NCBI GenBank assembly: GCA_937894465.1
Contig: CALCRE010000060.1
Location: forward strand, 1 to 48,823
Source of the DNA: an uncultured Clostridia bacterium
GTDB taxonomy: Bacteria; Bacillota; Clostridia; JAAYHZ01
Length of the DNA: 48,823 nt
Reading direction: 5' to 3'
The translations under genes were made by a program, and so were the position numbers. Below are positions 1 to 48,823 of the stretch, piece by piece (positions within the stretch are counted from its first letter, which is position 1; each line of letters starts with the position of its first letter). The notes under the pieces are model-generated. The model was not told where the DNA came from. It saw only the letters and a list, made by a program, of their open reading frames with translations, and did no database searches.

Positions 1-758
1 TTCACGGCTTTCAGTGTGATTCCCGTTAATTTAGAAATGTTTTTATATGCAATTAACTCTTTATCTTCCTCAGAAATTCTGGCATAATCAATTAAAGCCC
101 TGTGTGCTCCCGGACTTTTAAAAGGCATATTTGTTCCAAAAACAAACCGGTGAGCACCGTACTTTTTAACCAAAAACTCTATGTTTTCATTACTTTGGAA
201 TGATGTAAAATCTGTGTATGTGTTCGGGTATTTGGATAAGAGACTATATATATATCTTTCTTGCCCCCATGATGCTCCTTGAATGATGACATGTAAACCG
301 GGATGCATCTCCAAAACAGTAATCAGTTCATTATATGATACTTCGGACCAGTCGATCAAAAGAGGAATACTTGCTTTCTCCAAGCCGGATAATTGTTTTC
401 CCACTGTGTCTTCATCAAATACATAAAAATGTCTTTTCGGAAACATCTTTGCCAGACGTATATTGTTTTCTTTCATTTGAGATATAAATGTATCTATGTC
501 CGGGAAATCACCGGCATTATCCGGCAGCAATACCCAACAACCATATAAGCGATCACTTTTTTTCATCTCATCTAATAAAAGCCTATTCCCATATTCCGGT
601 GAATAATGTTTTGCTAACCCATGGTATGCAAACGCTCCTGCAATCCCTGTACGATCCATTTCTCTTAAAATATCTTCTGTTTTCCACCTTTGTAAAGGAT
701 GCTTGTATGCATACTTACCAAGACATAAATCACAATCGAAATAAATTCTATTTCCCAT
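1..758 (-). CDS. amidohydrolase-2 (PF04909-like) family metal-dependent hydrolase, 3'-truncated by window edge
   Basis: Minus-strand ORF starts at an ATG (756-758) preceded by AGGAGGAG and runs off the window with no stop. The translation (MGNRIYFDCDLCLGKY...FVFGTNMPF) resembles amidohydrolase-2/TIM-barrel hydrolases. It is missing from the ORF track only because it has no stop. Confidence 0.7.
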   Translation of the reverse strand, partial: MGNRIYFDCDLCLGKYAYKHPLQRWKTEDILREMDRTGIAGAFAYHGLAKHYSPEYGNRLLLDEMKKSDRLYGCWVLLPDNAGDFPDIDTFISQMKENNIRLAKMFPKRHFYVFDEDTVGKQLSGLEKASIPLLIDWSEVSYNELITVLEMHPGLHVIIQGASWGQERYIYSLLSKYPNTYTDFTSFQSNENIEFLVKKYGAHRFVFGTNMPFKSPGAHRALIDYARISEEDKELIAYKNISKLTGITLKAV

Positions 759-840
759 AGAGCTCCTCCTAATGCATGTTAGACAGTACATGTCTAGATT
801 TTACCATAACTAATCTTTCGTTAACAGCAATCAAATAGAA

Positions 841-893
841 AAAGGGGACGCTTCTCAACCTTTTATGCACAAAAGATTGAGAAACGTCCCCTA
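841..893 (-). repeat. about 50-bp near-perfect palindrome (copy 1 of the GGGGACG-N-TTCTCAA / TTGAGAA-N-CGTCCCC element); likely intrinsic terminator for the SBP gene on the minus strand
   Basis: Left arm GGGGACGCTTCTCAA (844-858) and right arm TTGAGAAACGTCCCC (877-891) pair over 16 bp with one mismatch. The loop flanks CTTTT/AAAAG extend the stem. On the minus strand the stem is followed by TTTTTCTATTT. Confidence 0.7.
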
Positions 894-913
894 TCTTAAT
901 TTTTCCCAACTTA

Positions 914-2755
914 TCATTTAACACTCTTGTAATACTTAAATGTCTTTATTTCATCATTATTCCATATTTTAACCCAATCGTCTAAACCGGCATTATAAAG
1001 TTGCTCTATATATTGCTCCCATTCCGTATCGATGTTTGCTATCTGTCCACCCCAAATTCTACCTGTAAAATCATTTATAACAGAGTTAATTTGTGCGATG
1101 GTCTCTTCACGAAGTAATTTAAATTCTTCATATATCTCAGATGGCATAGTGTATTGACTATACAATTTATCCGGTTGAATCCACAAACTATCACCGAACC
1201 AACCATCCGGACTATATACTTCCCAGTACTTTATGAATTGTGTATAGAATGCATCGTAATTAAAATATGCATTCAAATCAGACATAAAATTCAAGTTGCC
1301 GAATTGTCCGAACATTGTTGTTCCTTTTCCGGCATATTTCGGTGGAATCTTTGTGGCATCCGTGAAGATAATGGGACTGTCCAAAGGTTCTGAATGCCAA
1401 GTATAATGCACTCCTTCTATTCCCCATTTATATCGCATCCAATTCTCACCGAAGTAAGCATATTCAACCATTTGGAATATCCTTGCCAGTTTTTCATCCG
1501 GAACATCACCTACCAAATACATCATCGTGCTCCAGTTAAAAGGTTGATGTGGTCGATAATTGCCGTTTTCACCGGCAACGGGTGTTACAACGAATGTAGC
1601 ATCCGGTTCAACACCGTTCAGAATAGCTGCCGGAGGCCATTGATCTCCGTCGTTGTATCCAAGCCCTAATACTCTCGGTGGTCCTAATGTGTCAATAAAT
1701 CCGGTTCTTCCGGTATTCCATATAGCCCTCAATTCCAAATTGTACGCTATTTCTCCAGGTACCCATTTCATATATCCTTTGTCTAGCATCCTCATCAAAA
1801 AGCTTAAATTATCTTTGTATGGTGTATATGCAAAATATGGTACATAGTCGTTCGTCAAAGGATCCTTATAGAAATGGGCTCCGTCTTGGTCGAAACCGAA
1901 CATATTGTATGATATGTACCGATCATATGCGGAATTAGCAAAAGGTGAACCGTATGTATCATCCGCCCCATTACCATCCGGATCATCTTCGGTAAATGCT
2001 CTTAGAATTTCCTCGACTTCACTAATAGTAAACTTTGTAGTTGAAAAATATAACCTATCATTCCATCGTTCAGGGTTCAATGCACTTTCCATAACGACGA
2101 GATTATCAAGTTCATAACCTAAATTCTCCAACCAATCCAATCTCCATATGGGTACCCATCCGGTATGCCTGGACAACGGAGTATACATAGCCAATCCATA
2201 ATATTCATCTTCAGTTCCTTCAACTAAATTAAAACTTAGACCAAGCGGGTCTTCTTGGATTAGTTTATAATAGCTAGGATAGAACTGTTGAATCATTTTT
2301 AACGGCACTGTTCTGCCTAATCCATTGTCAAACATGTATTTCCCGGTGGTGTAATAAAAGCCGTAATCAGGAACATCACCGGCAGCAAGCATCATTTGAA
2401 CTTGCTGCATCTCTGATGAGCTTACAAGAATATTCCACATTCTGATATCAACATTAAATTTCTCTTCTAGCTCTACTTCATCCCATCTTCCATCCTCATA
2501 TAAGTGAGATGAATATGTGCCTACCAACCAATTAATTGTCATTTTCTCAGCAAAGGGATTCTCGATTTTCGTTGTAGTCTCTGGTTGAGTCGTAACTGCT
2601 GTTGTAGTAACTGCTTTTGTTGTGTCGGCTTTTGTTGTTTGGCTTTGTGCCACTGAACCGGTAGTTACACTCTCGTTAACTTCTCTTCCGGAAGAGCATG
2701 CGACCAAAGAAAAGAGAAGTATCAACGATACGAGGATTGAAATAATTCTTAACAT
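914..2755 (-). CDS. large extracellular solute-binding lipoprotein (family-1 SBP, LplA/YtcQ-like), orphan (no adjacent permease genes)
   Basis: Signal peptide with lipobox LVAC followed by a Thr-rich linker (TTKADTTKAVTTTAVTTQPETTT). At 613 aa it matches the large sugar SBPs of Firmicutes. RBS GGGAGGAATAGT precedes the ATG. Confidence 0.75.
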   Translation of the reverse strand: MLRIISILVSLILLFSLVACSSGREVNESVTTGSVAQSQTTKADTTKAVTTTAVTTQPETTTKIENPFAEKMTINWLVGTYSSHLYEDGRWDEVELEEKFNVDIRMWNILVSSSEMQQVQMMLAAGDVPDYGFYYTTGKYMFDNGLGRTVPLKMIQQFYPSYYKLIQEDPLGLSFNLVEGTEDEYYGLAMYTPLSRHTGWVPIWRLDWLENLGYELDNLVVMESALNPERWNDRLYFSTTKFTISEVEEILRAFTEDDPDGNGADDTYGSPFANSAYDRYISYNMFGFDQDGAHFYKDPLTNDYVPYFAYTPYKDNLSFLMRMLDKGYMKWVPGEIAYNLELRAIWNTGRTGFIDTLGPPRVLGLGYNDGDQWPPAAILNGVEPDATFVVTPVAGENGNYRPHQPFNWSTMMYLVGDVPDEKLARIFQMVEYAYFGENWMRYKWGIEGVHYTWHSEPLDSPIIFTDATKIPPKYAGKGTTMFGQFGNLNFMSDLNAYFNYDAFYTQFIKYWEVYSPDGWFGDSLWIQPDKLYSQYTMPSEIYEEFKLLREETIAQINSVINDFTGRIWGGQIANIDTEWEQYIEQLYNAGLDDWVKIWNNDEIKTFKYYKSVK

Positions 2756-2899
2756 ACTATTCCTCCCATATCTTTTTTATCATTTTACATCATTGGTTAA
2801 TTTAAGTAAATAGGGTTATTTGTCCTATCTTAAGATAAATATCTTTTTTTAAATAATCATTTGTTCTTAATCTGTTATTGAGATTGTTCTCGAATTATA

Positions 2900-2952
2900 A
2901 AAGGGGACACATCTCAACTTTTCATATGGAAAAAGTTGAGATGCGTCCCCTT
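2900..2952 (-). repeat. about 50-bp palindrome (copy 2 of the same element); terminator-like on the minus strand downstream of the Zn-ribbon gene
   Basis: Arms GGGGACACATCTCAAC (2903-2918) and GTTGAGATGCGTCCCC (2935-2950) flank a central CATATG. On the minus strand the stem is followed by TTTTATAATT. Confidence 0.7.
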
Positions 2953-2954
2953 TC

Positions 2955-3518
2955 TTACACAACCTTTTTCCCCAATCTTTTTGCTAATTCCATTATGCCG
3001 CTATCAATAACTTCGCTTATAATAAATTGTCGTCTGGCTTCATCTTTAGGATTGTAGAAATTCCTATCTTTGAATTCATAGATTTGGTCAGCATATGCGA
3101 CAGCAATACAGAAATAATTTTCAGTTTCGAGCCATACATTTTGCATCATTTTGTTAATCTCTATGAGTATTGAAGTGGGATCATTAAAATTCCAAGTTTC
3201 CAGATTCACCTTATTAAATTTTGCATGGGTCATAACACCGTCCGCCATAGCATAAACTGCTTGCTTCTTTGATATTGTCAGGTACTTTACTTCCTGTTCT
3301 GTGAAAAAACGTGTCGTATAAATTTCACTTGGATTAAAAAAGTATCCGTCGCCAAATTCATCCGTATGATCAAATGAAAATTCGTCCATAGGTAGTTTTA
3401 CACAGCACTCTGCGCCACATTTTTGACAATAAAAGAATGCACCTAAGTCATCCACAAAAACATTCACTTTTTTATGAAAGTGACCGCAGTCACGACATTC
3501 TTGTTCAATGGTATACAT
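2955..3518 (-). CDS. hypothetical protein with N-terminal CxxC...CxxC zinc ribbon
   Basis: ORF 2955-3524. The likely true start is the ATG at 3516-3518 (MYTIEQECRDCGHF...), with AAAGGAGC 7 nt upstream. Two CxxC pairs sit in the first 45 aa. No recognisable enzymatic motifs. Confidence 0.6.
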   Translation of the reverse strand: MYTIEQECRDCGHFHKKVNVFVDDLGAFFYCQKCGAECCVKLPMDEFSFDHTDEFGDGYFFNPSEIYTTRFFTEQEVKYLTISKKQAVYAMADGVMTHAKFNKVNLETWNFNDPTSILIEINKMMQNVWLETENYFCIAVAYADQIYEFKDRNFYNPKDEARRQFIISEVIDSGIMELAKRLGKKVV

Positions 3519-3601
3519 AAGCAAAGCTCCTTTTATTTATTATCTATTTATATTCCGAAGGAGAACAATATTGTAATCCTCGACAAAAAGAAATTGCTCT
3601 G

Positions 3602-3640
3602 TATTGAAAAAGACTATTTAAACCAAATAGCCTTTTTTAT
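3602..3640. terminator. hairpin AAAAAGACTATTT-AAACC-AAATAGCCTTTTT, probable relic terminator of the truncated SBP paralog
   Basis: 13-bp stem with one mismatch, flanked by T/A runs. It lies just downstream (on the minus strand) of the SBP 3' fragment. Confidence 0.4.
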
Positions 3641-3655
3641 CAATAGCTCATTACT

Positions 3656-3770
3656 CTATACTTTATAATACTCAAATATTTTTATTTCATCGCTATTACA
3701 GAATTCAACCCAATCGCTAAGACCCACTATAAAGTTGTTCGATGTATTGCTATAATTCCGTATTTATATT
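3656..3770 (-). pseudogene. 3'-terminal fragment of a paralogous solute-binding lipoprotein gene (about 33 codons plus stop)
   Basis: 3661-3770 aligns at about 75-80% nt identity with 926-1035, the 3' end of the intact SBP gene. The minus-strand frame reads ...IVGLSDWVEFCNSDEIKIFEYYKV* against the intact ...NAGLDDWVKIWNNDEIKTFKYYKSVK*. Similarity ends abruptly near 3770. Confidence 0.65.
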
Positions 3771-3936
3771 AGAAATTATTTGCTTCTTCGGTAATCCTCG
3801 GTATGATATTGTTTTTAACATCTATATTTGTTACAGTAATATTAAAATACGAAAATCAAATTTTAAATTTCCTACTATTCAATGTTTATTATCTAAAAAG
3901 AAAAGTATGAAATTTATAATTGCAAAGGAGTAGGGT

Positions 3937-5745
3937 ATGAAATATCAGGAATTAGGTTATCCTTGCAGGAACTTCTGTGTCATGGCATCGGAGACTTTTT
4001 TAGACCCACTGGACAATCGGCGTAAATTTGCAATATCCAGTTTTGTCGCAAGCGGTACCGGGATCATTGTTATTATTGATATTGAATCCGGGCAAGGTGA
4101 AAGAATCGAACTGCCAAAAGATGAAGGCGCTTGGGCTTTGTATTGTTGGAACAATGAAAAGCTATTAATCGGAACCTGTTCAAGATACGGTTTTCTTCAT
4201 TGTTTGGATCTTAAGACAAGAACATGGTCGCCGTCATTAAGAGATGAAAAAGAAACCTATATTTGGAATTTGGTTGAAGGTTCCGACGGAAAAATCTATG
4301 GAGGAACTTATCCCGGAGGCGTTTTGCTTCGGTACGATCCTGTGGGACACAAACTCGAGAATATGGGTAGAATGTCACCTGATGAAAAAAACAACTACAC
4401 CCGACCTTTATATAACGGGGTTGACGGCAGAATATTTTTAACATCCGGATATAACAGCACCCATATGGTTTCATGGGATATCGAAAAGGAAAAATATATG
4501 AAGTTCGGACACGACGGCTGTATGGTCAAAGAAGCCAATCAACACTTTGTATGCGGTATCAATGAAAAGACCAAGGAATTAACTTTTTATCATCCTTATA
4601 CTCTTGAGCAAATTGAAGATGCCGTTCAATATGAATCCATTGATTTGACATGTATAAAGAATCCAGCCATAAAAGAATATTTGAAATCCTTCAAATTGAC
4701 CAGAGAACATGGAGGTCCTAATGTACGAAAACCAAAATGGGATGACGGTACAGTAAAATGCGGCACAGCAGGTCAAAGCTACTATATAGAGCAACCGGAT
4801 GGATCTCGCCAATACAAACGAATTCCCGTAGAAGCTCCCCCCACTGCCATTTTAGGTCTTGCCTATGACGGTAAAGGAAAGATTTGGGGATCCAGCGGGT
4901 TCGGTCAAACTATTTTTTCATACGATACACAAACCGGAGAATATTTTAATACCATAGAAGTGGCCAATGCCGGTGGTGAAGTATATGGTATTTGCCCTGT
5001 AGAAGATCGACTATATCTCACCAGTTATTGCGGAGGAGAACATACGGTATATTATCCGAACATGCCATGGAACAAAGGAGAAAATCCAAAAACCATTGAA
5101 GAGTTGCGTCCTCGATATATTCGACCACATAGTAAAAGTGTGATCGGTGCCGATGGTTATGTGTGGACAGGTTGGTGGGCAGATTATGGTACTTACGGCG
5201 GTGCAATCAGTAAAATTGATGTACAAACAGATCAAGTCACCATTTATGAAAGTCCCGTACCGGATCAAGGTATCGAATCCATTGTCGCCGGAACAAATGG
5301 TATTATATTTTCTACAACCGGACACGGAAACGGCCTTCCGAGCAGAAATATTCCTTTGTGGCTAGTAAAGATGAATTATACGGGAGAAACCTTATGGAAA
5401 AAAGAATATGACGTCAAATATGGAATCGGACCGATGGCTATAGTCGGTGATTATTTATTTGTAAGACTAGGAAGTGAATTTGCAGTGTTTGATACGGTTG
5501 ATATGAGTCAAGTCACAACCCTTACATATCCGATTACAAACAAAGGTCGTCCTTTGACCGGACTACTAGCATATAATCATGAGACTTTGGTGGTATTTCA
5601 TTGTCAAGAAGCCTTGTTTGTGAAGGTTCCTGAGTTTACGATCTCAAAAAAGGTTGAAACAGGCAGTGATATTCATTATGCAATCACAGGTGACCATCAA
5701 CAGATTTATTTTGCAAAAGGATCCTTGCTGTGTAAGTTAGGATAA
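3937..5745 (+). CDS. cytoplasmic beta-propeller repeat protein (Reg_prop/NHL-like repeats), function unknown
   Basis: 602 aa with no signal peptide. Repeated DG-K/R-I-Y/W-xxT-xxGG-xL-xYD modules (for example DGKIYGGTYPGGVLLRYDP, KGKIWGSSGFGQTIFSYDTQT, DGYVWTGWW). RBS AAGGAG 6 nt upstream. Confidence 0.65.
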   Translation: MKYQELGYPCRNFCVMASETFLDPLDNRRKFAISSFVASGTGIIVIIDIESGQGERIELPKDEGAWALYCWNNEKLLIGTCSRYGFLHCLDLKTRTWSPSLRDEKETYIWNLVEGSDGKIYGGTYPGGVLLRYDPVGHKLENMGRMSPDEKNNYTRPLYNGVDGRIFLTSGYNSTHMVSWDIEKEKYMKFGHDGCMVKEANQHFVCGINEKTKELTFYHPYTLEQIEDAVQYESIDLTCIKNPAIKEYLKSFKLTREHGGPNVRKPKWDDGTVKCGTAGQSYYIEQPDGSRQYKRIPVEAPPTAILGLAYDGKGKIWGSSGFGQTIFSYDTQTGEYFNTIEVANAGGEVYGICPVEDRLYLTSYCGGEHTVYYPNMPWNKGENPKTIEELRPRYIRPHSKSVIGADGYVWTGWWADYGTYGGAISKIDVQTDQVTIYESPVPDQGIESIVAGTNGIIFSTTGHGNGLPSRNIPLWLVKMNYTGETLWKKEYDVKYGIGPMAIVGDYLFVRLGSEFAVFDTVDMSQVTTLTYPITNKGRPLTGLLAYNHETLVVFHCQEALFVKVPEFTISKKVETGSDIHYAITGDHQQIYFAKGSLLCKLG

Positions 5746-5767
5746 TCTTTTTTATAGAAAAACATTT

Positions 5768-5792
5768 AAGCGACACAAAAATTGTGTCGCTT
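5768..5792. terminator. bidirectional intrinsic terminator between convergent genes
   Basis: AAGCGACAC-aaaaatt-GTGTCGCTT followed by TTATTTTG on plus, with a T-rich tract on minus. Confidence 0.75.
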
Positions 5793-7166
5793 TTATTTTG
5801 CTTGCCCCGATTTGTACCCGGCCAAAGAAAAGAATATACCGATAAAACATACTATCGTCATGATTAAAAAGGTGAGTTTAACGGCTGATAGCAGTTCTAG
5901 GGAATGGCTAACCTTGATTTGACCGGCACCGATATAAGCGGTTAAAATTGAGGTTGCCAATCCCATACTCAATGTTTGGCCTATGGTACGTGCAGATCCT
6001 AAAATTCCGGAAGCCGTGCCGTAATATCGGTTTTCCACTGAACTCATAATGGCATTTGTATTCGGTGAAGTAAAAAATGCAAATCCCAGACCGATCACCA
6101 ACAAAGCAAATATAACGGTAACAACACTCGTAACGGGACTTAAAAAGATGAAGAACGAAAGACCTAGCGTAGTAACAGCCATTCCAACAGAGGCAATCTT
6201 TTGGGGATGCATTTTGTCCGATAGCATTCCGGTAATCGGAGATAATAAAGCCATAATAATAGGTTGTGCCATCAACACTAGACCTGCTTGAGCAGGATTA
6301 TAACCTTCTAATATCTGTAAATATAAGCTGATTAAAAAACTGATGGCAAAAGTTGCACAATAATTGATCAATGCTGCAAGACAAGAAAAAGAGAGTGTTT
6401 TGTTTTCTTTTAACAATCGAATATCCAATACTGGATACAGAACCTTTTTTTCAACTTTGACGAATAAGAAAGCAGACAAAACACCAAACGCGATCAACAA
6501 CCATCCATATCCGGTGCTTATAAATGAAAATCCTGCAACAATTCCTAAAACGGAAAAACCGAAAATGATAGAGCCTGCATAATCGACTTTTTCGTCCTTT
6601 GTTACCATCCATTCCTCTTTCACTGTTAATAATAATACAAAGGCCAAAAGAACGACACACGCAATGAAAATAAAGATGCTTCTCCAACCTAAATGCTTTG
6701 TCAATAAACCTCCTAAATAAGGACCGGAGGAAAGCCCCACATATGTCATTGCAACATTCAACCCTAAAGCTTTTCCTCTTTGACCTGCAGGATAAACACA
6801 AGTCAATATTGAAACAACAGTAACGGTAACGGTAGCGCTGCTTATTCCTTGCAGTATTCTACCTGATATCAGCAATAGAGCATTACCGGAGATACCGCAT
6901 AAGAAAGACGCGAGGGTAAACACAAATAATCCTATGAGAAGGAGTTTTTTTCTTCCGATGAGATCCGCTAGCTTACCAAAGGGAAGAACAAAGATTGCCA
7001 TAGAAAGTGTGTACGATAGGACCACCCAATTCAGTAATACGGAGTTCATGGGTAAATCACTATTGATTGCAGGCAGAGCGATGTTTACCGACGATGTCAT
7101 GAAAGGTATGATAAATGCCCCTAGGCTTGTTACGATCAGTATGATCTTTTTATACTTATTATGCAT
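5793..7166 (-). CDS. MFS transporter, DHA2 (EmrB/QacA-like 14-TMS) drug efflux family
   Basis: 457 aa, highly hydrophobic, with MFS motifs (GKLADLIGRKK, multiple TM segments). Confidence 0.8.
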   Translation of the reverse strand: MHNKYKKIILIVTSLGAFIIPFMTSSVNIALPAINSDLPMNSVLLNWVVLSYTLSMAIFVLPFGKLADLIGRKKLLLIGLFVFTLASFLCGISGNALLLISGRILQGISSATVTVTVVSILTCVYPAGQRGKALGLNVAMTYVGLSSGPYLGGLLTKHLGWRSIFIFIACVVLLAFVLLLTVKEEWMVTKDEKVDYAGSIIFGFSVLGIVAGFSFISTGYGWLLIAFGVLSAFLFVKVEKKVLYPVLDIRLLKENKTLSFSCLAALINYCATFAISFLISLYLQILEGYNPAQAGLVLMAQPIIMALLSPITGMLSDKMHPQKIASVGMAVTTLGLSFFIFLSPVTSVVTVIFALLVIGLGFAFFTSPNTNAIMSSVENRYYGTASGILGSARTIGQTLSMGLATSILTAYIGAGQIKVSHSLELLSAVKLTFLIMTIVCFIGIFFSLAGYKSGQAK

Positions 7167-7176
7167 AAACCACCTT

Positions 7177-7644
7177 TTAGGATAAAGTCTTTACCATGAT
7201 CAAACAAGGATTTTGTTCATTCCAAATTTCTTTAAATTCATCCAATGGGAAAAAACCAACGTTCCTATAAAAAGCTCTTGTTCTTGCATAGTAAAGATCA
7301 TCGCTGGAGTCACCTACTGTTTTCACCATAAAAAATTTATATTCATTTTTCGTTAGATATTCTTCCGCGGCCCCTATCAGCATACAACCGATACCCTGTC
7401 TGTGAAATTCCTCTAATATCCCCACCAAAAACAGTTCAGCAGTAAAGGGATTAACATGTCGAAGACAAATAAACCCTATAACCTTCCCATGAAAAATTGC
7501 AGCATAAAAAATTTTGTCTCTTACATCCTTCATATATTCTTGAATTGATGACTCAATTCCAAACCAATTCGGAAGTTTGTGCAAGATCTCATCCGTAATG
7601 TTCATCTTTTGCGTTTCATCAATAATTTCAATGATATCAATCAT
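7177..7644 (-). CDS. GNAT family N-acetyltransferase
   Basis: 155 aa with acetyl-CoA binding motif HRQGIGCML. It ends 10 nt upstream of the MFS gene, so a likely operon. Confidence 0.8.
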   Translation of the reverse strand: MIDIIEIIDETQKMNITDEILHKLPNWFGIESSIQEYMKDVRDKIFYAAIFHGKVIGFICLRHVNPFTAELFLVGILEEFHRQGIGCMLIGAAEEYLTKNEYKFFMVKTVGDSSDDLYYARTRAFYRNVGFFPLDEFKEIWNEQNPCLIMVKTLS

Positions 7645-7775
7645 GTATCCACCTCACTGAGCGTTGTAACTGCTTTTTCATATTGTAGCATAAATAAAAT
7701 CCTGTTCCTGAACTATCTCGTATTCATGTAACAATGTTAACATAACCGTAATATAATGTATATGAAAAGGAATTA

Positions 7776-8483
7776 ATGGAGATTAAAATGAATTACATAC
7801 ATTATAACGGCGGCTGCCCCGCTGGTTTTATCTCATATACCATACAACCCGGTGACACTTTATATGAACTTGCACAACGTTTCAATGTTACCGTCAATGA
7901 TATTATAGCCGCAAATCCCGGATTGTTACCGGAAAGCTTACAAGTGGCCCGTATAATATGTATCCCTAGAAGTGATTCAGATCCGGCATGCCCGACTTCA
8001 AATTTCTATGTGATCCAAAATCAAGATACTTTGTCGGCCATTGCAAAAGCATTTCAAATATCGATAAAAAGTATAGTAGATGTCAATCCGGGCATCGTCC
8101 CTGAATCTCTTCGGATCGGGCAAATGATTTGCTTGCCCTTGTCACCTTTACCATATTTGCTTACCATCAGCTTGAATGCGAAAACATTGTCTTTTTATCG
8201 ACAGGGTATATTTGTCAAAACTTATCCGGTTGCCATCGGAAAACCTTCTACACCCAGTCCCCAAGGCACATTTACCATTGTAAACAAAGTATTTAATCCC
8301 GGTGGACCCTACGGTACACGTTGGATGGGCCTATCAGCCAGGGGATACGGCATTCACGGTACAAACAATCCTATATCGATTGGAACGAGAGCATCGAACG
8401 GATGTATCCGGATGTATAATCAGGACGTTAACGAATTGTATTCACAAGTACTTGTAGGAACTACCGTAAAGATCTATAAATGA
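7776..8483 (+). CDS. L,D-transpeptidase (YkuD-type catalytic domain) with two N-terminal LysM domains
   Basis: Two LysM repeats (YTIQPGDTLYELAQRF..., YVIQNQDTLSAIAKAF...) and a C-terminal YkuD motif GIHGTNNP...SNGCIRM. Confidence 0.85.
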   Translation: MEIKMNYIHYNGGCPAGFISYTIQPGDTLYELAQRFNVTVNDIIAANPGLLPESLQVARIICIPRSDSDPACPTSNFYVIQNQDTLSAIAKAFQISIKSIVDVNPGIVPESLRIGQMICLPLSPLPYLLTISLNAKTLSFYRQGIFVKTYPVAIGKPSTPSPQGTFTIVNKVFNPGGPYGTRWMGLSARGYGIHGTNNPISIGTRASNGCIRMYNQDVNELYSQVLVGTTVKIYK

Positions 8484-8520
8484 AAGTAAAAAAATTAAAT
8501 TTATTTAGAAACATTATGGT

Positions 8521-8553
8521 CCGCTGTAACAAGATAAATTCCTGTTACAGCGG
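8521..8553. terminator. intrinsic terminator hairpin between convergent genes
   Basis: CCGCTGTAACA...TGTTACAGCGG, an 11-bp stem, followed by T-rich sequence on both strands. Confidence 0.6.
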
Positions 8554-8561
8554 CTAGATTT

Positions 8562-9281
8562 TCAAATTCTAAAGCCGATTGTTAACTGCATTTTAAAGAT
8601 TGTTCTAAAAGTGTTATCACTTGAAGAGATCACTGTCTTATCATTTTCAACATCTTCTGTTTCACATTCTAATGCCGCTGCCTGCAATTTTTGTTCTTCC
8701 ACATTGATCATATGTGTTAAGACCGCTTCCGTCAAGGCTATGGATTCTGTTGATTCAGGAACGTTATTACTCAATAATGACAATTCTGCATAAATGAATC
8801 CGCAAAAAACCGATGTGATAACATTCGTCTCGGTTTTTAATACCATTTTTATAGGATCTGTCCATAGTTTTTTATTCATCTTAAAACAGATACTGATCCG
8901 ATCCTGGATATAGTTACCGCCAATAACATCATCACCGTATGGTGTATCATCAAACGACAAAGAAATACATTCGGAACGGGGCTGCGTTTCCATAAAAGCA
9001 CAGAGGTCCGAAAACACCATGGTGACCGGGGCATTCCCAATATCTTCTTGATCCATATAGGTTATTTTCATTGAACAATCGGTGATATCCAAATCCGTTA
9101 TATCCGTGCAGAAATTCATGTGTATATGACCGATTTCCCTTTTGTTAGAATTCATATGAGAGCGTTGAATTGTATACTGGAATTCCGAAGTTTTTTCTCT
9201 GTTTGAAAGAACAGGTTTCAAAACAGATATGTTCCAACCGTTTTCCGCATCAACTTCGCTGCAAACTTTATTCTTTGACAT
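8562..9281 (-). CDS. hypothetical protein (239 aa), no recognisable family
   Basis: ORF track gives 8562-9347. A better start is the ATG at 9279-9281 (MSKNKVCSEV...), with AAGGAGGTG 6 nt upstream. Confidence 0.6.
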   Translation of the reverse strand: MSKNKVCSEVDAENGWNISVLKPVLSNREKTSEFQYTIQRSHMNSNKREIGHIHMNFCTDITDLDITDCSMKITYMDQEDIGNAPVTMVFSDLCAFMETQPRSECISLSFDDTPYGDDVIGGNYIQDRISICFKMNKKLWTDPIKMVLKTETNVITSVFCGFIYAELSLLSNNVPESTESIALTEAVLTHMINVEEQKLQAAALECETEDVENDKTVISSSDNTFRTIFKMQLTIGFRI

Positions 9282-9379
9282 ATTAGCACCTCCTTGTCTT
9301 GTATAGTGGCGATACAAATGATCTATACAATATATTCCCTTGCACATAATCGGTGCTTTTGTTTGATTTAATAAAATGA

Positions 9380-9408
9380 TTGAGAACCGTCCCCGCTCAT
9401 ATTATAAT
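9380..9408 (+). promoter_or_regulatory. sigma-A-type promoter for the ABC exporter operon; its -35 is supplied by copy 3 of the TTGAGAACCGTCCCC element
   Basis: TTGAGA (9380-9385), a 17-bp spacer, then TATAAT (9403-9408). The ATG at 9441 is preceded by GAGGGA. Confidence 0.6.
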
Positions 9409-9440
9409 ACATTTAACGCTTTAATGAGGGAATTAAATTT

Positions 9441-11159
9441 ATGAGTATATATGGTAAGTATTTTAGAAAATACAAATATCCGTTCTTGGTAGCGGTTTTG
9501 TGTGTTGCTTTAGAAGGGGTATGCGATTTACTCGGCCCTACTTTGATGTCCAACATCATCAACAAGGGAATAGAGAAACAAATGATGTCCGAAGTTTATC
9601 GTTGGGGTGGATTGATGTTGCTAGTGACTCTATTTGGTGCATTTTTCGCAGTGACCAGGAATATTTTCGCCAGCAAAACCTCTCAAAGAATGGGAGCTGA
9701 TTTACGATATGATTTGTTCAAAAAAATCATTAGTTTTTCAGAAGAAGGATCTGATAAGATAGAAAGCGGATCATTAATTACACGAATGACCAATGATACC
9801 GCTCAAGTCATTCAATTTGTGAACGGGATCATGCGTATTTTTTTAAAAGCTCCGATCACCTGTATAGGAAGTATAATCTTCGCGAGTATTCTAAATTTTC
9901 GCCTAAGTTTAATCATTTATGGAGTAGTGGCGGCGGTAGCCGTTCTCATCACCATCAGCATGAAGCTAAGTTACCCTAGGTTTTCCAAGCTACAAGCAGC
10001 AAGGGATAAAATGAATATTGTTGTGCAAGAATATCTTATTGGTGTTCGAGTAGTAAAAGCTTTCGGTACATATAAAGAAGAGACGGAAAAGTTTCATGAT
10101 ACGAATGACTCATTAATGAAAAGAAGTGTATCATCTCAAATGGTTATCACTCTTATTTCTCCCATTATTAATCTAACCGTAGGTATAGGAACTGTCGCAG
10201 TCGTTTATCTCGGTAGTATTCTGTTTCCAATGCAACTTGCCGAACCCGGAGATATCACCGCATTTATTATTTATATGGCACAAATTCTTTCCTCTTTGAT
10301 TATGATCACCAATGTATTCAATGTATTCGTTCGAACCAAGGCTTCCACTGCACGTATTAAAGAAGTATTGGACAGTTCCGAAGACTTTTCAGAAACAGGC
10401 GAAAAGAAAAAAATTACCGGTGACATTGAGTTTCGAAATGTTACTTTTGCCTACCCCGCTGGTAGCGGTGTCCCGGCTGTTAGAAACCTTTCTTTAGTGA
10501 TTGAGCACGGCCAAAACCTTGCCATCATCGGACCGACCGGAAGTGGGAAATCTACCGTTGCATGGCTTTTATTACGGTTTTACGATGTGGACAACGGTCA
10601 GATTTTGATCAACGGTCAAGATATCCGTCAATTGAATGTAAAATCTTTACGAAATCAAATTGCCTTGGTACCGCAAAACCCAATGCTCTTTTCCGGAACC
10701 ATTTCCGAGAACATCAAATGGGGAGATAAACAAGCAACAAACGACTCCATCGATCAAGTTGTAAAAAAGGCTGAAGCCGGTTTCATTTATAACATGCCAA
10801 ACCAATACGACAGTATACTAGGAAGTTCCGGTGTCAATATTTCGGGTGGGCAAAAGCAACGGATCTCCATTGCACGGGGATTAATCAAAGACTCCCCCAT
10901 TCTAATTTTAGATGATGCAACAAGCGCTCTTGATGCCGTCACCGAATCCAAAGTCCGACAAAACTTAAAATCAGATCAAATGGAACGAACGGTTATCACA
11001 ATCACACAGCGTATCGGTACAGCCATGTCATCTGATAAGATCCTTGTAATGGATAACGGCAATAGTGTCGGTTTCGGAACCCACGATGAACTGATGAAAG
11101 AATGCCCGATGTATAAAGATATTTACAAATTACAAATAGAAGGCAGCAAGGAGGCGTGA
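9441..11159 (+). CDS. ABC transporter ATP-binding/permease (type I exporter half-transporter), subunit 1 of a heterodimer
   Basis: N-terminal 6-TMS domain plus NBD with Walker A GPTGSGKST, signature ISGGQKQRISIARGL and Walker B ILILDDATSALD. Confidence 0.9.
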   Translation: MSIYGKYFRKYKYPFLVAVLCVALEGVCDLLGPTLMSNIINKGIEKQMMSEVYRWGGLMLLVTLFGAFFAVTRNIFASKTSQRMGADLRYDLFKKIISFSEEGSDKIESGSLITRMTNDTAQVIQFVNGIMRIFLKAPITCIGSIIFASILNFRLSLIIYGVVAAVAVLITISMKLSYPRFSKLQAARDKMNIVVQEYLIGVRVVKAFGTYKEETEKFHDTNDSLMKRSVSSQMVITLISPIINLTVGIGTVAVVYLGSILFPMQLAEPGDITAFIIYMAQILSSLIMITNVFNVFVRTKASTARIKEVLDSSEDFSETGEKKKITGDIEFRNVTFAYPAGSGVPAVRNLSLVIEHGQNLAIIGPTGSGKSTVAWLLLRFYDVDNGQILINGQDIRQLNVKSLRNQIALVPQNPMLFSGTISENIKWGDKQATNDSIDQVVKKAEAGFIYNMPNQYDSILGSSGVNISGGQKQRISIARGLIKDSPILILDDATSALDAVTESKVRQNLKSDQMERTVITITQRIGTAMSSDKILVMDNGNSVGFGTHDELMKECPMYKDIYKLQIEGSKEA

Positions 11160-11160
11160 T

Positions 11161-13020
11161 ATGGCCCAACAACAACCAAGACAAGATACAAAGGTTCCGT
11201 CATTAAGCAACAGGCCGGCTGGTGGAGGTGCAGGTCGTTTTGCACCGAATGCAAAACCTAAAAACGCAAAGGGAACACTTTTAAGAATTATAAAGATATA
11301 CATGCAATGGGGTAAAACTATATTAGTCGCTATGTTGCTTACGGCCATTGCATCCGGTATTGCCGTAAGTATACCCTACTTTACCGGTAAAACATTTAAT
11401 ACCTTTGATTTACAAACACGTACTGTAAATATTGATGACCTTCTTCGCTTTTTATTAATCCTATTGTCACTTCATGTGTGTTCTTTGACCATCTCATGGA
11501 TCAACGGGATCATTATGCTAAAGGTGTCTCAGAAATTAGTGTTCACGATACGTAATGAAGTGTTTTCCAAAATGCAAAAGCTTCCCTTACAGTTTTATGA
11601 TACCCGCTCACATGGAGATACCATGAGTAGAATCACCAATGACGTGGATAATATTAGCTCCACCATCGCACAAACCACAACTCAATTAGTGTCCAGTATA
11701 CTGACTTTAGCTGGATCATTGATTGTGATGATTTCATTGAGTATTCCTCTCACACTGATTGTTTTATTGGTAATTCCCCTTGTTGCATTGTTAACGAAAT
11801 CCATCGCATCGAAAAGCCGTGCATATTTTAGAGCGCAGTCTAAAAGTTTGGGGGAATTAAACGGTGTAATTGAAGAGAATATCCAAGGACTAAAGATGGT
11901 AAAAGCTTTTGGAAAGCAACAAGATATGCTTAATCAATTTAACGGCATTAACGAACAATTATATGACAACAGTAAAAAAGCTATGATATGGTCCGGATAT
12001 ATGATGCCATTAATGAATGTAATCAATAATTTTGTATTTGCTTTGGTTTCCATCATTGGCGGTATATTGACCATAGAGCAAGGCTTAGTGATTGGCACGG
12101 TAGTTAGCTTTTTAAGTTATTCCAAGCAATTTGCTTTTCCTTTAAATGCTATTGCCGGTATGTTTAACACCATACAATCTGCTTTAGCAGGTGCCGAACG
12201 TGTTTTTGAGTTGTTCGACAGTAAAGAAGAACCTTCTGATCTTCAAGATGCCATTGATATAAAGAACCCAAAAGGGTACGTAGTATTTGATGATGTAAGC
12301 TTTTCCTATAAAATCAATCCTGTCTTAAAAAATATATCATTCCATGTCAATGCAGGTGAGGTGATTGCATTAGTGGGTGAAACCGGTGCAGGTAAGACAA
12401 CCGTAGTGAACTTGTTGACACGATTTTATGATGCGGATAGCGGAGTGATACATATAGACGGAATCCCTATTCATGATATAAAAAGAAACAGTTTGAGAAA
12501 ATGTTTCTCGGTTGTTTTACAAGACACATCACTATTTAGTGGAACGATTTTGGAGAACATCCGCTATTCTCAGCCTGATGCGACAGAACAACAGGTGATC
12601 AAAGCAGCTAAAATAGCGCATGCACATGATTTTATCGACAAGCTTCCTAATGGATATCATACCATGGTTTCCGGATCTACCGACAACTTAAGCCAAGGAC
12701 AGCGCCAGCTCATATCCATCGCACGAGCAGTTTTAAGTGAAAGTCCTATATTGATCTTAGATGAAGCCACCAGCAGTGTTGATACCAAAACCGAGAAGGA
12801 TATCCAAAAAGCTTTGTTAGGATTGATGAAAAATCGTACCAGCTTCCTTATCGCCCACCGATTATCCACCATCAGAGATGCAAATCACATTATGGTGATC
12901 GGTAATGGCTCCATATTAGAAAGAGGAAACCATAAAACCTTGATGCAACATAAAGGTCATTATTATGAAATGGTGACAAGTCAAACTCAGATTAGGGACA
13001 GTTCTCAACAAATTTTATAA
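11161..13020 (+). CDS. ABC transporter ATP-binding/permease, subunit 2 of a heterodimeric exporter, with a basic low-complexity N-terminal extension
   Basis: Walker A GETGAGKTT, signature LSQGQRQLISIARAV, Walker B ILILDEATSSVD. Its start overlaps the upstream stop (TGATATG), indicating translational coupling. Confidence 0.9.
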   Translation: MAQQQPRQDTKVPSLSNRPAGGGAGRFAPNAKPKNAKGTLLRIIKIYMQWGKTILVAMLLTAIASGIAVSIPYFTGKTFNTFDLQTRTVNIDDLLRFLLILLSLHVCSLTISWINGIIMLKVSQKLVFTIRNEVFSKMQKLPLQFYDTRSHGDTMSRITNDVDNISSTIAQTTTQLVSSILTLAGSLIVMISLSIPLTLIVLLVIPLVALLTKSIASKSRAYFRAQSKSLGELNGVIEENIQGLKMVKAFGKQQDMLNQFNGINEQLYDNSKKAMIWSGYMMPLMNVINNFVFALVSIIGGILTIEQGLVIGTVVSFLSYSKQFAFPLNAIAGMFNTIQSALAGAERVFELFDSKEEPSDLQDAIDIKNPKGYVVFDDVSFSYKINPVLKNISFHVNAGEVIALVGETGAGKTTVVNLLTRFYDADSGVIHIDGIPIHDIKRNSLRKCFSVVLQDTSLFSGTILENIRYSQPDATEQQVIKAAKIAHAHDFIDKLPNGYHTMVSGSTDNLSQGQRQLISIARAVLSESPILILDEATSSVDTKTEKDIQKALLGLMKNRTSFLIAHRLSTIRDANHIMVIGNGSILERGNHKTLMQHKGHYYEMVTSQTQIRDSSQQIL

Positions 13021-13033
13021 CAAATATTAAAAA

Positions 13034-13066
13034 GAAAACCGGTTTTACTTTGATAAAACCGGTTTC
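13034..13066. terminator. bidirectional intrinsic terminator
   Basis: GAAAACCGGTTTT-actttgat-AAAACCGGTTTC, a 12-bp stem between convergent genes. Confidence 0.65.
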
Positions 13067-13107
13067 ATTAACTTAACAGATATGCCCATATGCTTTTTTC
13101 TATCTGA

Positions 13108-14418
13108 TTACAAGCGCCATATAAAGGATGCCTGTTTCGAAAAACGATTCAGTAAATCGGATATCTTAAATTCCCTGCAATCATTCATGTAAGTGTGTAC
13201 TTTGTCGTTAAAACCGGCATACCAGTGTTCCGGTAGTTTTTCAAAGCCTGAAAGAGCACCTGCAATGCTACCTGCCGTAGCTCCATTACAATCATTGTCT
13301 AAGCCCATTGCAACGGTTTGGGATAAAACTTTTGTCAAATCATCTCTGCCTATCATTAAACCGAATATTGTCAGGACAGCATTATTAACAGTATGTACTC
13401 CGCTCATACCTTGATACCTATTATCAACAATTTCCCGGGCTTGGCGATAATCGTGTACATTTTTACCTTCCTGGATCGCCCAAGCAATCTCTTTTGCCAA
13501 TGTGCAATTCTCCGGTATTTCCGTCAATCCGATTCTTAACGCTTCCTCTAAATCGTCGGTTGTAAAAGCAGCTGAAATAACTGCCGCAAAATACATAGCA
13601 CCATAAATACCTGTCCTTCTATGGCTGAGCATAGCATCAGTCCAAGCCATTTGCGCAGCCTTCTCCGGCCATCCCGGTGCCATATATCCCCAAGGATCCG
13701 AGCGTATATATGCACCGATCCACAACTGATAGGGGTTATCCTTTTCCCCACATTGATCTGCCGGTATACCCTTCTTTAAATTCTTTAATGCTATATCCTC
13801 GGCGGTATAAGCAACAGGAAGATATTTCACCCATGCTTGTCCAACATTTTCAACTGTAAAGTCCGTACCGTATTGTTCGGCAATCAATAATCCTAAAATA
13901 GTGTATGTTATATCGTCATCTACCGGAACACCGTCCATTTGGTAGCGTAAATATTCTTTTCTTTTGCTGACGCCATAACGTACAGTATCAGGATCCGGTA
14001 TATCCGTCCAATAATCGGTGGGTGGAAATGGTTGATTACATTCTTTAGACCATTCTTCCATTTTTGATATGGGCCATGCCTCAACGATTGCCCCTAATGT
14101 ACAACCTGCCATTCGAGCTAAAAAAGAGCCTTTCAATTTGTCCATATAGATTTCTTCTTTGAAATCATGCCAAATCTTTCTCGGTCCGTCCGGTCGAAGC
14201 TTTTTAATGTCATCTAAAGAATTCGGTTCATTAAAAACCGAATCGGATTCTTCCGGTAGATTATTCACATAATTAATACATGATTTCAATGTATCCTCTA
14301 TTTGTATTAGAGCATGATCAATTCCTATCCCGCCGTTTTCAACTTTCCTCTTTGTGTATAGCTCTAGCTTTCTAAATAGATTCCATATTACATCTGTGTT
14401 TGGATATTTCATTTTCAT
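13108..14418 (-). CDS. ADP-ribosylglycohydrolase (ARH/DraG-like) family protein with an approximately 90-aa N-terminal extension
   Basis: ARH-like motifs GCTLGAIVEAW and MGLDNDCNGATAGSIAGALSG. An alternative start ATG at 14410-14412 is preceded by AAGGGGGA. Confidence 0.7.
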   Translation of the reverse strand: MKMKYPNTDVIWNLFRKLELYTKRKVENGGIGIDHALIQIEDTLKSCINYVNNLPEESDSVFNEPNSLDDIKKLRPDGPRKIWHDFKEEIYMDKLKGSFLARMAGCTLGAIVEAWPISKMEEWSKECNQPFPPTDYWTDIPDPDTVRYGVSKRKEYLRYQMDGVPVDDDITYTILGLLIAEQYGTDFTVENVGQAWVKYLPVAYTAEDIALKNLKKGIPADQCGEKDNPYQLWIGAYIRSDPWGYMAPGWPEKAAQMAWTDAMLSHRRTGIYGAMYFAAVISAAFTTDDLEEALRIGLTEIPENCTLAKEIAWAIQEGKNVHDYRQAREIVDNRYQGMSGVHTVNNAVLTIFGLMIGRDDLTKVLSQTVAMGLDNDCNGATAGSIAGALSGFEKLPEHWYAGFNDKVHTYMNDCREFKISDLLNRFSKQASFIWRL

Positions 14419-14445
14419 CCCCCTTTATGGGTGTTTTTTAACTTT

Positions 14446-14838
14446 TTAACCTTTTATGATTTTTACAAAAATGCTCCTGCTTCTTGGACCATCAAATTCA
14501 CAAAAATATATACCTTGCCATGTGCCTAACATCAGACTTCCGTTTTCAATGATCACTGTGCACGATGAACCGGTCAATGTAGCCTTGAGATGCGCATGAG
14601 AATTCCCTTCCATGTGTAGATATTGACCTTTCACGGGATATGTTTGATTCAAACCGGAAATGATATCTGTGATCACATCAGGATCGGCATCCTCATTAAT
14701 CGTTACTCCGGCGGTAGTATGCGGTACAAACACCATAACAATTCCATCTTTGATTCCTGTTTCCGTCACTGCTTTTTTAACAATGGATGTAATATCATAA
14801 AAGTCCTGATTTTTTATTGTCCTAATATGATATATCAT
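14446..14838 (-). CDS. YjbQ/UPF0047 family protein (secondary thiamine-phosphate synthase-like)
   Basis: 130 aa with the conserved HMEGNSHAHLKATL region. It overlaps the upstream M24 gene by 4 nt. Confidence 0.8.
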   Translation of the reverse strand: MIYHIRTIKNQDFYDITSIVKKAVTETGIKDGIVMVFVPHTTAGVTINEDADPDVITDIISGLNQTYPVKGQYLHMEGNSHAHLKATLTGSSCTVIIENGSLMLGTWQGIYFCEFDGPRSRSIFVKIIKG

Positions 14839-16010
14839 ATTGATTTGTCTCCTAAGAATAAACTGTTCATTTTCTCACTAAAAGGAACAGAACCTTTTTC
14901 AGTGATTAAATAAGCTGTTTCGATACGAACTCCGTTGAAATCCGGATGTCCGAAAAAGCTGACATCAACGCAAACCGTCATACCCGGAACCAGCAAATCT
15001 GTACTATTTGGACCAAAGAAGGGAGCTTCGGCTTCCATGATACCGGTGGTATGTGCAAACGGGCAAACTAAATAAGGAAGATAACCGATTTTATCAAAAT
15101 ATGCTCTTGCAGGCGCATCGATTTCTTTACCGATTTTTCCCGGGACCAATTGCCGTTTGGTTAAGTACAAAGCTTCTTTCATATGTTTAATACATTCCTT
15201 TTGCTGTGGTGTATATTCTCCGGATACAGGTAACGTATCTCCGAAAACTCCGCTATACCCCTTCCATCTCGGAGAGATCCCCAGCATTACCATTTCTCCG
15301 TTTTCCATCACTTTATCCATGGCAGTAGGCACAACAGCATTGGACCTTTTTCCGCTACCTACAATAGTCTTGAAAGCAAACCCGTTTGCACCGAGAGCAC
15401 GTGCTGCCGCTTCTCCTGCCGCTGCAACCTCAAATTCTGCAGCACCGGGTTTTATTTTTTCAATCATAGCATCGTACGCAACATCTGCTAATCGAAAGGC
15501 TTGTTTCATCTGTTCAATTTCCCATTTGCTTTTTACATAACGAAGCCTTAGAAACTCATCGGTGATATCAACAAGCTCAACACCCTTAAAATTTTCTGCA
15601 ACTTCTTTATATACGGAAACCGGCATCTGAGCTGCACCCACCATACCTATTCTTTTTACAGGCTTTCCTTCGCTGATTTCATTAAATAGCTCTGTAAAAT
15701 TAATTATGGTTGCATTTGGATATTCTTCATCCGGAACCATAAAAACAGGGAGATTTCGGGTTTCGCGGATGGCACTATCTTGTTTTGCGAAAGGTTCACT
15801 TTCGGGACCGCCAAGAATGATAGGTGCTCCATCTTTAGGTACCAAAACAGCCCCGCTTTCAAATTGAGGACACCAAGCGGTCAAATACCAACCGTTTGCA
15901 ATATTGAATTCATCGTAATAGATAAAAGCAAAGTCAAGTCGGTTCTTTTCAAGAATGTTTTTTACCTTCAATATTCTGTCGCTGTGTTCTTTAGATTCAT
16001 AATAAACCAT
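14835..16010 (-). CDS. M24 family metallopeptidase (Xaa-Pro aminopeptidase/creatinase-like)
   Basis: 391 aa with N-terminal creatinase-like and C-terminal pita-bread domains (HTTGIMEAEAPF, metal ligands). It begins a 3-gene operon with YjbQ and ARH. Confidence 0.8.
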   Translation of the reverse strand: MVYYESKEHSDRILKVKNILEKNRLDFAFIYYDEFNIANGWYLTAWCPQFESGAVLVPKDGAPIILGGPESEPFAKQDSAIRETRNLPVFMVPDEEYPNATIINFTELFNEISEGKPVKRIGMVGAAQMPVSVYKEVAENFKGVELVDITDEFLRLRYVKSKWEIEQMKQAFRLADVAYDAMIEKIKPGAAEFEVAAAGEAAARALGANGFAFKTIVGSGKRSNAVVPTAMDKVMENGEMVMLGISPRWKGYSGVFGDTLPVSGEYTPQQKECIKHMKEALYLTKRQLVPGKIGKEIDAPARAYFDKIGYLPYLVCPFAHTTGIMEAEAPFFGPNSTDLLVPGMTVCVDVSFFGHPDFNGVRIETAYLITEKGSVPFSEKMNSLFLGDKSI

Positions 16011-16107
16011 AACGCACCTCCAAATAAATACATTTCATTCTAATCGCTCATATAAATACCAATTTATATCTAATATATCGTTTATGTTTTCATTAGTCAA
16101 ATAGAAT

Positions 16108-16153
16108 TAAATGAAAATGAAGAAGCCGGCTTTGATAAACATAAAACCGGCTT
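16108..16153 (-). terminator. intrinsic terminator downstream of the aaRS gene
   Basis: Minus-strand AAGCCGG...CCGGCTT 7-bp stem followed by CTTCATTTTCATTT. Confidence 0.5.
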
Positions 16154-16189
16154 TGAAAATCTTGTCTGCATTTAACTTTGAACAAAAAG

Positions 16190-16204
16190 TTGAGAACCGT
16201 CCCC
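16190..16204 (+). repeat. copy 4 of the TTGAGAACCGTCCCC motif (half-site, directly after the aaRS stop)
   Basis: Exact 15-mer. On the minus strand it reads GGGGACGGTTCTCAAC followed by TTTTTG. Confidence 0.8.
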
Positions 16205-16205
16205 T

Positions 16206-17531
16206 TTATGGTTCTAGTCTTTCGGTATCTCTCGGGAATAAGGTTGCCTGCCGGACATTCGGCAAGTCAAGTAATCTTGCAGTGAATCGTTCCAAGCCCA
16301 ACCCTAATCCCCCATGGGGCGGTAGACCATATTGATGAGCCATCAAATAACTTTTAAAAAGATCGACATTCATGCCTCTGTTTTTCATTTTCTCCACTTG
16401 TTCATCGTAATCATGAATCCTTTGTCCACCGGTGGTAATCTCCAGCCCTCTGAACAAAAGGTCAAAGCTTTCCGTCACATTCGAATTACCGGGTGTTTCC
16501 ATTGCATAAAAAGGTCTTTTAGATGACTTATACCGGGTTACAAAAACAAACTCACTACCGGTTTCTTTTTTAATAAGATCACACAGTAATTTTTCTTCCT
16601 CGGGTTCAAAGTCTTCCATGTCGGTACTGACTCGCTTGTATGTTTTCTCAAGCATACATTTTGCATCTTCAAAATCCACGGCAGGAATCTGATTCACCGT
16701 AGGTATTTTAACCTTGAGCAAATTAAGTTCATATGCATAATGAGCCTGTAGAAAATCCAAAGTCTCAATAAGCATTTTTGTTTCATATGTCATAATTTCC
16801 GTATAGTTCTCAATGAAACCTACTTCAAAGTCCACACTTGTATATTCATTAATATGTCTTGCGGTATGATGCTTCTCTGCTCTGAAAACCGGGGCTATTT
16901 CAAAAACCCTTTCAAAGACGCCCACCATCATTTGTTTGTAAAATTGAGGACTTTGAGCAAGATAAGCTTCCTTACCAAAATAGTCCAGCTTGAAAATATT
17001 GGCACCGCCTTCTGCCCCTGAATATACAATTTTAGGTGTATGGATTTCAGTAAAATTGTTTTCCCCAAAAAACTTTCTAAAGCCGCTACACAAACCTTCT
17101 TGTATTTTGAAAATAGCTCGTTCCCTTTCATTTCTCAATGTAATAGGGCGGTATTGAAGCAATATGTCCAATGATACACCCACTTGCCGGTTGTTAATAA
17201 CAATCGGTGTTTGTTCCACCGGTGCGGAGAGTTTTTTGATACTCTTCATACGAAGTTCACAACCGGTAGAACTCCGCTCTTCCGATATCACAACTGCTGT
17301 CAGCAATACACTCATATTGCACACAAGGTCAGAAAGAGGAAATAAAGAAAATTCTTCACTCCAAACACACTGAACCATATGCCTCTTCGTTTGTAACAAC
17401 ACAAAAGCAAAACCGCTCATTTCCCTAATCTTATAAATCACTCCTTGTAGGGATACCTCTTTACCGATAAAATCAATAAAATGTTCAGCTTCAACCCGAT
17501 TGTTTTCTATATTACCATTTATATAAATCAT
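16206..17531 (-). CDS. class IIb aminoacyl-tRNA synthetase, archaeal-type AspRS (AspRS2)/AsnRS-like
   Basis: N-terminal OB-fold region, motif 2 FRAEKHHTARHINEYTSVDFEVGF, and a C-terminus GGLGLGLERFTARLLDLPNVRQATLFPRDTERLEP typical of type-2 AspRS/AsnRS. 441 aa. Confidence 0.75.
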   Translation of the reverse strand: MIYINGNIENNRVEAEHFIDFIGKEVSLQGVIYKIREMSGFAFVLLQTKRHMVQCVWSEEFSLFPLSDLVCNMSVLLTAVVISEERSSTGCELRMKSIKKLSAPVEQTPIVINNRQVGVSLDILLQYRPITLRNERERAIFKIQEGLCSGFRKFFGENNFTEIHTPKIVYSGAEGGANIFKLDYFGKEAYLAQSPQFYKQMMVGVFERVFEIAPVFRAEKHHTARHINEYTSVDFEVGFIENYTEIMTYETKMLIETLDFLQAHYAYELNLLKVKIPTVNQIPAVDFEDAKCMLEKTYKRVSTDMEDFEPEEEKLLCDLIKKETGSEFVFVTRYKSSKRPFYAMETPGNSNVTESFDLLFRGLEITTGGQRIHDYDEQVEKMKNRGMNVDLFKSYLMAHQYGLPPHGGLGLGLERFTARLLDLPNVRQATLFPRDTERLEP

Positions 17532-17873
17532 AAAATTATAATCCTCCTAATCTAGATTCTTTGACAAAAATTGTATTTCCAAAATCTTTAAAGAGGAGGT
17601 CTGTCCCGGCATCATCTATATGCCGCATTATCATCACATCCTTTTATAAATAAAAAAGTCACATAGATATTAAAACCTATGCGACATGATTGTTCAAGTA
17701 ATACATGGAATCAGCAGAAGAAAAGGCGCACAGGCATGTGTAATCAAAGCACTTGTACCTGTGACAACTTTGTCAAGGACAAGTGCTAACGATCATCATC
17801 TGTTCTTTTATAACAGTACCTGTTCATCTAAAAAATCCCATCATTTAAAATATTAATTTAGCGGTATTATATA
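17532..17873 (-). promoter_or_regulatory. 342-nt structured 5' leader of the aaRS gene with an internal intrinsic terminator and a 32-codon uORF; not a canonical T-box
   Basis: Possible promoter TTGCGC-17-TATAAT at the upstream end. Nested hairpins (AGCACTTGT...ACAAGTGCT enclosing TGACAA-agt-TTGTCA). Terminator GTCGCATAGG-loop-CTATGTGAC plus TTTTTTATTT about 140 nt before the ATG. uORF MIMRHIDDAGTDLLFKDFGNTIFVKESRLGGL ends 5 nt before the aaRS ATG. Confidence 0.5.
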
Positions 17874-18236
17874 CTATTTCGAAAATTGGCGCAACTGTAC
17901 GGAAACTCCGTTCGGATCGTAAACATAAAAGTATCGAGTTCCGTCTTTAGGGTCTTGTACAGGAGAAGGATTCAATCCTTTATCAGTGACAAGCTGATGC
18001 ATTTCATCTAATTTGTTCGTCTCAAAGCAGATGAACCACCCTTTTCCTTCAAATTTTTGTCCTTGCGGCATGTATATAAGTTCAATTTCGGTTTCTCCTT
18101 CACCATGTGCCAAGAATGCAATTTCCCATTGATCTCCTTTTTCACGACGCTTCACTGATAACTCCGTTACACACTCATAGAATTTTATCGATTCATCAAT
18201 ATTGTTGACCTTTATAGCCAAGTGTTTAATATGCAT
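17874..18236 (-). CDS. VOC/glyoxalase-bleomycin resistance family protein
   Basis: 120 aa, glyoxalase-like fold, family assignment from overall similarity (MHIKHLAIKVNNIDESIKFY...). Confidence 0.75.
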   Translation of the reverse strand: MHIKHLAIKVNNIDESIKFYECVTELSVKRREKGDQWEIAFLAHGEGETEIELIYMPQGQKFEGKGWFICFETNKLDEMHQLVTDKGLNPSPVQDPKDGTRYFYVYDPNGVSVQLRQFSK

Positions 18237-18342
18237 TTTAATACTCCTCCACGTCAGTTATATATAAAACTTTTTATTTGAAAATTAATTTTATCTATAT
18301 GTTACCACATAAAATCAAATTCAACTCATCAATTGCTTAATT

Positions 18343-19431
18343 CTACATTTGCTTTTTTATATATTCCATGTATCGGTTCCAGTCATATCTTCCAAAATAG
18401 TGAGTACCGGTTCTCAAATGATAAGCAATATTACCTTCATGATAGGTATCCCAACCTTTAGGATATTGATCCCCATGGATAAAACCTTTAAAACCCAGGA
18501 GCTCATACACAGGGCTTGCTGCAACACAAGAAAGATATTCCGAATCAGGATCAGCCCATGTATCCAAAGTAGCACTTGCTACATACACCTTTCTTGGTGC
18601 GCTCAATGCCAACAAGAAATGTTGGTCAAAGGGTAGGTGATCCTCATTGCCAACGTATCGCACATAATTCTGGCAAAACCAATGAGGAAAGGACTTGGTG
18701 ATATGAACAATATGCTCACCGGTTTTCTCCCTTGTAATGGCAGCACCTGAGCAACCGGAATCGTTAGAAATGATATAGGCAAAGCGTTCATCCAATCCGC
18801 CGGCCAGCAGTGCGGTTTTCCCTAGTCTTGAATGACCGACAACGGCAATATTAGAAAGGTCAATGGATTCAAGAGTTTGAACATAGTCCATAACGCGGGA
18901 TGCTGCCCAAGCCCATAACATGATGGTACCGCAATCATCCGGATTTCTTTTTCCTTCCGGATACATAACAGCACCTAACCCTTCTGAAAGGCCGTCTTTT
19001 CTGTCCGGCACAATGTCATGATAACAAAATGAAAAGACAGCAAACCCGTTATCACATATTTCTTCCGTAGGCATATATTTGTCAGGGATACTGTCCCTAA
19101 AGCAAATATGTACAAAAGCAGGTACCTTTTTGTCCATATCATTCGGAATAGCAGAATAAAAAGGAAAAGAAAATTCATTATTTTTCAACTTCAGTTTTAA
19201 CAAGATCTTTGTCAAAGTGACATTCCCTGCGCAGAAGTTTTTTTCTTCGCTTAGTAGTTCATAGGACCAGTCAATCGGTTGAGAAGGTGGAAAACCATAT
19301 TCCTCCGAACAAAGAAGTTGAATGATTTCTTGTCTACGTTTAGCCCAATCCTCTCTGCAAACAACCTTCTTTCCATGATCAAGCATAAGAACATCCGGTA
19401 CACCTCTTCTTATTAATTCCCCGTTTAGCAT
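18343..19431 (-). CDS. alpha/beta-hydrolase, glucuronoyl esterase (CE15)-like
   Basis: 362 aa with GHSRLGKTAL resembling the CE15 nucleophile motif GCSRxGKxAL. Cytoplasmic. RBS AAAGGAGGT. Confidence 0.5.
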   Translation of the reverse strand: MLNGELIRRGVPDVLMLDHGKKVVCREDWAKRRQEIIQLLCSEEYGFPPSQPIDWSYELLSEEKNFCAGNVTLTKILLKLKLKNNEFSFPFYSAIPNDMDKKVPAFVHICFRDSIPDKYMPTEEICDNGFAVFSFCYHDIVPDRKDGLSEGLGAVMYPEGKRNPDDCGTIMLWAWAASRVMDYVQTLESIDLSNIAVVGHSRLGKTALLAGGLDERFAYIISNDSGCSGAAITREKTGEHIVHITKSFPHWFCQNYVRYVGNEDHLPFDQHFLLALSAPRKVYVASATLDTWADPDSEYLSCVAASPVYELLGFKGFIHGDQYPKGWDTYHEGNIAYHLRTGTHYFGRYDWNRYMEYIKKQM

Positions 19432-19461
19432 TTTTCAAGACCTCCTTTATTCCATTCTTAA

Positions 19462-20613
19462 TCATTCCGCCGCTTTAAAGTTATAGATCGGTTTAATCAG
19501 ATCTGTGACCTCGGCAGTATCCGTTATATTCTTGATAATTTCTTCTACCGGCTTATATGCCAAGGGGCATTCATCCAATGTGTCCTTATTGACACAAGTG
19601 GTATAAATCCCTTCCATGGTTTTCTTATATTGAGAAAGAGTCAACTCAGACTTTGCTTGGGTTCTACTCATCAGTCGACCTGCACCGTGAGGTGCCGAAT
19701 AGTTCCACTCCGGATTTCCCTTCCCAACACAAACCAAACTACCGTCACGCATATTGATAGGTATGAGAAATCTTTCTCCCTTTTGTGCTGAGACTGCACC
19801 TTTTCTCAAAATCATATTTTCGGTATCAATGTAGTTGTGGATGGTTGAAAAACTGTCCGCAACCTTTAATTTCATTCCTTTTACAATTTCATTCATCATG
19901 GCTTTTCTATTTAACAAAGCAAACCGTTGAATGATTTTCATATCGTGAAGGTAGTCATGGAATAAATCAGCGGATACATATGCCAATGATTTAGGAATTT
20001 GTTTGATTCTTTCATCTGTGGACTTCTTCAAAATTTCATACCCTTGCTTTTGGTAATGATTGGCCGTCTCAAGACCTAAATGTCTACTTCCACTGTGAAT
20101 GACCACATAGATGCGGTCATCACGGTCTTTATTGACCTCGATGAAATGATTTCCTCCACCTAATGTGCCTATACTCAGAATAGCCCTGGACAAATTTACA
20201 TTTGACTTACAATTTAATTGATTCAAATCAATTTCTTCATTATATGGATGTGCTTTATTCCTAACGGCAAAACCGGAAGGAATTTTAGAATGAATCAGCT
20301 TATCCAATTTTTCCAGTTCCAAATGCCGGCTCTCCACCCGGATCACTTCCATACCGCAACCGATGTCCACACCCACTAGATTAGGTACAATTTTGTCAGT
20401 AACCGTCATGGTTGTTCCTATGGTGCACCCTGCTCCGCTGTGCACATCTGGCATAATCCTGATCTTGTTGCCTTTGACGAATTCCTGATCACATAATGTT
20501 TGGATCTGAGAAACAGCACCTTCTTCCACAAAATCGGTATACACAACCGCTCGATTGTATTTGCCGACAACTTCAATCATATCTAATGAACCTTTCTTTT
20601 CTTTATTCTTCAC
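19462..20613 (-). CDS. rtcB: RtcB family RNA 3'-phosphate ligase (short form)
   Basis: MPDVHSGAGC, GVDIGCGM, GGGNHFIEV, HSGSRHLG and SAPHGAGR match RtcB catalytic motifs. 383 aa. Confidence 0.85.
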   Translation of the reverse strand: MKNKEKKGSLDMIEVVGKYNRAVVYTDFVEEGAVSQIQTLCDQEFVKGNKIRIMPDVHSGAGCTIGTTMTVTDKIVPNLVGVDIGCGMEVIRVESRHLELEKLDKLIHSKIPSGFAVRNKAHPYNEEIDLNQLNCKSNVNLSRAILSIGTLGGGNHFIEVNKDRDDRIYVVIHSGSRHLGLETANHYQKQGYEILKKSTDERIKQIPKSLAYVSADLFHDYLHDMKIIQRFALLNRKAMMNEIVKGMKLKVADSFSTIHNYIDTENMILRKGAVSAQKGERFLIPINMRDGSLVCVGKGNPEWNYSAPHGAGRLMSRTQAKSELTLSQYKKTMEGIYTTCVNKDTLDECPLAYKPVEEIIKNITDTAEVTDLIKPIYNFKAAE

Positions 20614-20617
20614 CTCT

Positions 20618-21715
20618 TTATTTTTTCAACAAGTCCACCAGGTATTCACATAACACCCTATTTCCAAATTGAGTAAGGTGAATATTGTCGTATCGCCATC
20701 GGTTAACCGGGATTCCCGAAAATACTTCATAAGTATCGACGACACAAGCATTTGTTTCTTCTGCAACCTTATTCACTTTATCATAAAAGCTTGTCGTAAT
20801 GGGGCTTTTACGATAAATCCATCTGTCATATTGAATGAATGCCGTGTTCTTTTCTGTCGGTGGAACCGGAATCAACACAAATTCGCAGTGCGGGTTTATC
20901 GATCGACCTTTTTGGATCACCGAACGCAAAGCTCTTTCAAATGTTTCAGGGTCGGATAATATGATATCGTTTCCTGCCAACGATATAAAAACCAAATCGG
21001 GTTTATATCGTAATATGCGCTCTTCACAGTTGTCATCCAACCACTTGCAGGTGGTTGAACCTTGTCCGGTCATATGGACATGAACCGTTTCAGATGAGAT
21101 ACCCACAAGGAATATTTCCGACAAAGATTGATCCTGTGTGTCCGGAATGATGTTTTCAAAGCTGATTTTGTTTTCTTGATTCGGCGGTCCCGCAAGTTCT
21201 ACGATAAAAGGTTCAAATCCTTGGTACAATTTGTTTTCTCCGGAGTTACTGACAGACAAAGAATGTTTACCGTTAACATGCAGATCAAAACGACATGATG
21301 TTTTCAAGGGATTTGAAAGCATATACAAGGCGATTTTTCCATGGGAATCGGCTTTGTACTTTACAATCAGCTTATCATCCGGGGACTTTGCCGTAAACCC
21401 TAAGACACGACCATACTGGGGAAAGACATATGCTTTTTTATAGCCGCAATAAATGGCGCCGTCTCCTTCAATTTCAGAATGCTTTGCCGCAATAATATCT
21501 CCATGCAAATATCCTTTAGTGTTTTGTATAAACAAATCCCGAAGCAGGAAAGACCAGGACTGCATTCCAGGATAACAGTCATATCCGTTGGTACGAGGTA
21601 CGGGATCAAAATCATATCGATTGTAGGATACACTGTCACCGGTAAAGAGAATTGTAGCAGGATCCTTGATGAATAACTGTCGGATTCTTTCTAGTGTTTG
21701 GATTTTTGTACTCAT
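20618..21715 (-). CDS. SGNH/GDSL hydrolase family esterase
   Basis: GDS motif (ILFTGDSVSY), later LAGND, and C-terminal DNIHLT (DxxH). It lies 4 nt upstream of rtcB. Confidence 0.65.
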   Translation of the reverse strand: MSTKIQTLERIRQLFIKDPATILFTGDSVSYNRYDFDPVPRTNGYDCYPGMQSWSFLLRDLFIQNTKGYLHGDIIAAKHSEIEGDGAIYCGYKKAYVFPQYGRVLGFTAKSPDDKLIVKYKADSHGKIALYMLSNPLKTSCRFDLHVNGKHSLSVSNSGENKLYQGFEPFIVELAGPPNQENKISFENIIPDTQDQSLSEIFLVGISSETVHVHMTGQGSTTCKWLDDNCEERILRYKPDLVFISLAGNDIILSDPETFERALRSVIQKGRSINPHCEFVLIPVPPTEKNTAFIQYDRWIYRKSPITTSFYDKVNKVAEETNACVVDTYEVFSGIPVNRWRYDNIHLTQFGNRVLCEYLVDLLKK

Positions 21716-21800
21716 TTACAAACCCCTAATCAGCCAAAATTTTTATTCGTTAACCTATTGCCTTACACTATATCCTTCTTCAAGATATCCGTCAATTACA

Positions 21801-21830
21801 AAGAGCCCCGTAGGGCTCTTGTTTTTTATT
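21801..21830 (+). terminator. strong plus-orientation intrinsic terminator with no annotated plus-strand gene upstream
   Basis: AAGAGCCC-cgta-GGGCTCTT then GTTTTTTATTATTTTTTT. Confidence 0.55.
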
Positions 21831-21836
21831 ATTTTT

Positions 21837-22832
21837 TTACCGTCCGTTTATAGTTTCTTCATTGTTTTCAAAGAAACCTTTCCTTAGACCTTTTTGATAT
21901 CGTTCAGGACCGGAGCATCCCTTCCATTGGTATGCAGATTCATATTCAAAACTGCAAATACCGAAACTAGAAGGTATTCTTTCATAAATCCGGCGGACAA
22001 TTTCCCTTGCCGGCAAAGTATCTCCGGGAAGCATATCCAGCTTCTGGAATGTGTCGGCATCCTTTTTACGATCTCTTAAATGACATCCGACAAAACACAA
22101 TTTTCTTTCATTATCAAAGCCGTAGCAAGGCGGACATACCATGCAATCGCCGGGGCCTTCGATCAATGTGACGGGAATGTCCGGGTTCTCCCGCATTTTC
22201 ATCCACATCTCATATAAATTATCTTCGGCTAAAGGCTCATATCCGTTTTTAAAGTCGTCTCTGGAAATATAGCATATGATACAAAGCATATGGTGAGCTC
22301 TGACCTTAAAGACTTGCGCTTCCTCGATTTCCTTACAAGATATTTCCTTCCAATAACTCATGACCTCTTTGTCATTGAGTAAATTGATCCCTTGGTTACC
22401 ATTGGCGTAATAGTTTTGATCGGCTAACGGGCAAGCAGGCCATTTGCTGCCTTCCATTCCGTTGTATCCGCATATTTCCTTAACATCCTTGATTCTCAAA
22501 GCAATCAACTCGTAAAGGTCTCGAGCAATTCTTACATCACCGGGCAATAGCCCCAGCTTTTGAAGCACATCCAAATCCCTCTTTCGCTCTTGAGTGGTTT
22601 GCTTGAAAAACATAAGCGATCTGGCTCCCATTTCATCAAAGGAAGTTTCCAGCTTAATATGTATTTGGGGATTATTTTTGATTAACTCAAGCTTTTCATC
22701 CAGTTTCTCTTCTTCCATAAAAGGAAGACATCCTCCACCGTTCATACATTTCAGGCATAACAATCTCCCCGGTCTGATGGCAACACAGTTTGTATCCCGG
22801 TCGCTCAACTCAATATTACATTGATTACACAT
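21837..22832 (-). CDS. Cys-rich protein made of two tandem homologous modules (DUF1284-like?), putative metal/Fe-S binding
   Basis: ORF track gives 21837-22901. A better start is the ATG at 22830-22832 (MCNQCNIE...), preceded by CAGGAGGT. Internal repeat: RKRDLDVLQKLGLLPGDVRIARDLYELIALRI versus RKKDADTFQKLDMLPGDTLPAREIVRRIYERI, each preceded by a CxxC...C...C cluster. Confidence 0.65.
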   Translation of the reverse strand: MCNQCNIELSDRDTNCVAIRPGRLLCLKCMNGGGCLPFMEEEKLDEKLELIKNNPQIHIKLETSFDEMGARSLMFFKQTTQERKRDLDVLQKLGLLPGDVRIARDLYELIALRIKDVKEICGYNGMEGSKWPACPLADQNYYANGNQGINLLNDKEVMSYWKEISCKEIEEAQVFKVRAHHMLCIICYISRDDFKNGYEPLAEDNLYEMWMKMRENPDIPVTLIEGPGDCMVCPPCYGFDNERKLCFVGCHLRDRKKDADTFQKLDMLPGDTLPAREIVRRIYERIPSSFGICSFEYESAYQWKGCSGPERYQKGLRKGFFENNEETINGR

Positions 22833-22996
22833 CACGTTACCTCCTGTTTCGTAGGATAACCTTTTTCGTTGCGGTTTGATATCTTTTACATTTTCAACCA
22901 TACTATCATATTAAACATGATTTGTTGAATATGCAATCATCTTTCAAGACAATCTTTCCTTTATGGTGTCTGCTATTTGTAATAAAATGAAATCGG

Positions 22997-23011
22997 TTGA
23001 GAACCGTCCCC
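22997..23011 (+). repeat. copy 5 of the TTGAGAACCGTCCCC motif
   Basis: Exact 15-mer, 6 nt downstream of the oxidoreductase stop on the minus strand. It overlaps a small CGGTT-gag-AACCG hairpin. Confidence 0.8.
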
Positions 23012-23016
23012 AATAA

Positions 23017-24111
23017 TCACCAAACCACTGATGGGTCTCCGTGGAGATTAGGCAGTCTGTTGGGTATTACCAATGCTCCCCCTTCTTCATATGAAGTGAT
23101 TGCAGCAAAAGTATACTCCAAAGATGCCAATGCATCCCGTCCGGAAGCGCGTATAAATTCTTTGGGTACCTTGTTTGTGATATCTTCTAAAAATGCATGT
23201 AGTCTTGTTGGAAATGTGGAATTGAAATCAGTGATACCAGTATTCATTATCACAGGATCGGGAGCTTTTTCTCCTTTTTTGGGAGATTCCCAAAATGTAA
23301 GCTTTTCCACACAGTTTTCTATACAGAATGTGCCTTTTGTTCCGGCTTGTTCATAACTCCACCAGCCGCCCAAACCGAACATGGCGTCTCCCCTTTGTGA
23401 TAACAGATATCCCACACTGCCGTTTTCAAAACGAACGTGAATGCTGTTAATGGAAAGCATCAAATCATCTTTACTTTTTCTTACTCCCGGCTTATTTAAA
23501 AATGCTTGAACATGGGTGATGTCCCCGCAAAAATATCGCATAACACTAAAAGGATGCGCCAGGAAAGCCTTTACATGGGAATAAGGTCTTTGCCATCTTG
23601 GGCTGGCTATTCCGCCATAAGTGTCTTCTCCGCCGTTAAACCCGACTTTGTGAAGACAATACACCGGTTCGCCCACTTTGCCTTCATTCATATATTGCTT
23701 TGCCTTGTCTGCAGGTTGGGTGAAAAAATGATTCAGATTGCATCCGAGATAAACATCTTTCTTTGCAGCATATTTCACCATTTCTCTAGCTTCTAGAATA
23801 TCATTGGATATTGGTTTTTCGACCAAGACATTCTTGCCTGCATCCAACGCTTGCATCACCGGTTCGTAATGCCAGCTTCCGTTTTCATATCCGCTGGTGG
23901 TCACATCAATGATATCCAACTCCGGCATTGCCGCCAACATGTCCTTTAAACTATAAAAAGCTTTTACACCGAATTTCAAAGCAGCTTTGTCCGCCTTTTC
24001 CTTAACGATGTCACAAACAGCTACAAGCTCAGCCAAGGGGTCCTTTTGATAACATGTAGCATGAGTATTTCCTATACCCCCCATACCGACAATTCCTATT
24101 TTTAAAGCCAT
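23017..24111 (-). CDS. Gfo/Idh/MocA family NAD(P)-dependent oxidoreductase
   Basis: N-terminal Rossmann motif KIGIVGMGGIGNTHA and the EKP motif. 364 aa. Confidence 0.85.
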   Translation of the reverse strand: MALKIGIVGMGGIGNTHATCYQKDPLAELVAVCDIVKEKADKAALKFGVKAFYSLKDMLAAMPELDIIDVTTSGYENGSWHYEPVMQALDAGKNVLVEKPISNDILEAREMVKYAAKKDVYLGCNLNHFFTQPADKAKQYMNEGKVGEPVYCLHKVGFNGGEDTYGGIASPRWQRPYSHVKAFLAHPFSVMRYFCGDITHVQAFLNKPGVRKSKDDLMLSINSIHVRFENGSVGYLLSQRGDAMFGLGGWWSYEQAGTKGTFCIENCVEKLTFWESPKKGEKAPDPVIMNTGITDFNSTFPTRLHAFLEDITNKVPKEFIRASGRDALASLEYTFAAITSYEEGGALVIPNRLPNLHGDPSVVW

Positions 24112-24493
24112 TTTTCATCCCTCCGTAGTTCATTTTTCTTGGCACAACTTAATTATATCATTTAATAAGGATCACAACTTGTACTCCGGACCCTTTATTA
24201 TAATAAATCCGATTTATTTTTTATCGATGATAATTTTTTTGTTGTAGTTCATGGTGACATGAATATCCACTGCTGATATTTGTTTAAGCTCTCAACCCTA
24301 TGAGACATTTGTGCATTCCTTCCGGTTGATTTTTCAAACAATGCCCTGTTCTCACCTTTCTAGGATATGACATATCGCATATAAGCGGTTTCTAAAATAA
24401 TTTCTTTTCCATCTTTATGAAAACATTCAGCACAAAATCAAATTTGATTCATAGTATATGTTGGAAACCCATATTGAAAAACGGAGAAAAACA

Positions 24494-24862
24494 ATGCGAT
24501 ACATATTTAAGGACGGGAAATACAGGCAGGTATTACCGGAGGATCCCTACGAAGTAAAAGGTCATAATCATGAGGTTTTAGGAACGGTTCAAGTTGCAAA
24601 TGTAAAAGGTTGCCCTCACACCCATCGTTTTGCAACGGTATCCGGGGAAGCAGTAAGAGAAGGTACCGACCACAGGCATGAAGTAAGGTACATAACGGAC
24701 ACTTATGAGGGTCATCATCATGAATTCTGCGGTATGACGGAGACGTCTGTAAAAACATGTGACAGACATGTTCATTTTCTAAAAGGAACCACCTCGGAAA
24801 ACGCAGGCCACAAACACGGGTTCCAAGCGACCACTTTAATAGAGGATCCTATAGGCAAATAG
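24494..24862 (+). CDS. ymaF: YmaF family protein (repeated HxH motifs)
   Basis: GHNHEV, HTHRF, DHRHEV, GHHHEF, DRHVHF and GHKHGF repeats. Start at M13 of the ORF, with GGAG 9 nt upstream. Confidence 0.7.
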   Translation: MRYIFKDGKYRQVLPEDPYEVKGHNHEVLGTVQVANVKGCPHTHRFATVSGEAVREGTDHRHEVRYITDTYEGHHHEFCGMTETSVKTCDRHVHFLKGTTSENAGHKHGFQATTLIEDPIGK

Positions 24863-24865
24863 CTT

Positions 24866-24890
24866 CCGGGCGGTCTTACCGCCTTTTTTT
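24866..24890 (+). terminator. intrinsic terminator
   Basis: GGGCGGT-ctt-ACCGCC followed by TTTTTTT. Confidence 0.75.
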
Positions 24891-24893
24891 ATG

Positions 24894-26441
24894 CTATAAC
24901 AAAGGTATCAAAAGCTTTAATACAAATTGTATGATTTTTGAATGCACAGGCCTGTTTTTCCATTGTTCCAGAGTGATTTCTTCGCTGATAGGGAATAAGG
25001 ATTCAATATCATGTCGAATCTCTTGTAACACCGGTGCACCACAAATCCATACACCGTTTTCAAAGTGAAGAAAAAAACTCCTGTAATCCATATTGATACT
25101 GCCGGTAACTGCATGATTGTCATCACTGATAATGGTTTTTGCATGAATATATCCCGGTGTGTATTCATAAATTCTGACTCCGTTCTTAAGAAGACGCCCG
25201 TAGTTGGAACGGGTGACCATGTGAACATACCAATGATCCCAGATTTTCGGTGTGATGATTCGAACATCCACACCGCTTTTTGCTGCAAGGCACAATGCGT
25301 CGGTCATGTTATCCTCCACAACCAGGTATGGTGTGGTTATGTACACATACTCACGGGCGGAATAGATGATCTGACGATAAGTGGCTTCTGCCGGGTTATG
25401 GGGATGATTGACCGGACCGTCATTAAAAGGTTGATAAAAGCCTTCAGTTTCATCTTGCACATATGTACCTGTCACCGAATACTTTTCATAATCCTCCGAG
25501 GAGTTGCTCTCGGTTTCCCACATTTGCAAAAAGGTAACGGTCAGACTGTAAACCGCTTCTCCTTCCAAACGAATGGCGGTATCTTTCCAATGTCCGTGTT
25601 TTTCATATATATTAGCATATTCATCGGCCAGATTGGTTCCCCCGGTATAACCCACATTGCCATCGATGACGGCAACCTTTTGATGATTTCTATAATTGAT
25701 AAACAGCCTTGATAATTTACAGTGAACCGGGTTAAAACGATAGACTTGAATATGATCATCCTTTAATGTTTTGTGCAACTGATCCGGAGCAGTCATTATG
25801 CTTCCGAAATCATCATACATAAGCCGTACTTCAACTCCTTGAGCGGCTTTTTCTCTTAGAATTTCATAGATCTCATCCCATAAAAAACCTTTGGATAAAA
25901 TGTAGTATTCAAGGAAAATGAATTTTCGTGCCCTTTTCAGGTCTTCGATCATAGCTTTAAAGTGGTTTTCACCCAACGGATAATAGGTGCACTTGGTGTT
26001 TTTGTACAGGGGAAACCCTTCATTTTCAAGATATACCGATACTTTATTGCAATCAGGATATTGCTCTTGCAATGCCAAGCGAAGCTTAGGATCATGTTTG
26101 AATTTTCTTAAGCTTTCAACCAATATTTTACGAATGTGTTTGCTTTTTTTGGTGTTTGTTGCACTTCTCCCCCACATCAAATAAACTAGACCGCCGAATA
26201 CAGGCATGATCAAGATGATAATACTCCATGCGACGGTATATGCAGAAGTTTTATTCCGATCTATAATATAGAAAACAATCAGTAATCCGAAAACCTCCAA
26301 AAAGGCATATGCAAAAAAAGCATAGTGACGCAACAAGAGGGCGATATATGCAAACAATATCAGTTGTGTAACAATAGCTACAGTCACGATCATGAGACGA
26401 AAAGTGCCGTCACAATTTTTTCTTGATTTCATTTGAATCAA
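24894..26441 (-). CDS. cls: cardiolipin synthase (PLD superfamily, two HKD motifs)
   Basis: Two N-terminal TM helices and two HKD motifs (HQKVAVIDG, HAKTIISDD). The start is probably the TTG at 26439-26441 or the ATG 9 nt downstream. Confidence 0.85.
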   Translation of the reverse strand: MIQMKSRKNCDGTFRLMIVTVAIVTQLILFAYIALLLRHYAFFAYAFLEVFGLLIVFYIIDRNKTSAYTVAWSIIILIMPVFGGLVYLMWGRSATNTKKSKHIRKILVESLRKFKHDPKLRLALQEQYPDCNKVSVYLENEGFPLYKNTKCTYYPLGENHFKAMIEDLKRARKFIFLEYYILSKGFLWDEIYEILREKAAQGVEVRLMYDDFGSIMTAPDQLHKTLKDDHIQVYRFNPVHCKLSRLFINYRNHQKVAVIDGNVGYTGGTNLADEYANIYEKHGHWKDTAIRLEGEAVYSLTVTFLQMWETESNSSEDYEKYSVTGTYVQDETEGFYQPFNDGPVNHPHNPAEATYRQIIYSAREYVYITTPYLVVEDNMTDALCLAAKSGVDVRIITPKIWDHWYVHMVTRSNYGRLLKNGVRIYEYTPGYIHAKTIISDDNHAVTGSINMDYRSFFLHFENGVWICGAPVLQEIRHDIESLFPISEEITLEQWKNRPVHSKIIQFVLKLLIPLL

Positions 26442-26634
26442 TGTTTCCTCTATCTATTACTCTTTTTGTTCTTTTTATTATTTTTCTTTCTAATAATATA
26501 GTATCATATGCAGTTAAGATCATAATTATTGTATAATAGTAATGGTATCATAAACCGTGAAAAGATCAATGAAAATTTAGGTAAATAACAATGAAAACAG
26601 TGGAATATTGATGAAATGTTAGAAAGGATCCAAT

Positions 26635-29106
26635 ATGGAATATATACCTGCTGAGAATGTTTGGGAAATAGAACCGATCGCATGGGAAAAAGCAATTGAT
26701 AACGAGATGTCCGAAAGGATTTATAACATACTGTTAAAGTGGTTGCCTTATGCTGATTCCCAATTTAGCGACACTTGGAACACACGACCTAACTGCGGAC
26801 ACTTTTTCGGTGGTTCCTATTGGTACGGGCAAGAAACCGCACATACTGTGGTTGTATTCGCAGTACTGTCTAAGCTTGGCCCCTATCAAGCCGAAGTGAC
26901 CTGTATCTCCAGAGACCAGGTAAAGATCAAAGCAATCAAAGCCATTCGGTATTTAGCATTTACGCATGACACCGGTCCTGAGGATTGCGTTCGGGATCAA
27001 GGTCCTAATCCTCATTGCAGCGGCAAAAAGTGGGGTGGAATGTATGACGGTTTCTTTATGGCTTCTCAAACCGGAAGAACCGTTGCATACCTAGGCCTTG
27101 CGGCATGGTTGCTGTGGGACGATCTGGATGATGAAACTAAAATGGCCGTTCAAAATGTCGTATCTTGGTATGCGGACAGGTGGTCAACGGAGCCACCCCG
27201 TAATGGAGCGTTTTTTGACACCCAAGTTGAAGAGAACGCTTGGACGGCTCAAGGCATATCCACAGCATACAACATGTTTCCGGAACATCCACACCGACAG
27301 ACTTGGAAGGATGGGTTTATACGGTGGTCTCTCAACACCGCCACCACTTTTGCAGATCGGCTCAATCAAGAAAATTATGAAGGAAAACCGTTGAATCATT
27401 GGATTAACTGCATTACACTTTTCCCGGACTACACCACTGAAAATCATGCATTTGTTCATCCTAGTTATCTTAGCGCCGGTATCAATTTAAGAGGCGTCCA
27501 TGCCTTGTTCAGTATGATTTCCGATCAACAAATTCTTGAAAGTGCTTTGTACAACAATGAAAAAGTATACGAGAAAGCTTTAAAATTATTCACACAGTAT
27601 GACGGGTTGGTCATTCCGGTACAAGGTCAAGACTGGTGGTACAACAGACAACATGAACGACAACTCACTCACACCATTTTAAATGTTCTGCATCATAACG
27701 CTGATGCGGCAAGACTGTGTCGCAATGCTTTGACAAGCATAGAGAAAATACAAAACTCCAATATAAGGGGCTGTTTATTGGAAGAAAAAGGTGAAGAATG
27801 TGTCATTCGTCCCGGATTGCAATTTGCAAAGGATATGGAACACGGTTCTGCGGCGGATCTTTTGGTTTCCTACATGCTTTATTTATTCGGCGGGAACGGA
27901 GTATCTCCTTCGGATCAGCAGCAAATGCAATCAAGGTTGTCCGGAGTGTATTACTTCCCTTATGGTAGTTTGTTGGTGCACCGCAAACCGGACAGTTTTA
28001 CAAGTTTCAGCTGGCGAAATAATTGTATGGGATTATGTCTTCCGGAAGCCGGTATGTGGGATATCACCGCGATGTTTTCAAGCTTTACCGGTCACATCGT
28101 CTTTTCAGAGAAAAAAGGTGTCAAGGGCTTATCTAATGAGATTCATATCCGTGAAACGTTGAATCACAGCGAAAGGGTATACAATGACGGATTCGCAGCT
28201 TGTGCATCCATTTCCCGTGGCGACCGGGAAATCATACAGGATGTGGCATTTGTTTCACTACCTGATGGTAACACGGTATATATAGAGCAATTAAACATAC
28301 AAAAGCCTTGTGAAAATGCGACCGTGGAAACAGGTTTGATCGGTATAAGGAATGAAAATCTAATCAATGCACCGGATCTGGCTCCGGGTAAGATCGATTT
28401 ATACACAGAAAACGCAAAGAAGACCTATAAGGGGTTTTATGGTTCCGAACCGGATGAAATCGACGATTACAAACCTTCGAAGTATGTGAATGTGAACAAC
28501 ACCATGGGTTATGTATTAGGCGGTTCTTCCGGAATCCGCTATGTCAACAAGCACGTTTATCCCCAATGGAAAGGCGTTGAGGATCAGTTGATACTGAATC
28601 ATATGGGAGAAAAGACCTTTGACAAAGAGCAGACTCTTGCTCCTTTTGTTGTCATGGTTATGCCCAATAAAACATATCAACAAACCGCCATGTCGGTAAA
28701 CGATTTGATGGTGATGAACCCGAAATGTCCAAAAACCGTATTATTAACCGCTTGCAATCATCTTGTCACAGTAAATTTCAATGATAAATCGGTGAATACC
28801 GCCGGAGAATTCGAAATAAAAAGAGCTCAAGTGATGCTATTCAAGGGGATCAATCGAATTTTCGACAATCATTATATTTGGCACGGAGAACTTTCTGCAT
28901 TTTCTTCGGATTATCACCCTTGTTTGTATATGATCAAAGCAAGCGACTTTCCAAGATTCAATCTTCATGTACTGGTGTCCAAGGAGAAGGTTTTTTTTGA
29001 AAACAGATCCGACCACACAACTGTGTTTACTTTATGCAATTCCTTTGGTGATGAATTAAAGGATTATCGTTTGAAAAGAAATGAAATTGATATGTGGAAT
29101 TTGTAG
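26635..29106 (+). CDS. large cytoplasmic (alpha/alpha)-toroid-like enzyme, possibly heparinase II/III-like polysaccharide lyase family
   Basis: 823 aa with no signal peptide. N-terminal helical, Trp-rich region and C-terminal beta-rich region. Assignment is by overall architecture only. Confidence 0.35.
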   Translation: MEYIPAENVWEIEPIAWEKAIDNEMSERIYNILLKWLPYADSQFSDTWNTRPNCGHFFGGSYWYGQETAHTVVVFAVLSKLGPYQAEVTCISRDQVKIKAIKAIRYLAFTHDTGPEDCVRDQGPNPHCSGKKWGGMYDGFFMASQTGRTVAYLGLAAWLLWDDLDDETKMAVQNVVSWYADRWSTEPPRNGAFFDTQVEENAWTAQGISTAYNMFPEHPHRQTWKDGFIRWSLNTATTFADRLNQENYEGKPLNHWINCITLFPDYTTENHAFVHPSYLSAGINLRGVHALFSMISDQQILESALYNNEKVYEKALKLFTQYDGLVIPVQGQDWWYNRQHERQLTHTILNVLHHNADAARLCRNALTSIEKIQNSNIRGCLLEEKGEECVIRPGLQFAKDMEHGSAADLLVSYMLYLFGGNGVSPSDQQQMQSRLSGVYYFPYGSLLVHRKPDSFTSFSWRNNCMGLCLPEAGMWDITAMFSSFTGHIVFSEKKGVKGLSNEIHIRETLNHSERVYNDGFAACASISRGDREIIQDVAFVSLPDGNTVYIEQLNIQKPCENATVETGLIGIRNENLINAPDLAPGKIDLYTENAKKTYKGFYGSEPDEIDDYKPSKYVNVNNTMGYVLGGSSGIRYVNKHVYPQWKGVEDQLILNHMGEKTFDKEQTLAPFVVMVMPNKTYQQTAMSVNDLMVMNPKCPKTVLLTACNHLVTVNFNDKSVNTAGEFEIKRAQVMLFKGINRIFDNHYIWHGELSAFSSDYHPCLYMIKASDFPRFNLHVLVSKEKVFFENRSDHTTVFTLCNSFGDELKDYRLKRNEIDMWNL

Positions 29107-29133
29107 GATAAATTTTTAAAATTGGAGGTCATT

Positions 29134-29973
29134 ATGATACCCACAGTTGATTTTTACGGCCACAAGATAAGCAGATTGATTTTAGGCGACAATCCTTTCA
29201 CCGGACATTCCTATATCGAGTCACTCCACTCCGGTGAAGAGATGATGGATTATTACACAGCAGAAAGTTGTGTAAAAGCTATGTTTGAGGCTCAAGAAAG
29301 CGGAATTAACACTTATATGGCTTTAGGAGATCCTTTCATTTTACGTGTCATCCGGCAGTACAAGAATGAAGGCGGAAAGATGAACATCATGTTTCAATCC
29401 TATGCCGGAATGGATTTAGCCGTCAACTTGAGAATGATGTTAAAATGCGAACCCATAGCCATTTATCATCAAGGATCCACCGCAGATTACTATTGTGAAC
29501 AAGGTCAGGAAAAACTTCTGAAAGAGCGCATTAAAATGATTAAGGACACCGGCGTCATAGCGGGAATGGCTACCCATGTACCGGAAACCCTTTTACGCGC
29601 ATATGAGGAGGATTGGGGCGCAGACTTTTACAGCGCATGCCTTTATAACGCAAGAAGACAACAAAGAGGTCAGCAAAGCGGTTTCATCACCGGTAAAACA
29701 AAAGAACACCTTGTTTTCTTCCCGGAGGATCGACTCTCCATGTTTGATGCCATTAAAAAGGTTCAAAAACCCATCGTAGCGTTTAAAGTTTTTGCAGGCG
29801 GTCAGGTATTCTTAGGTCATGAACCGGAAGAAATCCCGGCGGTTGCTCATACAGCCTTAAAGGAGGCATATGACAACATCAAGCCTTCGGATATGATCAT
29901 GCTTGGGGTATTCCAAAAACACAAAAATCAGCTGAAGGAAAACACAGATATCGTCAAGAAAATCTTTAAATGA
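29134..29973 (+). CDS. hypothetical protein (possible TIM-barrel-like), co-transcribed with the upstream gene
   Basis: Start MIPTVDF with GGAGG 5 nt upstream, 16-28 nt after the upstream stop. Confidence 0.55.
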   Translation: MIPTVDFYGHKISRLILGDNPFTGHSYIESLHSGEEMMDYYTAESCVKAMFEAQESGINTYMALGDPFILRVIRQYKNEGGKMNIMFQSYAGMDLAVNLRMMLKCEPIAIYHQGSTADYYCEQGQEKLLKERIKMIKDTGVIAGMATHVPETLLRAYEEDWGADFYSACLYNARRQQRGQQSGFITGKTKEHLVFFPEDRLSMFDAIKKVQKPIVAFKVFAGGQVFLGHEPEEIPAVAHTALKEAYDNIKPSDMIMLGVFQKHKNQLKENTDIVKKIFK

Positions 29974-30005
29974 TTCGAACAAATAAATAAATAATAAATC
30001 TAATT

Positions 30006-30034
30006 AGCCGGAACCATATGTTTTCCGGCTTTTT
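30006..30034. terminator. bidirectional intrinsic terminator
   Basis: AGCCGGAA-ccatatgtt-TTCCGGCT followed by TTTTAATATT. Confidence 0.7.
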
Positions 30035-30470
30035 AATATTCGTATTTCATAATGATGTTGTCACCTTCACGAAGTTCATCGGTGATCACAAATCCTAATT
30101 TGGTATAAAGATTTTTTGCCGCTTTATTTTCCGGTTCACAATCGATATAGATTTTGTGATAGTTCGGATCTACCGTTATTCGATCCATCAGAAGCTTCAT
30201 GGCTTTGAAGCCATAACCTCTCGATTGATATCCGGCATCGATCATCAATCGATATATGTAATAGGTGTTAACCTCGGCATCAATACAATACATGGTGAAT
30301 CCCACCATAGTCTCGTCATCATAAATAGCCAAAGGAATGCATTCGGGTTCGTATTTGGATTGCGCTAAAGACACGGCATTCGATGCAACAAAGCTTTGTT
30401 GTTCCTGCTTCACTCTCAATCTCAAACATGCCCTGTAATTATCACGAGTTATTGCTCTTAAATAAATCAT
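30033..30470 (-). CDS. GNAT family N-acetyltransferase
   Basis: 145 aa with motif QSRGYGFKAMKLL. Confidence 0.8.
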   Translation of the reverse strand: MIYLRAITRDNYRACLRLRVKQEQQSFVASNAVSLAQSKYEPECIPLAIYDDETMVGFTMYCIDAEVNTYYIYRLMIDAGYQSRGYGFKAMKLLMDRITVDPNYHKIYIDCEPENKAAKNLYTKLGFVITDELREGDNIIMKYEY

Positions 30471-30473
30471 CTG

Positions 30474-30914
30474 TTACTTAATCACCTTCTCCATTTCAAA
30501 ATGAGGAACGGTCACTTCCATAAATTCTTCACCGATAATTTTGTAATCCATTCTTTTGTAAAAGGACAACGCTGTCTTTCTAGCATGTAAAACAATTCTG
30601 CCGTATCCAAGTTCCTTTGCCACTGTTTCTGCAAAGGCAACCATCCGGGTTCCGAACCCTTTACCTTGGTGTTCTTCTTCCACTGCAACCTGTCTCATCT
30701 TGACCGTATGCAAACTTAAGGGGGTTAATACCAATACCCCGATGATAAGCATGTTATAGAAAACACCGATATGGATATCGTTGATTTCCTTGTTTAAATT
30801 CTCTTGGAATAAATTCAATCCCAAAGGTCTTCGAAGAATTTTATCCCTTAACAACAAGGATTGTCGGTAATCTTCCGACTGATATTTTATGATTCTTATA
30901 TCCACTTTTATCAT
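30474..30914 (-). CDS. GNAT family N-acetyltransferase
   Basis: 146 aa with motif HQGKGFGTRMVAFAE. Confidence 0.8.
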   Translation of the reverse strand: MIKVDIRIIKYQSEDYRQSLLLRDKILRRPLGLNLFQENLNKEINDIHIGVFYNMLIIGVLVLTPLSLHTVKMRQVAVEEEHQGKGFGTRMVAFAETVAKELGYGRIVLHARKTALSFYKRMDYKIIGEEFMEVTVPHFEMEKVIK

Positions 30915-31105
30915 TTTTGTTGCTTCATCTTTTTAAGCATGGGAACAATACCGCTATAAATGAAACACATGGATATGAATAATAGGAAAATCAACAGCGC
31001 ACCCCATGTATTGTTCATTTCCGCTTTCACAAGAATCACTGCGTATGCGATAATACCTACAACACCGATTAATATCCTGATCAATTCTTTTTTGTTCTCT
31101 TTCAA
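30911..31105 (-). CDS. small two-TM membrane protein (64 aa)
   Basis: Two hydrophobic helices. Its stop overlaps the downstream GNAT start (ATGA). Confidence 0.5.
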   Translation of the reverse strand: MKENKKELIRILIGVVGIIAYAVILVKAEMNNTWGALLIFLLFISMCFIYSGIVPMLKKMKQQK

Positions 31106-31118
31106 AGTAAAACCTCCG

Positions 31119-31724
31119 TTAACCGTCTATTAAGTATCCATTTTCAACCGCTTCTTGCACAATCATTTTTATATATTCCCACAACAACTTGGAGCCTTCC
31201 TGTATATGGGCATTTTTAGTCAAGACTTGTTCTTTTGTCACATTCAACCGCTTCCATTGCAAGCCTTCCGTCATATAGTTATGATAAATAGGCATAAATC
31301 GATCCAAAGCGTTGGCATATTTGGACTCGTTGCTCCTTCTCTCGTCAAACTCAATCCAAAGGGCAATGAATTGTTTCTTTTGATCGGAAGGCAACAAGCC
31401 GAATATTCTCTCCGCGGCATTTCTCTCTTGTTCCGCTCTTAATTTCGGATCAACCTTCGCATAAGCAAACACATCCCCCGCATCAATTTCCACGATGTCA
31501 TGCAATACGACCATTTGAAAAACCTTAGTTATGTCCAACTCATCAAAATCGGTGTATTCCGATAAAACAAGCGCTGCAACCGCCATATGCCACGAATGCT
31601 CTGCATCGTTTTCCCTACGGGATTGATCCATCAAAACCGTGTTGCGGATTATCTGCTTCGCTTTATCAATTTCAGCTAAAAACCCCAATTGGCTTTCCAA
31701 TCTTTCTAATTTTTTTGCATCCAA
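31119..31724 (-). CDS. HD domain phosphohydrolase (YfbR/5'-deoxynucleotidase-like)
   Basis: H...HD motif: HSWHMAVAALVL...LHDIVEIDAGD. Confidence 0.8.
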   Translation of the reverse strand: MDAKKLERLESQLGFLAEIDKAKQIIRNTVLMDQSRRENDAEHSWHMAVAALVLSEYTDFDELDITKVFQMVVLHDIVEIDAGDVFAYAKVDPKLRAEQERNAAERIFGLLPSDQKKQFIALWIEFDERRSNESKYANALDRFMPIYHNYMTEGLQWKRLNVTKEQVLTKNAHIQEGSKLLWEYIKMIVQEAVENGYLIDG

Positions 31725-31752
31725 TTCATATCACCGTTTCTCTTAATGCATT

Positions 31753-32229
31753 TTATATATTTTTAATACTACAACAAATTTCATCATTCTTCAACAGGAT
31801 GATTCCATAGGAGGCCTGAATAGAATTTCTTGAAACACGACCGATTCTACCGGGATTCATCATCCATATACCTCCTTCGTTTTCCAAATACGGTATATGA
31901 GTATGTCCGAAAAGAATCATGTCGGCATTAACGCTCTCTCCTTTGTAAAAGATTCGAGACAATCCGAATTGTACATTATACCGGTCTCCATGGGTGATAT
32001 AGATTCGCTTTTTGTTTTTGATGATTGTTTTTTCATAAGGATAACATATGACAGTATCGGTGTTGCCCGGCACCATCTCCATGGGTATTTCCGGAAAGTC
32101 TTTTTGCAAGTGTTCTGCATCCGTGATATGATCTCCTAAGTGAATCACCAATTCAGGTCTTTCTTTTTTGACAACGAAAGTCATTGTCTCGTTATCCCTA
32201 TGAGAATCAGCAAAAACAACGATTTTCAA
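31753..32229 (-). CDS. YfcE/MJ0936-type metallophosphoesterase
   Basis: DSHRD, GDHI, GNTD, HGD and GHTH motifs. TTG start overlapping the secA-like stop (TTTGA), with AGGAGGAAG 5 nt upstream. Confidence 0.8.
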   Translation of the reverse strand: MKIVVFADSHRDNETMTFVVKKERPELVIHLGDHITDAEHLQKDFPEIPMEMVPGNTDTVICYPYEKTIIKNKKRIYITHGDRYNVQFGLSRIFYKGESVNADMILFGHTHIPYLENEGGIWMMNPGRIGRVSRNSIQASYGIILLKNDEICCSIKNI

Positions 32230-34631
32230 AACGTCTTCCTCCTATTATTAGCCATCATTCGGCTTTTTCGTGTGAAGAATTCATAGGCTGCCAAAGCCAT
32301 ATACAATAAAATATTCATAGATAAAAAAGCAGGATTTGCCAATAACATGTTAATCCCAAGTTGCTCCGGCCGATCATCCACCAGATAAGTCCATGTGGAA
32401 GACGGTCCAATCAGACCTTCTTTTTTAAGGTCAATGCCCTTTTCGGTCAGGTTTATTGTTTGCAAGGAATTACATACACCGGATTCAATATCTTGCACCA
32501 GTTCATCATAAGCTTGAATCGCCATCTTATGAAATTCGTCCAAAGGTGTTTTACCGGCCATATTCGTAAGATGGATTCCGTTTCTTATATAGTTGATATA
32601 CGATAGATAATCCATCCAACAATGATTGATATGATAAAGCCAAATCATTCTTTCAGCTTCCTCTAAAACATGCTCCGGAATGAATGAACTGTATTTTTTA
32701 TATAGTTCAGGAAGTTTGCTTTTTAAAAGTCCCGGACTCCATCCGAACAAGATCTTCATCCTTTTAGTGTACATCATCCTTCTTTGCTGATCGAGAATGA
32801 ATGTATACCTGTATAATGTCCTTCTTATATCATGGTTTTGACCTTCAATGATCCTTTGTGCATTTCGCACTCTCTTAACAATGATCTTATGTTCCAAAGG
32901 AGCGTCTTGTTTCTCCGGGTAGAATCGAACCGGTATCAATTCCTTTAATTGATATCGGACCATCAAATTATCTTCAAGGCTTGTAAAAAAGCAGCTCACA
33001 CCCGGATCTCCTTGCCTTCCGGCTCTTCCCTTGAGTTGGTTGTCAATCCTTATACTCTCATGTCGATTGGTTCCTATAACATAGAGTCCTCCCAACGATT
33101 TGATTTTTTCCCGATCAATCCCTTCTTCTCTACCCAACTTGATATCAGTTCCTCTTCCCGCCATATTGGTGGATACCGTCACAGCAAAAGAAAGTCCCGC
33201 CTTTGCAATGATACCGGCTTCCAACTCATCATTTTTTGCATTCAACACATTGCATGGAATCCCCGCATTGTAAAGATCCTTTGCCAACCTTTCGGATTCT
33301 TGAACACTGGCAGTCCCGATTAAAATAGGTTGTCCAGTTTTATGCACCTTGCTTATTTCTTCGGTCAAAGCCTTAAATTTTGCATCCTTATGAGTGAATA
33401 TCTTGTCCGGATAATCTATACGAATACACGGCATATTTGTTGGAATCTCCAATACATCCAATCCATAAAAATCAAGAAACTGAGTTTTAGCTGTCGAAGC
33501 CGTTCCGGTCATACCACTGACTTTTTGGTAATTTACAATATAATCTTTCATGGTCATGGAATACAATATTCGTCCGTTTGGTTGGTCTTGAATGCCTTCC
33601 TTTGCTTCTATGGCTGCTTGAAGTCCGTCGGGCCATTGACGGTTATCCGCTATTCTACCTGTGAATTCATCTACAAGTTCGATTTTCCCTCCCCGGACAA
33701 TGTAATCGATGTCTCTTTTCAACAATCCATTGGCATGCAAGGCATTATTTACCCCTGCTAACAAATACCAATTCTTCTGATCATAGAGATTTTCGCAATC
33801 CAACATTTTTTCCACATATTCAGTTCCTTCTTCGGTCAACATAATATTCCGAGCGTATTCATCTGTTTGATAATGGATATCTCTAGTCAATTCCTTGATC
33901 ACCGAATCAATGAATTGTTCATCGCGAATACTTTCATCCGGCACATTACCCGCAAGCACCATTGGGATTCCGGCTTCATCGAGCAAGATGGAATCCACTT
34001 CGTCAATAATAGCATAATGGAAACCTCTTTGAACCAATTGTTGAGGATTGCTTGCAGTAAAGGATCTTAAATGATCAAATCCGGCTTCTTTGGCTGTAGC
34101 GTAGGTTATATCCTTGCAGTAAGCGGTTTTCTTTTCTTTCCAATCCATTCCTTCTTGGATATACCCTGCGGTCAGCCCTAAGAATTCGAATACCGGTCCC
34201 ATCCATTCAGCATCTCTTTTTGCCAAGTAATCGTTAAATGTAAGGATATGTACACCTTTTCCCGTCAAAGCGTTTAAATATGCAGGACAAACAGCTGCAA
34301 GAGTTTTTCCCTCTCCGGTCTTCATATCGATAATTAATCCTTCGTGCAACCCGAGCCCCGCCAATAATTGCACATCAAAATGTCTCATTCCCGAAACTCT
34401 TGTGGATGCCTCCCTTACCAAAGCAAATGCCGGTATCAACAAATCATAGAGATTCTTTCCTTTTATTGCATCGGTTTGCAAACTCCTTGAAAGATTTTTC
34501 AGTTTATGATCACTTAAATCCGACAAATTCATTTCATTGATTTGATCTAAGATTTTCAAATACATCTTCGGAATTTTCTTGTATAGAGGATCGTTTTTAT
34601 TGCTCGGACTGAGTTTTTGTTCCCTTTTCAT
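32226..34631 (-). CDS. secA: SecA-family preprotein translocase ATPase, short divergent form lacking a C-terminal zinc finger (SecA2-like)
   Basis: GEGKTLAA, MTGTA, NMAGRGTDIKLG and GRAGRQGDPG are present. The invariant DEARTPLIISG region is changed to DEAGIPMVLAG. 801 aa, ending in a 24-residue hydrophobic stretch plus a basic tail. Confidence 0.8.
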   Translation of the reverse strand: MKREQKLSPSNKNDPLYKKIPKMYLKILDQINEMNLSDLSDHKLKNLSRSLQTDAIKGKNLYDLLIPAFALVREASTRVSGMRHFDVQLLAGLGLHEGLIIDMKTGEGKTLAAVCPAYLNALTGKGVHILTFNDYLAKRDAEWMGPVFEFLGLTAGYIQEGMDWKEKKTAYCKDITYATAKEAGFDHLRSFTASNPQQLVQRGFHYAIIDEVDSILLDEAGIPMVLAGNVPDESIRDEQFIDSVIKELTRDIHYQTDEYARNIMLTEEGTEYVEKMLDCENLYDQKNWYLLAGVNNALHANGLLKRDIDYIVRGGKIELVDEFTGRIADNRQWPDGLQAAIEAKEGIQDQPNGRILYSMTMKDYIVNYQKVSGMTGTASTAKTQFLDFYGLDVLEIPTNMPCIRIDYPDKIFTHKDAKFKALTEEISKVHKTGQPILIGTASVQESERLAKDLYNAGIPCNVLNAKNDELEAGIIAKAGLSFAVTVSTNMAGRGTDIKLGREEGIDREKIKSLGGLYVIGTNRHESIRIDNQLKGRAGRQGDPGVSCFFTSLEDNLMVRYQLKELIPVRFYPEKQDAPLEHKIIVKRVRNAQRIIEGQNHDIRRTLYRYTFILDQQRRMMYTKRMKILFGWSPGLLKSKLPELYKKYSSFIPEHVLEEAERMIWLYHINHCWMDYLSYINYIRNGIHLTNMAGKTPLDEFHKMAIQAYDELVQDIESGVCNSLQTINLTEKGIDLKKEGLIGPSSTWTYLVDDRPEQLGINMLLANPAFLSMNILLYMALAAYEFFTRKSRMMANNRRKTF

Positions 34632-34758
34632 ATTAAAAGAATTGCTCGGTTACATGATAAACATAAACCGCCTTATACCTTCACTTTCTACTGTAGGATG
34701 GTTCAATATTACCTCAATAACCGCTTTCTTGCAATCATATAATTAGTTGAGAATTTAG

Positions 34759-34773
34759 TTGAGAAGCGTCCCC
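34759..34773 (+). repeat. copy 6 of the motif (TTGAGAAGCGTCCCC), preceded by a partial direct repeat AGTTGAGAA
   Basis: 15-mer lying between the NUDIX stop and the secA-like start. Confidence 0.8.
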
Positions 34774-34789
34774 TTGATTATTTCAACCT

Positions 34790-35236
34790 TTAAATCTTAG
34801 CACTTTCCATCCGTGCTTTTTCAGCTTTCTTGATGCTTTCAACAAGCCATTCCGGAGAATCGGTACCGGAGAGAATTTCTGCATAAGTCATCCAACCGGC
34901 CTCGCTGACTTCATCGGTATCCAATTTTAATTTACCGGATTGGTATTCACATAAAAACACCACATCCACAACCGGCTCGCCTTTGCTTGAATAAAACAAT
35001 TTGCTTTCTAAATAATTAACGTGGTTGGTAACAGTGATTCCTCCCTCTTCTGTAATTTCTCTTTTAATTGTTTCTTCCAGAATGTTCGGCGTTGCGGAAT
35101 CAGTTTCAACCTTCCCTCCCACCAAAGATAAAATACCCGGGGCATGTTCCTCTTTCTCGCTTCTTCTTATAATCAACCATTGATTGTCTTTATAGATTGC
35201 AGCTTCAACATTCACAATGTAAACCATGGTACCCAT
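34790..35236 (-). CDS. NUDIX hydrolase
   Basis: Nudix box GGKVETDSATPNILEETIKREITEEGGI. Confidence 0.85.
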   Translation of the reverse strand: MGTMVYIVNVEAAIYKDNQWLIIRRSEKEEHAPGILSLVGGKVETDSATPNILEETIKREITEEGGITVTNHVNYLESKLFYSSKGEPVVDVVFLCEYQSGKLKLDTDEVSEAGWMTYAEILSGTDSPEWLVESIKKAEKARMESAKI

Positions 35237-35249
35237 GTTCTCTCCCCCT

Positions 35250-35813
35250 TCATCCGAAACTATTTTTGATCAACTTCCAATACTCCCGCTCTGTCAAAGA
35301 ATAGCAGACATCATCGTTTACATCTCCATTATAAATGACAGATGCATTTCTTAATGTTCCTTCATATAGAAAACCGCATTTTTCAATCACTCTTTTAGAA
35401 CGTTGATTGTAAGGATAGTGATACACCGAGAGCAAATCAAGTTCCATCGTTTCAAAAGCATATTTTATAACCGCTTTTGCAGCCTCGGTCATCAAACCTT
35501 TCCCCCAATACGGTTCTGCCAAAACATAACCTAGCATTCTGGCTTTGTCATTGTTCCGCTTATTATCTATATGCAAGCCGATGGATCCAATGACTTTCCC
35601 CGTACTCTTGTCAGTTATTGCCCAAACATCATCTTTTTCTATAAAGATTCTCAGTATATCAGATGAATCTTCTCTACTCTCATGAGGGCACCATCCTGCA
35701 TTCGGACCAACCTTTGGATTTCGGGCATACTCATATAAATCATCCAAATCCTCGTAACGGAACTTCCTAATAATCAATCTGTCAGTCTCTAATGTCTTCA
35801 TAATTTGCCTCAT
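35250..35813 (-). CDS. GNAT N-acetyltransferase (RimJ/RimL-like)
   Basis: 187 aa with a GNAT fold (core motif around LGYVLAEPYWGKGLMTEAAKAVIKYAF). Promoter-like TTGCCG-17-TATAAT upstream. Confidence 0.75.
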   Translation of the reverse strand: MRQIMKTLETDRLIIRKFRYEDLDDLYEYARNPKVGPNAGWCPHESREDSSDILRIFIEKDDVWAITDKSTGKVIGSIGLHIDNKRNNDKARMLGYVLAEPYWGKGLMTEAAKAVIKYAFETMELDLLSVYHYPYNQRSKRVIEKCGFLYEGTLRNASVIYNGDVNDDVCYSLTEREYWKLIKNSFG

Positions 35814-35974
35814 TGCCGTCTTAGCCGGTTTTATAGTGGATAATAATTATATCACTTTTTGAATATACCGGCAAATTTTTTCTTTTTGTTCCGGCTATTT
35901 GAAAAACTGTGGTACGATACACCGTCTCATCACGGTACAAGGGCATAGCGATCATGTAATTACCGTCATATCTT

Positions 35975-36475
35975 TTACAATTGTTCCAACTGATGAATAA
36001 CATCTTCAAGCAATTGCTCGATGTTTTTATCCTCACCTACGGCGGTAATATCGGCGTATTGTTCATACAACGGAGCCCTTTCCCGGTAGATGTCTTGCAG
36101 TGTTTGTCCCTTCCTTTGAACAATTCCCCTGGTGGAGATATTATTAATTCGTCTTATCATCTCGGAATAGGAGATTTTCAAATAGACGATGATTCCCGTG
36201 TCTTTTAAAGCCGTCATAGCTTTTTTACTGTACACCACACTTCCCCCTGTTGCAATGACACTGTTTTTAAATGTTGTTTCGCAAATATACTTTTGCTCAA
36301 TATCTAAAAACCCGAAAGTGCCTTCTTGATCGATTATTTCTTGTAGTAACCGCCCCTCTTTTTGTTGTATAAGAATATCGGTATCGACAAAATTCATTCC
36401 TAAAGTTTTTGCCGTCAAAACACCTAATGTACTTTTTCCTGCACCGGGCATACCGATGAACACAATGTTTTTCAT
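35975..36475 (-). CDS. aroK: shikimate kinase
   Basis: P-loop GMPGAGKST and shikimate kinase core. 166 aa. Confidence 0.85.
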   Translation of the reverse strand: MKNIVFIGMPGAGKSTLGVLTAKTLGMNFVDTDILIQQKEGRLLQEIIDQEGTFGFLDIEQKYICETTFKNSVIATGGSVVYSKKAMTALKDTGIIVYLKISYSEMIRRINNISTRGIVQRKGQTLQDIYRERAPLYEQYADITAVGEDKNIEQLLEDVIHQLEQL

Positions 36476-36638
36476 CTGCTACCTTCCTTTTTTTAGTGTT
36501 TTTAATATTATCACAGGCAAATGTACAGTGCAATATTTTAGATTGATTCATGAAATTTCTTGTGACAAGTGGATCTTTTTCCTTTATTATGGTACATATG
36601 TATTACATGTTATCGGGTGTATAACCAGGAGGTATTTC

Positions 36639-38495
36639 ATGAAAAACGAATTCAGCAAATTATTAGGACCAAAAATTGGGCATTTGGATTTTGAAATTGT
36701 ACCTGACCAAGGAGACCCTTTAAATTTAGATTCATATGTTATTAAAATCAGTAGGTTTCAAGACGGATGGATTGTCACCGGAACATATGCAGACATGAAA
36801 ATACAATGGACTTTTAAGCCGATCGCTTTAGGTTGGCAGGTGAACCTATCCGTCAATCATTCCGTACCTAAGGGATTAAAGTCCATCACCGCTTTACAGT
36901 TTGATTTTAATACAGGCGACGAAGATATGGATCATTGGCTTGTTCCGGTCTCCGGAAACCATGTATCCAACACCGGTTTTGTGAATGTAAAGAATCTGTC
37001 CGGCTACAAAGCCAAAGCAACCGGTATTTTCAAAGATGGCAACTATAAAGGAATCTTTTTATCCGCCATATACCCCCTTTCATATAGTGTTAATTGTACC
37101 GCTTCCAAAACAGGTACGGAACAATTACATTTTATCGCCCAAACTCAATTCAACCCGAACCATAAAAGTGCATTTCATCAAAGCGAATCTTTTTGGATTT
37201 GTACGGACTCTAATATGAAAAATGCAGTGGAAGCTTATGCTTCCTTGTACAAGGAATATCAAGTCGACAAAGCGGATATTCCCGTAGGCTGGAACTCCTG
37301 GGATTACTATTATCGCACCGTTTCACTTGAGGATGTGATTGAAAACATGGAGTTCATCCGAAAAGATCCGGATTTATCCGAAAATATCAAATACATAACG
37401 GTGGATGACGGGTGGAACCATAATTGGGGTGAATGGCAACCGAATTACCGATTCCCCGGAGGACTGGAGAGGTTAGTGAAGGAAATTTCCGATCGAGGTT
37501 TCATACCCGGCATTTGGACTGCTCCCTTGCAAGTGGAATCTCTTTCAACTCCTGCCATGCGTACACCTGAAATATTAATCAAAAATCAATATGGAGATCC
37601 TTTACCTTCGGATGCCGGAGGCCACTATCTGGTGGATCCTACAAGCCCGGGAGGACGGGGATTCCTCCAAGAATTGTTTGCAAGGCTGTATGACTTAGGT
37701 TTTAGGCTTTTTAAGGTGGACTATGTCAGAAGTCTTTTAAAGGTAAATCAATTTTACGAAGAAGGTGTCGGACCTTACGAAGCACTACGGGAACTGTTTC
37801 GAATCATCAGAAGTTGTGTCAAGGACAGTCACATCATCGGTTGCTCTCTGCCGGAGGAGTGTGGTCCTTTTGTTGTTGATTCCGGTCGTATCACCATCGA
37901 TATACATAATCAGTGGAGTCATGTGGAATGGGTAACCGATTCCATCCTCCATAATTATTGGATGCATAAAAAAATATGGATCAATGATCCGGACTTTTTA
38001 GTTGTACGGGGACTGGATACATCTTTTGAAAAAGAAACCAATGTCACCAATCCCGCTGCGAACAATCCTAACCCCGGTCGTTGGCGGTCCGGTCCTGTCT
38101 TTAACGAAGACGAAGCAATGACATGGACAAACATGGTGATCATGTGCGGTGGCAATGTGTTTTTAGGAGACAGGTTGTCTAAGCTAAACGATAAAGGTTT
38201 GTCTTTTGTTAAAAAAGCCTTAAAACCCTCCGGTATTTCTGCAAAACCATTGGATTTAGGAGATGACTTGAGACCCTATTTTTGGTTGCAAGACTTGGGT
38301 ACTTCCTATCGTCTCATGGTTGTAAACTGGAAGGACACAGAGCATGAGTTTTGCTTTGACTTTACAAAATACCGGCTAACCGCCCCGAAACAGCTAACGG
38401 ATGATTGGAGCAAACAAATACACCAAACACTGGGCGGAAGATTGAACGTTTTCTTAAGGCGTCATGAAAGCATATTGGTGCAATGGGAAAAATAG
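36639..38495 (+). CDS. alpha-galactosidase (melibiase, GH36/GH27 clan-D-like)
   Basis: Start at the internal ATG (MKNEFSKLL) with AGGAGG 6 nt upstream. Motifs ITVDDGW, GIWTAPL and FKVDY. Confidence 0.75.
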   Translation: MKNEFSKLLGPKIGHLDFEIVPDQGDPLNLDSYVIKISRFQDGWIVTGTYADMKIQWTFKPIALGWQVNLSVNHSVPKGLKSITALQFDFNTGDEDMDHWLVPVSGNHVSNTGFVNVKNLSGYKAKATGIFKDGNYKGIFLSAIYPLSYSVNCTASKTGTEQLHFIAQTQFNPNHKSAFHQSESFWICTDSNMKNAVEAYASLYKEYQVDKADIPVGWNSWDYYYRTVSLEDVIENMEFIRKDPDLSENIKYITVDDGWNHNWGEWQPNYRFPGGLERLVKEISDRGFIPGIWTAPLQVESLSTPAMRTPEILIKNQYGDPLPSDAGGHYLVDPTSPGGRGFLQELFARLYDLGFRLFKVDYVRSLLKVNQFYEEGVGPYEALRELFRIIRSCVKDSHIIGCSLPEECGPFVVDSGRITIDIHNQWSHVEWVTDSILHNYWMHKKIWINDPDFLVVRGLDTSFEKETNVTNPAANNPNPGRWRSGPVFNEDEAMTWTNMVIMCGGNVFLGDRLSKLNDKGLSFVKKALKPSGISAKPLDLGDDLRPYFWLQDLGTSYRLMVVNWKDTEHEFCFDFTKYRLTAPKQLTDDWSKQIHQTLGGRLNVFLRRHESILVQWEK

Positions 38496-38514
38496 ATAAA
38501 AGTAAGAAAACAGG

Positions 38515-38985
38515 ATGAGAAGAAGTGACAGAGAAGTTGTTGATGTTACAAAAATCAATGAAATTATAAAGAAATGTAAATGCTGCAGGCTTGGTTTCAA
38601 CGATGAAGGAAAAGTATATATCGTTCCTCTTAATTTTGGATTTTCCGTGGAAGACGGTAAAAGAGTATTCTATTTTCACAGTGCAAAGCAAGGGCATAAG
38701 ATTGACTTGATAAAGCGTTCTCCTGCTATAGGCTTTGAAATGGATACAAGCTATGCATTATTAGAAGCCGATAGTGCATGCAATTTTTCCGCCGGATATC
38801 AAAGTATCATTGGTAACGGTAATGTGGAAATCATTGAAGAAAGCTCTGAAAAACAACATGCCCTTCACGAGATTATGATTCACAATACCGGAAAGAAAAA
38901 CCGGGATTTCAATCAGGCAATGTTGGATTCAGTTTGTGTTTTTAAGTTAATTGTAGAAGAACTGTCATGTAAAGAAAATAAATAA
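38515..38985 (+). CDS. pyridoxamine 5'-phosphate oxidase-like FMN-binding (NimA/Pyridox_ox_2-like) protein
   Basis: 156 aa, split-barrel-like, family assignment from overall similarity. Confidence 0.6.
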   Translation: MRRSDREVVDVTKINEIIKKCKCCRLGFNDEGKVYIVPLNFGFSVEDGKRVFYFHSAKQGHKIDLIKRSPAIGFEMDTSYALLEADSACNFSAGYQSIIGNGNVEIIEESSEKQHALHEIMIHNTGKKNRDFNQAMLDSVCVFKLIVEELSCKENK

Positions 38986-39001
38986 AAATGAGGTTTTATA
39001 C

Positions 39002-40330
39002 ATGTTTATGATGTCAGCAACGGAACTTATTTCGCAGATTCGAAATAAATGTATCGGCGTAGAAGAACTTACAAGAGCATATGTAGAACGAATAGAGAAA
39101 TATGACGGAATTAACGGATTAAATTCTATAGCGGAATTAAATGAGAACGTCATAGAGCAAGCAAGATTTATGGATTCAGTAAAAGATGACCGAGGTAAAG
39201 CAATGTTTGGGCTACCTGTTCTTGTGAAGGACAATATTGATGTTTCAGGATTACATACCACTGCAGGTAGCCTTGCATTAGCAGATCATATCGCTAAAAC
39301 CGATGCTCCCATCGTTGCGAATCTGCGTCGCAACGGGGCTTTAATATTGGGAAAGACCAAAATGACCGAATTTGCAAACTATACCGGCAAAAACATGCCC
39401 GGTGGATATAGCTCCGGTGGAGGCCAGGTTAGAAACGCATATGATCGCGCAAAAAATCCAAGCGGGTCTAGTTCCGGTTCGGCTGTTGCCATGTCGGCAG
39501 GTTTTTGTTCCGCATCCATTGGTACGGATACTTCCTTTTCCATTGTTGGGTGTGCCACAGAAAACGGTGTTACAGGACTAAAGCCTACACACGGTTCTTT
39601 GTCATCCGCCGGCATCATACCTATCGCTACAACCCTTGACAGTGCAGGGCCAATCACTAATAATCTGTCCGACGCACTTATGGTATATTCTTGCATGAAA
39701 GACAAGCACTTACAACCAATTGAACCAAAAGCACCGGACAAAATCAATCTTGCGATCAATATATACAACCGGGATCAGGTTTCCCAAGCACAACTCGAAA
39801 GATATGATACTGTGTTGAATGCACTAAAGGCAGACCATGTAAGCATTACAGAGGTCAATCATGCTGATACCAAATATATGCGTGACATCATGCGTTGTGA
39901 ATTTCGACACGACCTTGAAGAATATTTATCCCTATCCGGTGCCCATCGAAAAACTCTTGAGGAAATTGTCAACTATTATGAAGCAAATCCTGATCAAATG
40001 ATGAAATATGGTATTGCATACCTACAGGACGCATTACACTCCGCTTCAAGGAAACTTGACGATAAAGCATATATAGAAGCGATGTCCGCACGAAAGAGAT
40101 TAAAAACAATAATTACTGAGAGTTTGCAAGCATATGATGTCTGCTTGATGACAGGTCCTACAAATATCATGCATTTTATCGGGTTGCCATCTGTTGCGTT
40201 AAGGCTATGTATGTCCGAAGATGGAACTCCCAGGGGTATGATTTTATACGGAGCTGACGAAAGACGGCTTTTTGCGGCGGCATTGACAATCGAACGGTAT
40301 GGTGCTCCCATTCCTATGCCAAAACTTTAA
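39002..40330 (+). CDS. amidase signature (AS) family amidase
   Basis: GGSSGGSAVAMSAGF motif and a KxxxxxxDN...S core. 442 aa. Confidence 0.85.
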   Translation: MFMMSATELISQIRNKCIGVEELTRAYVERIEKYDGINGLNSIAELNENVIEQARFMDSVKDDRGKAMFGLPVLVKDNIDVSGLHTTAGSLALADHIAKTDAPIVANLRRNGALILGKTKMTEFANYTGKNMPGGYSSGGGQVRNAYDRAKNPSGSSSGSAVAMSAGFCSASIGTDTSFSIVGCATENGVTGLKPTHGSLSSAGIIPIATTLDSAGPITNNLSDALMVYSCMKDKHLQPIEPKAPDKINLAINIYNRDQVSQAQLERYDTVLNALKADHVSITEVNHADTKYMRDIMRCEFRHDLEEYLSLSGAHRKTLEEIVNYYEANPDQMMKYGIAYLQDALHSASRKLDDKAYIEAMSARKRLKTIITESLQAYDVCLMTGPTNIMHFIGLPSVALRLCMSEDGTPRGMILYGADERRLFAAALTIERYGAPIPMPKL

Positions 40331-40349
40331 GTTTTTTAAGCTGTGACTT

Positions 40350-41939
40350 TTATCGACAGCTATCAATCACCTTTTGGATTTGCCATATGTATTCATTGTT
40401 TCTACAAAACTCAATGCTTTCCATGAGTTTCTCATATGTTATATTATAATCGAAAAACGAATTGATTTGACTACGCAGTTTAACCTCTTCTGTAAGTGTA
40501 TATCTAAATTCATCAAGTTTCATCAACCGATCCATCTTTAACAAGAAATGATCCTCTTGTTCGATTACGCTTTTCATAATTAATTCGGAAAGGGGTAAGC
40601 AAGCGTTGTTCTGTGTGATCTTTTCCGTATAGTATTTTTCTTGATAGTTAATATACAGGCTATCCGAAATTAAAACATCGGTATCAACGGTATAGCTCTC
40701 GAGCAGTGATGAAAAACTTCTTGTTGTTTCATCTCGGTACAATATTTTTGTTTGAGGATCCCTCTTGTAATGCACATCCTCGATACCGTATTTGATCAGG
40801 GCATTGGCATCAGGGTCGGAATACAACCAATCGATGTATTGTACAGCTTGTTGCGGTTTTTCACAGTTTGAAGATACTGCAAACATAAATTGCCTACTTT
40901 GTCCTTTATAAACTGAACGATCATATTCGGTCAAAATATGAACATCATATCGATCACGATCAAAAACGCTACTATCAGCACTGAGAAAAGATCCGTAACT
41001 CATGACTCCGGCAACCAATCCGTTAAAATTGTCCTTCAGAGAATTTTGCACGGCATTTAACCCTGCCGATATCCTGTTTTCCTCAAATAAAAGTTTGTAT
41101 TCGAAAGCCTTCTTTAAAAAATCAGTGTCATCCACCCGTAAGACATTGCACTCCGGATCCTTTATTTCGCAAAAATACATATACGGTATTGTAGGAAAGA
41201 TGTTATAGTATCCTAAGCTATATAGAAGATGAGTCATCACATCGCTGTTATTGAATATGATTCGATCGTTTTCCACAAGTAATTTCTTATCGTTCAATTC
41301 AACACAAGCATTTATTGCATCTTGAACAGAGGTAAATACATTCGTGCTTAATTGTCCTACCAATCCTTTATCGATCACAAACACCGGATTGCTTGAAAAC
41401 AAATCATGCATATAGATGCCATAGACTTTATCGTCGTATCCCATTAATGGTTTTACACTTGGATTGATTTCATACAGGGTGGAAAGATAAGGAGTTCTTG
41501 CGTTGATATATGAAGTGATCTCCTGTACATAACCGTTTTTTACATGGTGTGCCAAATCTGTAGGAACAGGTGTATTAGAGCTCATTTTGACCTCATGGTA
41601 ACGGTTCATCAACAGATACAGATCCGGTCCCATTCCTGCTGCAATACTTTCGTACAAAGCGTTATAGTAATTCATCATATATAAGTCTTGGTATAAATCC
41701 GTCGTAAGAAGTTCAACGGTCACCCCCAAATAATCTTTGCTCAAGGAGTTCAATTGATCAAACACAGCAATGTAATCTTCTTTAAATAGACCATAGGGAT
41801 AACAAAAAGTGATCACATCTTGTGGTGATTGTCTGCCGGGTATAGGGTTGGTTTGACTCTCTTTTATATGCCCTTCGGGCGTACATCCAAAAAAGAATAG
41901 TAAGCAAAGAAGAATGGCGATATAACCGGTCTTTTTCAT
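40350..41939 (-). CDS. large extracellular solute-binding lipoprotein (second orphan family-1 SBP)
   Basis: Signal peptide with lipobox FFFGC. The start is likely M8 (MKKTGYIAILL...), with AAAGGAGA upstream. Confidence 0.7.
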   Translation of the reverse strand: MKKTGYIAILLCLLFFFGCTPEGHIKESQTNPIPGRQSPQDVITFCYPYGLFKEDYIAVFDQLNSLSKDYLGVTVELLTTDLYQDLYMMNYYNALYESIAAGMGPDLYLLMNRYHEVKMSSNTPVPTDLAHHVKNGYVQEITSYINARTPYLSTLYEINPSVKPLMGYDDKVYGIYMHDLFSSNPVFVIDKGLVGQLSTNVFTSVQDAINACVELNDKKLLVENDRIIFNNSDVMTHLLYSLGYYNIFPTIPYMYFCEIKDPECNVLRVDDTDFLKKAFEYKLLFEENRISAGLNAVQNSLKDNFNGLVAGVMSYGSFLSADSSVFDRDRYDVHILTEYDRSVYKGQSRQFMFAVSSNCEKPQQAVQYIDWLYSDPDANALIKYGIEDVHYKRDPQTKILYRDETTRSFSSLLESYTVDTDVLISDSLYINYQEKYYTEKITQNNACLPLSELIMKSVIEQEDHFLLKMDRLMKLDEFRYTLTEEVKLRSQINSFFDYNITYEKLMESIEFCRNNEYIWQIQKVIDSCR

Positions 41940-42166
41940 TTTCACGGTATCTCCTTTCATGGTATGAAGAGTTCATTTCTTGATAAGGTATGTTTTTACT
42001 ATATCACACCAATTGATTTGCCGTCAACATTATCTTCCATTTCTTGCATACCATTGGGATGCATCTTGCTTCGTTATCTCCCTCATTACGTGTAGGCTGT
42101 GTATTGTGTATCTGCTCCTTTGGGTATATAATAAAACAATAGTTCTGGTCTTTTGTTCAATTTGGA

Positions 42167-44569
42167 GTGGATATGGAGAAGGTTCAACACAATGTCAATG
42201 TAAAAACGCTAGTGGAGTTCGCCATACCGGTGCCCCTTGTCATACGCCCCGGTCTATTTAATGACGCCGCTATGGAAGGGATCCGGTTACACGGCGAATT
42301 GTCCGAGGAAATGGCTTCGTCGACAAGCCCGGATCTTTTTGAAAAGGAAGTTACCGTCTCTCACGTAATTGAAACCGAATTAATCGTACTTGAGATCTCC
42401 GGAAGAATCGATGCAATCCAATTCGATGACTCAGGAAATGCCACATTGTTTGAATACAAGACCGTTTTATACACTGTAGAGGAATGCCAACCGGAGCTCA
42501 TACAAAGGTATCATGCCCAATTGAAATGTTATGCCTATTTTTATGCATTAGAAAATGACTTGACTTATGTTGATACAGAATTGGTTGTTAAAAGCAGAAC
42601 GGATAAATCCAATCATAGCATACCTATAAGGTATGCAAAACAAGACCTGAAGATCTTTTTTGATGACTTGGTCCGTCCCTATTTTGAGGACCTTGAAAGT
42701 CACATCCTACGGGTGACCAAAAGAAATCTCGCCATAAAAAGCACCGATTTTCCTTTTGCCAAACATCGAAAAGGTCAGTACCACATGATGAAATACGTGT
42801 ACAAAACAATACGAACCGGTACTCTGTCATTTATACAGGCCCCTACGGGAACCGGAAAAACCTTAGGTACTCTTTTCCCGGCCGTCAAAGCCTTAGCAGA
42901 AGATTTAACGGATAAAATCATTTACCTGACAGCCAAAACCACAACTGTTTCCGTCGCTAAGAAAACCGTGGAGTTGATCCTCTCCGGAAAGCGACACATC
43001 AAGACATGTATCATTACAGCCAAGGAAAAAAGCTGCCCTCAAACCGAATACAATTGTAATCCGAAATACTGCGAAAGAGCCGCTAACTTCGACTCTCATA
43101 TGAAAACTGCATCTCGCCGTGCATTGGAGGATTATGATTTATTTGACAGGGATACGATCGATATGCTGGCCTCTAAGTATCGAGTATGCCCTTTTGAGCT
43201 TTCATTGGAATTAGCCTATCAAACGGATATCGTCATATGCGATTACAATTATGTATTTGATCCTTTGGTACAATTAAGGAAGTTTTGTAAGCCGCCATAC
43301 CGGATTTCCCTGTTGATCGATGAAGCACACAACCTAGTGGAGCGGTCAAGGGACATGTATTCGTCCAAGCTGTCCAAAAAGCAAGTGCGCAGTGTTTATA
43401 CCATGCTAAAAGATCATTTCCCGGAGGAAGCAAAGCACTTGAAAAATATCAATAAGCTTTTTTTAGTCTACAAAAAGCAATATCATTTGGATGAAAAGAT
43501 CAAGCCGGCTGCTACCGACGACACATCTCCCATGGAAATGATATTGGAAATTGAAGAATTTTTGCGAAAAACCGAGAATCTTTTTGATGCTTTGAATACA
43601 CCGGAAGAAAGAAAAGCTTTTTCCGAATTTTTCGGTGAACTATTTCGCTTTTACAAAATATCAAGCTATTTTGACGAAGATTTCAGGACGATTTATACCC
43701 TCGAGAAAAAAGATGTCACAGTTCATATTTATTGCATCAACCCCTCCAATCATTTGATGAATATATTAAAACACATGAAATCCACGGTCTTTTTTTCTGC
43801 CACCTTGTCCCCTTTTGAGTACTACAGCACCATGCTCACAGGCAACCCCGTACAAAACATAGCCAACCTTCCCTCGCCTTTTCCGAAGGAAAACTTATTG
43901 GTACTCATAGAAGCCGGTATCAAAACCACGTACCGGGCTCGAGGTGAATACATTCAATCCGTCGTGAATCTCATTCACGAATGCACATCTCAAAAGACTG
44001 GAAACTATATGATCTTTTTCCCCTCCTACACGTATATGAAAACGGTTACTGAAAGTTATAAAGAACAGTTTCCCCTAGATCAAATCATAATGCAGCAAAA
44101 TGATATGAGCGAAGAACAAAGAGATGAATTCATATCAAGCTTTACCGAAAACCCCGAAACCACCTTGTTGGGATTCACTGTGACCGGAGGGATCTTTTCA
44201 GAAGGTTTGGACCTATATGGAGACCGGTTGTCCGGTGTCATTGTAATCGGTGTGGGTATGCCCGGCATATGCACTGAAAGGGACTTGATTAAACTATATT
44301 ACAACGCAAGAGGAAAGCATGGGTTTGATTTTGCATACACCTATCCCGGGATCAACCGCATATTACAATCGGCAGGAAGAGTGATTCGAAGCGCAAGCGA
44401 CTACGGCTTTATAGCCCTTGCTGACCATCGATATGCAACAAGCAAATACAAGGGCTTCTTCCCTGCTCATTGGCATCCGGAATTTATTCGGGACACTTCT
44501 TCCGGGCAAAGGATCCGTCAATTTTTCCATGAACATGAAGCAAATCTTGATTACAGTGCCAATACCTGA
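42167..44569 (+). CDS. N-terminal PD-(D/E)xK (RecB/Cas4-like) nuclease domain fused to an XPD/DinG-family FeS DNA helicase
   Basis: Nuclease motifs GRIDAIQF, LFEYKT and YHAQLKCYAYF. Helicase Walker A QAPTGTGKT, DEAH box LIDEAHNL, a 4-Cys cluster (CPQ...CNPKYC...CPF) and QSAGRVIRS. Candidate promoter TTGTGT-17-TATAAT upstream. Confidence 0.8.
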   Translation: MDMEKVQHNVNVKTLVEFAIPVPLVIRPGLFNDAAMEGIRLHGELSEEMASSTSPDLFEKEVTVSHVIETELIVLEISGRIDAIQFDDSGNATLFEYKTVLYTVEECQPELIQRYHAQLKCYAYFYALENDLTYVDTELVVKSRTDKSNHSIPIRYAKQDLKIFFDDLVRPYFEDLESHILRVTKRNLAIKSTDFPFAKHRKGQYHMMKYVYKTIRTGTLSFIQAPTGTGKTLGTLFPAVKALAEDLTDKIIYLTAKTTTVSVAKKTVELILSGKRHIKTCIITAKEKSCPQTEYNCNPKYCERAANFDSHMKTASRRALEDYDLFDRDTIDMLASKYRVCPFELSLELAYQTDIVICDYNYVFDPLVQLRKFCKPPYRISLLIDEAHNLVERSRDMYSSKLSKKQVRSVYTMLKDHFPEEAKHLKNINKLFLVYKKQYHLDEKIKPAATDDTSPMEMILEIEEFLRKTENLFDALNTPEERKAFSEFFGELFRFYKISSYFDEDFRTIYTLEKKDVTVHIYCINPSNHLMNILKHMKSTVFFSATLSPFEYYSTMLTGNPVQNIANLPSPFPKENLLVLIEAGIKTTYRARGEYIQSVVNLIHECTSQKTGNYMIFFPSYTYMKTVTESYKEQFPLDQIIMQQNDMSEEQRDEFISSFTENPETTLLGFTVTGGIFSEGLDLYGDRLSGVIVIGVGMPGICTERDLIKLYYNARGKHGFDFAYTYPGINRILQSAGRVIRSASDYGFIALADHRYATSKYKGFFPAHWHPEFIRDTSSGQRIRQFFHEHEANLDYSANT

Positions 44570-45549
44570 TTCCAAATGCTCTCTACCACAGGTATTCCTT
44601 TTTCCATGTTTTCTTTTCTCATGTGGCTTGTTCCCTCTCCCGGGTATCGGACCCGGTCAAAACCATCCAAAAGCTCCGTGTCATGAAAATCGTCAAGGAC
44701 CTGGTTAATTCTTTCAGACATTTCGCTATGTCCCGGTAGTCTGGATAAATCAAATGCGGTAAATACCTGGGATATACCATGTTCCGTTTCTTGTTTGCCA
44801 AGCTCGGAAACACAACGTCCTCCGGAGAGAACCATGGAAATCAAATCAATAACCAAAGCCAATCCGGCACCTTTCCAATATCCGATGGGCAAAGCCAACC
44901 TGGATTCAAGAATTTTCCCGGGATCATTCGTCAAATTTCCTTCGGTATCATAACCTCCATTCATTGGTAGCATCTCATTGTTCAATTGATATGTTCTCAT
45001 TTTCCCATAAGAGAATTGAGAAATCGCAATGTCTAAAACCACATGTCCTCCCTCCCGAGGGATGGAAAACACAATCGGGTTGTTTCCCAACTTAGCCTCT
45101 TTTCCGCCCCAAGGTGGAATTGCAGGAAGCGCTGTGGTCCAGCATAATCCCACGCATCCTGAGTCTGCAGCCTGCCATCCGTATGTGGCACCTCGCATCC
45201 AATGATTGGAGTTTTTCAAAGCGACACAACCGATTCCGTTTTCTTTGGCCAATTCCACAGCACGATTCATGGCAAATGTTGCGTTGATCATACCGGGGCC
45301 ATATTTAGCATCCCATCTTTCCATGGCACCAAATGCCTCCACTTTCACCGGTTGCGATGAAATATCGATAGTTCCTTTTTGCAACGATTGTATAAAAGAA
45401 GGGAAACTGTTTAATCCGTGTGAATAGACTCCGTCCCGACTGTTTTCAGTAAAAATCCGAGCACAAACTTGTGCTTTTTCCATTGAAAATCCGTTCTTTA
45501 ACAAAACACGGTTAAATTCTTGAAACATTTGCTCATAGGTTACTCTCAT
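44551..45549 (-). CDS. Ldh2 family (malate/L-lactate/sulfolactate-type) NAD(P)H dehydrogenase
   Basis: 332 aa of Ldh_2 type. It lies 15 nt downstream of the ATPase gene, so the same operon. Its 3' end overlaps the helicase gene's 3' end by 19 nt. Confidence 0.75.
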   Translation of the reverse strand: MRVTYEQMFQEFNRVLLKNGFSMEKAQVCARIFTENSRDGVYSHGLNSFPSFIQSLQKGTIDISSQPVKVEAFGAMERWDAKYGPGMINATFAMNRAVELAKENGIGCVALKNSNHWMRGATYGWQAADSGCVGLCWTTALPAIPPWGGKEAKLGNNPIVFSIPREGGHVVLDIAISQFSYGKMRTYQLNNEMLPMNGGYDTEGNLTNDPGKILESRLALPIGYWKGAGLALVIDLISMVLSGGRCVSELGKQETEHGISQVFTAFDLSRLPGHSEMSERINQVLDDFHDTELLDGFDRVRYPGEGTSHMRKENMEKGIPVVESIWNQVLAL

Positions 45550-45564
45550 CTTTTTTCTCCTCTT

Positions 45565-46770
45565 TTATTCCTCTTTACTTTTCAAATTTTCGATGAATTG
45601 ACGGGCGATCCTGGGCGATCGTCCGCTTACCGCAAAACGTTCCGCTTGTTTTTCCAATTCATCGTCACTGATTTCAATTTGGTATTGTTCCTTCAATTCC
45701 CGTACGATTCTCAAGTAAGTCTCTTTGTTGGGTTTGAAAAAACCAACTGTTATACCGAATCGGGCTGACAAGGAGGTCAGCTCCTGTATGGTTTCATTTC
45801 GGTGGACATCGTCCCCTTCCCTGTCTGAGAAACGCTCTTTGATTAAATGTCGCCTGTTACCGGTTGCGTATATGACGATATTTTCCGATTTTGCATACAC
45901 AGAGCCTTCTAGAACAGCTTTTAATGCATAGAAATCATCATTTTCTTGGGAAAAAGACAAATCATCGATGAACAGAATAAATTTCAAAGGATTTCCGTGG
46001 AGTTCTTCGATACATTCATGTAGGTATCCGACCTGTTTTTTCGGTACTTCAATTAATCGTAATCCCGACTCGTAATATTCGTTCACAACTGCTTTGACAG
46101 TAGATGATTTACCTGTACCGGCATCTCCGTATAGAAGAACATTAGAAGCAGGCTTTCCATTTAGCAACGCTAGAGTATTGTCAATGACAATTTTGCGTTG
46201 AGATTCATAACCTTTCAAATCGGACAGTTTGACTGGATCCGATGTTTTAACAGGAGTAATGGCTCGATCCCTTATAATGAACATCCGGTACTTGGAATAG
46301 ATGCCTACACCCTTTTCCCGAATATGCCTCATTCGTTCTTCATAAATAACTTTAAAGTCCACAAGAGACGATTTCCATTCCGGCAAGTACCCTTGATACT
46401 TGATCCTCTCCTTGATGTCCTTTGCTGATAGTCGGGATAACTCCTCTAATAACGACAATTCTTGAGATAGACATTCAGTAAGAGACGGATCAATAATGAT
46501 ATGGTTGACCCGTTTGGTTACATAGTTATTATCGCTGGATAAAACAAGCTGCAATACATATTTAGTCCAATCGTCAGTAGATTTAAAAAGCTCATGGGCA
46601 AAAATTGCATATGTTTTTACCCCCTCAACAACATCATCATTGTTGAGTTTCAATAGCTCCATGGCCTTTTTCACGACAAAATCATTCAATATATCGTGAA
46701 AAAGGACCAAAGAGTTCATTTTTATGTGTAATTCTTCTATATAGTCCAATCGTTTGGTTATTCCTTTCAC
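45565..46770 (-). CDS. DUF815/COG2607-type AAA+ ATPase
   Basis: Walker A GDAGTGKSS and Walker B ILFIDDLSF. It overlaps the upstream SPFH gene by 4 nt. Confidence 0.7.
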   Translation of the reverse strand: MKGITKRLDYIEELHIKMNSLVLFHDILNDFVVKKAMELLKLNNDDVVEGVKTYAIFAHELFKSTDDWTKYVLQLVLSSDNNYVTKRVNHIIIDPSLTECLSQELSLLEELSRLSAKDIKERIKYQGYLPEWKSSLVDFKVIYEERMRHIREKGVGIYSKYRMFIIRDRAITPVKTSDPVKLSDLKGYESQRKIVIDNTLALLNGKPASNVLLYGDAGTGKSSTVKAVVNEYYESGLRLIEVPKKQVGYLHECIEELHGNPLKFILFIDDLSFSQENDDFYALKAVLEGSVYAKSENIVIYATGNRRHLIKERFSDREGDDVHRNETIQELTSLSARFGITVGFFKPNKETYLRIVRELKEQYQIEISDDELEKQAERFAVSGRSPRIARQFIENLKSKEE

Positions 46771-47888
46771 TTTGCATCGGTTTGGTTGCTCTTGTCTGCT
46801 AAAAGAAGATTTAATTGTTCTAGCAAGCTACCACCTCCGGTCAATGATACATTCCCTATTCTCTCACAAATCTTTTCGAGAAATTCCAGCTCTTTCAATC
46901 GGTACAGTGTTTTATTTTCCTCCATCAACCGAGCGGTATTTAAAAGACTTCGCGTAGAAGCTACTTCCTCTCGTCGGGTGATTACATTAGCTTGTGCCTT
47001 CTTTTCGGCCACAAGAACAGTATTCATTATGTCCTTTATATCACCAGGCAAAATGATGTCTTTGACTCCGGCAAATACAAATTCAACACCAAAACCATGA
47101 CTTTTTTCCTTCAGTTTGTCAAGGACAAAAGCACCGATCTCTTGTTTTTTCACCAAAAGCTCGTCCAACTTCAAACAACCCACATATTCTCTTAAGATCA
47201 ATTGCATGATAATATAGATCTGGTCTTCGAAGTTCTTTATTTCTATGGTCTTTAAAGGATCTATAATTTTGTAATGACAAACGAAATTGATTCTTAATGT
47301 CACTTTATCCTCTGTCATGATTTCCTGACCGGTCATATCCAATTGTTGTTGTCTCAAATCTATGATTCTGACCGAAACATTCACCGGACTGTTGAAAAAG
47401 TAGTATCTACCCGGCCCCAACACCTTTTTCAGTACATTGTCATAATACAAGATACCTTTTGTTTGATCCGGTACATCAATGCAAATGAATGTTTCATTCA
47501 AGCCTTGTACACCGTATCGGATCGGATCAAATGTATCCTTTATTTCGGGATCTCGAAGGTCATGTAGGATAAACTCATGCTTTTTCATAACATTCCAAAA
47601 AGCATATTTTCCGGTGTTCAAGACATCTGAAAATTTACCGTCTTCAAAATGAACAGCTGTTTCATGGTCTTGCACATCAATGATATCCAGCTCCTCCAAA
47701 AGCTTTTCATCATCAAGAAACAAGCTGAGATTTCTGCCTTGTGTGTCCAACATGTCATTTACATCGCATTTATGTACAGTGTATTTTGAAAAAGGATTAA
47801 AGTTATACTTTCCTGGTTTCAAACACTTGACATAATCACCGTCTTTAAACAAAAGACCTCTTTCATCTTTTCGAATGTTGACTTTCAT
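46767..47888 (-). CDS. soluble SPFH/band-7 (stomatin/flotillin-like) domain protein with an inserted region
   Basis: N-terminus ERGLLFKDGDYVKCLKPGKYNF and a second GPGRYYF, typical of an SPFH start. The C-terminal coiled region (AEKKAQANVITRREEVAS...) is typical of band-7 proteins. No TM helix. Confidence 0.65.
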   Translation of the reverse strand: MKVNIRKDERGLLFKDGDYVKCLKPGKYNFNPFSKYTVHKCDVNDMLDTQGRNLSLFLDDEKLLEELDIIDVQDHETAVHFEDGKFSDVLNTGKYAFWNVMKKHEFILHDLRDPEIKDTFDPIRYGVQGLNETFICIDVPDQTKGILYYDNVLKKVLGPGRYYFFNSPVNVSVRIIDLRQQQLDMTGQEIMTEDKVTLRINFVCHYKIIDPLKTIEIKNFEDQIYIIMQLILREYVGCLKLDELLVKKQEIGAFVLDKLKEKSHGFGVEFVFAGVKDIILPGDIKDIMNTVLVAEKKAQANVITRREEVASTRSLLNTARLMEENKTLYRLKELEFLEKICERIGNVSLTGGGSLLEQLNLLLADKSNQTDAK

Positions 47889-48330
47889 TTTTGACCTTCC
47901 TTTCTTTGATGGATAAAATCATTAGATACCATCTTTTTCGGGTATCCTCCCGAACTTGAAAACGGAGTTTCGTTTAAGTGCCTTTTCTTCAAATCATTGA
48001 AACAGTTTAGCTCATTTATGAGCCACCGGTTCAAGGAATTAGATCGTCCGACACGGTATCCGCAAAGCTTCAAGGTTTTCATATCCGGTGCACTTACCCA
48101 TGAAGGTAAATGCACGAGGATGCCCTACAAAGACTGTAATTGAATCTTGTTCCTAAGAACATCTTAAAACCAGCCATGGTTTCGGATTATTAATCCGACG
48201 AGGAATCGAACCTCATGGTCACAATCAGTGACTAGTGCTACATTTTTCGGTATACCTCATACAAAGATTGTACAAGGCACCGCAAGACTATTCAGAAATC
48301 TTAAGCTTACGAAAAACAGCAACACATACA
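47889..48330 (-). promoter_or_regulatory. about 440-nt non-coding leader upstream of the SPFH-ATPase-Ldh2 operon, rich in stable hairpins
   Basis: Hairpins GTGCATTTACC-ttcatg-GGTAAGTGCAC (11 bp), TCGGATT-aat-AATCCGA and TTCGGG-aggata-CCCGAA. A TATAAT sits near 48322-48327 on the minus strand. The only ORF is a poor 76-aa overlapping frame. Confidence 0.4.
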
Positions 48331-48497
48331 TTATAGCTCAAATACAATAAAAGGAACGTTAAGATTTTGCATAAATTTGTATACAATACCATTACAAACT
48401 CTTTTCATTTCTTTGTCATAAATCATTGTGTTTGTAGAAAAATAGAGGATGAGGATAATTATCTGGGAAACAAAAATATATGACAAAGGAGATTGAT

Positions 48498-48668
48498 ATG
48501 AGTTATTTATTGGACAAATATATTGAATGGCGTTCTTCCGGAAGAGGCGGCAATGAAGATGATTTTTTCGGTGATCGAGTCCGTTTTTCGAGATTTGCCA
48601 ATTTGACCGAAACCATACCTGAATTTGAAATGAGAAAGCTCTCTCATGAATACGACCAGAGAATTTGA
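48498..48668 (+). CDS. small hypothetical protein (56 aa)
   Basis: AAGGAG 6 nt upstream of the ATG (MSYLLDKYIEWRSSGRGGNEDDFFGDR...). Followed by a terminator hairpin. Confidence 0.45.
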   Translation: MSYLLDKYIEWRSSGRGGNEDDFFGDRVRFSRFANLTETIPEFEMRKLSHEYDQRI

Positions 48669-48691
48669 ATAGAATATGTAGCCTCGAAATT

Positions 48692-48730
48692 AAAGACTGC
48701 ACCGAGGGTAAAATCTTTAGTGCAGTCTTT
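48692..48730 (+). terminator. terminator-like hairpin after the small ORF
   Basis: AAAGACTGCAC-17 nt loop-GTGCAGTCTTT then ATTCAAC. Confidence 0.45.
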
Positions 48731-48823
48731 ATTCAACATAAACTAGCATCTGGAGTACTGAATTTGTCCCTCGTATTATAAAGTAGTAGTGTTTATAGTC
48801 CCTCTCCAAGGACTGTATGCTAT

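Follow-up and report, generated by a model that had tools for sequence, protein, structure and literature searches.

Dispersed GGGG-ended repeats in an uncultured Clostridia contig share a core with probable terminal repeats of HTH-bearing Y1 transposases

REP/REPIN-RAYT systems have, to our knowledge, been studied almost only in Proteobacteria. The HTH-bearing branch of the Y1 transposases (TIRYT, subclass 2.1) is the second largest, and descriptions of its DNA partner are scarce. TIRs with a shared GGGGWSAS lie on both sides of TIRYT genes, some families of these TIRs are dispersed as single, dimeric or grouped repeats, and the TIRtrons come mainly from Proteobacteria and Acidobacteria (S. 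maltophilia, Koribacter), not from Clostridia (PMC3733652). Enzymes of TnpA-REP subclass 2.1 carry Bac_DnaA_C/HTH_23/HTH_28, and Quentin et al. (2018) reported no REP-like sequences near their genes (PMC6006769). Group 1 RAYTs have the widest taxonomic spread, including Clostridia, and moderately repeated flanking 16-mers (PMC5581495).

Here we describe a family of repeats in a contig of 48,823 nucleotides (the window, analysed as a whole) from an uncultured Clostridia bacterium. These repeats are another case of the known, little-studied TIRtron/REPIN-like kind. Their shared 15-mer, which we call M and which reads GGGGACGNTTCTCAA on the minus strand, is probably the core preserved in the repeats, terminal or REP-like, of widespread 'domesticated' Y1 (HUH, IS200-like) tyrosine transposases with a C-terminal HTH.

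Repeat units in the window

The exact sequence TTGAGAWNCGTCCCC occurs seven times in the window, starting at 877, 2936, 9380, 16190, 22997 and 34759 on the plus strand and lying at 844-858 on the minus strand. The expected number is zero (none in 100 dinucleotide-preserving shuffles), so an earlier note on this DNA was right that the 15-mer recurs beyond chance; it was also right that a G precedes the motif in four of the six copies it listed. A scan allowing up to three mismatches adds two degenerate copies, at 2903-2917 (GGGGACACATCTCAA, two mismatches) and at 12994-13008 (AGGGACAGTTCTCAA, plus strand), the latter missing from that list, and relaxed scans of the window gave no units beyond these nine. 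Together they make two inverted doublets (844-891 and 2903-2950) and five singles in 48.8 kb. The 15-mer is strictly conserved across the window units and its flanks are not. The core consensus is GGGGAC[G/A]NTTCT(CAA), also written as the degenerate pattern GGGGAC[GA]NTTCTCAA, with a conserved block of 12-15 nt, GGGGACGGTTCT(CAA).

The six listed copies do share one orientation, as had been claimed, but the claim left out the inverted doublet partners and the degenerate plus-strand unit at 12994. The strand bias within the window is confounded with gene orientation. Intergenic position likewise holds for the window units, except that the 12994 unit overlaps the 3′ end of a gene. Polar sequences of the Chi or KOPS/SRS type, raised by the strand bias, were rejected, M being 15 nt long, intergenic, found across phyla and linked to transposase genes. 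A DNA uptake sequence (DUS/USS) was also rejected; M is common to several phyla, and its window copies are intergenic bar the one gene-3′-end overlap.

Doublet 1 (844-891, minus strand) consists of the plus-strand unit GGGGACGCTTCTCAA at 844-858, an exact match on the pattern's minus strand, and the minus-strand unit at 877-891 (GGGGACGTTTCTCAA in minus-strand reading) with which it pairs, the latter lying 22 nt past the stop of the minus-strand gene 914-2755. With their GGGG ends outward, the inverted units pair into a hairpin (stem ~20 bp), and TTTTTCTATTT comes next on the minus strand. The doublet sits between tandem minus-strand genes, 914-2755 and one at ≤758 (gene calls from the same-species contig L182). 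Doublet 2 (2903-2950, minus strand) pairs the variant at 2903-2917 (plus strand), which fits the published GGGGWSAS consensus, with GGGGACGCATCTCAA at 2936-2950 (minus strand), 4 nt past the stop of the minus-strand gene 2955-3518; its hairpin is followed by TTTTATAATT on the minus strand, and the whole is terminator-like. Both palindromes reported in the earlier note are real, with 20 pairs each, nine of them G-C, and a T-rich tail on the minus strand; they fold at -37.4 kcal/mol (z -11.0) and -40.1 kcal/mol (z -11.9), respectively. A G+C-rich hairpin, an immediate U-run and an upstream gene, as in Rho-independent terminators, come together at doublets 1 and 2 only, and the five singles fail on this count. 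The doublets therefore have the terminator anatomy ascribed to the palindromic copies, and to judge by sequence they look like putative intrinsic terminators.

The strong stems and T-runs of both doublets, just downstream of genes, would also suit ordinary intrinsic terminators whose stems are alike by convergence or local duplication, with the singles as chance matches or decayed halves. We consider this extremely improbable: an exact 15-mer found seven times against none expected is hard to obtain in this way, the singles lack a hairpin and two of them are followed by native terminators, other terminators in the window use stems unrelated to M, and the identical sequence recurs across phyla. 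Formally, each doublet is also two 15-21-bp inverted repeats around a short spacer, the layout of a DDE-type MITE (Correia/NEMIS- or RUP-like) that owes its mobility in trans to a classical IS with the same terminal inverted repeats. No direct repeats indicating target-site duplication lie beside either doublet (flanks AAGATA/TTTTTC and AAGAAA/TTTTAT), however; at 48 bp the doublets are far shorter than typical MITEs, and the only gene recurrently bounded by the core encodes a Y1/HUH enzyme, not a DDE transposase. A MITE of this type is thus very unlikely, and the Correia-like affinity entertained in the earlier note falls with it.

Three of the five singles read GGGGACGGTTCTCAA on the minus strand. 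The first (9380-9394) lies in a divergent promoter region, not at any 3′ end, and has no significant fold. On the plus strand it supplies TTGAGA-17 nt-TATAAT, 46 nt upstream of an ABC transporter gene at 9441, and is the top promoter-like match in the scan (11/12); in the other direction it precedes the minus-strand gene at 8562, by 33 nt if that gene starts with its longest ORF (9347) and by 99 nt if the called start (9281) is taken. A promoter element was rejected as the identity of the family, a properly spaced -10 box being present only at this unit. The second (16190-16204) lies 1 nt past the stop of aspS (16206-17531, minus strand), upstream of a native terminator, and is identical in the same-species contigs L001, L002 and L183. 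The third (22997-23011), conserved in L001, lies 5 nt past the stop of a GFO/IDH/MocA oxidoreductase gene (23017-24111, minus strand). A fourth single, GGGGACGCTTCTCAA at 34759-34773 (minus strand), lies 16 nt past the stop of a Nudix hydrolase gene (34790-35236, minus strand), with a tandem duplication of TTCTCAACTAA directly after it. The degenerate single at 12994-13008 is co-oriented with the plus-strand gene 11161-13020, whose last codons it forms, and a native terminator follows at 13035-13066. Native terminators thus lie downstream of two single units, and fold prediction for the five singles gave no hairpin or partner remnant.

Distances from the stop codons of minus-strand genes, earlier given as 6-25 nt, are in fact 22, 4, 1, 5 and 16 nt. 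These five elements, 1-22 nt from a stop codon, lie in intergenic regions of 115-199 nt, a placement with a probability of about 1.5e-4 (rough estimate) if positions were uniform. Scans of the whole window gave no Rfam families and no tRNAs, and neither tblastn nor profile HMMs found a Y1 transposase gene or remnant anywhere in this 48.8-kb MAG contig.

The core in other genomes and beside Y1+HTH genes

The motif is not unique to the window, and uniqueness would, by the earlier note, have refuted its reading; doublets and arrays of it turn up in many unrelated genomes, Oribacterium sp. NK2B42 and Acetobacterium wieringae being examples rich in M. The core was found in genomes and metagenomes of 31-67% GC as doublets, arrays and hairpin-loop units, and is common to Firmicutes, Bacteroidota, Actinomycetota and CPR bacteria. 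At least two cores are present in 28 of 122 genome loci among the matches listed, from a genome-collection scan with 14 specified bases in which most listed matches are chance coding ones and from which per-genome copy number is not derivable. The doublet pattern was found at 51 metagenome loci, again of 31-67% GC. Adjacent core pairs have GGGG outside in 25 cases and inside in 2, and both window doublets have it outside. In loci below 50% GC, 145 of the 182 scored M-core sites are intergenic, and the gene upstream is co-oriented with M in 23 cases and anti-oriented in 8. Many lineages place M in the loop of a hairpin whose stem is variable and lineage-specific. Viral contigs, used as a negative control, contain only singleton, coding-like matches to the 15-mer, and in the literature the core and its variants, searched as strings, matched eukaryotic primers only.

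These cores accompany a particular type of gene. M-type cores lie within ~400 nt of 13 of the 14 Y1+HTH genes inspected, including all five that were chosen protein-first, and they are inverted, with the GGGG end outward. This is in line with the earlier note's suggestion of a REP/MITE-like family that might depend on a RAYT/IS200-like enzyme encoded elsewhere. Cores directly adjoin a Y1+HTH gene in L038, L097, L104 and L115, and the exact 15-mer does so in L097, L104, L115 and L090. Searches by tblastn with two Y1+HTH proteins found such genes in 6 of 120 genome loci (among the matches listed) and 3 of 51 metagenome loci, and in none of the 52 viral control loci. Two of the proteins match Pfam Y1_Tnp (E 6e-16 and 2e-17) and score 86.1 and 79.3 bits against the NCBIfam 'REP-associated tyrosine transposase', above and just under its curated cut-off of 80. 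The proteins beside M have a Y1_Tnp core followed by a short HTH or a long Bac_DnaA_C-like C-terminus. They correspond to TIRYT and to TnpA-REP subclass 2.1, and are probably Group 1 RAYTs. Many Y1+HTH genes were found on contigs of ~1 kb.

Each of the five protein-first genes, on four contigs, is preceded by S-GGGGACG...-S′ at about 60-70 nt from the start and followed by inverted copies past the stop, and the long DnaA_C-type genes in L163, L130 and L090 are likewise flanked, with the full ...TCTCAA extension present. In distant lineages alike, the upstream core adjoins or overlaps the -35 box of the gene itself. The core variants carried by Y1+HTH genes are GGGGACGG, GGGGACAG, GGGGACGTTTCGG and GGGGACGGGGTTAT; Acetobacterium wieringae has a pair of paralogues, 8 kb apart and 40% identical, of which one lies between copies of GGGGACGGTTCT and the other between copies of GGGGACGTTTCGG. 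For the arrays in L027, L093 and L030, the possibilities of CRISPR, iteron or parS sequences were rejected, since these arrays consist of inverted blocks on either side of a Y1+HTH gene, decayed in some cases and intact in others.

Some insertion sequences, IS1397 and ISKpn1, insert into REPs. On this model, M doublets could be pre-existing host palindromes (terminators or protein-binding sites) that are preferred insertion targets of Y1+HTH elements, M itself having spread otherwise. Insertion at the centre of a doublet would also leave inverted M with GGGG outward, and the window has M units with no transposase. Nevertheless, the core variants are paralogue-specific within one genome, the upstream core keeps its constant distance from the start and its overlap with the -35 box in distant lineages, the lineage-specific stems are common to both flanks of the genes, and no second set of element ends was seen inside the M flanks of Y1+HTH genes. 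We regard such a target-site origin as unlikely and favour M as part of the transposase repeats themselves.

Comparison with relatives bears on whether the units move. The unit at the aspS 3′ flank is absent in relatives with 78% and 71% AspRS identity, and in a relative with 80% identity a unit occurs at a different position, after the terminator; this behaviour appears insertion-like. Five same-species contigs (L001, L002, L129, L182 and L183), 99.5-100% identical over the aligned stretches, keep every overlapped unit, with no transposition event, within-species empty site or excision product seen among them. The AspRS of this bacterium is identical to HBN83302.1, and assembly GCA_003504795.1 contains same-species contigs with 99.8-100% identity to the window over their overlap with it. 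An immobile M to which a host protein binds, either a regulator at its operator or an RNA-binding protein at its RNA site (a regulon or 3′-UTR processing signal), would account for a strictly conserved 15-mer with unconserved flanks, for the bias in position near stop codons and in orientation relative to the upstream gene, and for the variable-stem hairpin loops of many lineages. It sits poorly with the functionally unrelated flanking genes (aspS, oxidoreductase, Nudix hydrolase, ABC exporter, hypotheticals), with orthologous aspS flanks that have no M or have it elsewhere, with arrays and doublets specifically tied to the transposase gene, and with the lack of any Rfam family match. We give such a host site only a slim chance.

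A proposed origin and its implications

If M is the core of transposase repeats, a Y1+HTH enzyme cognate to it, which we assume to exist in this organism, would bind M and, by analogy with IS200/IS605 and RAYT enzymes, cut it in single-stranded DNA, and may copy gene-less units around the chromosome. The doublets would then be minimal non-autonomous elements, REPIN-like in having two ends without the gene, and the five single M units would be single ends. Units may persist only where selection tolerates them, past a stop codon and ahead of the native terminator, and their shared orientation could arise from strand-specific (single-strand) insertion, from selection, or from both. The lineage is AT-rich, and doublets bordered by runs of A and T may in it have been co-opted as intrinsic terminators, and the 9380 unit may provide a -35-like TTGAGA to the ABC transporter operon.

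A broader reading is possible, although we lean against it: the 12-15-nt block may be the recognition element of Y1+HTH enzymes across phyla, typically displayed in a hairpin loop whose stem is lineage-specific, and in some Clostridia the system may have expanded to ~1 unit per 5 kb and been domesticated as a source of terminators and promoter parts, with strand- and position-specific insertion right after stops. Rep/HUH origins likewise present their nick site in a hairpin loop, whereas REPs have a conserved stem instead. If true, this would define a distinct REPIN-like system, one that belongs to Gram-positive and other non-proteobacterial genomes and has a universal recognition sequence of unusual length.

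On the preferred reading of M as a transposase repeat core, repeats of this kind form a dense family in uncultured Clostridia, their core of 12-15 bases is unchanged between Firmicutes, Bacteroidota, Actinomycetota and CPR bacteria, and gene-less doublets are placed where terminators are needed. A class of assembly breaks, those that leave Y1+HTH genes on short contigs, would be explained. M also offers annotators a simple marker, and a defined oligonucleotide with which binding and cutting by Y1+HTH enzymes can be tested.

Comparison with known systems

Like Neisseria DUS and Haemophilus USS, M is a short specific sequence that occurs singly or in inverted pairs with the layout of terminators downstream of genes; uptake sequences, however, are species-specific and tied to competence, whereas M is common to several phyla and tied to a Y1 gene. 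That tie also separates it from Correia elements, which have TA duplications and a DDE-type origin. Shared with IS200/IS605 elements (IS608, ISDra2), by analogy, would be HUH/Y1 chemistry, no target-site duplication, recognition of hairpins in single-stranded DNA and strand-biased insertion, but the ends of those elements are not mutual inverted repeats and have no long cross-phylum block, and no TnpB partner accompanies the repeats here.

Likenesses to REP/BIME and REPIN-RAYT systems (E. coli, Pseudomonas; Nunvar 2010, Bertels & Rainey 2011, Ton-Hoang 2012) include short extragenic repeats downstream of genes, inverted doublets as the likely mobile unit, a single-copy Y1 transposase between its own repeats, and a probable co-option of repeats as terminators or mRNA stabilisers. 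The inverted doublets and extragenic position of classical REP/REPIN sequences (RAYT Groups 2 and 3) are thus present, but their tag is not: GTAG is absent, CGTC is not a tag but part of the paired or loop block, and the singles are unfolded. The M unit itself is not a palindrome with a conserved stem, its block often lying in the loop and its stem being lineage-specific, and the enzyme beside it has an extra HTH domain; the classical REP/BIME identity raised in the earlier note does not hold. In their Y1_Tnp core and C-terminal domains the proteins beside M resemble TnpA-REP subclass 2.1, although, in contrast to that subclass as published, hairpin-forming S-M-S′ units flank the genes here.

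Of the kinds described so far, TIRtron/TIRYT repeats (Di Nocera, De Gregorio & Rocco 2013) come closest. As in TIRtrons, a Y1 gene lies between inverted repeats that start with GGGG, in other genomes and at all but one of the 14 genes inspected, and the repeats are dispersed as singles, dimers and groups with gene-less doublets: five singles and two dimers in the window, dimers and arrays in other taxa. Differences lie in the conserved block, which is longer here (12-15 nt) and common to several phyla, and in the consensus. The units at 2903 (GGGGACAC) and 12994 (AGGGACAG) fit GGGGWSAS or nearly so, whereas the other seven of the nine read GGGGACGN and depart from it at position 7, with G in place of A. 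Because the inspected Y1+HTH genes are themselves flanked by GGGGACGG, the published GGGGWSAS appears too narrow.

Units of the M family in the window

Exact matches to TTGAGAWNCGTCCCC occur in the window (an entire contig of 48,823 bp, 39% G+C, from the MAG of an uncultured 'Clostridiales bacterium') on the plus strand at 877, 2936, 9380, 16190, 22997 and 34759 and on the minus strand at 844. With seven exact copies and no occurrence in 100 dinucleotide-preserving shuffles of the window, the recurring 15-mer described in the earlier note is real, with minor corrections. A mismatch-tolerant search added the inverted partner of the second copy at 2903 (GGGGACACATCTCAA) and a degenerate plus-strand unit at 12994 (AGGGACAGTTCTCAA), and relaxed scans detected no further units in the window. 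The family, whose unit we named M (minus-strand reading GGGGACGNTTCTCAA), therefore has a density of nine units in 49 kb. A common orientation, previously ascribed to all copies, holds for the six plus-strand matches but not for the inverted units at 844 and 2903 or the degenerate unit at 12994; likewise, the six copies then listed are intergenic, but the degenerate unit lies within a gene end. No Rfam matches or tRNAs were found in the whole window, and the genes flanking the units are unrelated in function (aspS, GFO/IDH/MocA oxidoreductase, Nudix hydrolase, ABC exporter, and hypotheticals).

Two pairs of M units form inverted doublets with their GGGG ends outward, at 844-891 (fold −37.4 kcal/mol, z approximately −11) and 2903-2950 (−40.1 kcal/mol, z approximately −12). 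T-runs come after each doublet when the upstream gene's sense strand is read. Their earlier description as palindromes with T-runs is thus borne out, and the structure is terminator-like. Folding found no significant structure for single units; the four solo half-sites reported before are unpartnered and unstructured, but a fifth, degenerate single exists at 12994. The five 3′-located elements are indeed near stops, but at 22, 4, 1, 5, and 16 nt from the stop codon of the co-oriented upstream gene rather than at 6-25 nt. Their intergenic regions are 115-199 nt long, and all five lie in the initial 22 nt, an arrangement with a chance of about 1.5e-4 under uniform placement by our own rough estimate; in two cases the native terminator comes after the unit.

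The single unit at 9380 is located between divergent genes, where the plus strand (9380-9408) reads TTGAGA-17 nt-TATAAT. This is the top promoter-like match of the first 20 kb, and the ABC exporter operon (9441-13020) starts 30 nt downstream; the unit may have donated a −35 box. The degenerate unit at 12994, co-oriented with its gene, is a repeat turned into C-terminal coding sequence: over 12994-13020 (+), it supplies the eight codons (RDSSQQIL*) with which the second ABC exporter gene ends. At 34738-34773 (−), the 11-mer TTCTCAACTAA stands in tandem duplicate (GGGGACGCTTCTCAACTAAATTCTCAACTAAT) directly after the unit; slippage or repair at the inner end of the 34759 unit may have left this duplication as a scar.

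Same-species contigs from other assemblies are 99.5-100% identical to the window over aligned stretches and retain every unit that they overlap. One of them, L182, carries ~445 extra bases (8493-8966, against window 2807-2837), including NN and a partial membrane-protein ORF, ~65 nt from the second doublet; this is probably a scaffolding artefact rather than a real polymorphism. A plus-strand ORF at 488-760, mechanically listed beside the first doublet, is probably spurious; same-species gene calls place there a minus-strand Amidohydro_2 gene that starts at 758 and continues past the left end of the window (1-758).

Distribution and arrangement of the core in other genomes

The 15-mer was scanned against 185,579 species genomes, and most of the matches listed are chance coding matches. 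Among them, 28 of 122 loci contain at least two copies of the core GGGACGGTTCT, and these come from Lachnospiraceae, Oscillospiraceae, Hungateiclostridiaceae, Clostridium, Prevotella, Micropruina (70% G+C), and a Gottesmanbacteria genome; the motif is not unique to the window. Cores are arranged as inverted doublets (e.g., in Oribacterium sp. NK2B42, where 8 kb contains five copies of CCACCGGGGACGGTTCTCGCCGGCGAGAACCGTCCCCGGTGG), as direct-copy arrays opposite inverted-copy arrays, or as lone cores within a lineage-specific stem (S-M-S′). Stems of at least 6 bp surround 13% of 293 distinct sites, versus 0.8% with permuted flanks. A doublet-form scan of metagenomes returned 51 loci of 31-67% G+C. 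Neighbouring core pairs have their GGGG ends outside in 25 cases and inside in 2. In viral contigs, the 15-mer was found only as singletons in a coding-like context.

In L081 (Prevotella sp. tf2-5; 1299-7794) and L034 (392 and 4729), with ten cores in 8 kb, the 22-nt inverted repeat GGGGACGGTTCTGAMTGATCCA has the core as its tip. Repeat pairs 140-166 bp apart bracket a promoter-like TAAATATTTTGTA, with small lipoprotein-like genes ~250 nt downstream; either a MITE that carries a promoter or an invertible promoter could account for this. Compact palindromic arrays of the core are also present in high-G+C genomes (67-70%): four direct and five inverted copies at ~20-nt spacing beside a ribosomal-protein operon end (L093 1-230), and a similar array immediately upstream of a promoter in Micropruina (L030 130-260).

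Single intergenic units in loci below 50% G+C are downstream of a co-oriented gene in 23 cases and of an anti-oriented gene in 8, often 1-28 nt from the stop. The window aspS unit sits between stop codon and terminator, while the closest available AspRS relative (80% identity) carries GGGGACATTTCTCAAC past the terminator in its aspS 3′ flank. Relatives at 78% and 71% have no unit at this flank, nor any in the surrounding 11 and 21 kb. In sequence comparison, these differences and the placement of units are evidence for units coming and going.

Association with Y1+HTH transposase genes

Cores flank a ~260-aa gene in two loci (L097 and L115), whose products match Pfam Y1_Tnp (E 6e-16 and 2e-17), reach 86.1 and 79.3 bits with the NCBIfam model NF047646 ('REP-associated tyrosine transposase', cut-off 80), and end in a C-terminal helix-turn-helix. 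The presence of cores beside Y1+HTH genes in other genomes supports in substance the REP/RAYT-type interpretation first offered. tblastn with these proteins gave matches in 6 of 120 genome loci and 3 of 51 metagenome loci, and none in 52 viral loci or in the window. The proteins fall into two length classes: those of ~260 aa have a short HTH, and those of ~310-326 aa a Bac_DnaA_C-like end; flanks of long-type genes include GGGGACAGTTCTCAA (L163), GGGGGCAGGTCTCAAC (L130), and GGGGACGGTTCTCAA (L090).

In a protein-first test, a profile from eight Y1+HTH proteins recovered at least 5,724 clusters, many of which lie on ~1-kb contigs. Among protein matches P0001-P0120, many of the genes are on ~1-2.5-kb contigs, as expected if flanking repeats break short-read assemblies, and the family is therefore likely under-represented in MAGs. 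Four long contigs (Wukongibacter baidiensis, Acetobacterium wieringae, a Ruminococcaceae MAG, and a Bacillota MAG) provided five genes. All five carry S-GGGGACG...-S′ ~60-70 nt upstream of the start codon, adjoining or overlapping a TTGACA −35 box, and one to three inverted copies immediately past the stop. The two A. wieringae paralogues, only 40% identical and 8 kb apart, are flanked by GGGGACGGTTCT and GGGGACGTTTCGG, respectively, with extra copies of GGGGACGTTTCGG nearby; such a pattern would be expected if each enzyme had its own substrate. Between facing core arrays, an ORF at L027 7503-7889 is reduced to the C-terminal HTH (LSTRQIERLTGISRSLV) that a Y1+HTH protein would have, and looks like a decayed transposase gene with repeats still at its borders.

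Putative mechanism and relation to known systems

Repeat anatomy, Y1+HTH gene association, GGGG-outside orientation, paralogue-specific variants, and terminator-like doublets are direct observations; a mechanism can be proposed by analogy with IS200/IS605 and RAYT systems. The enzyme would recognise M and cleave single-stranded DNA, allowing gene-less ends to spread, with the doublet as the putative minimal non-autonomous element. Strand specificity would explain the common orientation of units, and purifying selection may restrict survivors to the strip between stop and terminator. Enzyme bound at the upstream core could autoregulate its own promoter.

Unlike classical REPs, M lacks the defining GTAG tag and is not palindromic, and unlike DDE-type MITEs, the family lacks a target-site duplication; membership of both classes was rejected on these grounds. 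The searchable literature appears to contain no report of the longer core GGGGACGGTTCT(CAA) common to several phyla, of its frequent hairpin-loop display, or of a dense family such as this one in an uncultured Clostridiales (nine units in 49 kb). TIRtrons (Di Nocera et al. 2013, PMC3733652) are Y1 transposase genes (TIRYT) between inverted repeats that have GGGGWSAS in common, and some of these repeats form families dispersed as singles, dimers, or groups. Most TIRYTs belong to TnpA-REP subclass 2.1, defined by a C-terminal Bac_DnaA_C/HTH_23/HTH_28, and REP-like sequences were reported not to be found near them (Quentin et al. 2018, PMC6006769). Group 1 RAYTs are the widest-spread group, Clostridia included, with moderately repeated flanking 16-mers (Bertels et al. 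2017, PMC5581495). The M family fits this kind (TIRtron, subclass 2.1, and probably Group 1 RAYT), and the window element belongs to the TIRtron/REPIN-like kind rather than to a separate one.

Follow-up and report, generated by a model that had tools for sequence, protein, structure and literature searches.

A disabled 3' remnant of a solute-binding-protein gene beside a Zn-ribbon ORFan in an uncultured Clostridiales genome, possibly left by deletion of a tandem paralogue

Introduction

The question raised by the locus described here is how a short stretch that resembles the end of a neighbouring gene arose and whether its parent was a gene of its own. The window, which is the whole 48,823-nt contig of a metagenome-assembled genome (MAG) of an uncultured Clostridiales bacterium, shows the following minus-strand order at its left end: the promoter of a divergent beta-propeller gene, a 127-nt stretch similar to a solute-binding-protein (SBP) gene, a hairpin, a gene for a Zn-ribbon protein, a palindrome, an intact SBP gene, a second palindrome and, beyond this SBP terminator, an amidohydrolase gene that extends off the window's edge (Table 1). 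We compared the 127-nt stretch with its intact neighbour, with the corresponding loci of related genomes and with more distant members of the SBP family, and weighed several routes by which it could have come to its present place.

Results

The intact solute-binding-protein gene

By its sequence, the intact 613-aa protein is probably an AlgQ/LplA-type binding lipoprotein. The signal peptide read from the translation, MLRIISILVSLILLFSLVAC/SSG, has the LVAC lipobox of a lipoprotein; weak matches to known structures were obtained for AlgQ1 (E=3.6e-5) and for the 6fth C-terminus (E=1.6e-4), and the C-terminus matched DUF3502 of Pfam at E=5e-4 with 20.8 bits, under the cut-off of 24.4. The signal peptide is shared with AlgQ1 and AlgQ2 of Sphingomonas and with the LplA-type lipoproteins of Firmicutes, and the weak but specific AlgQ1 and family 1 matches and the DUF3502-like C-terminus point towards the same proteins; the sub-threshold Pfam match, the amidohydrolase and beta-propeller flanks and the missing adjacent ABC permease set the protein apart from them. 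No ABC permease or ATPase gene adjoins the SBP gene in the window, where its neighbours are the amidohydrolase, Zn-ribbon and beta-propeller genes, and no ABC permease was found among the genes downstream of the SBP gene in a second species (L008), which encode an amidohydrolase and Y1_Tnp, UPF0236 and Band_7 proteins. The SBP family is represented by several paralogues per genome.

Table 1. Features at the left end of the window (positions in nucleotides of the window)
Feature	Position	Strand	Remarks
Palindromic terminator, GGGGAC...TCTCAA family	841..895	-	After the intact SBP gene
Intact lipoprotein SBP gene, 613 aa	914..2755	-	AlgQ1-like family 1; DUF3502-like C-terminus
Palindromic terminator, GGGGAC...TCTCAA family	2900..2953	-	After the Zn-ribbon gene
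Zn-ribbon ORFan gene	2955..3518	-	187 aa from ATG at 3518; N-terminal CxxC...CxxC
Zn-ribbon gene -10 box (TATAAA) to ribosome-binding site (AAAGGAG)	3526..3552	-	Conserved with L015; local alignment z 4.3
A-tract / 13-bp AU-rich stem / U-tract hairpin	3607..3638	-	18 nt after the relic's stop
Relic of a putative second SBP gene (SBP2)	3656..3782	-	Last 41 codons and stop (TAG 3656-3658); without start codon or 5' part
Conserved promoter block of the beta-propeller gene	3807..3851	+	TTAACA-16-TAATAT; 25 nt from the relic's 5' edge
Beta-propeller gene, 602 aa	3937..5745	+	Divergent from the relic; syntenic in two related species

Extent and lesions of the SBP-like stretch

Local alignment of positions 3540-3940 with 760-2800 paired 3660-3763 with 923-1029 at a score of 99, compared with 24.75±2.75 (maximum 37) for 200 shuffled controls, and BLASTN against the whole window returned the same match to the 3' end of the SBP gene with 79.8% identity over 104 nt (3 gaps, E=3.9e-19) and no third copy. 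A repeat search resolved the similarity into two gap-free blocks, D3 (81%) and D5 (78%), and the counterpart of the stretch in the intact gene is its 3' end at 917-1040, which corresponds to the DUF3502-like C-terminal domain.

At the codon level the stretch carries an in-frame stop (TGG GAG changed to TTA TAG), a 2-nt frameshift deletion and a 3-nt insertion, so that its translation is spread over two frames: ...QIISNINTEL*QYIEQLY is followed, after the 2-nt deletion, by VGLSDWVEFCNSDEIKIFEYYKV*, where the intact gene reads QIANIDTEWEQYIEQLYNAGLDDWVKIWNNDEIKTFKYYKSVK*. Two invariant tryptophans have been lost and 41 of about 613 codons are retained. Truncation, the in-frame TAG and the 2-nt deletion are disabling lesions of the kind that define a pseudogene, and homology to a functional gene is documented by the scores above and by blastx matches to several SBP C-termini (E ~1e-7).

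The original prediction, which had been made from the window's letters, described a 3' SBP similarity well beyond chance, and the alignment scores confirm it; its details were accurate in part. The identity of 75-80% that it gave agrees with the 104-nt BLASTN segment and falls to 73.3% when all 120 alignable columns are taken. The shared reading frame holds for the last 22-24 codons (GLSDWVEFCNSDEIKIFEYYKV*) and breaks down upstream, at the 2-nt deletion, the in-frame stop and the 3-nt insertion. Similarity had been thought to end abruptly at about 3770, but codon-level homology continues to about 3782. The downstream hairpin that was said to have been kept is present, but its sequence is unrelated to that of the hairpin after the intact gene.

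The relic matched every SBP C-terminus in two frames by blastx and tblastn, with L011 as an exception among the paralogues in that its tail stretch fails to align. The best protein matches were the orthologue of a third species (L015; 67% over 24 aa), the window's own SBP (64%) and the L008 orthologue (54%), followed by more distant paralogues that mostly reached 44-48%, L013 being an exception at 56%. Nucleotide identity over the 120 aligned columns was 76.7% to the L015 orthologue, 73.3% to the neighbouring SBP gene and 69.2% to L008, relative to 60-67.5% for the more distant paralogues. Over the relic-aligned columns the intact SBP genes of the window species and L015 are themselves 73.8% identical; because identity to the neighbour is no higher than identity to another species' orthologue, the relic is not a recent copy of the neighbour.

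No 5' SBP piece was found elsewhere in the 48.8-kb window. A full-length SBP2 gene (~1.8 kb) would be expected to end in ...GLSDWVEFWNSDEIKIFEYYKV. A protein search with the repaired 42-aa relic peptide yielded no candidate, and it also missed the neighbouring SBP that shares QYIEQLY, so that this search is uninformative; a degenerate-codon scan for DWVEF[W/C]NxDEIK over a metagenome collection, which includes an assembly containing the source organism, gave a sole match, the relic of the same organism.

The sequence that follows the relic resembles an undisturbed 3' gene end, with the native stop, the hairpin and then the conserved promoter and ribosome-binding site of the Zn-ribbon gene in succession. 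An 81-nt stretch containing the hairpin (3585-3665) has a folding energy of -16.3 kcal/mol (z -2.15), and the hairpin is probably the lost SBP2 gene's own weak intrinsic terminator. Comparison of the relic's downstream sequence with those of eight SBP genes revealed no relationship; one match in this comparison, to L009 at z=4.7, is probably a terminator-like chance similarity. Rfam models run on 700-4000 gave sub-threshold microRNA-hairpin noise on two palindromes and no match in the relic.

Codon-position pattern of the relic

Differences between the relic and the neighbouring SBP gene are distributed over the first, second and third codon positions as 9/5/18, which gives a divergence of 0.18 at first and second positions (p12) and of 0.44 at third positions (p3); p3 relative to the L015 SBP gene is 0.34. 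The intact orthologues of the window species and L015 differ by 7/5/20, and p12 of intact pairs is 0.15. Genome-wide, synonymous sites between these two species are saturated (pS 0.67-0.76, dS ~2), and the flanking genes have dN/dS values of 0.04-0.08. For neutral drift we estimated an expected p12 of 0.30-0.35, at which seeing no more than 14 differences among the 79 first and second positions would have a probability of 0.009 to 0.0006. Neutral drift over such a distance would have left the sequence beyond recognition. Since synonymous sites are saturated while first and second positions have kept their conservation, the relic is unlikely to have been neutral ever since its divergence; its excess divergence at first and second positions amounts to about 0.03-0.05.

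Changes unique to the relic, tiny as the counts are, fall evenly on the three positions (4/3/3), compared with 2/2/6 and 1/2/7 in the intact genes, and this even spread, set against the mainly third-position changes of intact genes, fits a short neutral phase. The relic's informative splits number 5 versus 3 versus 2, and with 120 alignable bases its placement is weak. The pattern suggests that the parent of the relic would have been a separate SBP gene, functional for most of its history and inactivated only recently.

Comparison with related genomes

The locus, with its relic, is ~100% identical in seven further assemblies of this species. Assemblies L001-L007 came from fermentation and digester samples. 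In the second species (L008 and L016-L019), whose SBP and beta-propeller proteins have 77% and 76% amino-acid identity to those of the window, the amidohydrolase and SBP genes are followed by the divergent beta-propeller, MFS and LysM/YkuD genes in the gene order of the window; the beta-propeller/SBP spacer is 257 nt long, and the locus lacks the relic as well as the Zn-ribbon and GNAT genes. In L015 (SBP 80.5%, beta-propeller 80.6% and Zn-ribbon 54% identity) the order is beta-propeller, Zn-ribbon, SBP and amidohydrolase, with a 277-nt beta-propeller/Zn-ribbon spacer that lacks the relic. Blastx of the L015 and L008 spacers at E values up to 100 detected no SBP traces above noise, and sliding-window identity along the SBP and beta-propeller proteins gave no sign of a recombination mosaic.

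The conserved promoter block upstream of the beta-propeller gene, TTGTTTTTAACATCTATATTTGTTACAGTAAT, is shared over 40-45 nt with L015 (z 12.5); its conservation in L008 is weak (z 4.4). As the beta-propeller gene also lies beside the SBP locus in both relatives, this conservation indicates that the adjacency is ancestral. We considered an ATG within the block (MLKTIS..., similar to the SBP N-termini MLRIIS and MFKKTIS) as the start of the lost gene, which would make the deletion internal; this candidate was rejected because in L015, and weakly in L008, the block is conserved in front of the beta-propeller gene while the SBP start lies elsewhere.

These comparisons bear on the remaining parts of the original prediction. 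Its central proposal, that a second SBP gene has left a truncated 3' end here, is upheld: the lesions disable this relic, which is distinct from the neighbour and has a substitution pattern of coding constraint up to recent times. Its explanation, that insertion of a beta-propeller/MFS/GNAT block had removed the 5' part, lacks support: the adjacency is ancestral, the promoter block is conserved and the window holds no 5' piece. Nor was the intact tandem SBP pair that it suggested looking for present in the relatives available (three species of the clade, roughly equidistant). The GNAT gene is the only lineage-specific member of the block, and it is a separate lineage-specific gain or loss.

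Several further features of these genomes were recorded. The GNAT acetyltransferase gene (7177-7644), which separates the MFS and LysM/YkuD genes, is missing in L008 and L016-L019, although these are otherwise syntenic. The 602-aa beta-propeller protein had no Pfam match above threshold and belongs to a large family (299 matches at E<=1e-20) spread over Clostridia, Paenibacillus, Latescibacterota, Gemmatimonadota and others. In assembly L001 (GCA_003504795.1, DNZH01000043.1; 8493-8966) about 474 extra bases, comprising a 107-aa ORF and 'NN', take the place of 29 nt of window sequence that lie after the Zn-gene terminator and before the SBP promoter; they are probably a scaffolding join, and the MFS and LysM/YkuD genes of this contig are split into pieces.

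The Zn-ribbon ORFan

The window species and L015 have the Zn-ribbon gene, which L008 lacks. Between the first two, pN (0.27) is well below pS (0.76), which shows that it is a real coding gene. One homologue, with 54% identity, came out of both an index of 5.8 billion proteins and 1.84 billion cluster representatives searched exhaustively with HMMER, so the protein is known from two species only (among ~15 billion proteins), and it is 54% identical between them relative to ~80% for the neighbouring genes, evolving three times faster than these. No match was obtained to Pfam, NCBIfam or PDB sequences, or to phage and plasmid sequences; a Foldseek search of the PDB with an AlphaFold2 model (pLDDT 63.5) returned nothing at E<0.4, and the C-terminal domain is predicted to be helical (pLDDT ~80). 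The gene was also considered as a scrambled SBP piece, and this idea was dropped when tblastx of the region against the SBP gene matched the shared palindrome only.

The Zn-ribbon gene may sit in the original spacer of a tandem SBP pair, as had also been proposed, and the data are compatible with this. The more far-reaching idea, that the ORFan originated within the spacer of a recently collapsed tandem SBP pair or was captured there, we regard as unlikely; if true, the locus would allow the emergence of an ORFan next to a decaying paralogue to be dated.

Palindromic repeats around the locus

The palindromes that follow the intact SBP and Zn-ribbon genes are 75-82% identical to each other, flanks included. 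Their 15-nt motif GGGGAC(G/A)nnTCTCAA is over-represented in the window, with 9 matches relative to 0.8 expected, and half-sites lie at 9380-9394, 16190-16204, 22997-23011 and 34759-34773; solo half-sites have a single orientation and are mostly located 3-24 nt past the stop codons of minus-strand genes. The half-site within 9375-9417 (+) provides, by eye, TTGAGA, 17 nt and TATAAT, a near-consensus promoter 30 nt upstream of an ABC exporter gene at 9441. The motif also occurs in related species (L008 at 865-908, 9843-9856 and 11957-11970; L010 at 7218-7263), making three species in all; it is intergenic and in the relatives sometimes forms direct doublets ~30 nt apart. No Rfam entry matched it; for GGGGAC(N3)TCTCAA a REP/MITE-like repeat and a terminator family are both conceivable.

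In L008 a 317-aa gene with Y1_Tnp (IS200-like) and Bac_DnaA_C domains (13654-14792) is preceded by the palindrome GTAGGGGACGGTACCGAATTC...GAATTGAAGGAACGTCCCC, which is of the same GGGGACG...CGTCCCC type as the window terminators, a possible RAYT/REP-like pairing. As a side possibility, the GGGGAC...TCTCAA palindromes might be a REP-like family mobilised in this uncultured Clostridia lineage by a DnaA_C-carrying Y1 transposase. The intergenic palindromes scattered over the three species and the L008 palindrome just upstream of Y1_Tnp are reminiscent of REP/BIME elements with Y1 (IS200-like, RAYT-type) transposases; they differ in that no Y1 transposase gene, nor any homologue of the L008 one, occurs in the window and the REP-typical GTAG head is unconserved. 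This likeness concerns the hairpins and not the relic.

In one assembly of the window species (L003, Logan SRR10947789; 776-789 versus window 2885-2941) the palindrome that follows the Zn-ribbon gene lacks 57 nt between two 7-nt ATCTCAA repeats, with a single half-site left. The gap is a true polymorphism among strains, or else the hairpin was collapsed during assembly, and from it microhomology deletions may be occurring at the relic locus in natural populations.

Discussion

With a probability of roughly 60%, we interpret 3656-3782 of the minus strand as the non-functional remnant of SBP2, an AlgQ/LplA-type SBP gene that once formed a tandem with the intact SBP gene and was located upstream of the Zn-ribbon ORFan. 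SBP2 would have arisen by duplication within the lineage of the neighbouring SBP gene, because the relic is closest to that orthologue group (67%, 64% and 54%), and would have persisted intact in the ancestors of the window species. A single illegitimate deletion of ~1.7 kb may then have taken its promoter, start and ~94% of the coding sequence, stopping just short of the conserved beta-propeller promoter and leaving behind 41 terminal codons with their stop and terminator and, after these, an undisturbed Zn-gene promoter. The related species would have lost SBP2 completely; the spacers of L015 and L008 are devoid of SBP traces, so that deletion in place requires independent complete losses. 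The relic would now be without function and heading for erasure.

These additional losses are where a different origin gains ground, in which no tandem gene ever existed and an ectopic or foreign fragment of ~180 nt, consisting of a 3' coding end and terminator, was inserted between the beta-propeller and Zn-gene promoters. Its source would be a functional SBP gene elsewhere in the genome or the orthologue of a related species, joined by illegitimate recombination or repair. As neither relative has a tandem pair or a relic, a single insertion involves fewer events; the several SBP paralogues per genome make donors available, the relic is nominally nearer to the SBP gene of L015 than to its neighbour in both nucleotide identity and p3, and a short neutral phase fits equally well. 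However, the relic ends as a natural gene does, with stop and hairpin and the conserved Zn promoter next to them, the DWVEF[W/C]NxDEIK scan of the metagenome collection disclosed no donor-like sequence, and neither a mobile-element signature at the relic's flanks nor a mosaic pattern in the flanking genes was seen. We consider such an insertion possible but doubtful.

Partial duplication of the neighbour's tail, with ~125-200 nt copied upstream and drifting neutrally since, is very unlikely in our assessment: the relic is no more identical to the neighbour (73%) than orthologues of different species are to each other (74%), neutral drift of that age should have randomised first and second positions (p12 0.18 versus 0.15 for intact pairs), and the sequences 3' of the two stop codons are unrelated, even though the adjacent SBP gene is the closest sequence within the window and the split that groups the relic and the window SBP against L015 and L008 is nominally the commonest informative one (5 sites). 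We find it hardly credible that the stretch works as a non-coding element and has been retained as, for instance, a leader, a small RNA or a terminator that insulates the Zn-ribbon gene. Such an element would account for the plausible terminator-like hairpin having been kept and for a sequence that is invariant in seven independent assemblies of the species, but these assemblies are ~100% identical throughout, so their invariance carries no information; moreover, no upstream gene on the same strand needs termination, Rfam has no match in the relic and the Zn-ribbon gene of L015 exists without this stretch.

The relic is an ordinary case of a bacterial gene remnant, here from a binding-protein family with several copies, and only the fragment itself was undescribed before. 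It is like other bacterial gene remnants in its homology to a functional gene, its truncation, its stop and frameshift, its missing start and its even lineage-specific changes, and has no unusual trait; its intact ancestor or donor is unseen. For annotation, this means that the stretch is best recorded as a pseudogene fragment rather than a small ORF. The comparative data also correct the direction of the rearrangement, which would be a deletion beside a conserved promoter and not the insertion of a neighbouring gene block. Furthermore, the pattern over codon positions in a short relic can still separate a recently truncated functional gene from an old decayed copy, even between species that are saturated at synonymous sites. 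Deletion of a tandem SBP2 gene in place would mean that this uncultured Clostridiales lineage has recently lost one of its several AlgQ/LplA-type binding proteins.

Follow-up and report, generated by a model that had tools for sequence, protein, structure and literature searches.

A short transposon-end repeat may supply the −35 hexamer of a predicted ABC exporter promoter in an uncultured Clostridia bacterium

Insertion sequences such as IS1, IS2, IS257/IS431, IS256, and ISAba1 can form hybrid promoters, in which an outward-facing −35 hexamer in the terminal repeat is combined with a −10 hexamer in flanking DNA and drives the adjacent gene. The Correia/NEMIS elements of Neisseria and other MITEs, which are DDE-type elements of 100–150 bp, can carry promoter hexamers at their ends and give RNA hairpins or terminators when complete. 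NEMIS elements are listed among the MITEs by Di Nocera et al., 2013 (PMC3733652), who also described TIRtrons, RAYT-like genes located between terminal inverted repeats (TIRs). The motif GGGGWSAS is common to some of these TIRs, and some belong to families of moderate abundance that comprise singles, dimers, and clusters (PMC3733652); Firmicutes are absent from the main text of that paper. Quentin et al., 2018 defined subclass 2.1 of the TnpA-Y1 transposases by the motifs NHVH, FQ/W[EQ], and Y[IV]xxNP together with a C-terminal HTH_23, HTH_28, or DnaA_C-like region, equated this subclass with the Group 1 RAYTs of Bertels and the TIRYTs of Di Nocera, and found no REP-like sequences for it (PMC6006769). 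Group 1 is the most widespread RAYT group, present in 21 classes including Clostridia, and its flanking 16-mers have ~12 occurrences per replicon (Bertels et al., 2017; PMC5581495).

The window analyzed here comprises 48,823 nt from an uncultured Clostridia bacterium (GenBank assembly GCA_937894465.1, contig CALCRE010000060.1, positions 1–48,823, forward strand). It contains a 15-base repeat, TTGAGAAnCGTCCCC, at 7 loci in 48.8 kb, or one locus per ~7 kb. A search of the window for TTGAGAACCGTCCCCG with three or fewer mismatches gave 8 matches compared to 0.18 expected, and none of 100 shuffles reached 8. Placed in one orientation, nine arms share the sequence AAAAnG-TTGAGAAnCGTCCCC-(TTT), and their similarity ends at CCCC. 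The arms occur as inverted doublets and as solo copies, as follows.

841–901, minus strand: inverted doublet forming a terminator-like hairpin after the gene at 914–2755; 20-bp stem plus T-tail, −21.3 kcal/mol, z −8.2
2900–2953, minus strand: inverted doublet forming a terminator-like hairpin after the gene at 2955–3524; −24 kcal/mol, z −10
9370–9394, plus strand: solo arm, consisting of the A-rich inner flank AATAAAATGA and the core TTGAGAACCGTCCCC; its outer end, CCCC (9394), faces the ABC operon
12994–13008, minus strand: degenerate arm TTGAGAACTGTCCCT in the last codons of ABC2, encoding RDSSQQ of the tail TQIRDSSQQIL*
16190–16204, plus strand: solo arm that follows the stop codon of a class II aminoacyl-tRNA synthetase gene (16206–17531, minus strand) at a distance of 1 nt
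22997–23011, plus strand: solo arm that follows the stop codon of an oxidoreductase gene (23017–24111, minus strand) at a distance of 5 nt
34759–34773, plus strand: solo arm that follows the stop codon of a NUDIX gene (34790–35236, minus strand) at a distance of 16 nt; a partial tandem duplication, GTTGAGAATTTAG, lies immediately upstream of the arm

The 9380 arm matches those at 16190 and 22997 at 15 of 15 nt, and its A-rich inner flank is common to all nine arms. As the preliminary description of this DNA had claimed, it is the only copy that is not downstream of a gene: it alone sits in a gap between two 5′ gene ends, whereas the others lie 1–16 nt after stop codons, within the 3′ end of ABC2, or in doublets after minus-strand genes. 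The three plus-strand arms at 9380, 16190, and 22997 are consecutive and are spaced by 6810 and 6807 nt, which is probably a coincidence.

The two doublets fold to hairpins of 20–23 bp that are followed by T-runs and stand directly after minus-strand genes, and both (841–901 and 2900–2953) thus have the form of intrinsic terminators. No significant fold was found for the solo arm at 9380 (−1.9 kcal/mol, z −0.5), and none of the five solo arms has a decayed partner arm within 120 nt. We considered the 9380 copy as an intrinsic terminator and rejected this assignment, because it forms no hairpin and does not follow the end of a gene on either strand. Loci L123, L124, L065, and L080 clearly have a unit hairpin whose loop holds the core; at 9380 the corresponding pairing spans only 4 bp (ATGA/TCAT) and is not significant.

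The arms resemble the REP and REPIN sequences that accompany Group 2 and Group 3 RAYTs in Enterobacteria and Pseudomonas in being short, extragenic, and mostly placed immediately downstream of genes, in forming long hairpins as inverted doublets (two doublets, z −8 and −10) but not as singlets (five solo arms), and in being linked to a single-copy Y1 transposase flanked by repeats, as we discuss below. However, the foot of the hairpin here lacks GT[AG]G, neither GTAG nor GTGG stands beside the arms, a single arm is not a palindrome, and the core is constant between phyla whereas REP sequences are species-specific. With the tetranucleotide absent and single arms unfolded, these repeats are not canonical GTAG REPs of Groups 2 and 3. 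The CGTC-tagged REPs, which are found mainly in Alphaproteobacteria, have 8–9-bp stems starting with AT, 4–5-nt loops, a CCA tail, and no transposase (PMC3733652). Our arms share the CGTC tetranucleotide with them as well as head-to-head dimers downstream of genes, but we rejected this identity, as the stem, loop, tail, and transposase features do not fit the published description (PMC3733652).

A second small repeat is present in the window at 13035–13066 and 16122–16154, where self-complementary 12-mers resembling AAAACCGGTTTT occur in pairs ~20 nt apart (6 matches compared to 0.73 expected). Each pair is 27–36 nt away from an arm, on the inner side of the latter, and these pairs may belong to a larger composite element or to terminators.

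The gene upstream of the ABC operon is divergent, and the operon promoter must therefore sit in the 159-nt gap between the two genes. Direct reading of the promoter region gives ...aataaaatgaTTGAGAaccgtccccgctcatatTATAATacatttaacgctttaatGAGGGAattaaatttATG. The gap and the genes on either side of it contain the following features in addition to the arm.

8562–9281, minus strand: divergent hypothetical gene, 239 aa, with the ribosome-binding site AAGGAGGTG; start at 9281, not 9347
9380–9385, plus strand: predicted −35 hexamer TTGAGA, a 5/6 match to TTGACA, inside the arm
9403–9408, plus strand: predicted −10 hexamer TATAAT, a 6/6 match, 17 nt after the −35 hexamer and 8 nt outside the arm
9426–9431, plus strand: Shine-Dalgarno sequence GAGGGA, with the ATG at 9441 being 9 nt further on
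9441–13020, plus strand: ABC exporter operon of two half-transporters (9441–11159 and 11161–13020), with Pfam ABC_membrane and ABC_tran matches in both

The preliminary description had proposed that TTGAGA, 17 bp of spacer, and a perfect TATAAT precede an ABC exporter operon by about 30 nt. Sequence reading and a consensus scan bore out the hexamers and their spacing, Pfam identified both membrane and ATPase regions in the two genes as listed, and the −10 hexamer ends 32 nt from the ATG (32–33 nt depending on the count), with GAGGGA in between. TTGAGA-17-TATAAT matches 11 of 12 consensus positions and was the top-ranked site between 8 and 11 kb. Its hexamers keep the separation expected of a sigma-70/sigma-A promoter (16–18 nt) and precede a gene that is read in the same direction, and transcription is predicted to start near 9415.

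How much weight should such a match carry? Over the whole window, two sites of 11/12 or better were seen compared to 2.4 expected from block shuffles; these sites thus occur at the chance rate, and the case for a promoter rests on position. TTGAGA-17-TATAAT is the sole intergenic site of this quality in the window, and from the shuffle rate we put the probability that a match this good falls in this gap and on this strand at ~0.003–0.01. Its distance to the gene, 33 nt, falls among those of five other well-placed candidate promoters in the window (19–62 nt). Based upon these features, 9380–9408 most likely acts as the sigma-A-type promoter from which the ABC exporter operon is transcribed, and it would be of the hybrid kind. 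The solo arm would contribute TTGAGA and the A-rich stretch just upstream of it, whereas ordinary flanking DNA would contribute TATAAT, 8 nt beyond the outer end of the arm (CCCC, 9394), and RNA polymerase starting near 9415 would produce a leader of ~25 nt that holds GAGGGA. The proposal that a true copy of the repeat supplies the −35 hexamer to a flanking TATAAT therefore stands as the best sigma-A-type candidate for this operon, and we infer activity from its sequence and placement.

Positional coincidence offers an alternative account, in which transcription of the operon would begin at another point of the gap, driven by a weaker sigma-A site or with another sigma factor, and the arm would be inert and only by accident 17 nt from an AT-rich hexamer. 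In favor of this account, good sites in the window occur at the chance rate; intergenic DNA in the window is 33% GC, and TATAAT is 4 times commoner there than overall; and the other arms show no association with −10 boxes either in the window, where only one of nine arms (9380) has a −10-like hexamer at 16–18 nt, or in other genomes. Coincidence fits less well with the content of the gap itself, where all other plus-strand candidates score 9/12 or lower, with a spacing to the ribosome-binding site and ATG like that seen at the window's other likely promoters, and with the chance of ~0.017 that an exact TATAAT would stand exactly 17 nt after any of the nine arms. We regard coincidence as unlikely.

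The divergent gene bears on the same stretch of DNA. The mechanical open reading frame at 8562–9347 (261 aa) overstates this gene; the start with the strong ribosome-binding site, at 9281, gives 239 aa, the gene is called at this length in the same-species contigs too, and the 239-aa protein has no Pfam match. The gap contains a single minus-strand candidate promoter, TTCCCT-17-TATTAT (8/12), whose −10 hexamer (9409–9404) overlaps the plus-strand −10 and whose predicted start lies ~3 nt before the arm. The preliminary description had suggested that the arm would also form the 5′ UTR of the divergent gene, and the position of this start agrees with that suggestion, but the promoter matches only 8 of 12 positions and has a poor −35 hexamer; a 5′ UTR role is thus possible but weakly supported.

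In a stronger version, the arm would serve mainly the divergent gene: minus-strand transcripts would start at ~9397, the arm (as GGGGACGGTTCTCAA) would be the extreme 5′ end of the mRNA, and the back-to-back promoters would compete for RNA polymerase. In keeping with this version, the sole minus-strand candidate is located just upstream of the arm, there is none between the arm and the gene, and all other solo copies have the arm on the sense strand as GGGGACGG... The low score of TTCCCT-17-TATTAT argues against it, however, as does the lack of any significant fold by which the arm could stabilize an RNA end, and a minus-strand start would in any case be compatible with a plus-strand promoter. 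We consider it quite improbable that the divergent gene is the main beneficiary of the arm.

If 9380–9408 is a hybrid promoter of the ABC operon, as we favor, it has parallels in the hybrid promoters of insertion sequences. Similarity among the arms ends at 9394 and the −10 hexamer begins at 9403, and this geometry, with the −35 hexamer in the element and the −10 hexamer outside, gives the site the look of a promoter formed at an element edge. As in the insertion-sequence cases, a −35-like hexamer stands a few bases inside the end of the element with a flanking −10 hexamer at 16–18 nt; unlike them, the donor here is a solo arm of 15–25 nt instead of a complete insertion sequence, and the promoter is predicted from sequence. 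Arrival of the arm through activity of the element would have supplied the −35 hexamer or replaced an earlier one. The Correia/NEMIS elements are likewise small non-autonomous repeats that give promoter hexamers and hairpins or terminators, but the repeats described here belong to Y1 HUH instead of DDE-type elements, are 15–60 bp instead of 100–150 bp, and differ in sequence.

In the comparison with relatives that the preliminary description had proposed, the gap proved identical within the species, no allele that lacks the element was found, and the upstream regions of the nearest homologues outside the species were unrelated. Apart from its own 90% cluster, ABC1 has no homologue above 72% identity; an exact look-up of the window's own ABC1 protein gave no record. 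The ABC gene pair is kept in homologous loci, including those of two 72% homologues whose neighborhoods are not syntenic with the window. These homologues have promoters of their own, such as TTGACC-17-TAGAAT in L122, and their promoter regions lack the core.

Four same-species contigs were obtained through the 90% cluster and two more (L133 and L148) through a metagenome scan; the six are 98.9–99.9% identical to the window, and one comes from the NCBI metagenome-assembled genome GCA_003504795.1, named 'Clostridiales bacterium'. Every same-species contig that spans the gap has the same sequence there, arm included. An empty-site allele would read ...AATAAAATGA joined directly to GCTCATATTATAAT, or would have another junction, and no empty-site or pre-insertion allele is present among the same-species contigs that cover the gap. 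The strains are nearly clonal, as all but 1–2 substitutions per strain fall in one tract of ~700 nt in ABC1, and the identity of the gap thus shows fixation of the arm and not selection for it.

Several features of these contigs are recorded here for completeness. At window positions 9572–10268, L126, L127, and L128 differ from the window by 23–24 substitutions, mostly at third codon positions, with a lone outlier at 8231; the rest of the 2–4.8 kb compared is identical, and the 9572–10268 block looks like a recombination tract. Apparent indels in L129 are runs of N in the scaffold. L148, from a fermentation metagenome, is 99.8% identical to the window over 12582–17860 and additionally contains 5.1 kb (positions 1–5122) that match nothing in the window; the breakpoint at window position 17860, where there is no arm, reflects either a strain-level structural variant or a mis-assembly.

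The other end of the operon also contains repeat sequence. The tail of ABC2 (TQIRDSSQQIL*, window 12994–13020) differs from that of its homologues after ...YYEMVTSQ, where theirs continue MGKLPE... Because RDSSQQ is encoded by the degenerate inverted arm, the gene seems to have taken up an arm at its 3′ end. The operon is bracketed by the arms at 9380 (plus strand) and 12994 (minus strand), both with their outer CCCC/GGGG ends toward the operon.

Beyond the species, 27–28 arms from other genomes showed no enrichment of −10 boxes at 16–18 nt. As arms elsewhere are not preferentially followed by −10 hexamers, the predicted promoter at 9380 would be an isolated case instead of something inherent in the element, which carries a potential −35 hexamer without being a portable promoter.

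What kind of element does the repeat belong to? The preliminary description had likened it to REP and MITE insertions. This analogy has to be corrected: instead of a REP or MITE confined to one lineage, the repeat is a TIRYT-type terminal repeat with a core that is invariant across phyla. From comparative sequence evidence we conclude with high confidence that, for the repeat family, the core GGGGACGGTTC is the terminal inverted repeat of the Y1 HUH transposases variously called RAYT Group 1, TnpA-Y1 subclass 2.1, or TIRYT, and multiple observations support this assignment.

First, a scan for TTGAGAANCGTCCCC (14 specified bases) in one genome per species returned at least 120 loci. About two-thirds of the matches listed are chance matches inside coding sequence, but in ~40 of the 130 matches listed another core lies close by, in inverted (GGGGACGGTTCTC...GAGAACCGTCCCC) or tandem orientation. 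Among the matches listed, these paired or arrayed cores come from Bacillota, Bacteroidota, Actinomycetota, Spirochaetota, Planctomycetota, and a CPR bacterium, with examples in Prevotella and Bacteroidales, in the actinomycetotes Micropruina and Propionicimonas (67–72% GC), and in Treponemataceae. A core of 11–13 nt (GGGGACGGTTC[TC]) is identical in at least six phyla.

Second, cores adjoin Y1 genes. In Oribacterium sp. NK2B42 (L036), six perfect hairpins occur in 8 kb, and two of them bracket a 263-aa open reading frame with the motifs HVHLLL, GHLFQDRF, and FRYILQNP. The encoded protein matches Pfam Y1_Tnp (E 2.4e-16), with weak matches to HTH_3, HTH_23, and HTH_28; its best NCBIfam match is the REP-associated tyrosine transposase, at 54 bits, below the cut-off of 80. 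Relatives of this protein also adjoin cores in L113, L095, L102, L022, and L088, giving six loci with L036, and inverted cores stand on both sides of the Y1 gene in L036, L113, L095, and L102. A metagenome scan with the window's own arm flavor, GTTGAGAANCGTCCCCTTT, revealed one more arrangement of cores flanking a Y1 gene (L150).

Third, as the first Y1 loci had all been found through the core, we ran a test in which loci were selected by protein only. Three homologues were taken from a protein search, and their loci (L123, L124, and L125) were fetched by protein alone. In 3 of 3 cases, exact 11-mers were present no more than 160 nt from either end of the gene, with GGGG pointing outward (GGGGACGGTTC ... 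gene ... GAACCGTCCCC), compared to an estimated chance expectation of ~2e-4 per flank.

Finally, eight Y1 proteins contain invariant N-H-x-H, GxLFQxR, and Y...NP motifs and a C-terminal GLSxRQIxRLTG helix-turn-helix, in agreement with the protein signature of subclass 2.1, in which the first motif may be NHVH or NH[YF]H (PMC6006769). For the repeat family, the loci described above show the inverted repeats flanking a Y1 HUH gene that characterize TIRYTs; tblastn detected no Y1 homologue in the 48.8-kb window, and there was none in the same-species contigs compared.

These proteins and their DNA resemble TIRYT/subclass 2.1/Group 1 systems in the NHVH, FQ, and Y..NP motifs and the C-terminal helix-turn-helix, in flanking inverted repeats that start GGGG(W)(S), in the dispersal of the repeats as singles, dimers, and clusters, and in a wide but patchy distribution that includes Clostridia. 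Compared with the TIRYT motif GGGGWSAS, which is common to 'some' TIRs, the core GGGGACGG fits at 7 of 8 positions (G for A at position 7). Compared with the ~12 occurrences per replicon noted for Group 1 (PMC5581495), the 7 loci within this 48.8-kb window represent a much higher local density. Neither the cross-phylum identity of an 11–13-nt core nor such a high density is stated in PMC3733652, PMC6006769, or PMC5581495.

The same proteins raise the question of whether the arm could act as an operator, to which a Y1 transposase or its C-terminal helix-turn-helix would bind over the −35 hexamer and spacer, thereby regulating the ABC promoter. Invariance of the core across phyla points to a strongly constrained protein–DNA contact, the helix-turn-helix is conserved in all of the Y1 proteins, and the core spans the −35 hexamer and half of the spacer. 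Y1 enzymes work on single-stranded hairpins, however (PMC6006769); moreover, no Y1 gene was seen in the 48.8-kb window, and the overlap with a promoter concerns only one of nine arms. An operator function is therefore a slim prospect.

Other searches were negative or gave unrelated matches. A PDB sequence search with the Y1 protein gave no match at E ≤0.01. Rfam identified no known RNA family in the whole window at gathering scores or in 780–3000 at E ≤10, with matches only to generic miRNA-precursor hairpins, and a full-text literature search for the exact core returned only an unrelated C. elegans paper. DNA-uptake sequences, CRISPR repeats, iterons, dif/Xer sites, ECF promoters, and rRNA or tmRNA complementarity were dropped by inspection and then by the association with Y1 genes.

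Cores occur in further settings in other genomes. In L079 (Prevotella sp. tf2-5, 5190–7800) and L032 (391–4760), the core lies inside ~30-nt inverted repeats (GAAAATTTGGGGACGGTTCTCAATGATCCA) that flank segments of ~120 nt; these segments contain a Bacteroidetes −7-like box (TAccTTTG) and are present in many copies per 8 kb, a layout that is MITE-like or invertible-promoter-like. In L063 (Candidatus Gottesmanbacteria), four cores at 23, 2465, 2486, and 4942 include one tandem pair. The same upstream sequence precedes three of them (45 nt at two, with the third at the locus edge), and these three are spaced by ~2.4 kb, marking a repeated unit. Tandem arrays of cores with a 20–44-nt period and genome-specific spacers are found in L025 (7398–7813), L091 (14–227), L003 (3723–3813), and L028 (105–229), and those in L025 surround an apparent truncated Y1 C-terminus (...RQIERLTGISRS...).

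The repeat also leaves its mark on assemblies. L128 begins exactly at an arm (its position 1 is window position 9379), as does L133 (its position 1 is window position 2936); since independent metagenome contigs end at arms, the repeat breaks short-read assemblies. Many Y1 homologues stand on contigs of ~1 kb, probably for the same reason.

A bolder view would join these observations. Group 1 RAYTs/TIRYTs would keep true REPIN-like populations in Clostridia by means of the invariant core GGGGACGGTTC(TC), and their arms would be co-opted as regulatory parts of the host. One locus per ~7 kb, if extrapolated, would amount to hundreds of copies per genome; paired arms would serve as terminators and the solo arm as a −35/UP part of the ABC promoter, which the conserved helix-turn-helix of the transposase could bind and possibly control. 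If true, this view would contradict both the restriction of REPINs to Group 2 and Group 3 RAYTs and the lack of REP-like partners for subclass 2.1. Taken as a whole, it is doubtful.

Less speculatively, the analysis provides a testable predicted promoter for the heterodimeric ABC exporter of an uncultured Clostridiales species, and an example in which a very short fragment of a transposon end may be reused as a promoter part, which would be an ordinary case of mobile-element reuse. By its sequence, the repeat is of a known but thinly described kind, TIRYT/Group 1. No other RAYT group is as large or as widespread as Group 1/subclass 2.1, yet the DNA partners of this group have barely been described; a single core, GGGGACGGTTC, ties Group 1 genes to dispersed singles, doublets, and arrays in many phyla and thus gives a handle for finding and counting these elements.

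Follow-up and report, generated by a model that had tools for sequence, protein, structure and literature searches.

Leader-peptide attenuation is represented classically by the trp, his, leu, thr, ilv and pheA operons of E. coli and Salmonella, and the pheST attenuator, with its PheM leader peptide, provides a precedent for a synthetase gene under leader-peptide control. The synthetase genes of Firmicutes are textbook targets of T-boxes, which are the rule in Clostridia. Two short ORFs operate in the leader of Salmonella mgtCBR, where the mgtM and mgtP uORFs sense different signals, ATP and Pro-tRNA, each of them at the level of transcription. To our knowledge, no aspartate attenuator is known, and we know of no case of two leader peptides for one amino acid placed in series and acting at two levels.

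The uORF attenuator of Corynebacterium ilvB (ilvB-II motif) was initially taken for a riboswitch (PMC10272879, PMC11109978). The trpB motif (RF04312) of Firmicutes and Fusobacteria is an orphan riboswitch candidate, and the authors who defined it allowed that it may be a classical attenuator (PMC11109978). In erm/cat leaders, such as those of ermC and ermB, a stalled ribosome opens a hairpin that sequesters the SD (PMC8274638 for ermB). The literature searched, which left the 2010 survey by Lopatovskaya et al. of attenuation in aminoacyl-tRNA biosynthesis operons (cited in PMC4833913) outside the search, contained no Asp-codon leader peptide and no aspS attenuator.

The window analysed here is a stretch of 48,823 nt from an uncultured Clostridia bacterium, with an aspS gene on its reverse strand. 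Comparison of its leader with orthologous leaders suggests that the aspS leader is probably a ribosome-mediated (leader-peptide) attenuator, most likely one that reads the charging of tRNA-Asp. The best reading of the locus is a transcription attenuation that would sense Asp-tRNA, combined with a less certain translational attenuation, together forming a variant of a known mechanism.

The leader resembles the classical attenuators in its short SD-led ORF with a run of cognate codons and in its overlapping alternative helices and terminator, between which the position of the ribosome would decide. It differs from them in the amino acid, aspartate, in its hosts, Clostridia (Lachnospiraceae), in having five segments instead of four, and in the second Asp-containing uORF that lies past the terminator. 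A conserved cognate-codon uORF, an antiterminator/terminator pair, a Gram-positive host and recognition by comparative genomics are common to the aspS leader and ilvB-II, although the latter concerns other amino acids, another gene and another taxon, and displays a single uORF without a translational tier. Two short ORFs, each controlling a choice of RNA conformation, are shared with the mgtCBR leader, but the two aspS uORFs, unlike mgtM and mgtP, are both Asp-coded and predicted to act at different levels.

The aspS gene and its leader

The aspS product matches tRNA-synt_2 of Pfam (E 1.6e-76) and, in NCBIfam, the equivalog model NF003483 for aspartate--tRNA(Asn) ligase (526.3 bits, cut-off 353), while its score against TIGR00458 (365.1 bits) lies slightly below the cut-off of 368.4. 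By these matches the product is classed as an archaeal-type non-discriminating AspRS, with charging of tRNA(Asn) predicted; the archaeal-type AspRS/AsnRS gene of the original prediction is present. The glyoxalase-family gene upstream has its stop codon at 17876-17874, and the intergenic leader between this stop and aspS extends over 342 nt (17873..17532), the length that had been claimed. Features of the locus are collected in Table 1.

A candidate promoter overlaps the 3' end of the glyoxalase-family gene. It is absent from the list of a consensus scan because its -35 element matches at just 3/6 positions. Orthologous leaders display a TTGACA / TGnTAnnnT promoter at the equivalent site, ~35 nt upstream of the uORF1 SD, and we infer that 17866..17894 is the promoter of the aspS leader. 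An extended -10-like sequence, TGTTATAAA (17814-17806), was discarded as a promoter since it lies within uORF1.

Table 1. Coordinates of predicted features at the aspS locus (window numbering)
Feature	Position	Strand	Sequence and details	Basis
Candidate promoter	17866..17894	(-)	-35 TTGCGC 17894-17889; 17-nt spacer; -10 TATAAT 17871-17866	Read from sequence
uORF1	17786..17839	(-)	13 codons; SD GGGA 17839-17836; ATG 17827; MNRYCYKRTDDDR; stop TAG 17788-17786	Frame conservation
Segment 1	17771..17787	(-)	AGCACUUGUCCUUGACA; overlaps uORF1 stop codon; pairs with segment 2	
Segment 2	17748..17767	(-)	UUGUCACAGGUACAAGUGCU; partner segment 1, or segment 3 through CACAGGUA	
Segment 3	17727..17736	(-)	UGCCUGUGCG; partner segment 2 or terminator 5' arm	
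Intrinsic terminator (segments 4 and 5)	17648..17685	(-)	GUCGCAUAGG-UUUUAAUAU-CUAUGUGAC, then U6AU3	Scan and orthologue pairing
uORF2	17536..17644	(-)	Extended SD AAAGGAUGUGAUG 17644-17632; MRHIDDAGTDLLFKDFGNTIFVKESRLGGL; stop TAA 17538-17536	Orthologue conservation
Hairpin within uORF2 codons 2-8	17607..17625	(-)	CGGCAU 17625-17620 / AUGCCG 17612-17607	Window fold
Anti-SD	17594..17599	(-)	CCUCCU; overlaps D10 codon and uORF2 codons 11-12	MFE and centroid folds
aspS SD	17543..17548	(-)	AGGAGG; predicted to pair with anti-SD	Window fold
aspS	16206..17531	(-)	Predicted archaeal-type non-discriminating aspartyl-tRNA synthetase, 441 aa	ORF and Pfam/NCBIfam matches

T-box and other RNA families

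Both the class of the gene and the length of the leader are typical of T-boxes, and distant orthologues have them: T-boxes of 109 and 122 bits, which served as the positive control, were found upstream of the distant orthologues L065 and L057, the one at L065 with an Asn specifier. In the window, the region 17450-17950 gave no T-box match even at E<=10, in agreement with the claim that the leader has no T-box, and no Rfam family matched at gathering score over the entire window or at 20 orthologous loci. The T-box covariance model, which includes the conserved T-box sequence (AGGGUGGUACCGCG) in an antiterminator bulge, did not match, and the 45 aligned leaders share no Stem I with a codon-presenting specifier loop and a distal tRNA-elbow platform. 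The conserved helices correspond instead to four mutually exclusive attenuator helices, not to a T-box Stem I.

A weak match to the trpB motif was observed in the window (29.8 bits, against a gathering score of 59), while nine consensus-type relatives gave no match at E<=1. The two leaders have in common a hairpin with a 3' shoulder serving as antiterminator, followed by an intrinsic terminator, but the gene association of the trpB motif is different. Membership was rejected, the score being half of the gathering score and resting on a generic hairpin plus terminator.

That the leader is a highly divergent T-box, the alternative offered in the original prediction, or another ligand-binding riboswitch such as a member of the orphan trpB motif, is highly improbable in view of these searches and of the conserved elements themselves, which include no tRNA-binding elements but two translated-looking uORFs. 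No known RNA family accounts for the aspS leader, which supports its description as an unrecognised regulatory leader. With T-box leaders (RF00230), which regulate aspS orthologues in other Clostridia, the aspS leader would share the role of raising synthetase levels on uncharged tRNA through a choice between antiterminator and terminator. It differs in having no Stem I, specifier, T-box sequence or covariance-model match, and its proposed sensor is the translating ribosome.

A proposed five-segment RNA switch ahead of aspS

The attenuator proposed here comprises five segments. The inverted repeats AGCACTTGT (17787-17779) and ACAAGTGCT (17756-17748), which flank TGACA/TGTCA and had been noted earlier as nested repeats, represent segments 1 and 2. 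In the window, the antiterminator pairing 3:4 reads CCUGUGCG / CGCAUAGG; compared with the consensus CCUAUGUGG/CCACAUUGG, its changes are compensatory. The terminator arms are GTCGCATAGG (17685-17676) and CTATGTGAC (17666-17658), followed by T6AT3. A terminator scan of the region returned 3 terminator-like sites against 1.9 expected, so that the site alone is not significant; the intrinsic terminator, present as originally claimed, was judged to be real because its helix is conserved in orthologues.

Blocks of the leader are conserved in ~65/81 orthologous leaders, and the region 17645-17830 folds with a z of -5.05 relative to shuffles. Pairing was counted on an alignment of 45 leaders, which are related sequences, so that the counts do not represent independent events. 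Helix 1:2 is 92% paired with 8 pairs altered on both sides, helix 2:3 is 97.6% paired with 4 such pairs, helix 3:4 is 87% paired with 6, and the terminator helix 4:5 is 89% paired with 7, while control partners slid by 1-3 columns gave 21-59% pairing. The covariation check proposed with the original prediction revealed compensatory changes in all four helices.

The terminator as the mere end of the glyoxalase gene, with the aspS promoter downstream, was rejected because terminator, antiterminator and uORF1 spacing are co-conserved upstream of aspS at loci whose upstream genes differ. The palindrome AGCACTTGT/ACAAGTGCT as a DNA operator was downgraded to a low-probability rival because its arms are used by two competing RNA helices that covary.

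The behaviour of the switch was modelled thermodynamically by ribosome-masked folding of a nascent RNA that extends as far as the terminator 5' arm. With the first Asp codon of uORF1 (D1) in the A site, helix 1:2 was predicted in 43/45 leaders, 3:4 in 40/45 and 2:3 in 0/45. A ribosome placed at the stop codon gave helix 1:2 in 0/45, 2:3 in 35/45 and 3:4 in 11/45. In the window, the same masks gave 8/9 pairs of helix 3:4 for the D1 stall and 0/9 for the stop codon. Without a ribosome, the model predicts 1:2 together with 3:4, which corresponds to read-through, and the outcome would therefore hinge on transcription and translation being tightly coupled. The terminator exceeds the antiterminator in equilibrium stability, which means that the decision must be kinetic. 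As a consequence of the five-segment arrangement, a stalled ribosome must spare the first helix, and the ribosome-free state is predicted to be read-through, unlike in trp.

E. coli ThrRS binds its own mRNA, and a comparable arrangement may be envisaged for aspS, in which a trans-acting protein, either AspRS itself through a tRNA-like feature or another RNA-binding protein, sets the terminator from the conserved 1:2 hairpin or its DNA palindrome while the uORFs play an accessory role. Conservation of the arms AGCGCUUGU / ACAAGCGCU indeed extends to sequence besides pairing, and the corresponding DNA site is a palindrome. Compensatory changes, however, preserve pairing in all four mutually exclusive helices, folding under the ribosome mask yields a complete switch without an extra factor, and a protein would not explain why the uORF is frame-specific and its Asp codons keep a fixed distance. 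Control by such a protein is thus very unlikely.

uORF1 and the predicted terminator decision

The uORF1 peptide of the window ends in D-D-D-R-stop, with the Asp codons GAT GAT GAT at 17800-17792. An in-frame, stop-free SD and ATG lie 27-60 nt upstream of the D-D-D block in 62/64 related leaders, while in the other two frames an SD and ATG running into this block were found in 0/64. The peptides are variable at the N-terminus and terminate in (L-N-R-)D-D-D plus 0-9 (mostly 0-4) codons. The run is kept as GAY-GAY-GAY in nearly all relatives; its codons 1 and 3 encode Asp in all related leaders that were examined, and substitutions, by Asn or Ala, are occasional and confined to the middle codon (L011, L013, L041, L001). 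Segment 1 begins 4 nt past the third Asp codon in the window and in nearly all leaders, a fixed spacing that fits A-site stalling at the first Asp codons. On this conservation of frame, the putative uORF1 is a real leader ORF. In the window it has a weak SD (GGGA) and is without the consensus L-N residues.

The structural elements of a classical attenuator were found in the aspS leader, namely an SD-led ORF before the terminator, a cognate codon run, covarying exclusive helices and, in the thermodynamic model, a stall/stop fold geometry. From this observed anatomy we infer the following function at the level of transcription. Transcription would begin shortly past the upstream gene, and a ribosome would translate uORF1. 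When Asp-tRNA(Asp) is scarce, the A site of the waiting ribosome would contain the first or second of the three Asp codons, and its leading edge would halt just before segment 1. Helix 1:2 could then form and segment 3 would remain free to pair as antiterminator 3:4, allowing RNA polymerase to read through. When Asp-tRNA is plentiful, the ribosome would reach the uORF1 stop codon, in or beside segment 1, and melt helix 1:2; segments 2 and 3 would pair, the terminator 4:5 would form, and transcription would stop ~115 nt before aspS.

The sensor of this decision had been placed elsewhere in the original prediction, which proposed attenuation together with control at the aspS ribosome-binding site, with a possible Asp sensitivity assigned to the uORF immediately before aspS (uORF2). 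Both levels of control and the Asp codons as the likely sensor are retained here, but uORF2 lies downstream of the terminator and therefore cannot be the attenuation sensor. It governs at most the translation of read-through transcripts. The overlooked uORF1 is the sole uORF able to drive the terminator decision.

Asn occurs in 52/62 uORF1 peptides (counted by hand), with Asn-Arg ahead of the Asp run in most leaders. This conserved Asn-Arg is unexplained by a pure Asp-codon sensor, and it is established that an acidic run close to the N-terminus of a short nascent chain destabilises the ribosome, an intrinsic property that has been proposed to underlie Mg2+ sensing by MgtL. The peptide ...L-N-R-D-D-D might accordingly act through the nascent chain, by destabilisation of the ribosome at the acidic run or as a ligand-dependent arrest peptide. 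We consider this unlikely, as the element lies essentially nowhere but ahead of aspS, whose product charges tRNA-Asp, as the outer codons of the run are always Asp and only the middle one is sometimes replaced, and as the fixed spacing to segment 1 suits a stall with the first Asp codons in the A site.

The AAU-AGG codons preceding the Asp run and segments 1 and 2 are conserved beyond the needs of pairing or Asp sensing. An extra factor, besides these two, may act on the leader.

Distribution of the element

A metagenome scan with the DNA pattern alone retrieved 120 loci, 106 of which are followed, at a distance of 173-623 nt on the same strand, by an aspS homologue. The remaining pattern loci include 9 whose downstream sequence is too short (<450 nt in 8, 512 nt in one) and 2 chance matches. 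The switch element is essentially specific to aspS. The predicted leader design is conserved across Lachnospiraceae and neighbours, many of them from the human gut, and these bacteria would use a ribosome-mediated attenuator where distant orthologues keep a T-box. Among the cultured carriers are Lacrimispora xylanisolvens (DSM 3808), Kineothrix alysoides, Fusicatenibacter saccharivorans and Lachnoclostridium phytofermentans. If the proposed function is correct, aspartate joins the short list of amino acids sensed by leader peptides, and aspS becomes the second leader-peptide-controlled synthetase gene after pheST. The element has hundreds of representatives and is not in Rfam, and both uORFs are too short for routine ORF calling, making it a ready target for annotation.

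uORF2 and the aspS ribosome-binding site

The reading frame first reported ahead of aspS, and its overlap with the aspS SD, were recovered in this analysis. Three candidate starts are present (GTG 17637, ATG 17634 and ATG 17628), and homology favours 17628 (30 codons, MRHIDDAGTD...) over the ATG 17634 chosen originally. In the window the uORF2 stop is close to the aspS ATG, as claimed, although the gap is 4 nt and not 5 nt. The Asp codons of uORF2 are D5 (17616-17614), D6 (17613-17611) and D10 (17601-17599).

Iterative nhmmer searches located the uORF2 element in 64/81 leaders, 63 of which were aligned; the 17/81 in which it was not found include some truncated contigs. The aligned leaders have a conserved extended SD and start with ATG (53), GTG (7) or TTG (3). 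Codon 5 is Asp in 63/63 (GAC 32, GAT 31), as is codon 10 (GAT 57, GAC 6), while from codon 11 onwards neither sequence nor length is conserved. The hairpin formed within codons 2-8 displays a 7-nt loop that contains the D5 codon; across 62 distinct sequences, 88% of its cells are paired, with 3 compensatory pairs.

A second structure may involve the aspS SD. The region +13..+48 of uORF2 pairs with the aspS SD region with a mean energy of -9.0 kcal/mol, compared with -5.4 for shuffles; complementarity reached p<=0.05 in 32/64 leaders (Wilcoxon p = 3e-10, the sequences not being independent). The anti-SD is located at +7..+36 in 46/64 leaders, and its position differs between clades. Across the family, the aspS SD has a modelled accessibility of 0.38 when the ribosome is initiating, which increases to 0.62 for a stall at D5 and 0.64 for one at D10, a modest change. 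In the window, the modelled probability that the aspS SD is unpaired rises from 0.00 to 0.79 with D10 in the ribosome A site.

These features suggest, with less certainty than for transcription, a second tier of control at translation. Read-through transcripts would bring uORF2 and its unusually long SD, directly after the terminator U-tract. The aspS SD would be paired with the anti-SD in or just past the conserved first ten codons, and a ribosome held at the invariant Asp codons, D10 in the window, would cover the anti-SD and free the aspS SD. As uORF2 crosses the aspS SD and stops just before the ATG, coupling through termination-reinitiation is also possible in the window. The net effect would be that low Asp-tRNA yields more, and better-translated, aspS mRNA, the task that a T-box performs for most Firmicute synthetase genes. 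If this is true, the leader stacks transcriptional and translational attenuation in one compact natural design.

The proposed action of uORF2 is like the translational attenuation of erm/cat leaders, and, as in these, the SD is predicted to be sequestered by a segment in or just after the leader ORF (CCUCCU/AGGAGG in the window). In erm/cat, however, the stall requires an antibiotic and the nascent peptide, whereas the trigger proposed for uORF2 is a shortage of charged tRNA-Asp. Also in contrast with erm/cat, the uORF2 peptide has, beyond its Asp codons, no conservation apart from that due to RNA pairing. A more elaborate version, which we put forward tentatively, is a two-tier 'hungry-codon' sensor in which uORF1 would read the two tRNAs that a non-discriminating AspRS serves, Asn-tRNA(Asn) through the conserved AAU codon and Asp-tRNA(Asp) through the GAY codons, to set read-through, and an erm-like uORF2, triggered by starvation, would multiply the response.

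It is also possible, though doubtful, that uORF2 does not sense Asp at all and is a device for ribosome loading or coupling, Asp sensing being left to uORF1. Any translation of uORF2 would then melt the SD-sequestering hairpin, and in the window a terminating ribosome would be delivered 4 nt from the aspS ATG. The very strong uORF2 SD, the modest family-wide gain in modelled SD accessibility on Asp stalling, and the uORF2 stop at -4 to +1 of the aspS start in the window and a few relatives are consistent with such a device. In most relatives, however, 20-200 nt separate the end of uORF2 from aspS, and one relative has its uORF2 stop right after codon 10; these varied end positions argue against coupling as the conserved feature. 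Conservation resides in the first ten codons, in which Asp at positions 5 and 10 is invariant, with synonymous GAC/GAT variation, and the location of the anti-SD in the majority of leaders further disfavours coupling without Asp sensing.

A conserved functional uORF2 peptide was largely rejected, since codons 2, 7 and 8 covary as RNA and the part after codon 10 is unconserved. The RNA hairpin, not the peptide, explains half of the conserved codons of uORF2.

The aspS leader and its relatives

Sequence comparison best supports reading the aspS leader as a transcription attenuator whose leader peptide senses Asp-tRNA; a second uORF with Asp codons comes after it and would gate the aspS ribosome-binding site. 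As originally predicted, the gene is of the archaeal AspRS type and has a 342-nt leader, a length that follows from the end of the glyoxalase-family gene upstream; besides the Pfam match, the product passes NF003483 (archaeal-type, non-discriminating aspartate--tRNA(Asn) ligase; NCBI equivalog) with 526 bits (cut-off, 353). Surrounding genes (19462-20613 and neighbours), which include those for RtcB, a glucuronyl-esterase-like protein, a GDSL lipase, a UPF0047 protein, an ADP-ribosylglycohydrolase and ABC exporters, have no obvious tie to aspartate or tRNA charging, and aspS looks monocistronic. The terminator scan of the window listed no clean intrinsic terminator after aspS; minor elements in that region are included in the table.

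Features of the aspS locus in the window
Feature	Position	Strand	Remarks
Glyoxalase-family protein gene, next upstream of aspS	stop 17876-17874		120 aa
uORF1	17827-17786	minus	ATG ... GAT GAT GAT CGT TAG; encodes MNRYCYKRTDDDR
Candidate hairpins within uORF1	17824-17812 or 17816-17800
Anti-SD CCUCCU	17599-17594		starts inside the Asp10 codon of uORF2; predicted to pair with AGGAGG, 17548-17543
aspS	16206-17531	minus	441-aa class II synthetase; Pfam tRNA-synt_2, E 1.6e-76
Repeat 3' of aspS	16156-16123		TCAAAGCCGG, two copies ~20 nt apart
AAGCCGG/CCGGCTT 3' of aspS	16153-16147/16129-16123		could form a weak hairpin; T-rich stretch follows
Promoter-like TTGACT-17-TATATT	16100-16072		ahead of the M24 peptidase gene next to aspS

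No Rfam 15 family reaches its gathering score anywhere in the window, and the leader has no T-box match even at E ≤ 10, in agreement with the original prediction. T-box identity was rejected; the same tool detects T-boxes upstream of two distant AspRS orthologues, L065 (313-558; specifier AAC, an Asn codon, by our own reading of the alignment) and L057 (2091-2354, placed 650 nt ahead of its aspS orthologue). This gene thus seems to have alternative regulatory solutions, the T-box in some lineages and the leader-peptide attenuator in others. The sole notable match on the leader is a sub-threshold one (29.8 bits vs a gathering score of 59) to the orphan trpB motif, a riboswitch candidate comprising a hairpin and a terminator (PMC11109978); membership was rejected, since the window reaches half that threshold and none of nine typical relatives matches at all.

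Scanning a single genome for each species revealed 80 orthologous loci, encoding proteins 53-67% identical, mostly in Lachnospiraceae and neighbouring Clostridia. The source taxa include Lachnoclostridium phytofermentans, Lacrimispora, Kineothrix, Anaerocolumna, Fusicatenibacter and Eisenbergiella. The proposed attenuator is widespread in gut Lachnospiraceae. The first 20 loci contain no Rfam family at gathering score; despite this absence, conserved blocks are common to the window leader and its orthologues. A SAM riboswitch (72 bits; L025, 246-349) and a 6S RNA (56 bits; L077, 2571-2756) are unrelated to the aspS leader. Alignment of 31 orthologous leaders exposed the full anatomy from 5' to 3': a sigma-70-type promoter is followed by an SD with a short ORF (ending ...L-N-R-D-D-D), then by a long hairpin and another hairpin region; an intrinsic terminator comes next, and after it another SD with its own short ORF and, last, the aspS SD.

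Metagenome contigs scanned with the DNA pattern AGGGACGACGATNNNNAGCGYTTG, which is free of aspS sequence, gave at least 120 loci. An aspS homologue lies 173-623 nt downstream, in the same orientation, in 106 of the 120 matches listed, so the element is essentially dedicated to aspS. Also among the matches listed are eight with <450 nt of downstream sequence, one (L182, 512 nt) that stops short of its gene, two chance matches in GC-rich DNA, and three (L137, L148, L153) with a complete leader but other sequence downstream. These three leaders are Fusicatenibacter-like, with uORF1 MNEMHSVQMHRDDD, terminator and uORF2; that of L137 precedes an aminotransferase class V-like ORF. The three contigs may be chimeric assemblies, or the rearrangements may be genuine.

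A putative leader peptide with a conserved aspartate run

The original interpretation is partly right, the leader reading as an attenuator that is probably Asp-sensitive and not a T-box, but it overlooked uORF1, the short ORF 5' of the terminator, which is the best-supported candidate for the actual attenuation sensor. An Asp-Asp-Asp block followed by segment 1, the first pairing stretch of the leader RNA, occurs in 64 of 81 leaders. In 62 of these 64, an SD-preceded ATG lies 27-60 nt upstream of the block, in frame and without intervening stop, while either other frame joins such a start to the block in none (0/64). The peptide varies freely in its N-terminal part and is conserved at its C-terminal (L)-N-R-D-D-D; mostly 0-4 codons (at most 9) separate the Asp run from the stop, which falls within or next to segment 1. 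The third Asp codon is separated from the first base of segment 1 by 4 nt, with almost no exceptions among the 64 leaders.

Asn-Arg (AAU AGG; columns 1-6 of A1, an alignment of 45 leaders) precedes the Asp run in most relatives, Asn being found in 52 of 62 peptides by our own count; the window has Arg-Thr at the equivalent codons (17806-17801). Asp sensing leaves these conserved codons unexplained. Since the enzyme is of the non-discriminating type, Asn-tRNA(Asn) may be sensed as well; alternatively, the rare AGG codon may slow the ribosome. Relatives also display a small hairpin within uORF1, its end lying a few nt short of the Asp codons, e.g. TCAACTTGCAAAGTTGA in L004, which on informal inspection apparently covaries (CAACTT/AAGTTG, CAGTTT/AAGCTG, CAACAATT/AATTGTTG) and could be a polymerase pause hairpin synchronising ribosome and polymerase.

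Mutually exclusive helices of the leader RNA

Pairing was counted on A1 for four helices, unable to all coexist, formed by segments 1-5. The predicted nested inverted repeats correspond to helix 1:2 and the predicted internal terminator to helix 4:5, and the covariation sought across orthologous leaders is found in all four.

Pairing and covariation of the leader helices in 45 leaders
Helix	Identity	Cells paired	Pairs changed on both sides
1:2	nested inverted repeats	92%	8
2:3	competitor of 1:2 and 3:4	98%	4
3:4	antiterminator, segment 3 with terminator 5' arm	87%	6
4:5	terminator	89%	7

Pairing falls to 21-59% when the 3' partners are shifted by 1-3 columns. The window itself departs from the consensus in a compensatory manner in helix 1:2 (AGCACUUGU/ACAAGUGCU vs AGCGCUUGU/ACAAGCGCU) and helix 3:4 (CCUGUGCG/CGCAUAGG vs CCUAUGUGG/CCACAUUGG).

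The nascent leader up to the terminator 5' arm was folded with ribosome-covered bases, taken to reach 14 nt past the first base of the P site, barred from pairing. With the A site on the first Asp codon, helix 1:2 forms in 43/45 leaders, 3:4 in 40/45 and 2:3 in 0/45; with the A site on the stop codon, the values are 0/45, 11/45 and 35/45, respectively. The window forms 8/9 pairs of helix 3:4 at the Asp stall and 0/9 at the stop. Formation of helix 2:3 would leave the terminator arm free, such that a hungry Asp codon would lead to read-through and fast translation of uORF1 to termination. In this thermodynamic model of a kinetic process, the switch follows classical attenuation logic, and stalling at Asp would explain the fixed spacing from the Asp codons to segment 1. 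At equilibrium, the terminator is more stable than the antiterminator as partner of segment 4. As judged from sequence, this upstream tier would qualify in every testable respect as a classical leader-peptide attenuator, and we take the E. coli pheST attenuator to be its closest functional precedent. The literature searched contained no Asp-codon leader peptide or aspS attenuator, one possibly relevant 2010 survey lying outside its coverage; as far as checked, this is an undescribed variant form of a known mechanism, absent from Rfam.

In the minimum free energy fold of the window, the last two Asp codons of uORF1, together with the Arg codon that follows them (UGAUCG, 17797-17789), pair with UGAUUA (17746-17741), extending helix 1:2 by six pairs not seen in the consensus; a ribosome there would therefore already weaken the helix.

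The second uORF and the aspS SD

The predicted post-terminator uORF (uORF2) is present, although its stop lies 4 nt, rather than 5, from the aspS ATG, and homology favours ATG 17628 as start over the originally proposed ATG 17634, two codons further 5'. In 64 of 81 leaders (63 of them aligned), uORF2 comes immediately after the terminator U-tract. The consensus of its SD region, GAAAGGUUGUGAUC, is complementary to the Firmicute 16S rRNA 3' end at 12-13/14 positions and sits at a typical distance from the start codon; start codons are ATG (53), GTG (7) and TTG (3), never CTG. Conservation is limited to the first ten codons; beyond them the sequence varies freely, as does the length of the ORF (10-41 codons). 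Codons 5 (GAC:GAT 32:31) and 10 are Asp in 63/63. An RNA hairpin with compensatory changes involves codons 2-3 and 6-8, which accounts for what looks like peptide conservation there.

Between codon 5 and roughly codon 16, uORF2 is complementary to the aspS SD region, with a mean duplex energy of -9.0 kcal/mol vs -5.4 for shuffles (p ≤ 0.05 in 32/64 leaders), the best anti-SD window beginning at +7 to +36 of uORF2 in 46/64. In one large clade, a conserved anti-SD, GUCCUCAUGGAU (codons 7-10), pairs with AUCCAGGAGGA. Partition-function folding under the ribosome mask gave family mean probabilities of an unpaired aspS SD core of 0.51 with no ribosome on uORF2, 0.38 with one initiating, 0.62 with Asp5 in the A site and 0.64 with Asp10 there (window: 0.00, 0.00, 0.00 and 0.79, respectively). 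The modelled accessibility fits erm-like translational attenuation, in which slow decoding of the uORF2 Asp codons would free the aspS SD. This second tier is held with less confidence than the first because the family-wide effect is modest, and in the window plain translational coupling is a live alternative, since uORF2 spans the aspS SD and ends so close to the aspS ATG.

A subset of relatives (L023, L029-L031, L035-L037, L040, L042-L046, L050-L053; A1 columns about 213-265) carries a conserved ACCCAUACGAG-like segment 6, absent from the window, 3' of the terminator U-tract. Segment 6 is complementary to the terminator 3' arm (CUCGUGUGGU) and could keep read-through transcripts in a non-terminator fold or alter access to the uORF2 SD.

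What the first reader, a model, noticed from the sequence alone, without database searches (positions are those of the whole stretch)
30033..34631. Divergent short SecA-like ATPase with hydrophobic C-terminal tail heading a phosphoesterase/HD/GNAT operon
The 801-aa SecA homolog keeps the ATPase motifs but alters the near-invariant DEARTPLIISG to DEAGIPMVLAG. It lacks the C-terminal zinc-finger/SecB-binding tail. It ends in an approximately 24-residue hydrophobic segment (LLANPAFLSMNILLYMALAAYEFF) followed by RKSRMMANNRRKTF, which resembles a tail-anchor. Its stop overlaps the TTG start of a YfcE-type metallophosphoesterase, which has a strong internal RBS. An HD hydrolase, a 64-aa two-TM protein and two GNATs follow with gaps of 28 nt or less. 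This reads as an accessory SecA2-type paralog in an unusual operon context rather than the housekeeping secA, whose usual neighbours prfB/hpf are absent.
Basis: partly seen in the sequence, partly recalled or inferred. Interest (0 to 1): 0.55.

Follow-up and report, generated by a model that had tools for sequence, protein, structure and literature searches.

The report
SecA2-type ATPase with hydrophobic tail
This is a second, accessory-type version of the protein-export motor SecA from an uncultured Clostridia bacterium; databases already call it SecA2 and its gene neighbours look incidental, but its oily, positively charged tail is a widespread trait of this SecA2 branch that I could not find described.

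Summary
An 801-aa SecA homologue (32226..34631, minus strand) has intact ATPase motifs, DEAGIPMVLAG, no zinc finger and a hydrophobic-then-basic C-terminus. Its stop overlaps the TTG start of a YfcE-type phosphoesterase, and HD, 64-aa 2-TM and two GNAT genes follow tightly.

It belongs to the mycobacterial-type SecA2 family. It passes the TIGR04221 cut-off and fails every SecA1 model. Its helical wing domain is truncated as in M. tuberculosis SecA2, and it sits in a clade separated from SecA1 in 50/50 bootstraps. NCBI already names a near-identical protein (1 aa difference) "accessory Sec system translocase SecA2".

Most of the motif change is clade-typical (DEAR[IV]PLVIAG; mycobacteria DEALVPLVLAG). 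Only R221G is private to this species.

The phosphoesterase/HD/GNAT context recurs only in the same species and in none of 84 related loci, so it carries no functional signal.

The tail is a clade trait across several phyla. It is not amphipathic, but only marginally hydrophobic, so it is more likely an interfacial membrane-binding or docking segment than a true tail-anchor.

Unlike all 20 Bacillota relatives with a 3-TM upstream ORF, this gene has no small membrane-protein ORF upstream.

Whether the genome also has a SecA1 could not be tested.

The parts
32226..34631 (-). secA2-type translocation ATPase gene, 801 aa
   Evidence: ORF. Pfam SecA domains without SEC-C. TIGR04221 793.8 bits, at or above the 725 cut-off. 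AlphaFold2 model mean pLDDT 83.6 with a SecA fold. The same 90% cluster is named SecA2 by NCBI.
33948..33980 (-). DEAGIPMVLAG (residues 218-228), at the NBD1-to-PPXD stem
   Evidence: Clade norm is DEAR[IV]PLVIAG. Mycobacterium has DEALVPLVLAG and some members DEAKVPLVLAG. G at position 221 is unique among 120 homologues and 84 loci.
32676..32747 (-). remnant of the helical wing domain (about residues 629-652)
   Evidence: B. subtilis SecA residues 623-698 have no counterpart, and query 633-645 bridges the gap. There are 127 residues between GRQGDPG and CWMDYL, against 178 or more in SecA1-type proteins, in a bimodal distribution. The model shows only two short helices, 635-648.
32385..32405 (-). 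PSSTWTY clade signature (residues 743-749), predicted beta-strand
   Evidence: Invariant P743, W747, T748 and Y749 in the family alignment. Strand 746-751 in the model. The motif retrieves SecA2-type genes from Actinomycetota, Planctomycetota, Acidobacteriota and Bacillota. Present in 39 short-HWD sequences against 1 long-HWD sequence.
32274..32345 (-). hydrophobic tail segment LLANPAFLSMNILLYMALAAYEFF (residues 763-786)
   Evidence: Kyte-Doolittle 19-mer maximum 1.61. Eisenberg <H> 0.62 with muH 0.13, so not amphipathic. Hessa-type sum +3.4 kcal/mol, which is marginal. It follows a disordered linker (758-770, pLDDT below 50), and the helix 774-800 has pLDDT of about 55-71.
32229..32273 (-). 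polybasic C-terminus TRKSRMMANNRRKTF (residues 787-801)
   Evidence: Sequence. Mean net charge of the last 15 aa is +4.05 in clade members with hydrophobic tails.
32238..32243 (-). AGGAGG ribosome-binding site for the phosphoesterase, inside the secA2 coding sequence
   Evidence: Read directly. It lies 8 nt upstream of the TTG at 32227-32229, which overlaps the secA2 TGA stop.
31753..32229 (-). YfcE-family metallophosphoesterase, 158 aa, translationally coupled to secA2
   Evidence: Metallophos_2 93.3 bits. TIGR00040 yfcE 79.4 bits, at or above the 56.25 cut-off.
31119..31724 (-). HD_3 / YfbR-like HD phosphohydrolase, 201 aa
   Evidence: PF13023 166.3 bits.
30911..31105 (-). 64-aa two-TM protein of unknown family
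   Evidence: No Pfam or NCBIfam hit. Best 19-mer -2.9 kcal/mol, a true TM helix. No homologue in 84 related loci.
30474..30914 (-). GNAT acetyltransferase, 146 aa
   Evidence: Acetyltransf_1, _7 and _10.
30033..30470 (-). GNAT acetyltransferase, 145 aa (last gene of the run)
   Evidence: Acetyltransf_1 61.2 bits.
30006..30030 (-). terminator-like hairpin followed by a U-rich tract
   Evidence: AGCCGGAA...UUCCGGCU, -12.3 kcal/mol, z = -1.6. The tool's stricter scan did not list it. Inferred end of the transcription unit.
34632..34789 (-). 158-nt non-coding gap upstream of secA2, where relatives encode a small membrane protein
   Evidence: No ORF and no remnant of either upstream small-protein family. 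No significant RNA structure, z = 0.04. Weak promoter-like TTGCAA-17 nt-TAATAT at 34734..34706, read by eye (8 of 12, below the tool's threshold).

Best explanation
The gene encodes a SecA2-type accessory preprotein-translocation ATPase of the 'mycobacterial' family (TIGR04221-like), in an uncultured Clostridiales bacterium.

Shown:
- It keeps a complete DEAD-type motor, the preprotein cross-linking domain, the scaffold helix and a two-helix finger with a hydrophobic tip (Met in place of Tyr).
- It lacks most of the helical wing domain and the zinc-finger C-terminal tail.
- It belongs to a well-separated clade that includes M. tuberculosis SecA2.

Inferred:
- Like mycobacterial SecA2, it works alongside a canonical SecA1 on the single SecYEG channel and exports a subset of proteins. 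No SecY2 or Asp genes are nearby.
- The C-terminal 45 residues form a flexible linker, then a uniformly hydrophobic but only marginally hydrophobic helix, then a polybasic end. This most likely holds the ATPase at the cytoplasmic face of the membrane, by interfacial or monotopic insertion plus binding of anionic lipids. That would compensate for the lost wing-domain and C-terminal-tail contacts.
- Co-transcription and translational coupling with the phosphoesterase/HD/GNAT genes is a species-specific accident of gene packing and not a functional module.
- This lineage has also lost the small upstream membrane-protein ORF that accompanies secA2 in other Bacillota.
For: Classification:
- TIGR04221 793.8 bits, at or above 725. 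All SecA1 and other SecA2 models are below their cut-offs.
- One-stretch alignment to 4UAQ over residues 35-756.
- HWD-region length 127 aa, against 178 or more in SecA1-type proteins. Clade bipartition in 50/50 bootstraps. No zinc fingers among 76 short-HWD sequences, against 47 of 74 in the SecA1 group.
- Clostridia SecA1 proteins are 874-947 aa with PF02810.
- NCBI's name for HBN85143.1.

Motor integrity:
- Invariant motor motifs are retained.
- The finger tip aligns as LTNMAG to B. subtilis LRAYAQ.
- Confident SecA fold: pLDDT 83.6, TM-score 0.71-0.77 to B. subtilis SecA.

Tail:
- It is conserved in physico-chemistry across 120 homologues and several phyla.
- <H> 0.62 with muH 0.13.
- 39 of 76 clade representatives have hydrophobic tails, and relatives in Actinomycetota and Planctomycetota have amphipathic basic helices instead.
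- Published work reports that mycobacterial SecA2, which has the shortest tail, lacks the lipid-binding C-terminal domain and is mainly cytosolic (PMC4457860).

Context is incidental:
- None of 84 related loci has any of the neighbour genes next to secA2.
- The same order is seen only in same-species contigs.
Against: - No second secA could be looked for in this MAG. The window is one 48.8-kb contig, and the attempt to link SecA1 and SecA2 carriers by contig fingerprint failed.
- The tail is not a convincing TM helix: +3.4 kcal/mol on a Hessa-type sum, a family median of +5.9, and a frequently conserved central Pro.
- AlphaFold gives low confidence for the tail and no information on what it contacts.
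- The protein is at the divergent end of its family, with 10 departures at positions conserved in at least 95% of members (median 3, maximum 13), including R221G.
- It lacks the upstream partner ORF, so its regulation or function may differ from its relatives.
- The tight coupling to the phosphoesterase is real, so co-expression does occur.
Confidence: 0.65

Rival explanations
1. The hydrophobic-plus-basic tail is not a membrane tether. It is a cis-acting pseudo-substrate (a signal-peptide mimic) or a protein-docking segment. It could occupy the preprotein clamp of SecA2 to auto-inhibit it, or it could bind SecYEG, SecA1 or a small membrane partner.
For: - The marginal hydrophobicity, frequent central Pro and adjacent basic cluster resemble a signal peptide's h- and n-regions more than a TM helix.
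- The tail emerges directly after the conserved STWTY beta-strand.
- In canonical SecA the flexible C-terminal linker binds the substrate groove and modulates activity (PMC6620043).
- Hydrophobic tails co-occur with small upstream membrane ORFs in 25 of 40 loci, against 6 of 40 for non-hydrophobic tails.
Against: - The polarity is reversed relative to a signal peptide (the basic part is C-terminal).
- AlphaFold does not dock the helix with confidence (pLDDT about 55-71).
- Some clade members have strongly hydrophobic tails that look like real TM helices (Hessa sum at or below 0 in 4 of 68; Eisenberg <H> 0.8-0.9).
- The window lacks the putative partner ORF but keeps the tail.
Confidence: 0.25
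2. This is the organism's only, housekeeping SecA. The lineage would have replaced SecA1 with a SecA2-like form, so 'accessory' is a misnomer here.
For: - No other secA is visible in the window, and co-occurrence with SecA1 could not be demonstrated for any Bacillota carrier with the tools available.
- In some phyla the clade's genes are preceded by RSPP-type leader ORFs like those described upstream of housekeeping secA.
Against: - The protein fails all SecA1 equivalog cut-offs.
- It lacks the wing domain and the SEC-C tail that Clostridia SecA1 proteins carry.
- The clade is patchy within Bacillota and groups with the paralogue that coexists with SecA1 in mycobacteria (PMC4457860).
- The usual secA neighbours are absent.
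Confidence: 0.08
3. SecA2 and the downstream phosphoesterase, HD hydrolase, small membrane protein and GNATs form a functional module. For example, they might modify or process SecA2 substrates, by analogy with the glycosylation and acetylation genes of the streptococcal accessory Sec locus.
For: - Stop/start overlap with a strong internal RBS.
- Gaps of 28 nt or less through six genes.
- A terminator-like hairpin only after the last GNAT.
- The arrangement is identical in three assemblies of the species.
Against: - None of these gene families is near secA2 in 84 related loci, including the closest relative at 65% identity.
- The aSec-type model TIGR03714 scores 603.7 against a cut-off of 930, and there is no SecY2, Asp or Gtf gene.
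- The flanking genes (NUDIX, GNAT, SKI-fold kinase) are the same kind of small housekeeping enzymes, which suggests secA2 sits in a generic cluster.
Confidence: 0.05
4. The gene is a decaying or functionally drifting paralogue, with relaxed constraint after relocation and loss of its leader ORF.
For: - It is among the most divergent family members: 10 departures at conserved sites and mean identity 53.6% against a median of 57.8%.
- It has the private R221G change.
- It has lost the upstream ORF.
Against: - The 801-codon ORF is intact with every motor motif.
- Most departures are conservative (E/D, R/K, I/L, L/M, A/V), and the count is within the family range (maximum 13).
- The Arg position is also non-Arg in functional mycobacterial SecA2.
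- The model is confident.
Confidence: 0.05

Closest known systems
Mycobacterial-type SecA2 (NCBIfam TIGR04221; M. tuberculosis Rv1821, PDB 4UAQ)
   Same: - It passes the family's curated cut-off.
- Collinear alignment over residues 35-756.
- Truncated helical wing domain, no zinc-finger tail, a DEAxxPLVxAG stem motif and the PSSTWTY signature.
- Same clade in 50/50 bootstraps.
- No SecY2 nearby.
   Different: - About 40-44% identity only.
- Mycobacterial SecA2 ends 22 residues after the PSSTWTY motif (NPLSDDTLSALSLPGVFR) and is reported as mainly cytosolic. This protein adds a 45-residue linker, hydrophobic helix and polybasic end.
- Gly replaces Leu/Arg at position 221.
- The host is a Clostridia bacterium, not an actinobacterium.
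Clostridioides difficile SecA2 (PDB 6SXH/6T4H)
   Same: A Clostridia accessory SecA with no canonical C-terminal tail that uses the general SecYEG (PMC7503281).
   Different: - C. difficile SecA2 keeps a full-length wing domain and is structurally closer to SecA1.
- It aligns with the window protein only over residues 27-628.
- It is a different lineage of SecA duplication.
Canonical SecA1 (TIGR00963 / NF009538; B. subtilis SecA 1M6N, Clostridia SecA1 as)
   Same: Same motor, PPXD, scaffold and two-helix finger. About 39-40% identity and TM-score 0.71-0.77 to B. subtilis structures.
   Different: - Below all SecA1 cut-offs.
- About 63 residues of the wing domain are missing.
- No SEC-C/zinc finger.
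- No prfB or hpf neighbours.
Streptococcal/staphylococcal accessory Sec system (SecA2-SecY2-Asp1-3-Gtf; TIGR03714)
   Same: An accessory SecA encoded in an operon with modifying enzymes. This is a superficial resemblance through the GNATs.
   Different: - TIGR03714 scores 603.7 against a cut-off of 930.
- No SecY2, Asp or glycosyltransferase genes in 48.8 kb.
- The neighbours are not conserved in relatives.
Bacterial tail-anchored membrane proteins (e.g. E. coli ElaB/YqjD; PMC6794478, PMC3087755 listed)
   Same: A single hydrophobic segment within about 40 residues of the C-terminus, no N-terminal signal, and basic residues at the extreme end.
   Different: - The window's segment is much less hydrophobic than a typical tail-anchor (+3.4 kcal/mol; <H> 0.62 against 0.77 for an ElaB-like control recalled from memory).
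- The long polybasic end would have to cross the membrane.
SecM / RAPP-like (RQH) translation-arrest leader peptides upstream of secA (PMC10987492)
   Same: Relatives of this gene in Acidobacteriota, Aminicenantes and some Eubacteriales carry a short 2-TM ORF that ends in a conserved R-S-P-P immediately upstream. RSPP is one of the motifs used in that study.
   Different: - The window has no upstream ORF at all.
- Arrest activity of these particular ORFs is untested.
- The Bacillota 3-TM upstream family has no obvious arrest motif.

Membership tests
Mycobacterial-type SecA2 (TIGR04221) | Scores at or above the curated equivalog cut-off of the family model | tested here: met
   793.8 bits against a cut-off of 725, matching profile positions 21-747 of 762.
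Mycobacterial-type SecA2 (TIGR04221) | Shortened or deleted helical wing domain relative to SecA1 | tested here: met
   About 63 residues are missing relative to B. subtilis. 127 residues between GRQGDPG and CWxDYL, against 178 or more in SecA1-type proteins. The literature states that the Mtb and Corynebacterium SecA2 HWD is shorter.
Mycobacterial-type SecA2 (TIGR04221) | No canonical C-terminal tail with a zinc-binding SEC-C motif | tested here: met
   No PF02810 hit. No Cys/His motif in the last 50 aa. 0 of 76 clade members have one, against 47 of 74 SecA1-type proteins.
Mycobacterial-type SecA2 (TIGR04221) | Phylogenetic placement with characterised SecA2, apart from SecA1 | tested here: met
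   An NJ bipartition that includes the window protein and Mycobacterium SecA2 is supported in 50/50 bootstraps. Caveats: unrooted, distance method, top 150 hits only.
Mycobacterial-type SecA2 (TIGR04221) | Coexists with an essential SecA1 in the same genome; itself dispensable and substrate-selective | not testable with these tools
   Only one 48.8-kb contig of the MAG is available. Genome scans are capped. The contig-fingerprint attempt found no link.
Canonical housekeeping SecA1 | Passes SecA1 equivalog models (NF009538, TIGR00963, NF006630) | tested here: not met
   786.1 below 814; 747.3 below 800; 722.6 below 862.
Canonical housekeeping SecA1 | Full-length helical wing domain and (in Clostridia) a SEC-C tail | tested here: not met
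aSec (SecA2/SecY2) system | TIGR03714-type SecA2 with adjacent secY2, asp1-3 and glycosyltransferase genes | tested here: not met
   603.7 below 930. None of those genes is in the window.
Tail-anchored membrane protein | A single C-terminal segment hydrophobic enough to span the bilayer, with a very short extracytoplasmic end | tested here: inconclusive
   Kyte-Doolittle 1.61 and Eisenberg <H> 0.62 with muH 0.13 favour a TM-like segment. A Hessa-type sum of +3.4 kcal/mol and a 15-residue end carrying 5 basic and no acidic residues argue against it. No dedicated topology predictor was available.
Conserved secA2 operon with phosphoesterase/HD/GNAT genes | The gene order recurs in independent lineages | tested here: not met
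   0 of 84 related loci. It is present only in same-species contigs L085 and L086.

The most novel reading that the evidence does not exclude
The mycobacterial-type SecA2 clade is much broader than the literature treats it, spanning Bacillota, Acidobacteriota, Aminicenantes, Planctomycetota and others. In about half of its 50%-identity clusters it carries a C-terminal membrane-seeking element: a hydrophobic helix plus a polybasic end, or an amphipathic basic helix. This element would make the ATPase constitutively membrane-bound, and the cytosolic, tail-less mycobacterial protein would be the derived exception. In many lineages the gene is also preceded by a small membrane-protein ORF, in some with an RSPP arrest-type ending, which would make this a secretion-monitored, membrane-tethered second SecA. 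The window protein would be a member that kept the tether but lost the leader ORF.
Probability: 0.3. Interest if true: 0.6.

Novelty: new member of a known kind. Interest (0 to 1): 0.35.

Why it matters
For this window the result is mostly clarifying. The gene is an already-annotatable SecA2, and its odd neighbours should not be read as a secretion module.

The wider point is that SecA2 biology rests on a few pathogens, in which SecA2 is described as tail-less and, in mycobacteria, largely cytosolic. Here, half of the clade's sequence clusters end in a hydrophobic or amphipathic basic tail, and many sit behind small membrane-protein leader ORFs.

If the tail tethers the motor to the membrane, that would explain how a SecA lacking the wing domain and the lipid-binding C-terminal domain reaches SecYEG. 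It would also give a simple handle for experiments (tail deletion or tail swap) on how accessory SecA proteins are targeted and regulated in non-pathogenic anaerobes.

Tried and rejected
1. A single-protein scan of species genomes for close relatives found nothing. It was replaced by a scan with a C-terminal family alignment.
2. Direct test of SecA1 co-occurrence. I searched with a Clostridia SecA1 representative (P0214) and compared organism names and contig lengths with the SecA2 carriers. There was no overlap, so the question stays open. The D. hafniense genome paper mentions only one SecA and is uninformative.
3. Literature searches for a tail-anchored or TM-tailed SecA/SecA2 and for SecA2 in Clostridia, Planctomycetes or Acidobacteria found no description. 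This is absence in the searchable library only.
4. Looked for a conserved RNA element, terminator or attenuator in the 158-nt leader: none (z = 0.04; Rfam none).
5. Looked for a remnant or relocated copy of either upstream small-protein family anywhere in the window, including the 64-aa 2-TM protein: none.
6. Considered the aSec analogy (GNATs as substrate-modifying enzymes). Rejected on HMM score, missing partner genes and lack of conservation.
7. Considered that DEAG inactivates the motor. Rejected because the Arg is Leu in functional mycobacterial SecA2 and Lys elsewhere in the clade.
8. The structure prediction could not resolve what the tail contacts (low pLDDT).

Full report
**What is there.** The minus strand between 36475 and 30033 carries nine co-directional genes: a SKI-fold kinase, a GNAT, a NUDIX hydrolase, the 801-aa SecA homologue (32226..34631), a 158-aa YfcE-family metallophosphoesterase, a 201-aa HD_3 hydrolase, a 64-aa two-TM protein and two GNATs. 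The secA stop (TGA, 32226-32228) overlaps the phosphoesterase TTG start (32227-32229), with AGGAGG 8 nt upstream inside the secA coding sequence. The following junctions are a 28-nt gap, a 13-nt gap, a 4-nt overlap and a 3-nt gap. A hairpin with a U-tract follows the last GNAT. Upstream of secA there is a 158-nt gap with no ORF and no significant structure. They are identical in three independent assemblies of the same species.

**What the protein is.** Pfam finds the SecA DEAD, PPXD, P-loop and wing/scaffold domains but no SEC-C zinc finger. Among NCBIfam models, the only one whose curated cut-off is passed is TIGR04221, the mycobacterial-type accessory SecA2 (793.8 against 725). The three SecA1 models and the three other SecA2 models all fall short. 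Against solved structures, M. tuberculosis SecA2 (4UAQ) aligns in one piece over residues 35-756. B. subtilis SecA aligns in two pieces and leaves about 63 residues of its helical wing domain unmatched. C. difficile SecA2 aligns only to residue 628.

The AlphaFold2 model is confident (mean pLDDT 83.6, pTM 0.81) and is a SecA fold with only two short helices where the wing domain should be. Published work describes exactly this shortened wing domain and the missing C-terminal domain as the hallmarks of mycobacterial and corynebacterial SecA2 (PMC7503281; PMC4457860). The two-helix-finger tip keeps a hydrophobic residue (LTNMAG aligned to B. subtilis LRAYAQ) and all motor motifs are intact. The protein therefore looks like a working translocation motor.

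**Phylogeny.** An exhaustive search of 1.84 billion cluster representatives gave 23,966 hits. I built a tree from 138 of its best 150 (those 700-1,350 aa long), plus the window protein, five Clostridia homologues from the first search and seven SecA2 genes from named genomes: 150 sequences over 655 well-occupied columns, with Kimura distances and neighbour joining. One bipartition separates 77 sequences from 73 SecA1-type sequences in 50 of 50 bootstraps. The 77 include the window protein, the Clostridia relatives, and SecA2 from Mycobacterium, a planctomycete and an acidobacterium.

The split coincides with a bimodal length of the wing-domain region (100-147 against 178 or more residues). It also coincides with the PSSTWTY motif (39 against 1) and with the zinc finger (0 of 76 against 47 of 74). 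Canonical Clostridia SecA1 proteins are 874-947 aa and carry PF02810. NCBI already names a protein differing by 1 aa, HBN85143.1, 'accessory Sec system translocase SecA2 [Clostridiales bacterium]'. The window's aspartyl-tRNA synthetase record is likewise labelled 'MAG TPA, Clostridiales bacterium'.

Only this contig is available, and my attempt to link SecA1 and SecA2 carriers through contig fingerprints found nothing.

**The motif.** The 120 closest homologues almost all read DEARIPLVIAG. Across 84 loci of the wider clade the variants are DEAR[IV]PLVIAG (46), DEALVPLVLAG in Mycobacterium (5), DEAKVPLVLAG (3) and a few others. So T->I, I->V and S->A relative to SecA1 are clade characters, and the Arg is dispensable in a SecA2 known to function. 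Only Gly221 is private to this species. The protein is at the divergent end of its family, with 10 departures at positions conserved in at least 95% of members (median 3, maximum 13). Most of these are conservative.

**The tail.** After the invariant PSSTWTY strand, tails differ by lineage:
- Mycobacterium ends 22 residues after the PSSTWTY motif, with no hydrophobic segment.
- Other actinobacteria and planctomycetes have amphipathic basic helices (<H> below 0.15, muH 0.5-0.78).
- Bacillota, Acidobacteriota, Aminicenantes, Rhodothermales, Myxococcales and Anaerolineae have a hydrophobic stretch followed by a polybasic end.

39 of 76 clade representatives fall in the hydrophobic class. The window's segment has <H> 0.62 with muH 0.13, so it is uniformly hydrophobic and not an amphipathic linker. 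A simple sum on the Hessa biological scale (values recalled from memory) gives +3.4 kcal/mol. That is better than anything in the soluble body (+6.6) but far from the real TM helix of the neighbouring 64-aa protein (-2.9). The Clostridia family median is +5.9, and only 4 of 68 clade representatives reach 0 or below. A central Pro is frequent, and the end carries a mean net charge of about +4. AlphaFold predicts a disordered linker (758-770) and then a helix (774-800) of modest confidence.

My reading is a flexible, membrane-seeking C-terminal element: interfacial or monotopic insertion plus electrostatic binding to anionic lipids. It would substitute for the lost wing-domain and C-terminal-domain contacts. 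A true tail-anchor is possible in the most hydrophobic members but is not secure here. A pseudo-substrate or docking role is the main rival. I found no description of such tails on SecA2 in the searchable literature. Reviews and structure papers state that SecA2 proteins lack a C-terminal tail.

**The operon.** The same gene order is present in two other assemblies of the same species (1 nt difference in secA2). The closest relative (65% identity) and the other relatives examined have entirely different neighbours. A BLAST of all eight neighbour proteins against every ORF of 84 related loci found none next to secA2. There is no SecY2, Asp, Gtf, prfB or hpf gene anywhere in the window. Co-transcription is likely, and translational coupling to the phosphoesterase is real. 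But the association is species-specific, and the flanks are a generic run of small housekeeping hydrolases and acetyltransferases. I treat it as incidental.

**What the window lacks.** In all 20 Bacillota loci with an HMM hit, a 105-141-aa three-TM protein without any Pfam or NCBIfam family lies immediately upstream of secA2. In Acidobacteriota, Aminicenantes and some Eubacteriales the upstream ORF is instead a 61-104-aa two-TM hairpin ending in a conserved R-S-P-P. That motif is among the RAPP-like arrest sequences catalogued upstream of secA (PMC10987492). Small upstream membrane ORFs accompany 25 of 40 hydrophobic-tailed genes, against 6 of 40 others, although phylogeny confounds this. The window has neither family, and no remnant of either, in the leader or anywhere in its 48.8 kb. 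Loss of the leader ORF, relocation into a new neighbourhood and R221G therefore mark this lineage.

**Verdict.** This is an ordinary but somewhat divergent member of a known, already-annotated family (mycobacterial-type SecA2), in an uncultured Clostridiales bacterium. The operon context is not informative. The most interesting residue of the finding is at clade level: membrane-seeking C-terminal tails and leader ORFs that have not, to my knowledge, been described for SecA2.

Noticed in passing
L001:7654-7971, L002:7612-7968, L003:7607-7933, L010:7780-8115, L020:7710-8030 and 15 further Bacillota loci: A family of 105-141-aa three-TM proteins lies immediately upstream of secA2 in 20 Bacillota loci. 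It has a conserved third helix '...SNHxIxSLDIxFxxSxLxLxLFHxxK' and a variable tail of about 10 aa. It is absent from Pfam and NCBIfam, and absent from the window. It could be a partner, a leader or a monitoring substrate of SecA2.
   Followed up: partly
L026:7733-8041, L030:7824-8078, L047:7833-8069, L058:305-490, L064:7767-8003, L069:6695-6952, L081:6647-6886, L083:7760-8074: 61-104-aa two-TM hairpin ORFs ('LGxFFPPLLLFLPLLFYFLL') end in a conserved R-S-P-P a few residues before the stop. They lie directly upstream of SecA2-clade genes in Acidobacteriota, Aminicenantes, Desulfaltia and some Eubacteriales. They look like RAPP-type (RQH) translation-arrest leader peptides (PMC10987492). Arrest activity is untested.
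   Followed up: partly
L005-L084 (C-terminal ends of the SecA2-clade genes); P0121-P0270: The C-terminal tail type tracks lineage within the SecA2 clade: none in Mycobacterium, an amphipathic basic helix in other Actinomycetota and Planctomycetota, and a hydrophobic stretch plus polybasic end in Bacillota, Acidobacteriota, Aminicenantes and others. The clade is far broader taxonomically than the 'mycobacterial' label suggests.
   Followed up: yes
L003:11350-17097 and 17136-18388; L002:10690-11961 and 15367-16122: In Acetivibrio cellulolyticus, secA2 is followed by a 1915-aa protein and a second protein of more than 989 aa, neither with any Pfam domain. In another Clostridia genome it is flanked by LysM/PG-binding peptidoglycan hydrolases. 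These are possible SecA2 substrates, by analogy with Listeria and C. difficile.
   Followed up: no
window 35975-36475 (-) and 36456-38495 (+): The SKI-fold kinase scores best against NF040667 'homoserine kinase' (179.3 bits, just under the cut-off of 197) and not against the shikimate kinase models. The listed start of the divergent 679-aa melibiase-like ORF overlaps it by 20 nt and is probably over-extended.
   Followed up: no
window 26635-29106 (+), 29122-29973 (+), 914-2755 (-), 3937-5745 (+), 40350-41960 (-): Five sizeable ORFs (283-823 aa) have no Pfam match at E <= 1e-5. The 823-aa and 283-aa ORFs are adjacent on the same strand and end convergently against the secA2 gene run.
   Followed up: no
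L086:8210-8842 and 3259-6990 (GCA_003504795.1, same species as the window): In the sister assembly the NUDIX gene is split into two ORFs (77 + 89 aa), and the amidase and melibiase-like genes are shorter than in the window. This suggests frameshift errors or pseudogenisation in that MAG.
   Followed up: no
P0198 (4930 aa), P0234 (2030 aa), P0221 (1756 aa), P0239 (1554 aa) from the representative search: Several very long predicted proteins contain a SecA motor region. In P0198, residues 3150-3555 match query residues 166-571 at 36% identity. They may be fusions, eukaryotic or organellar genes, or gene-calling artefacts.
   Followed up: no
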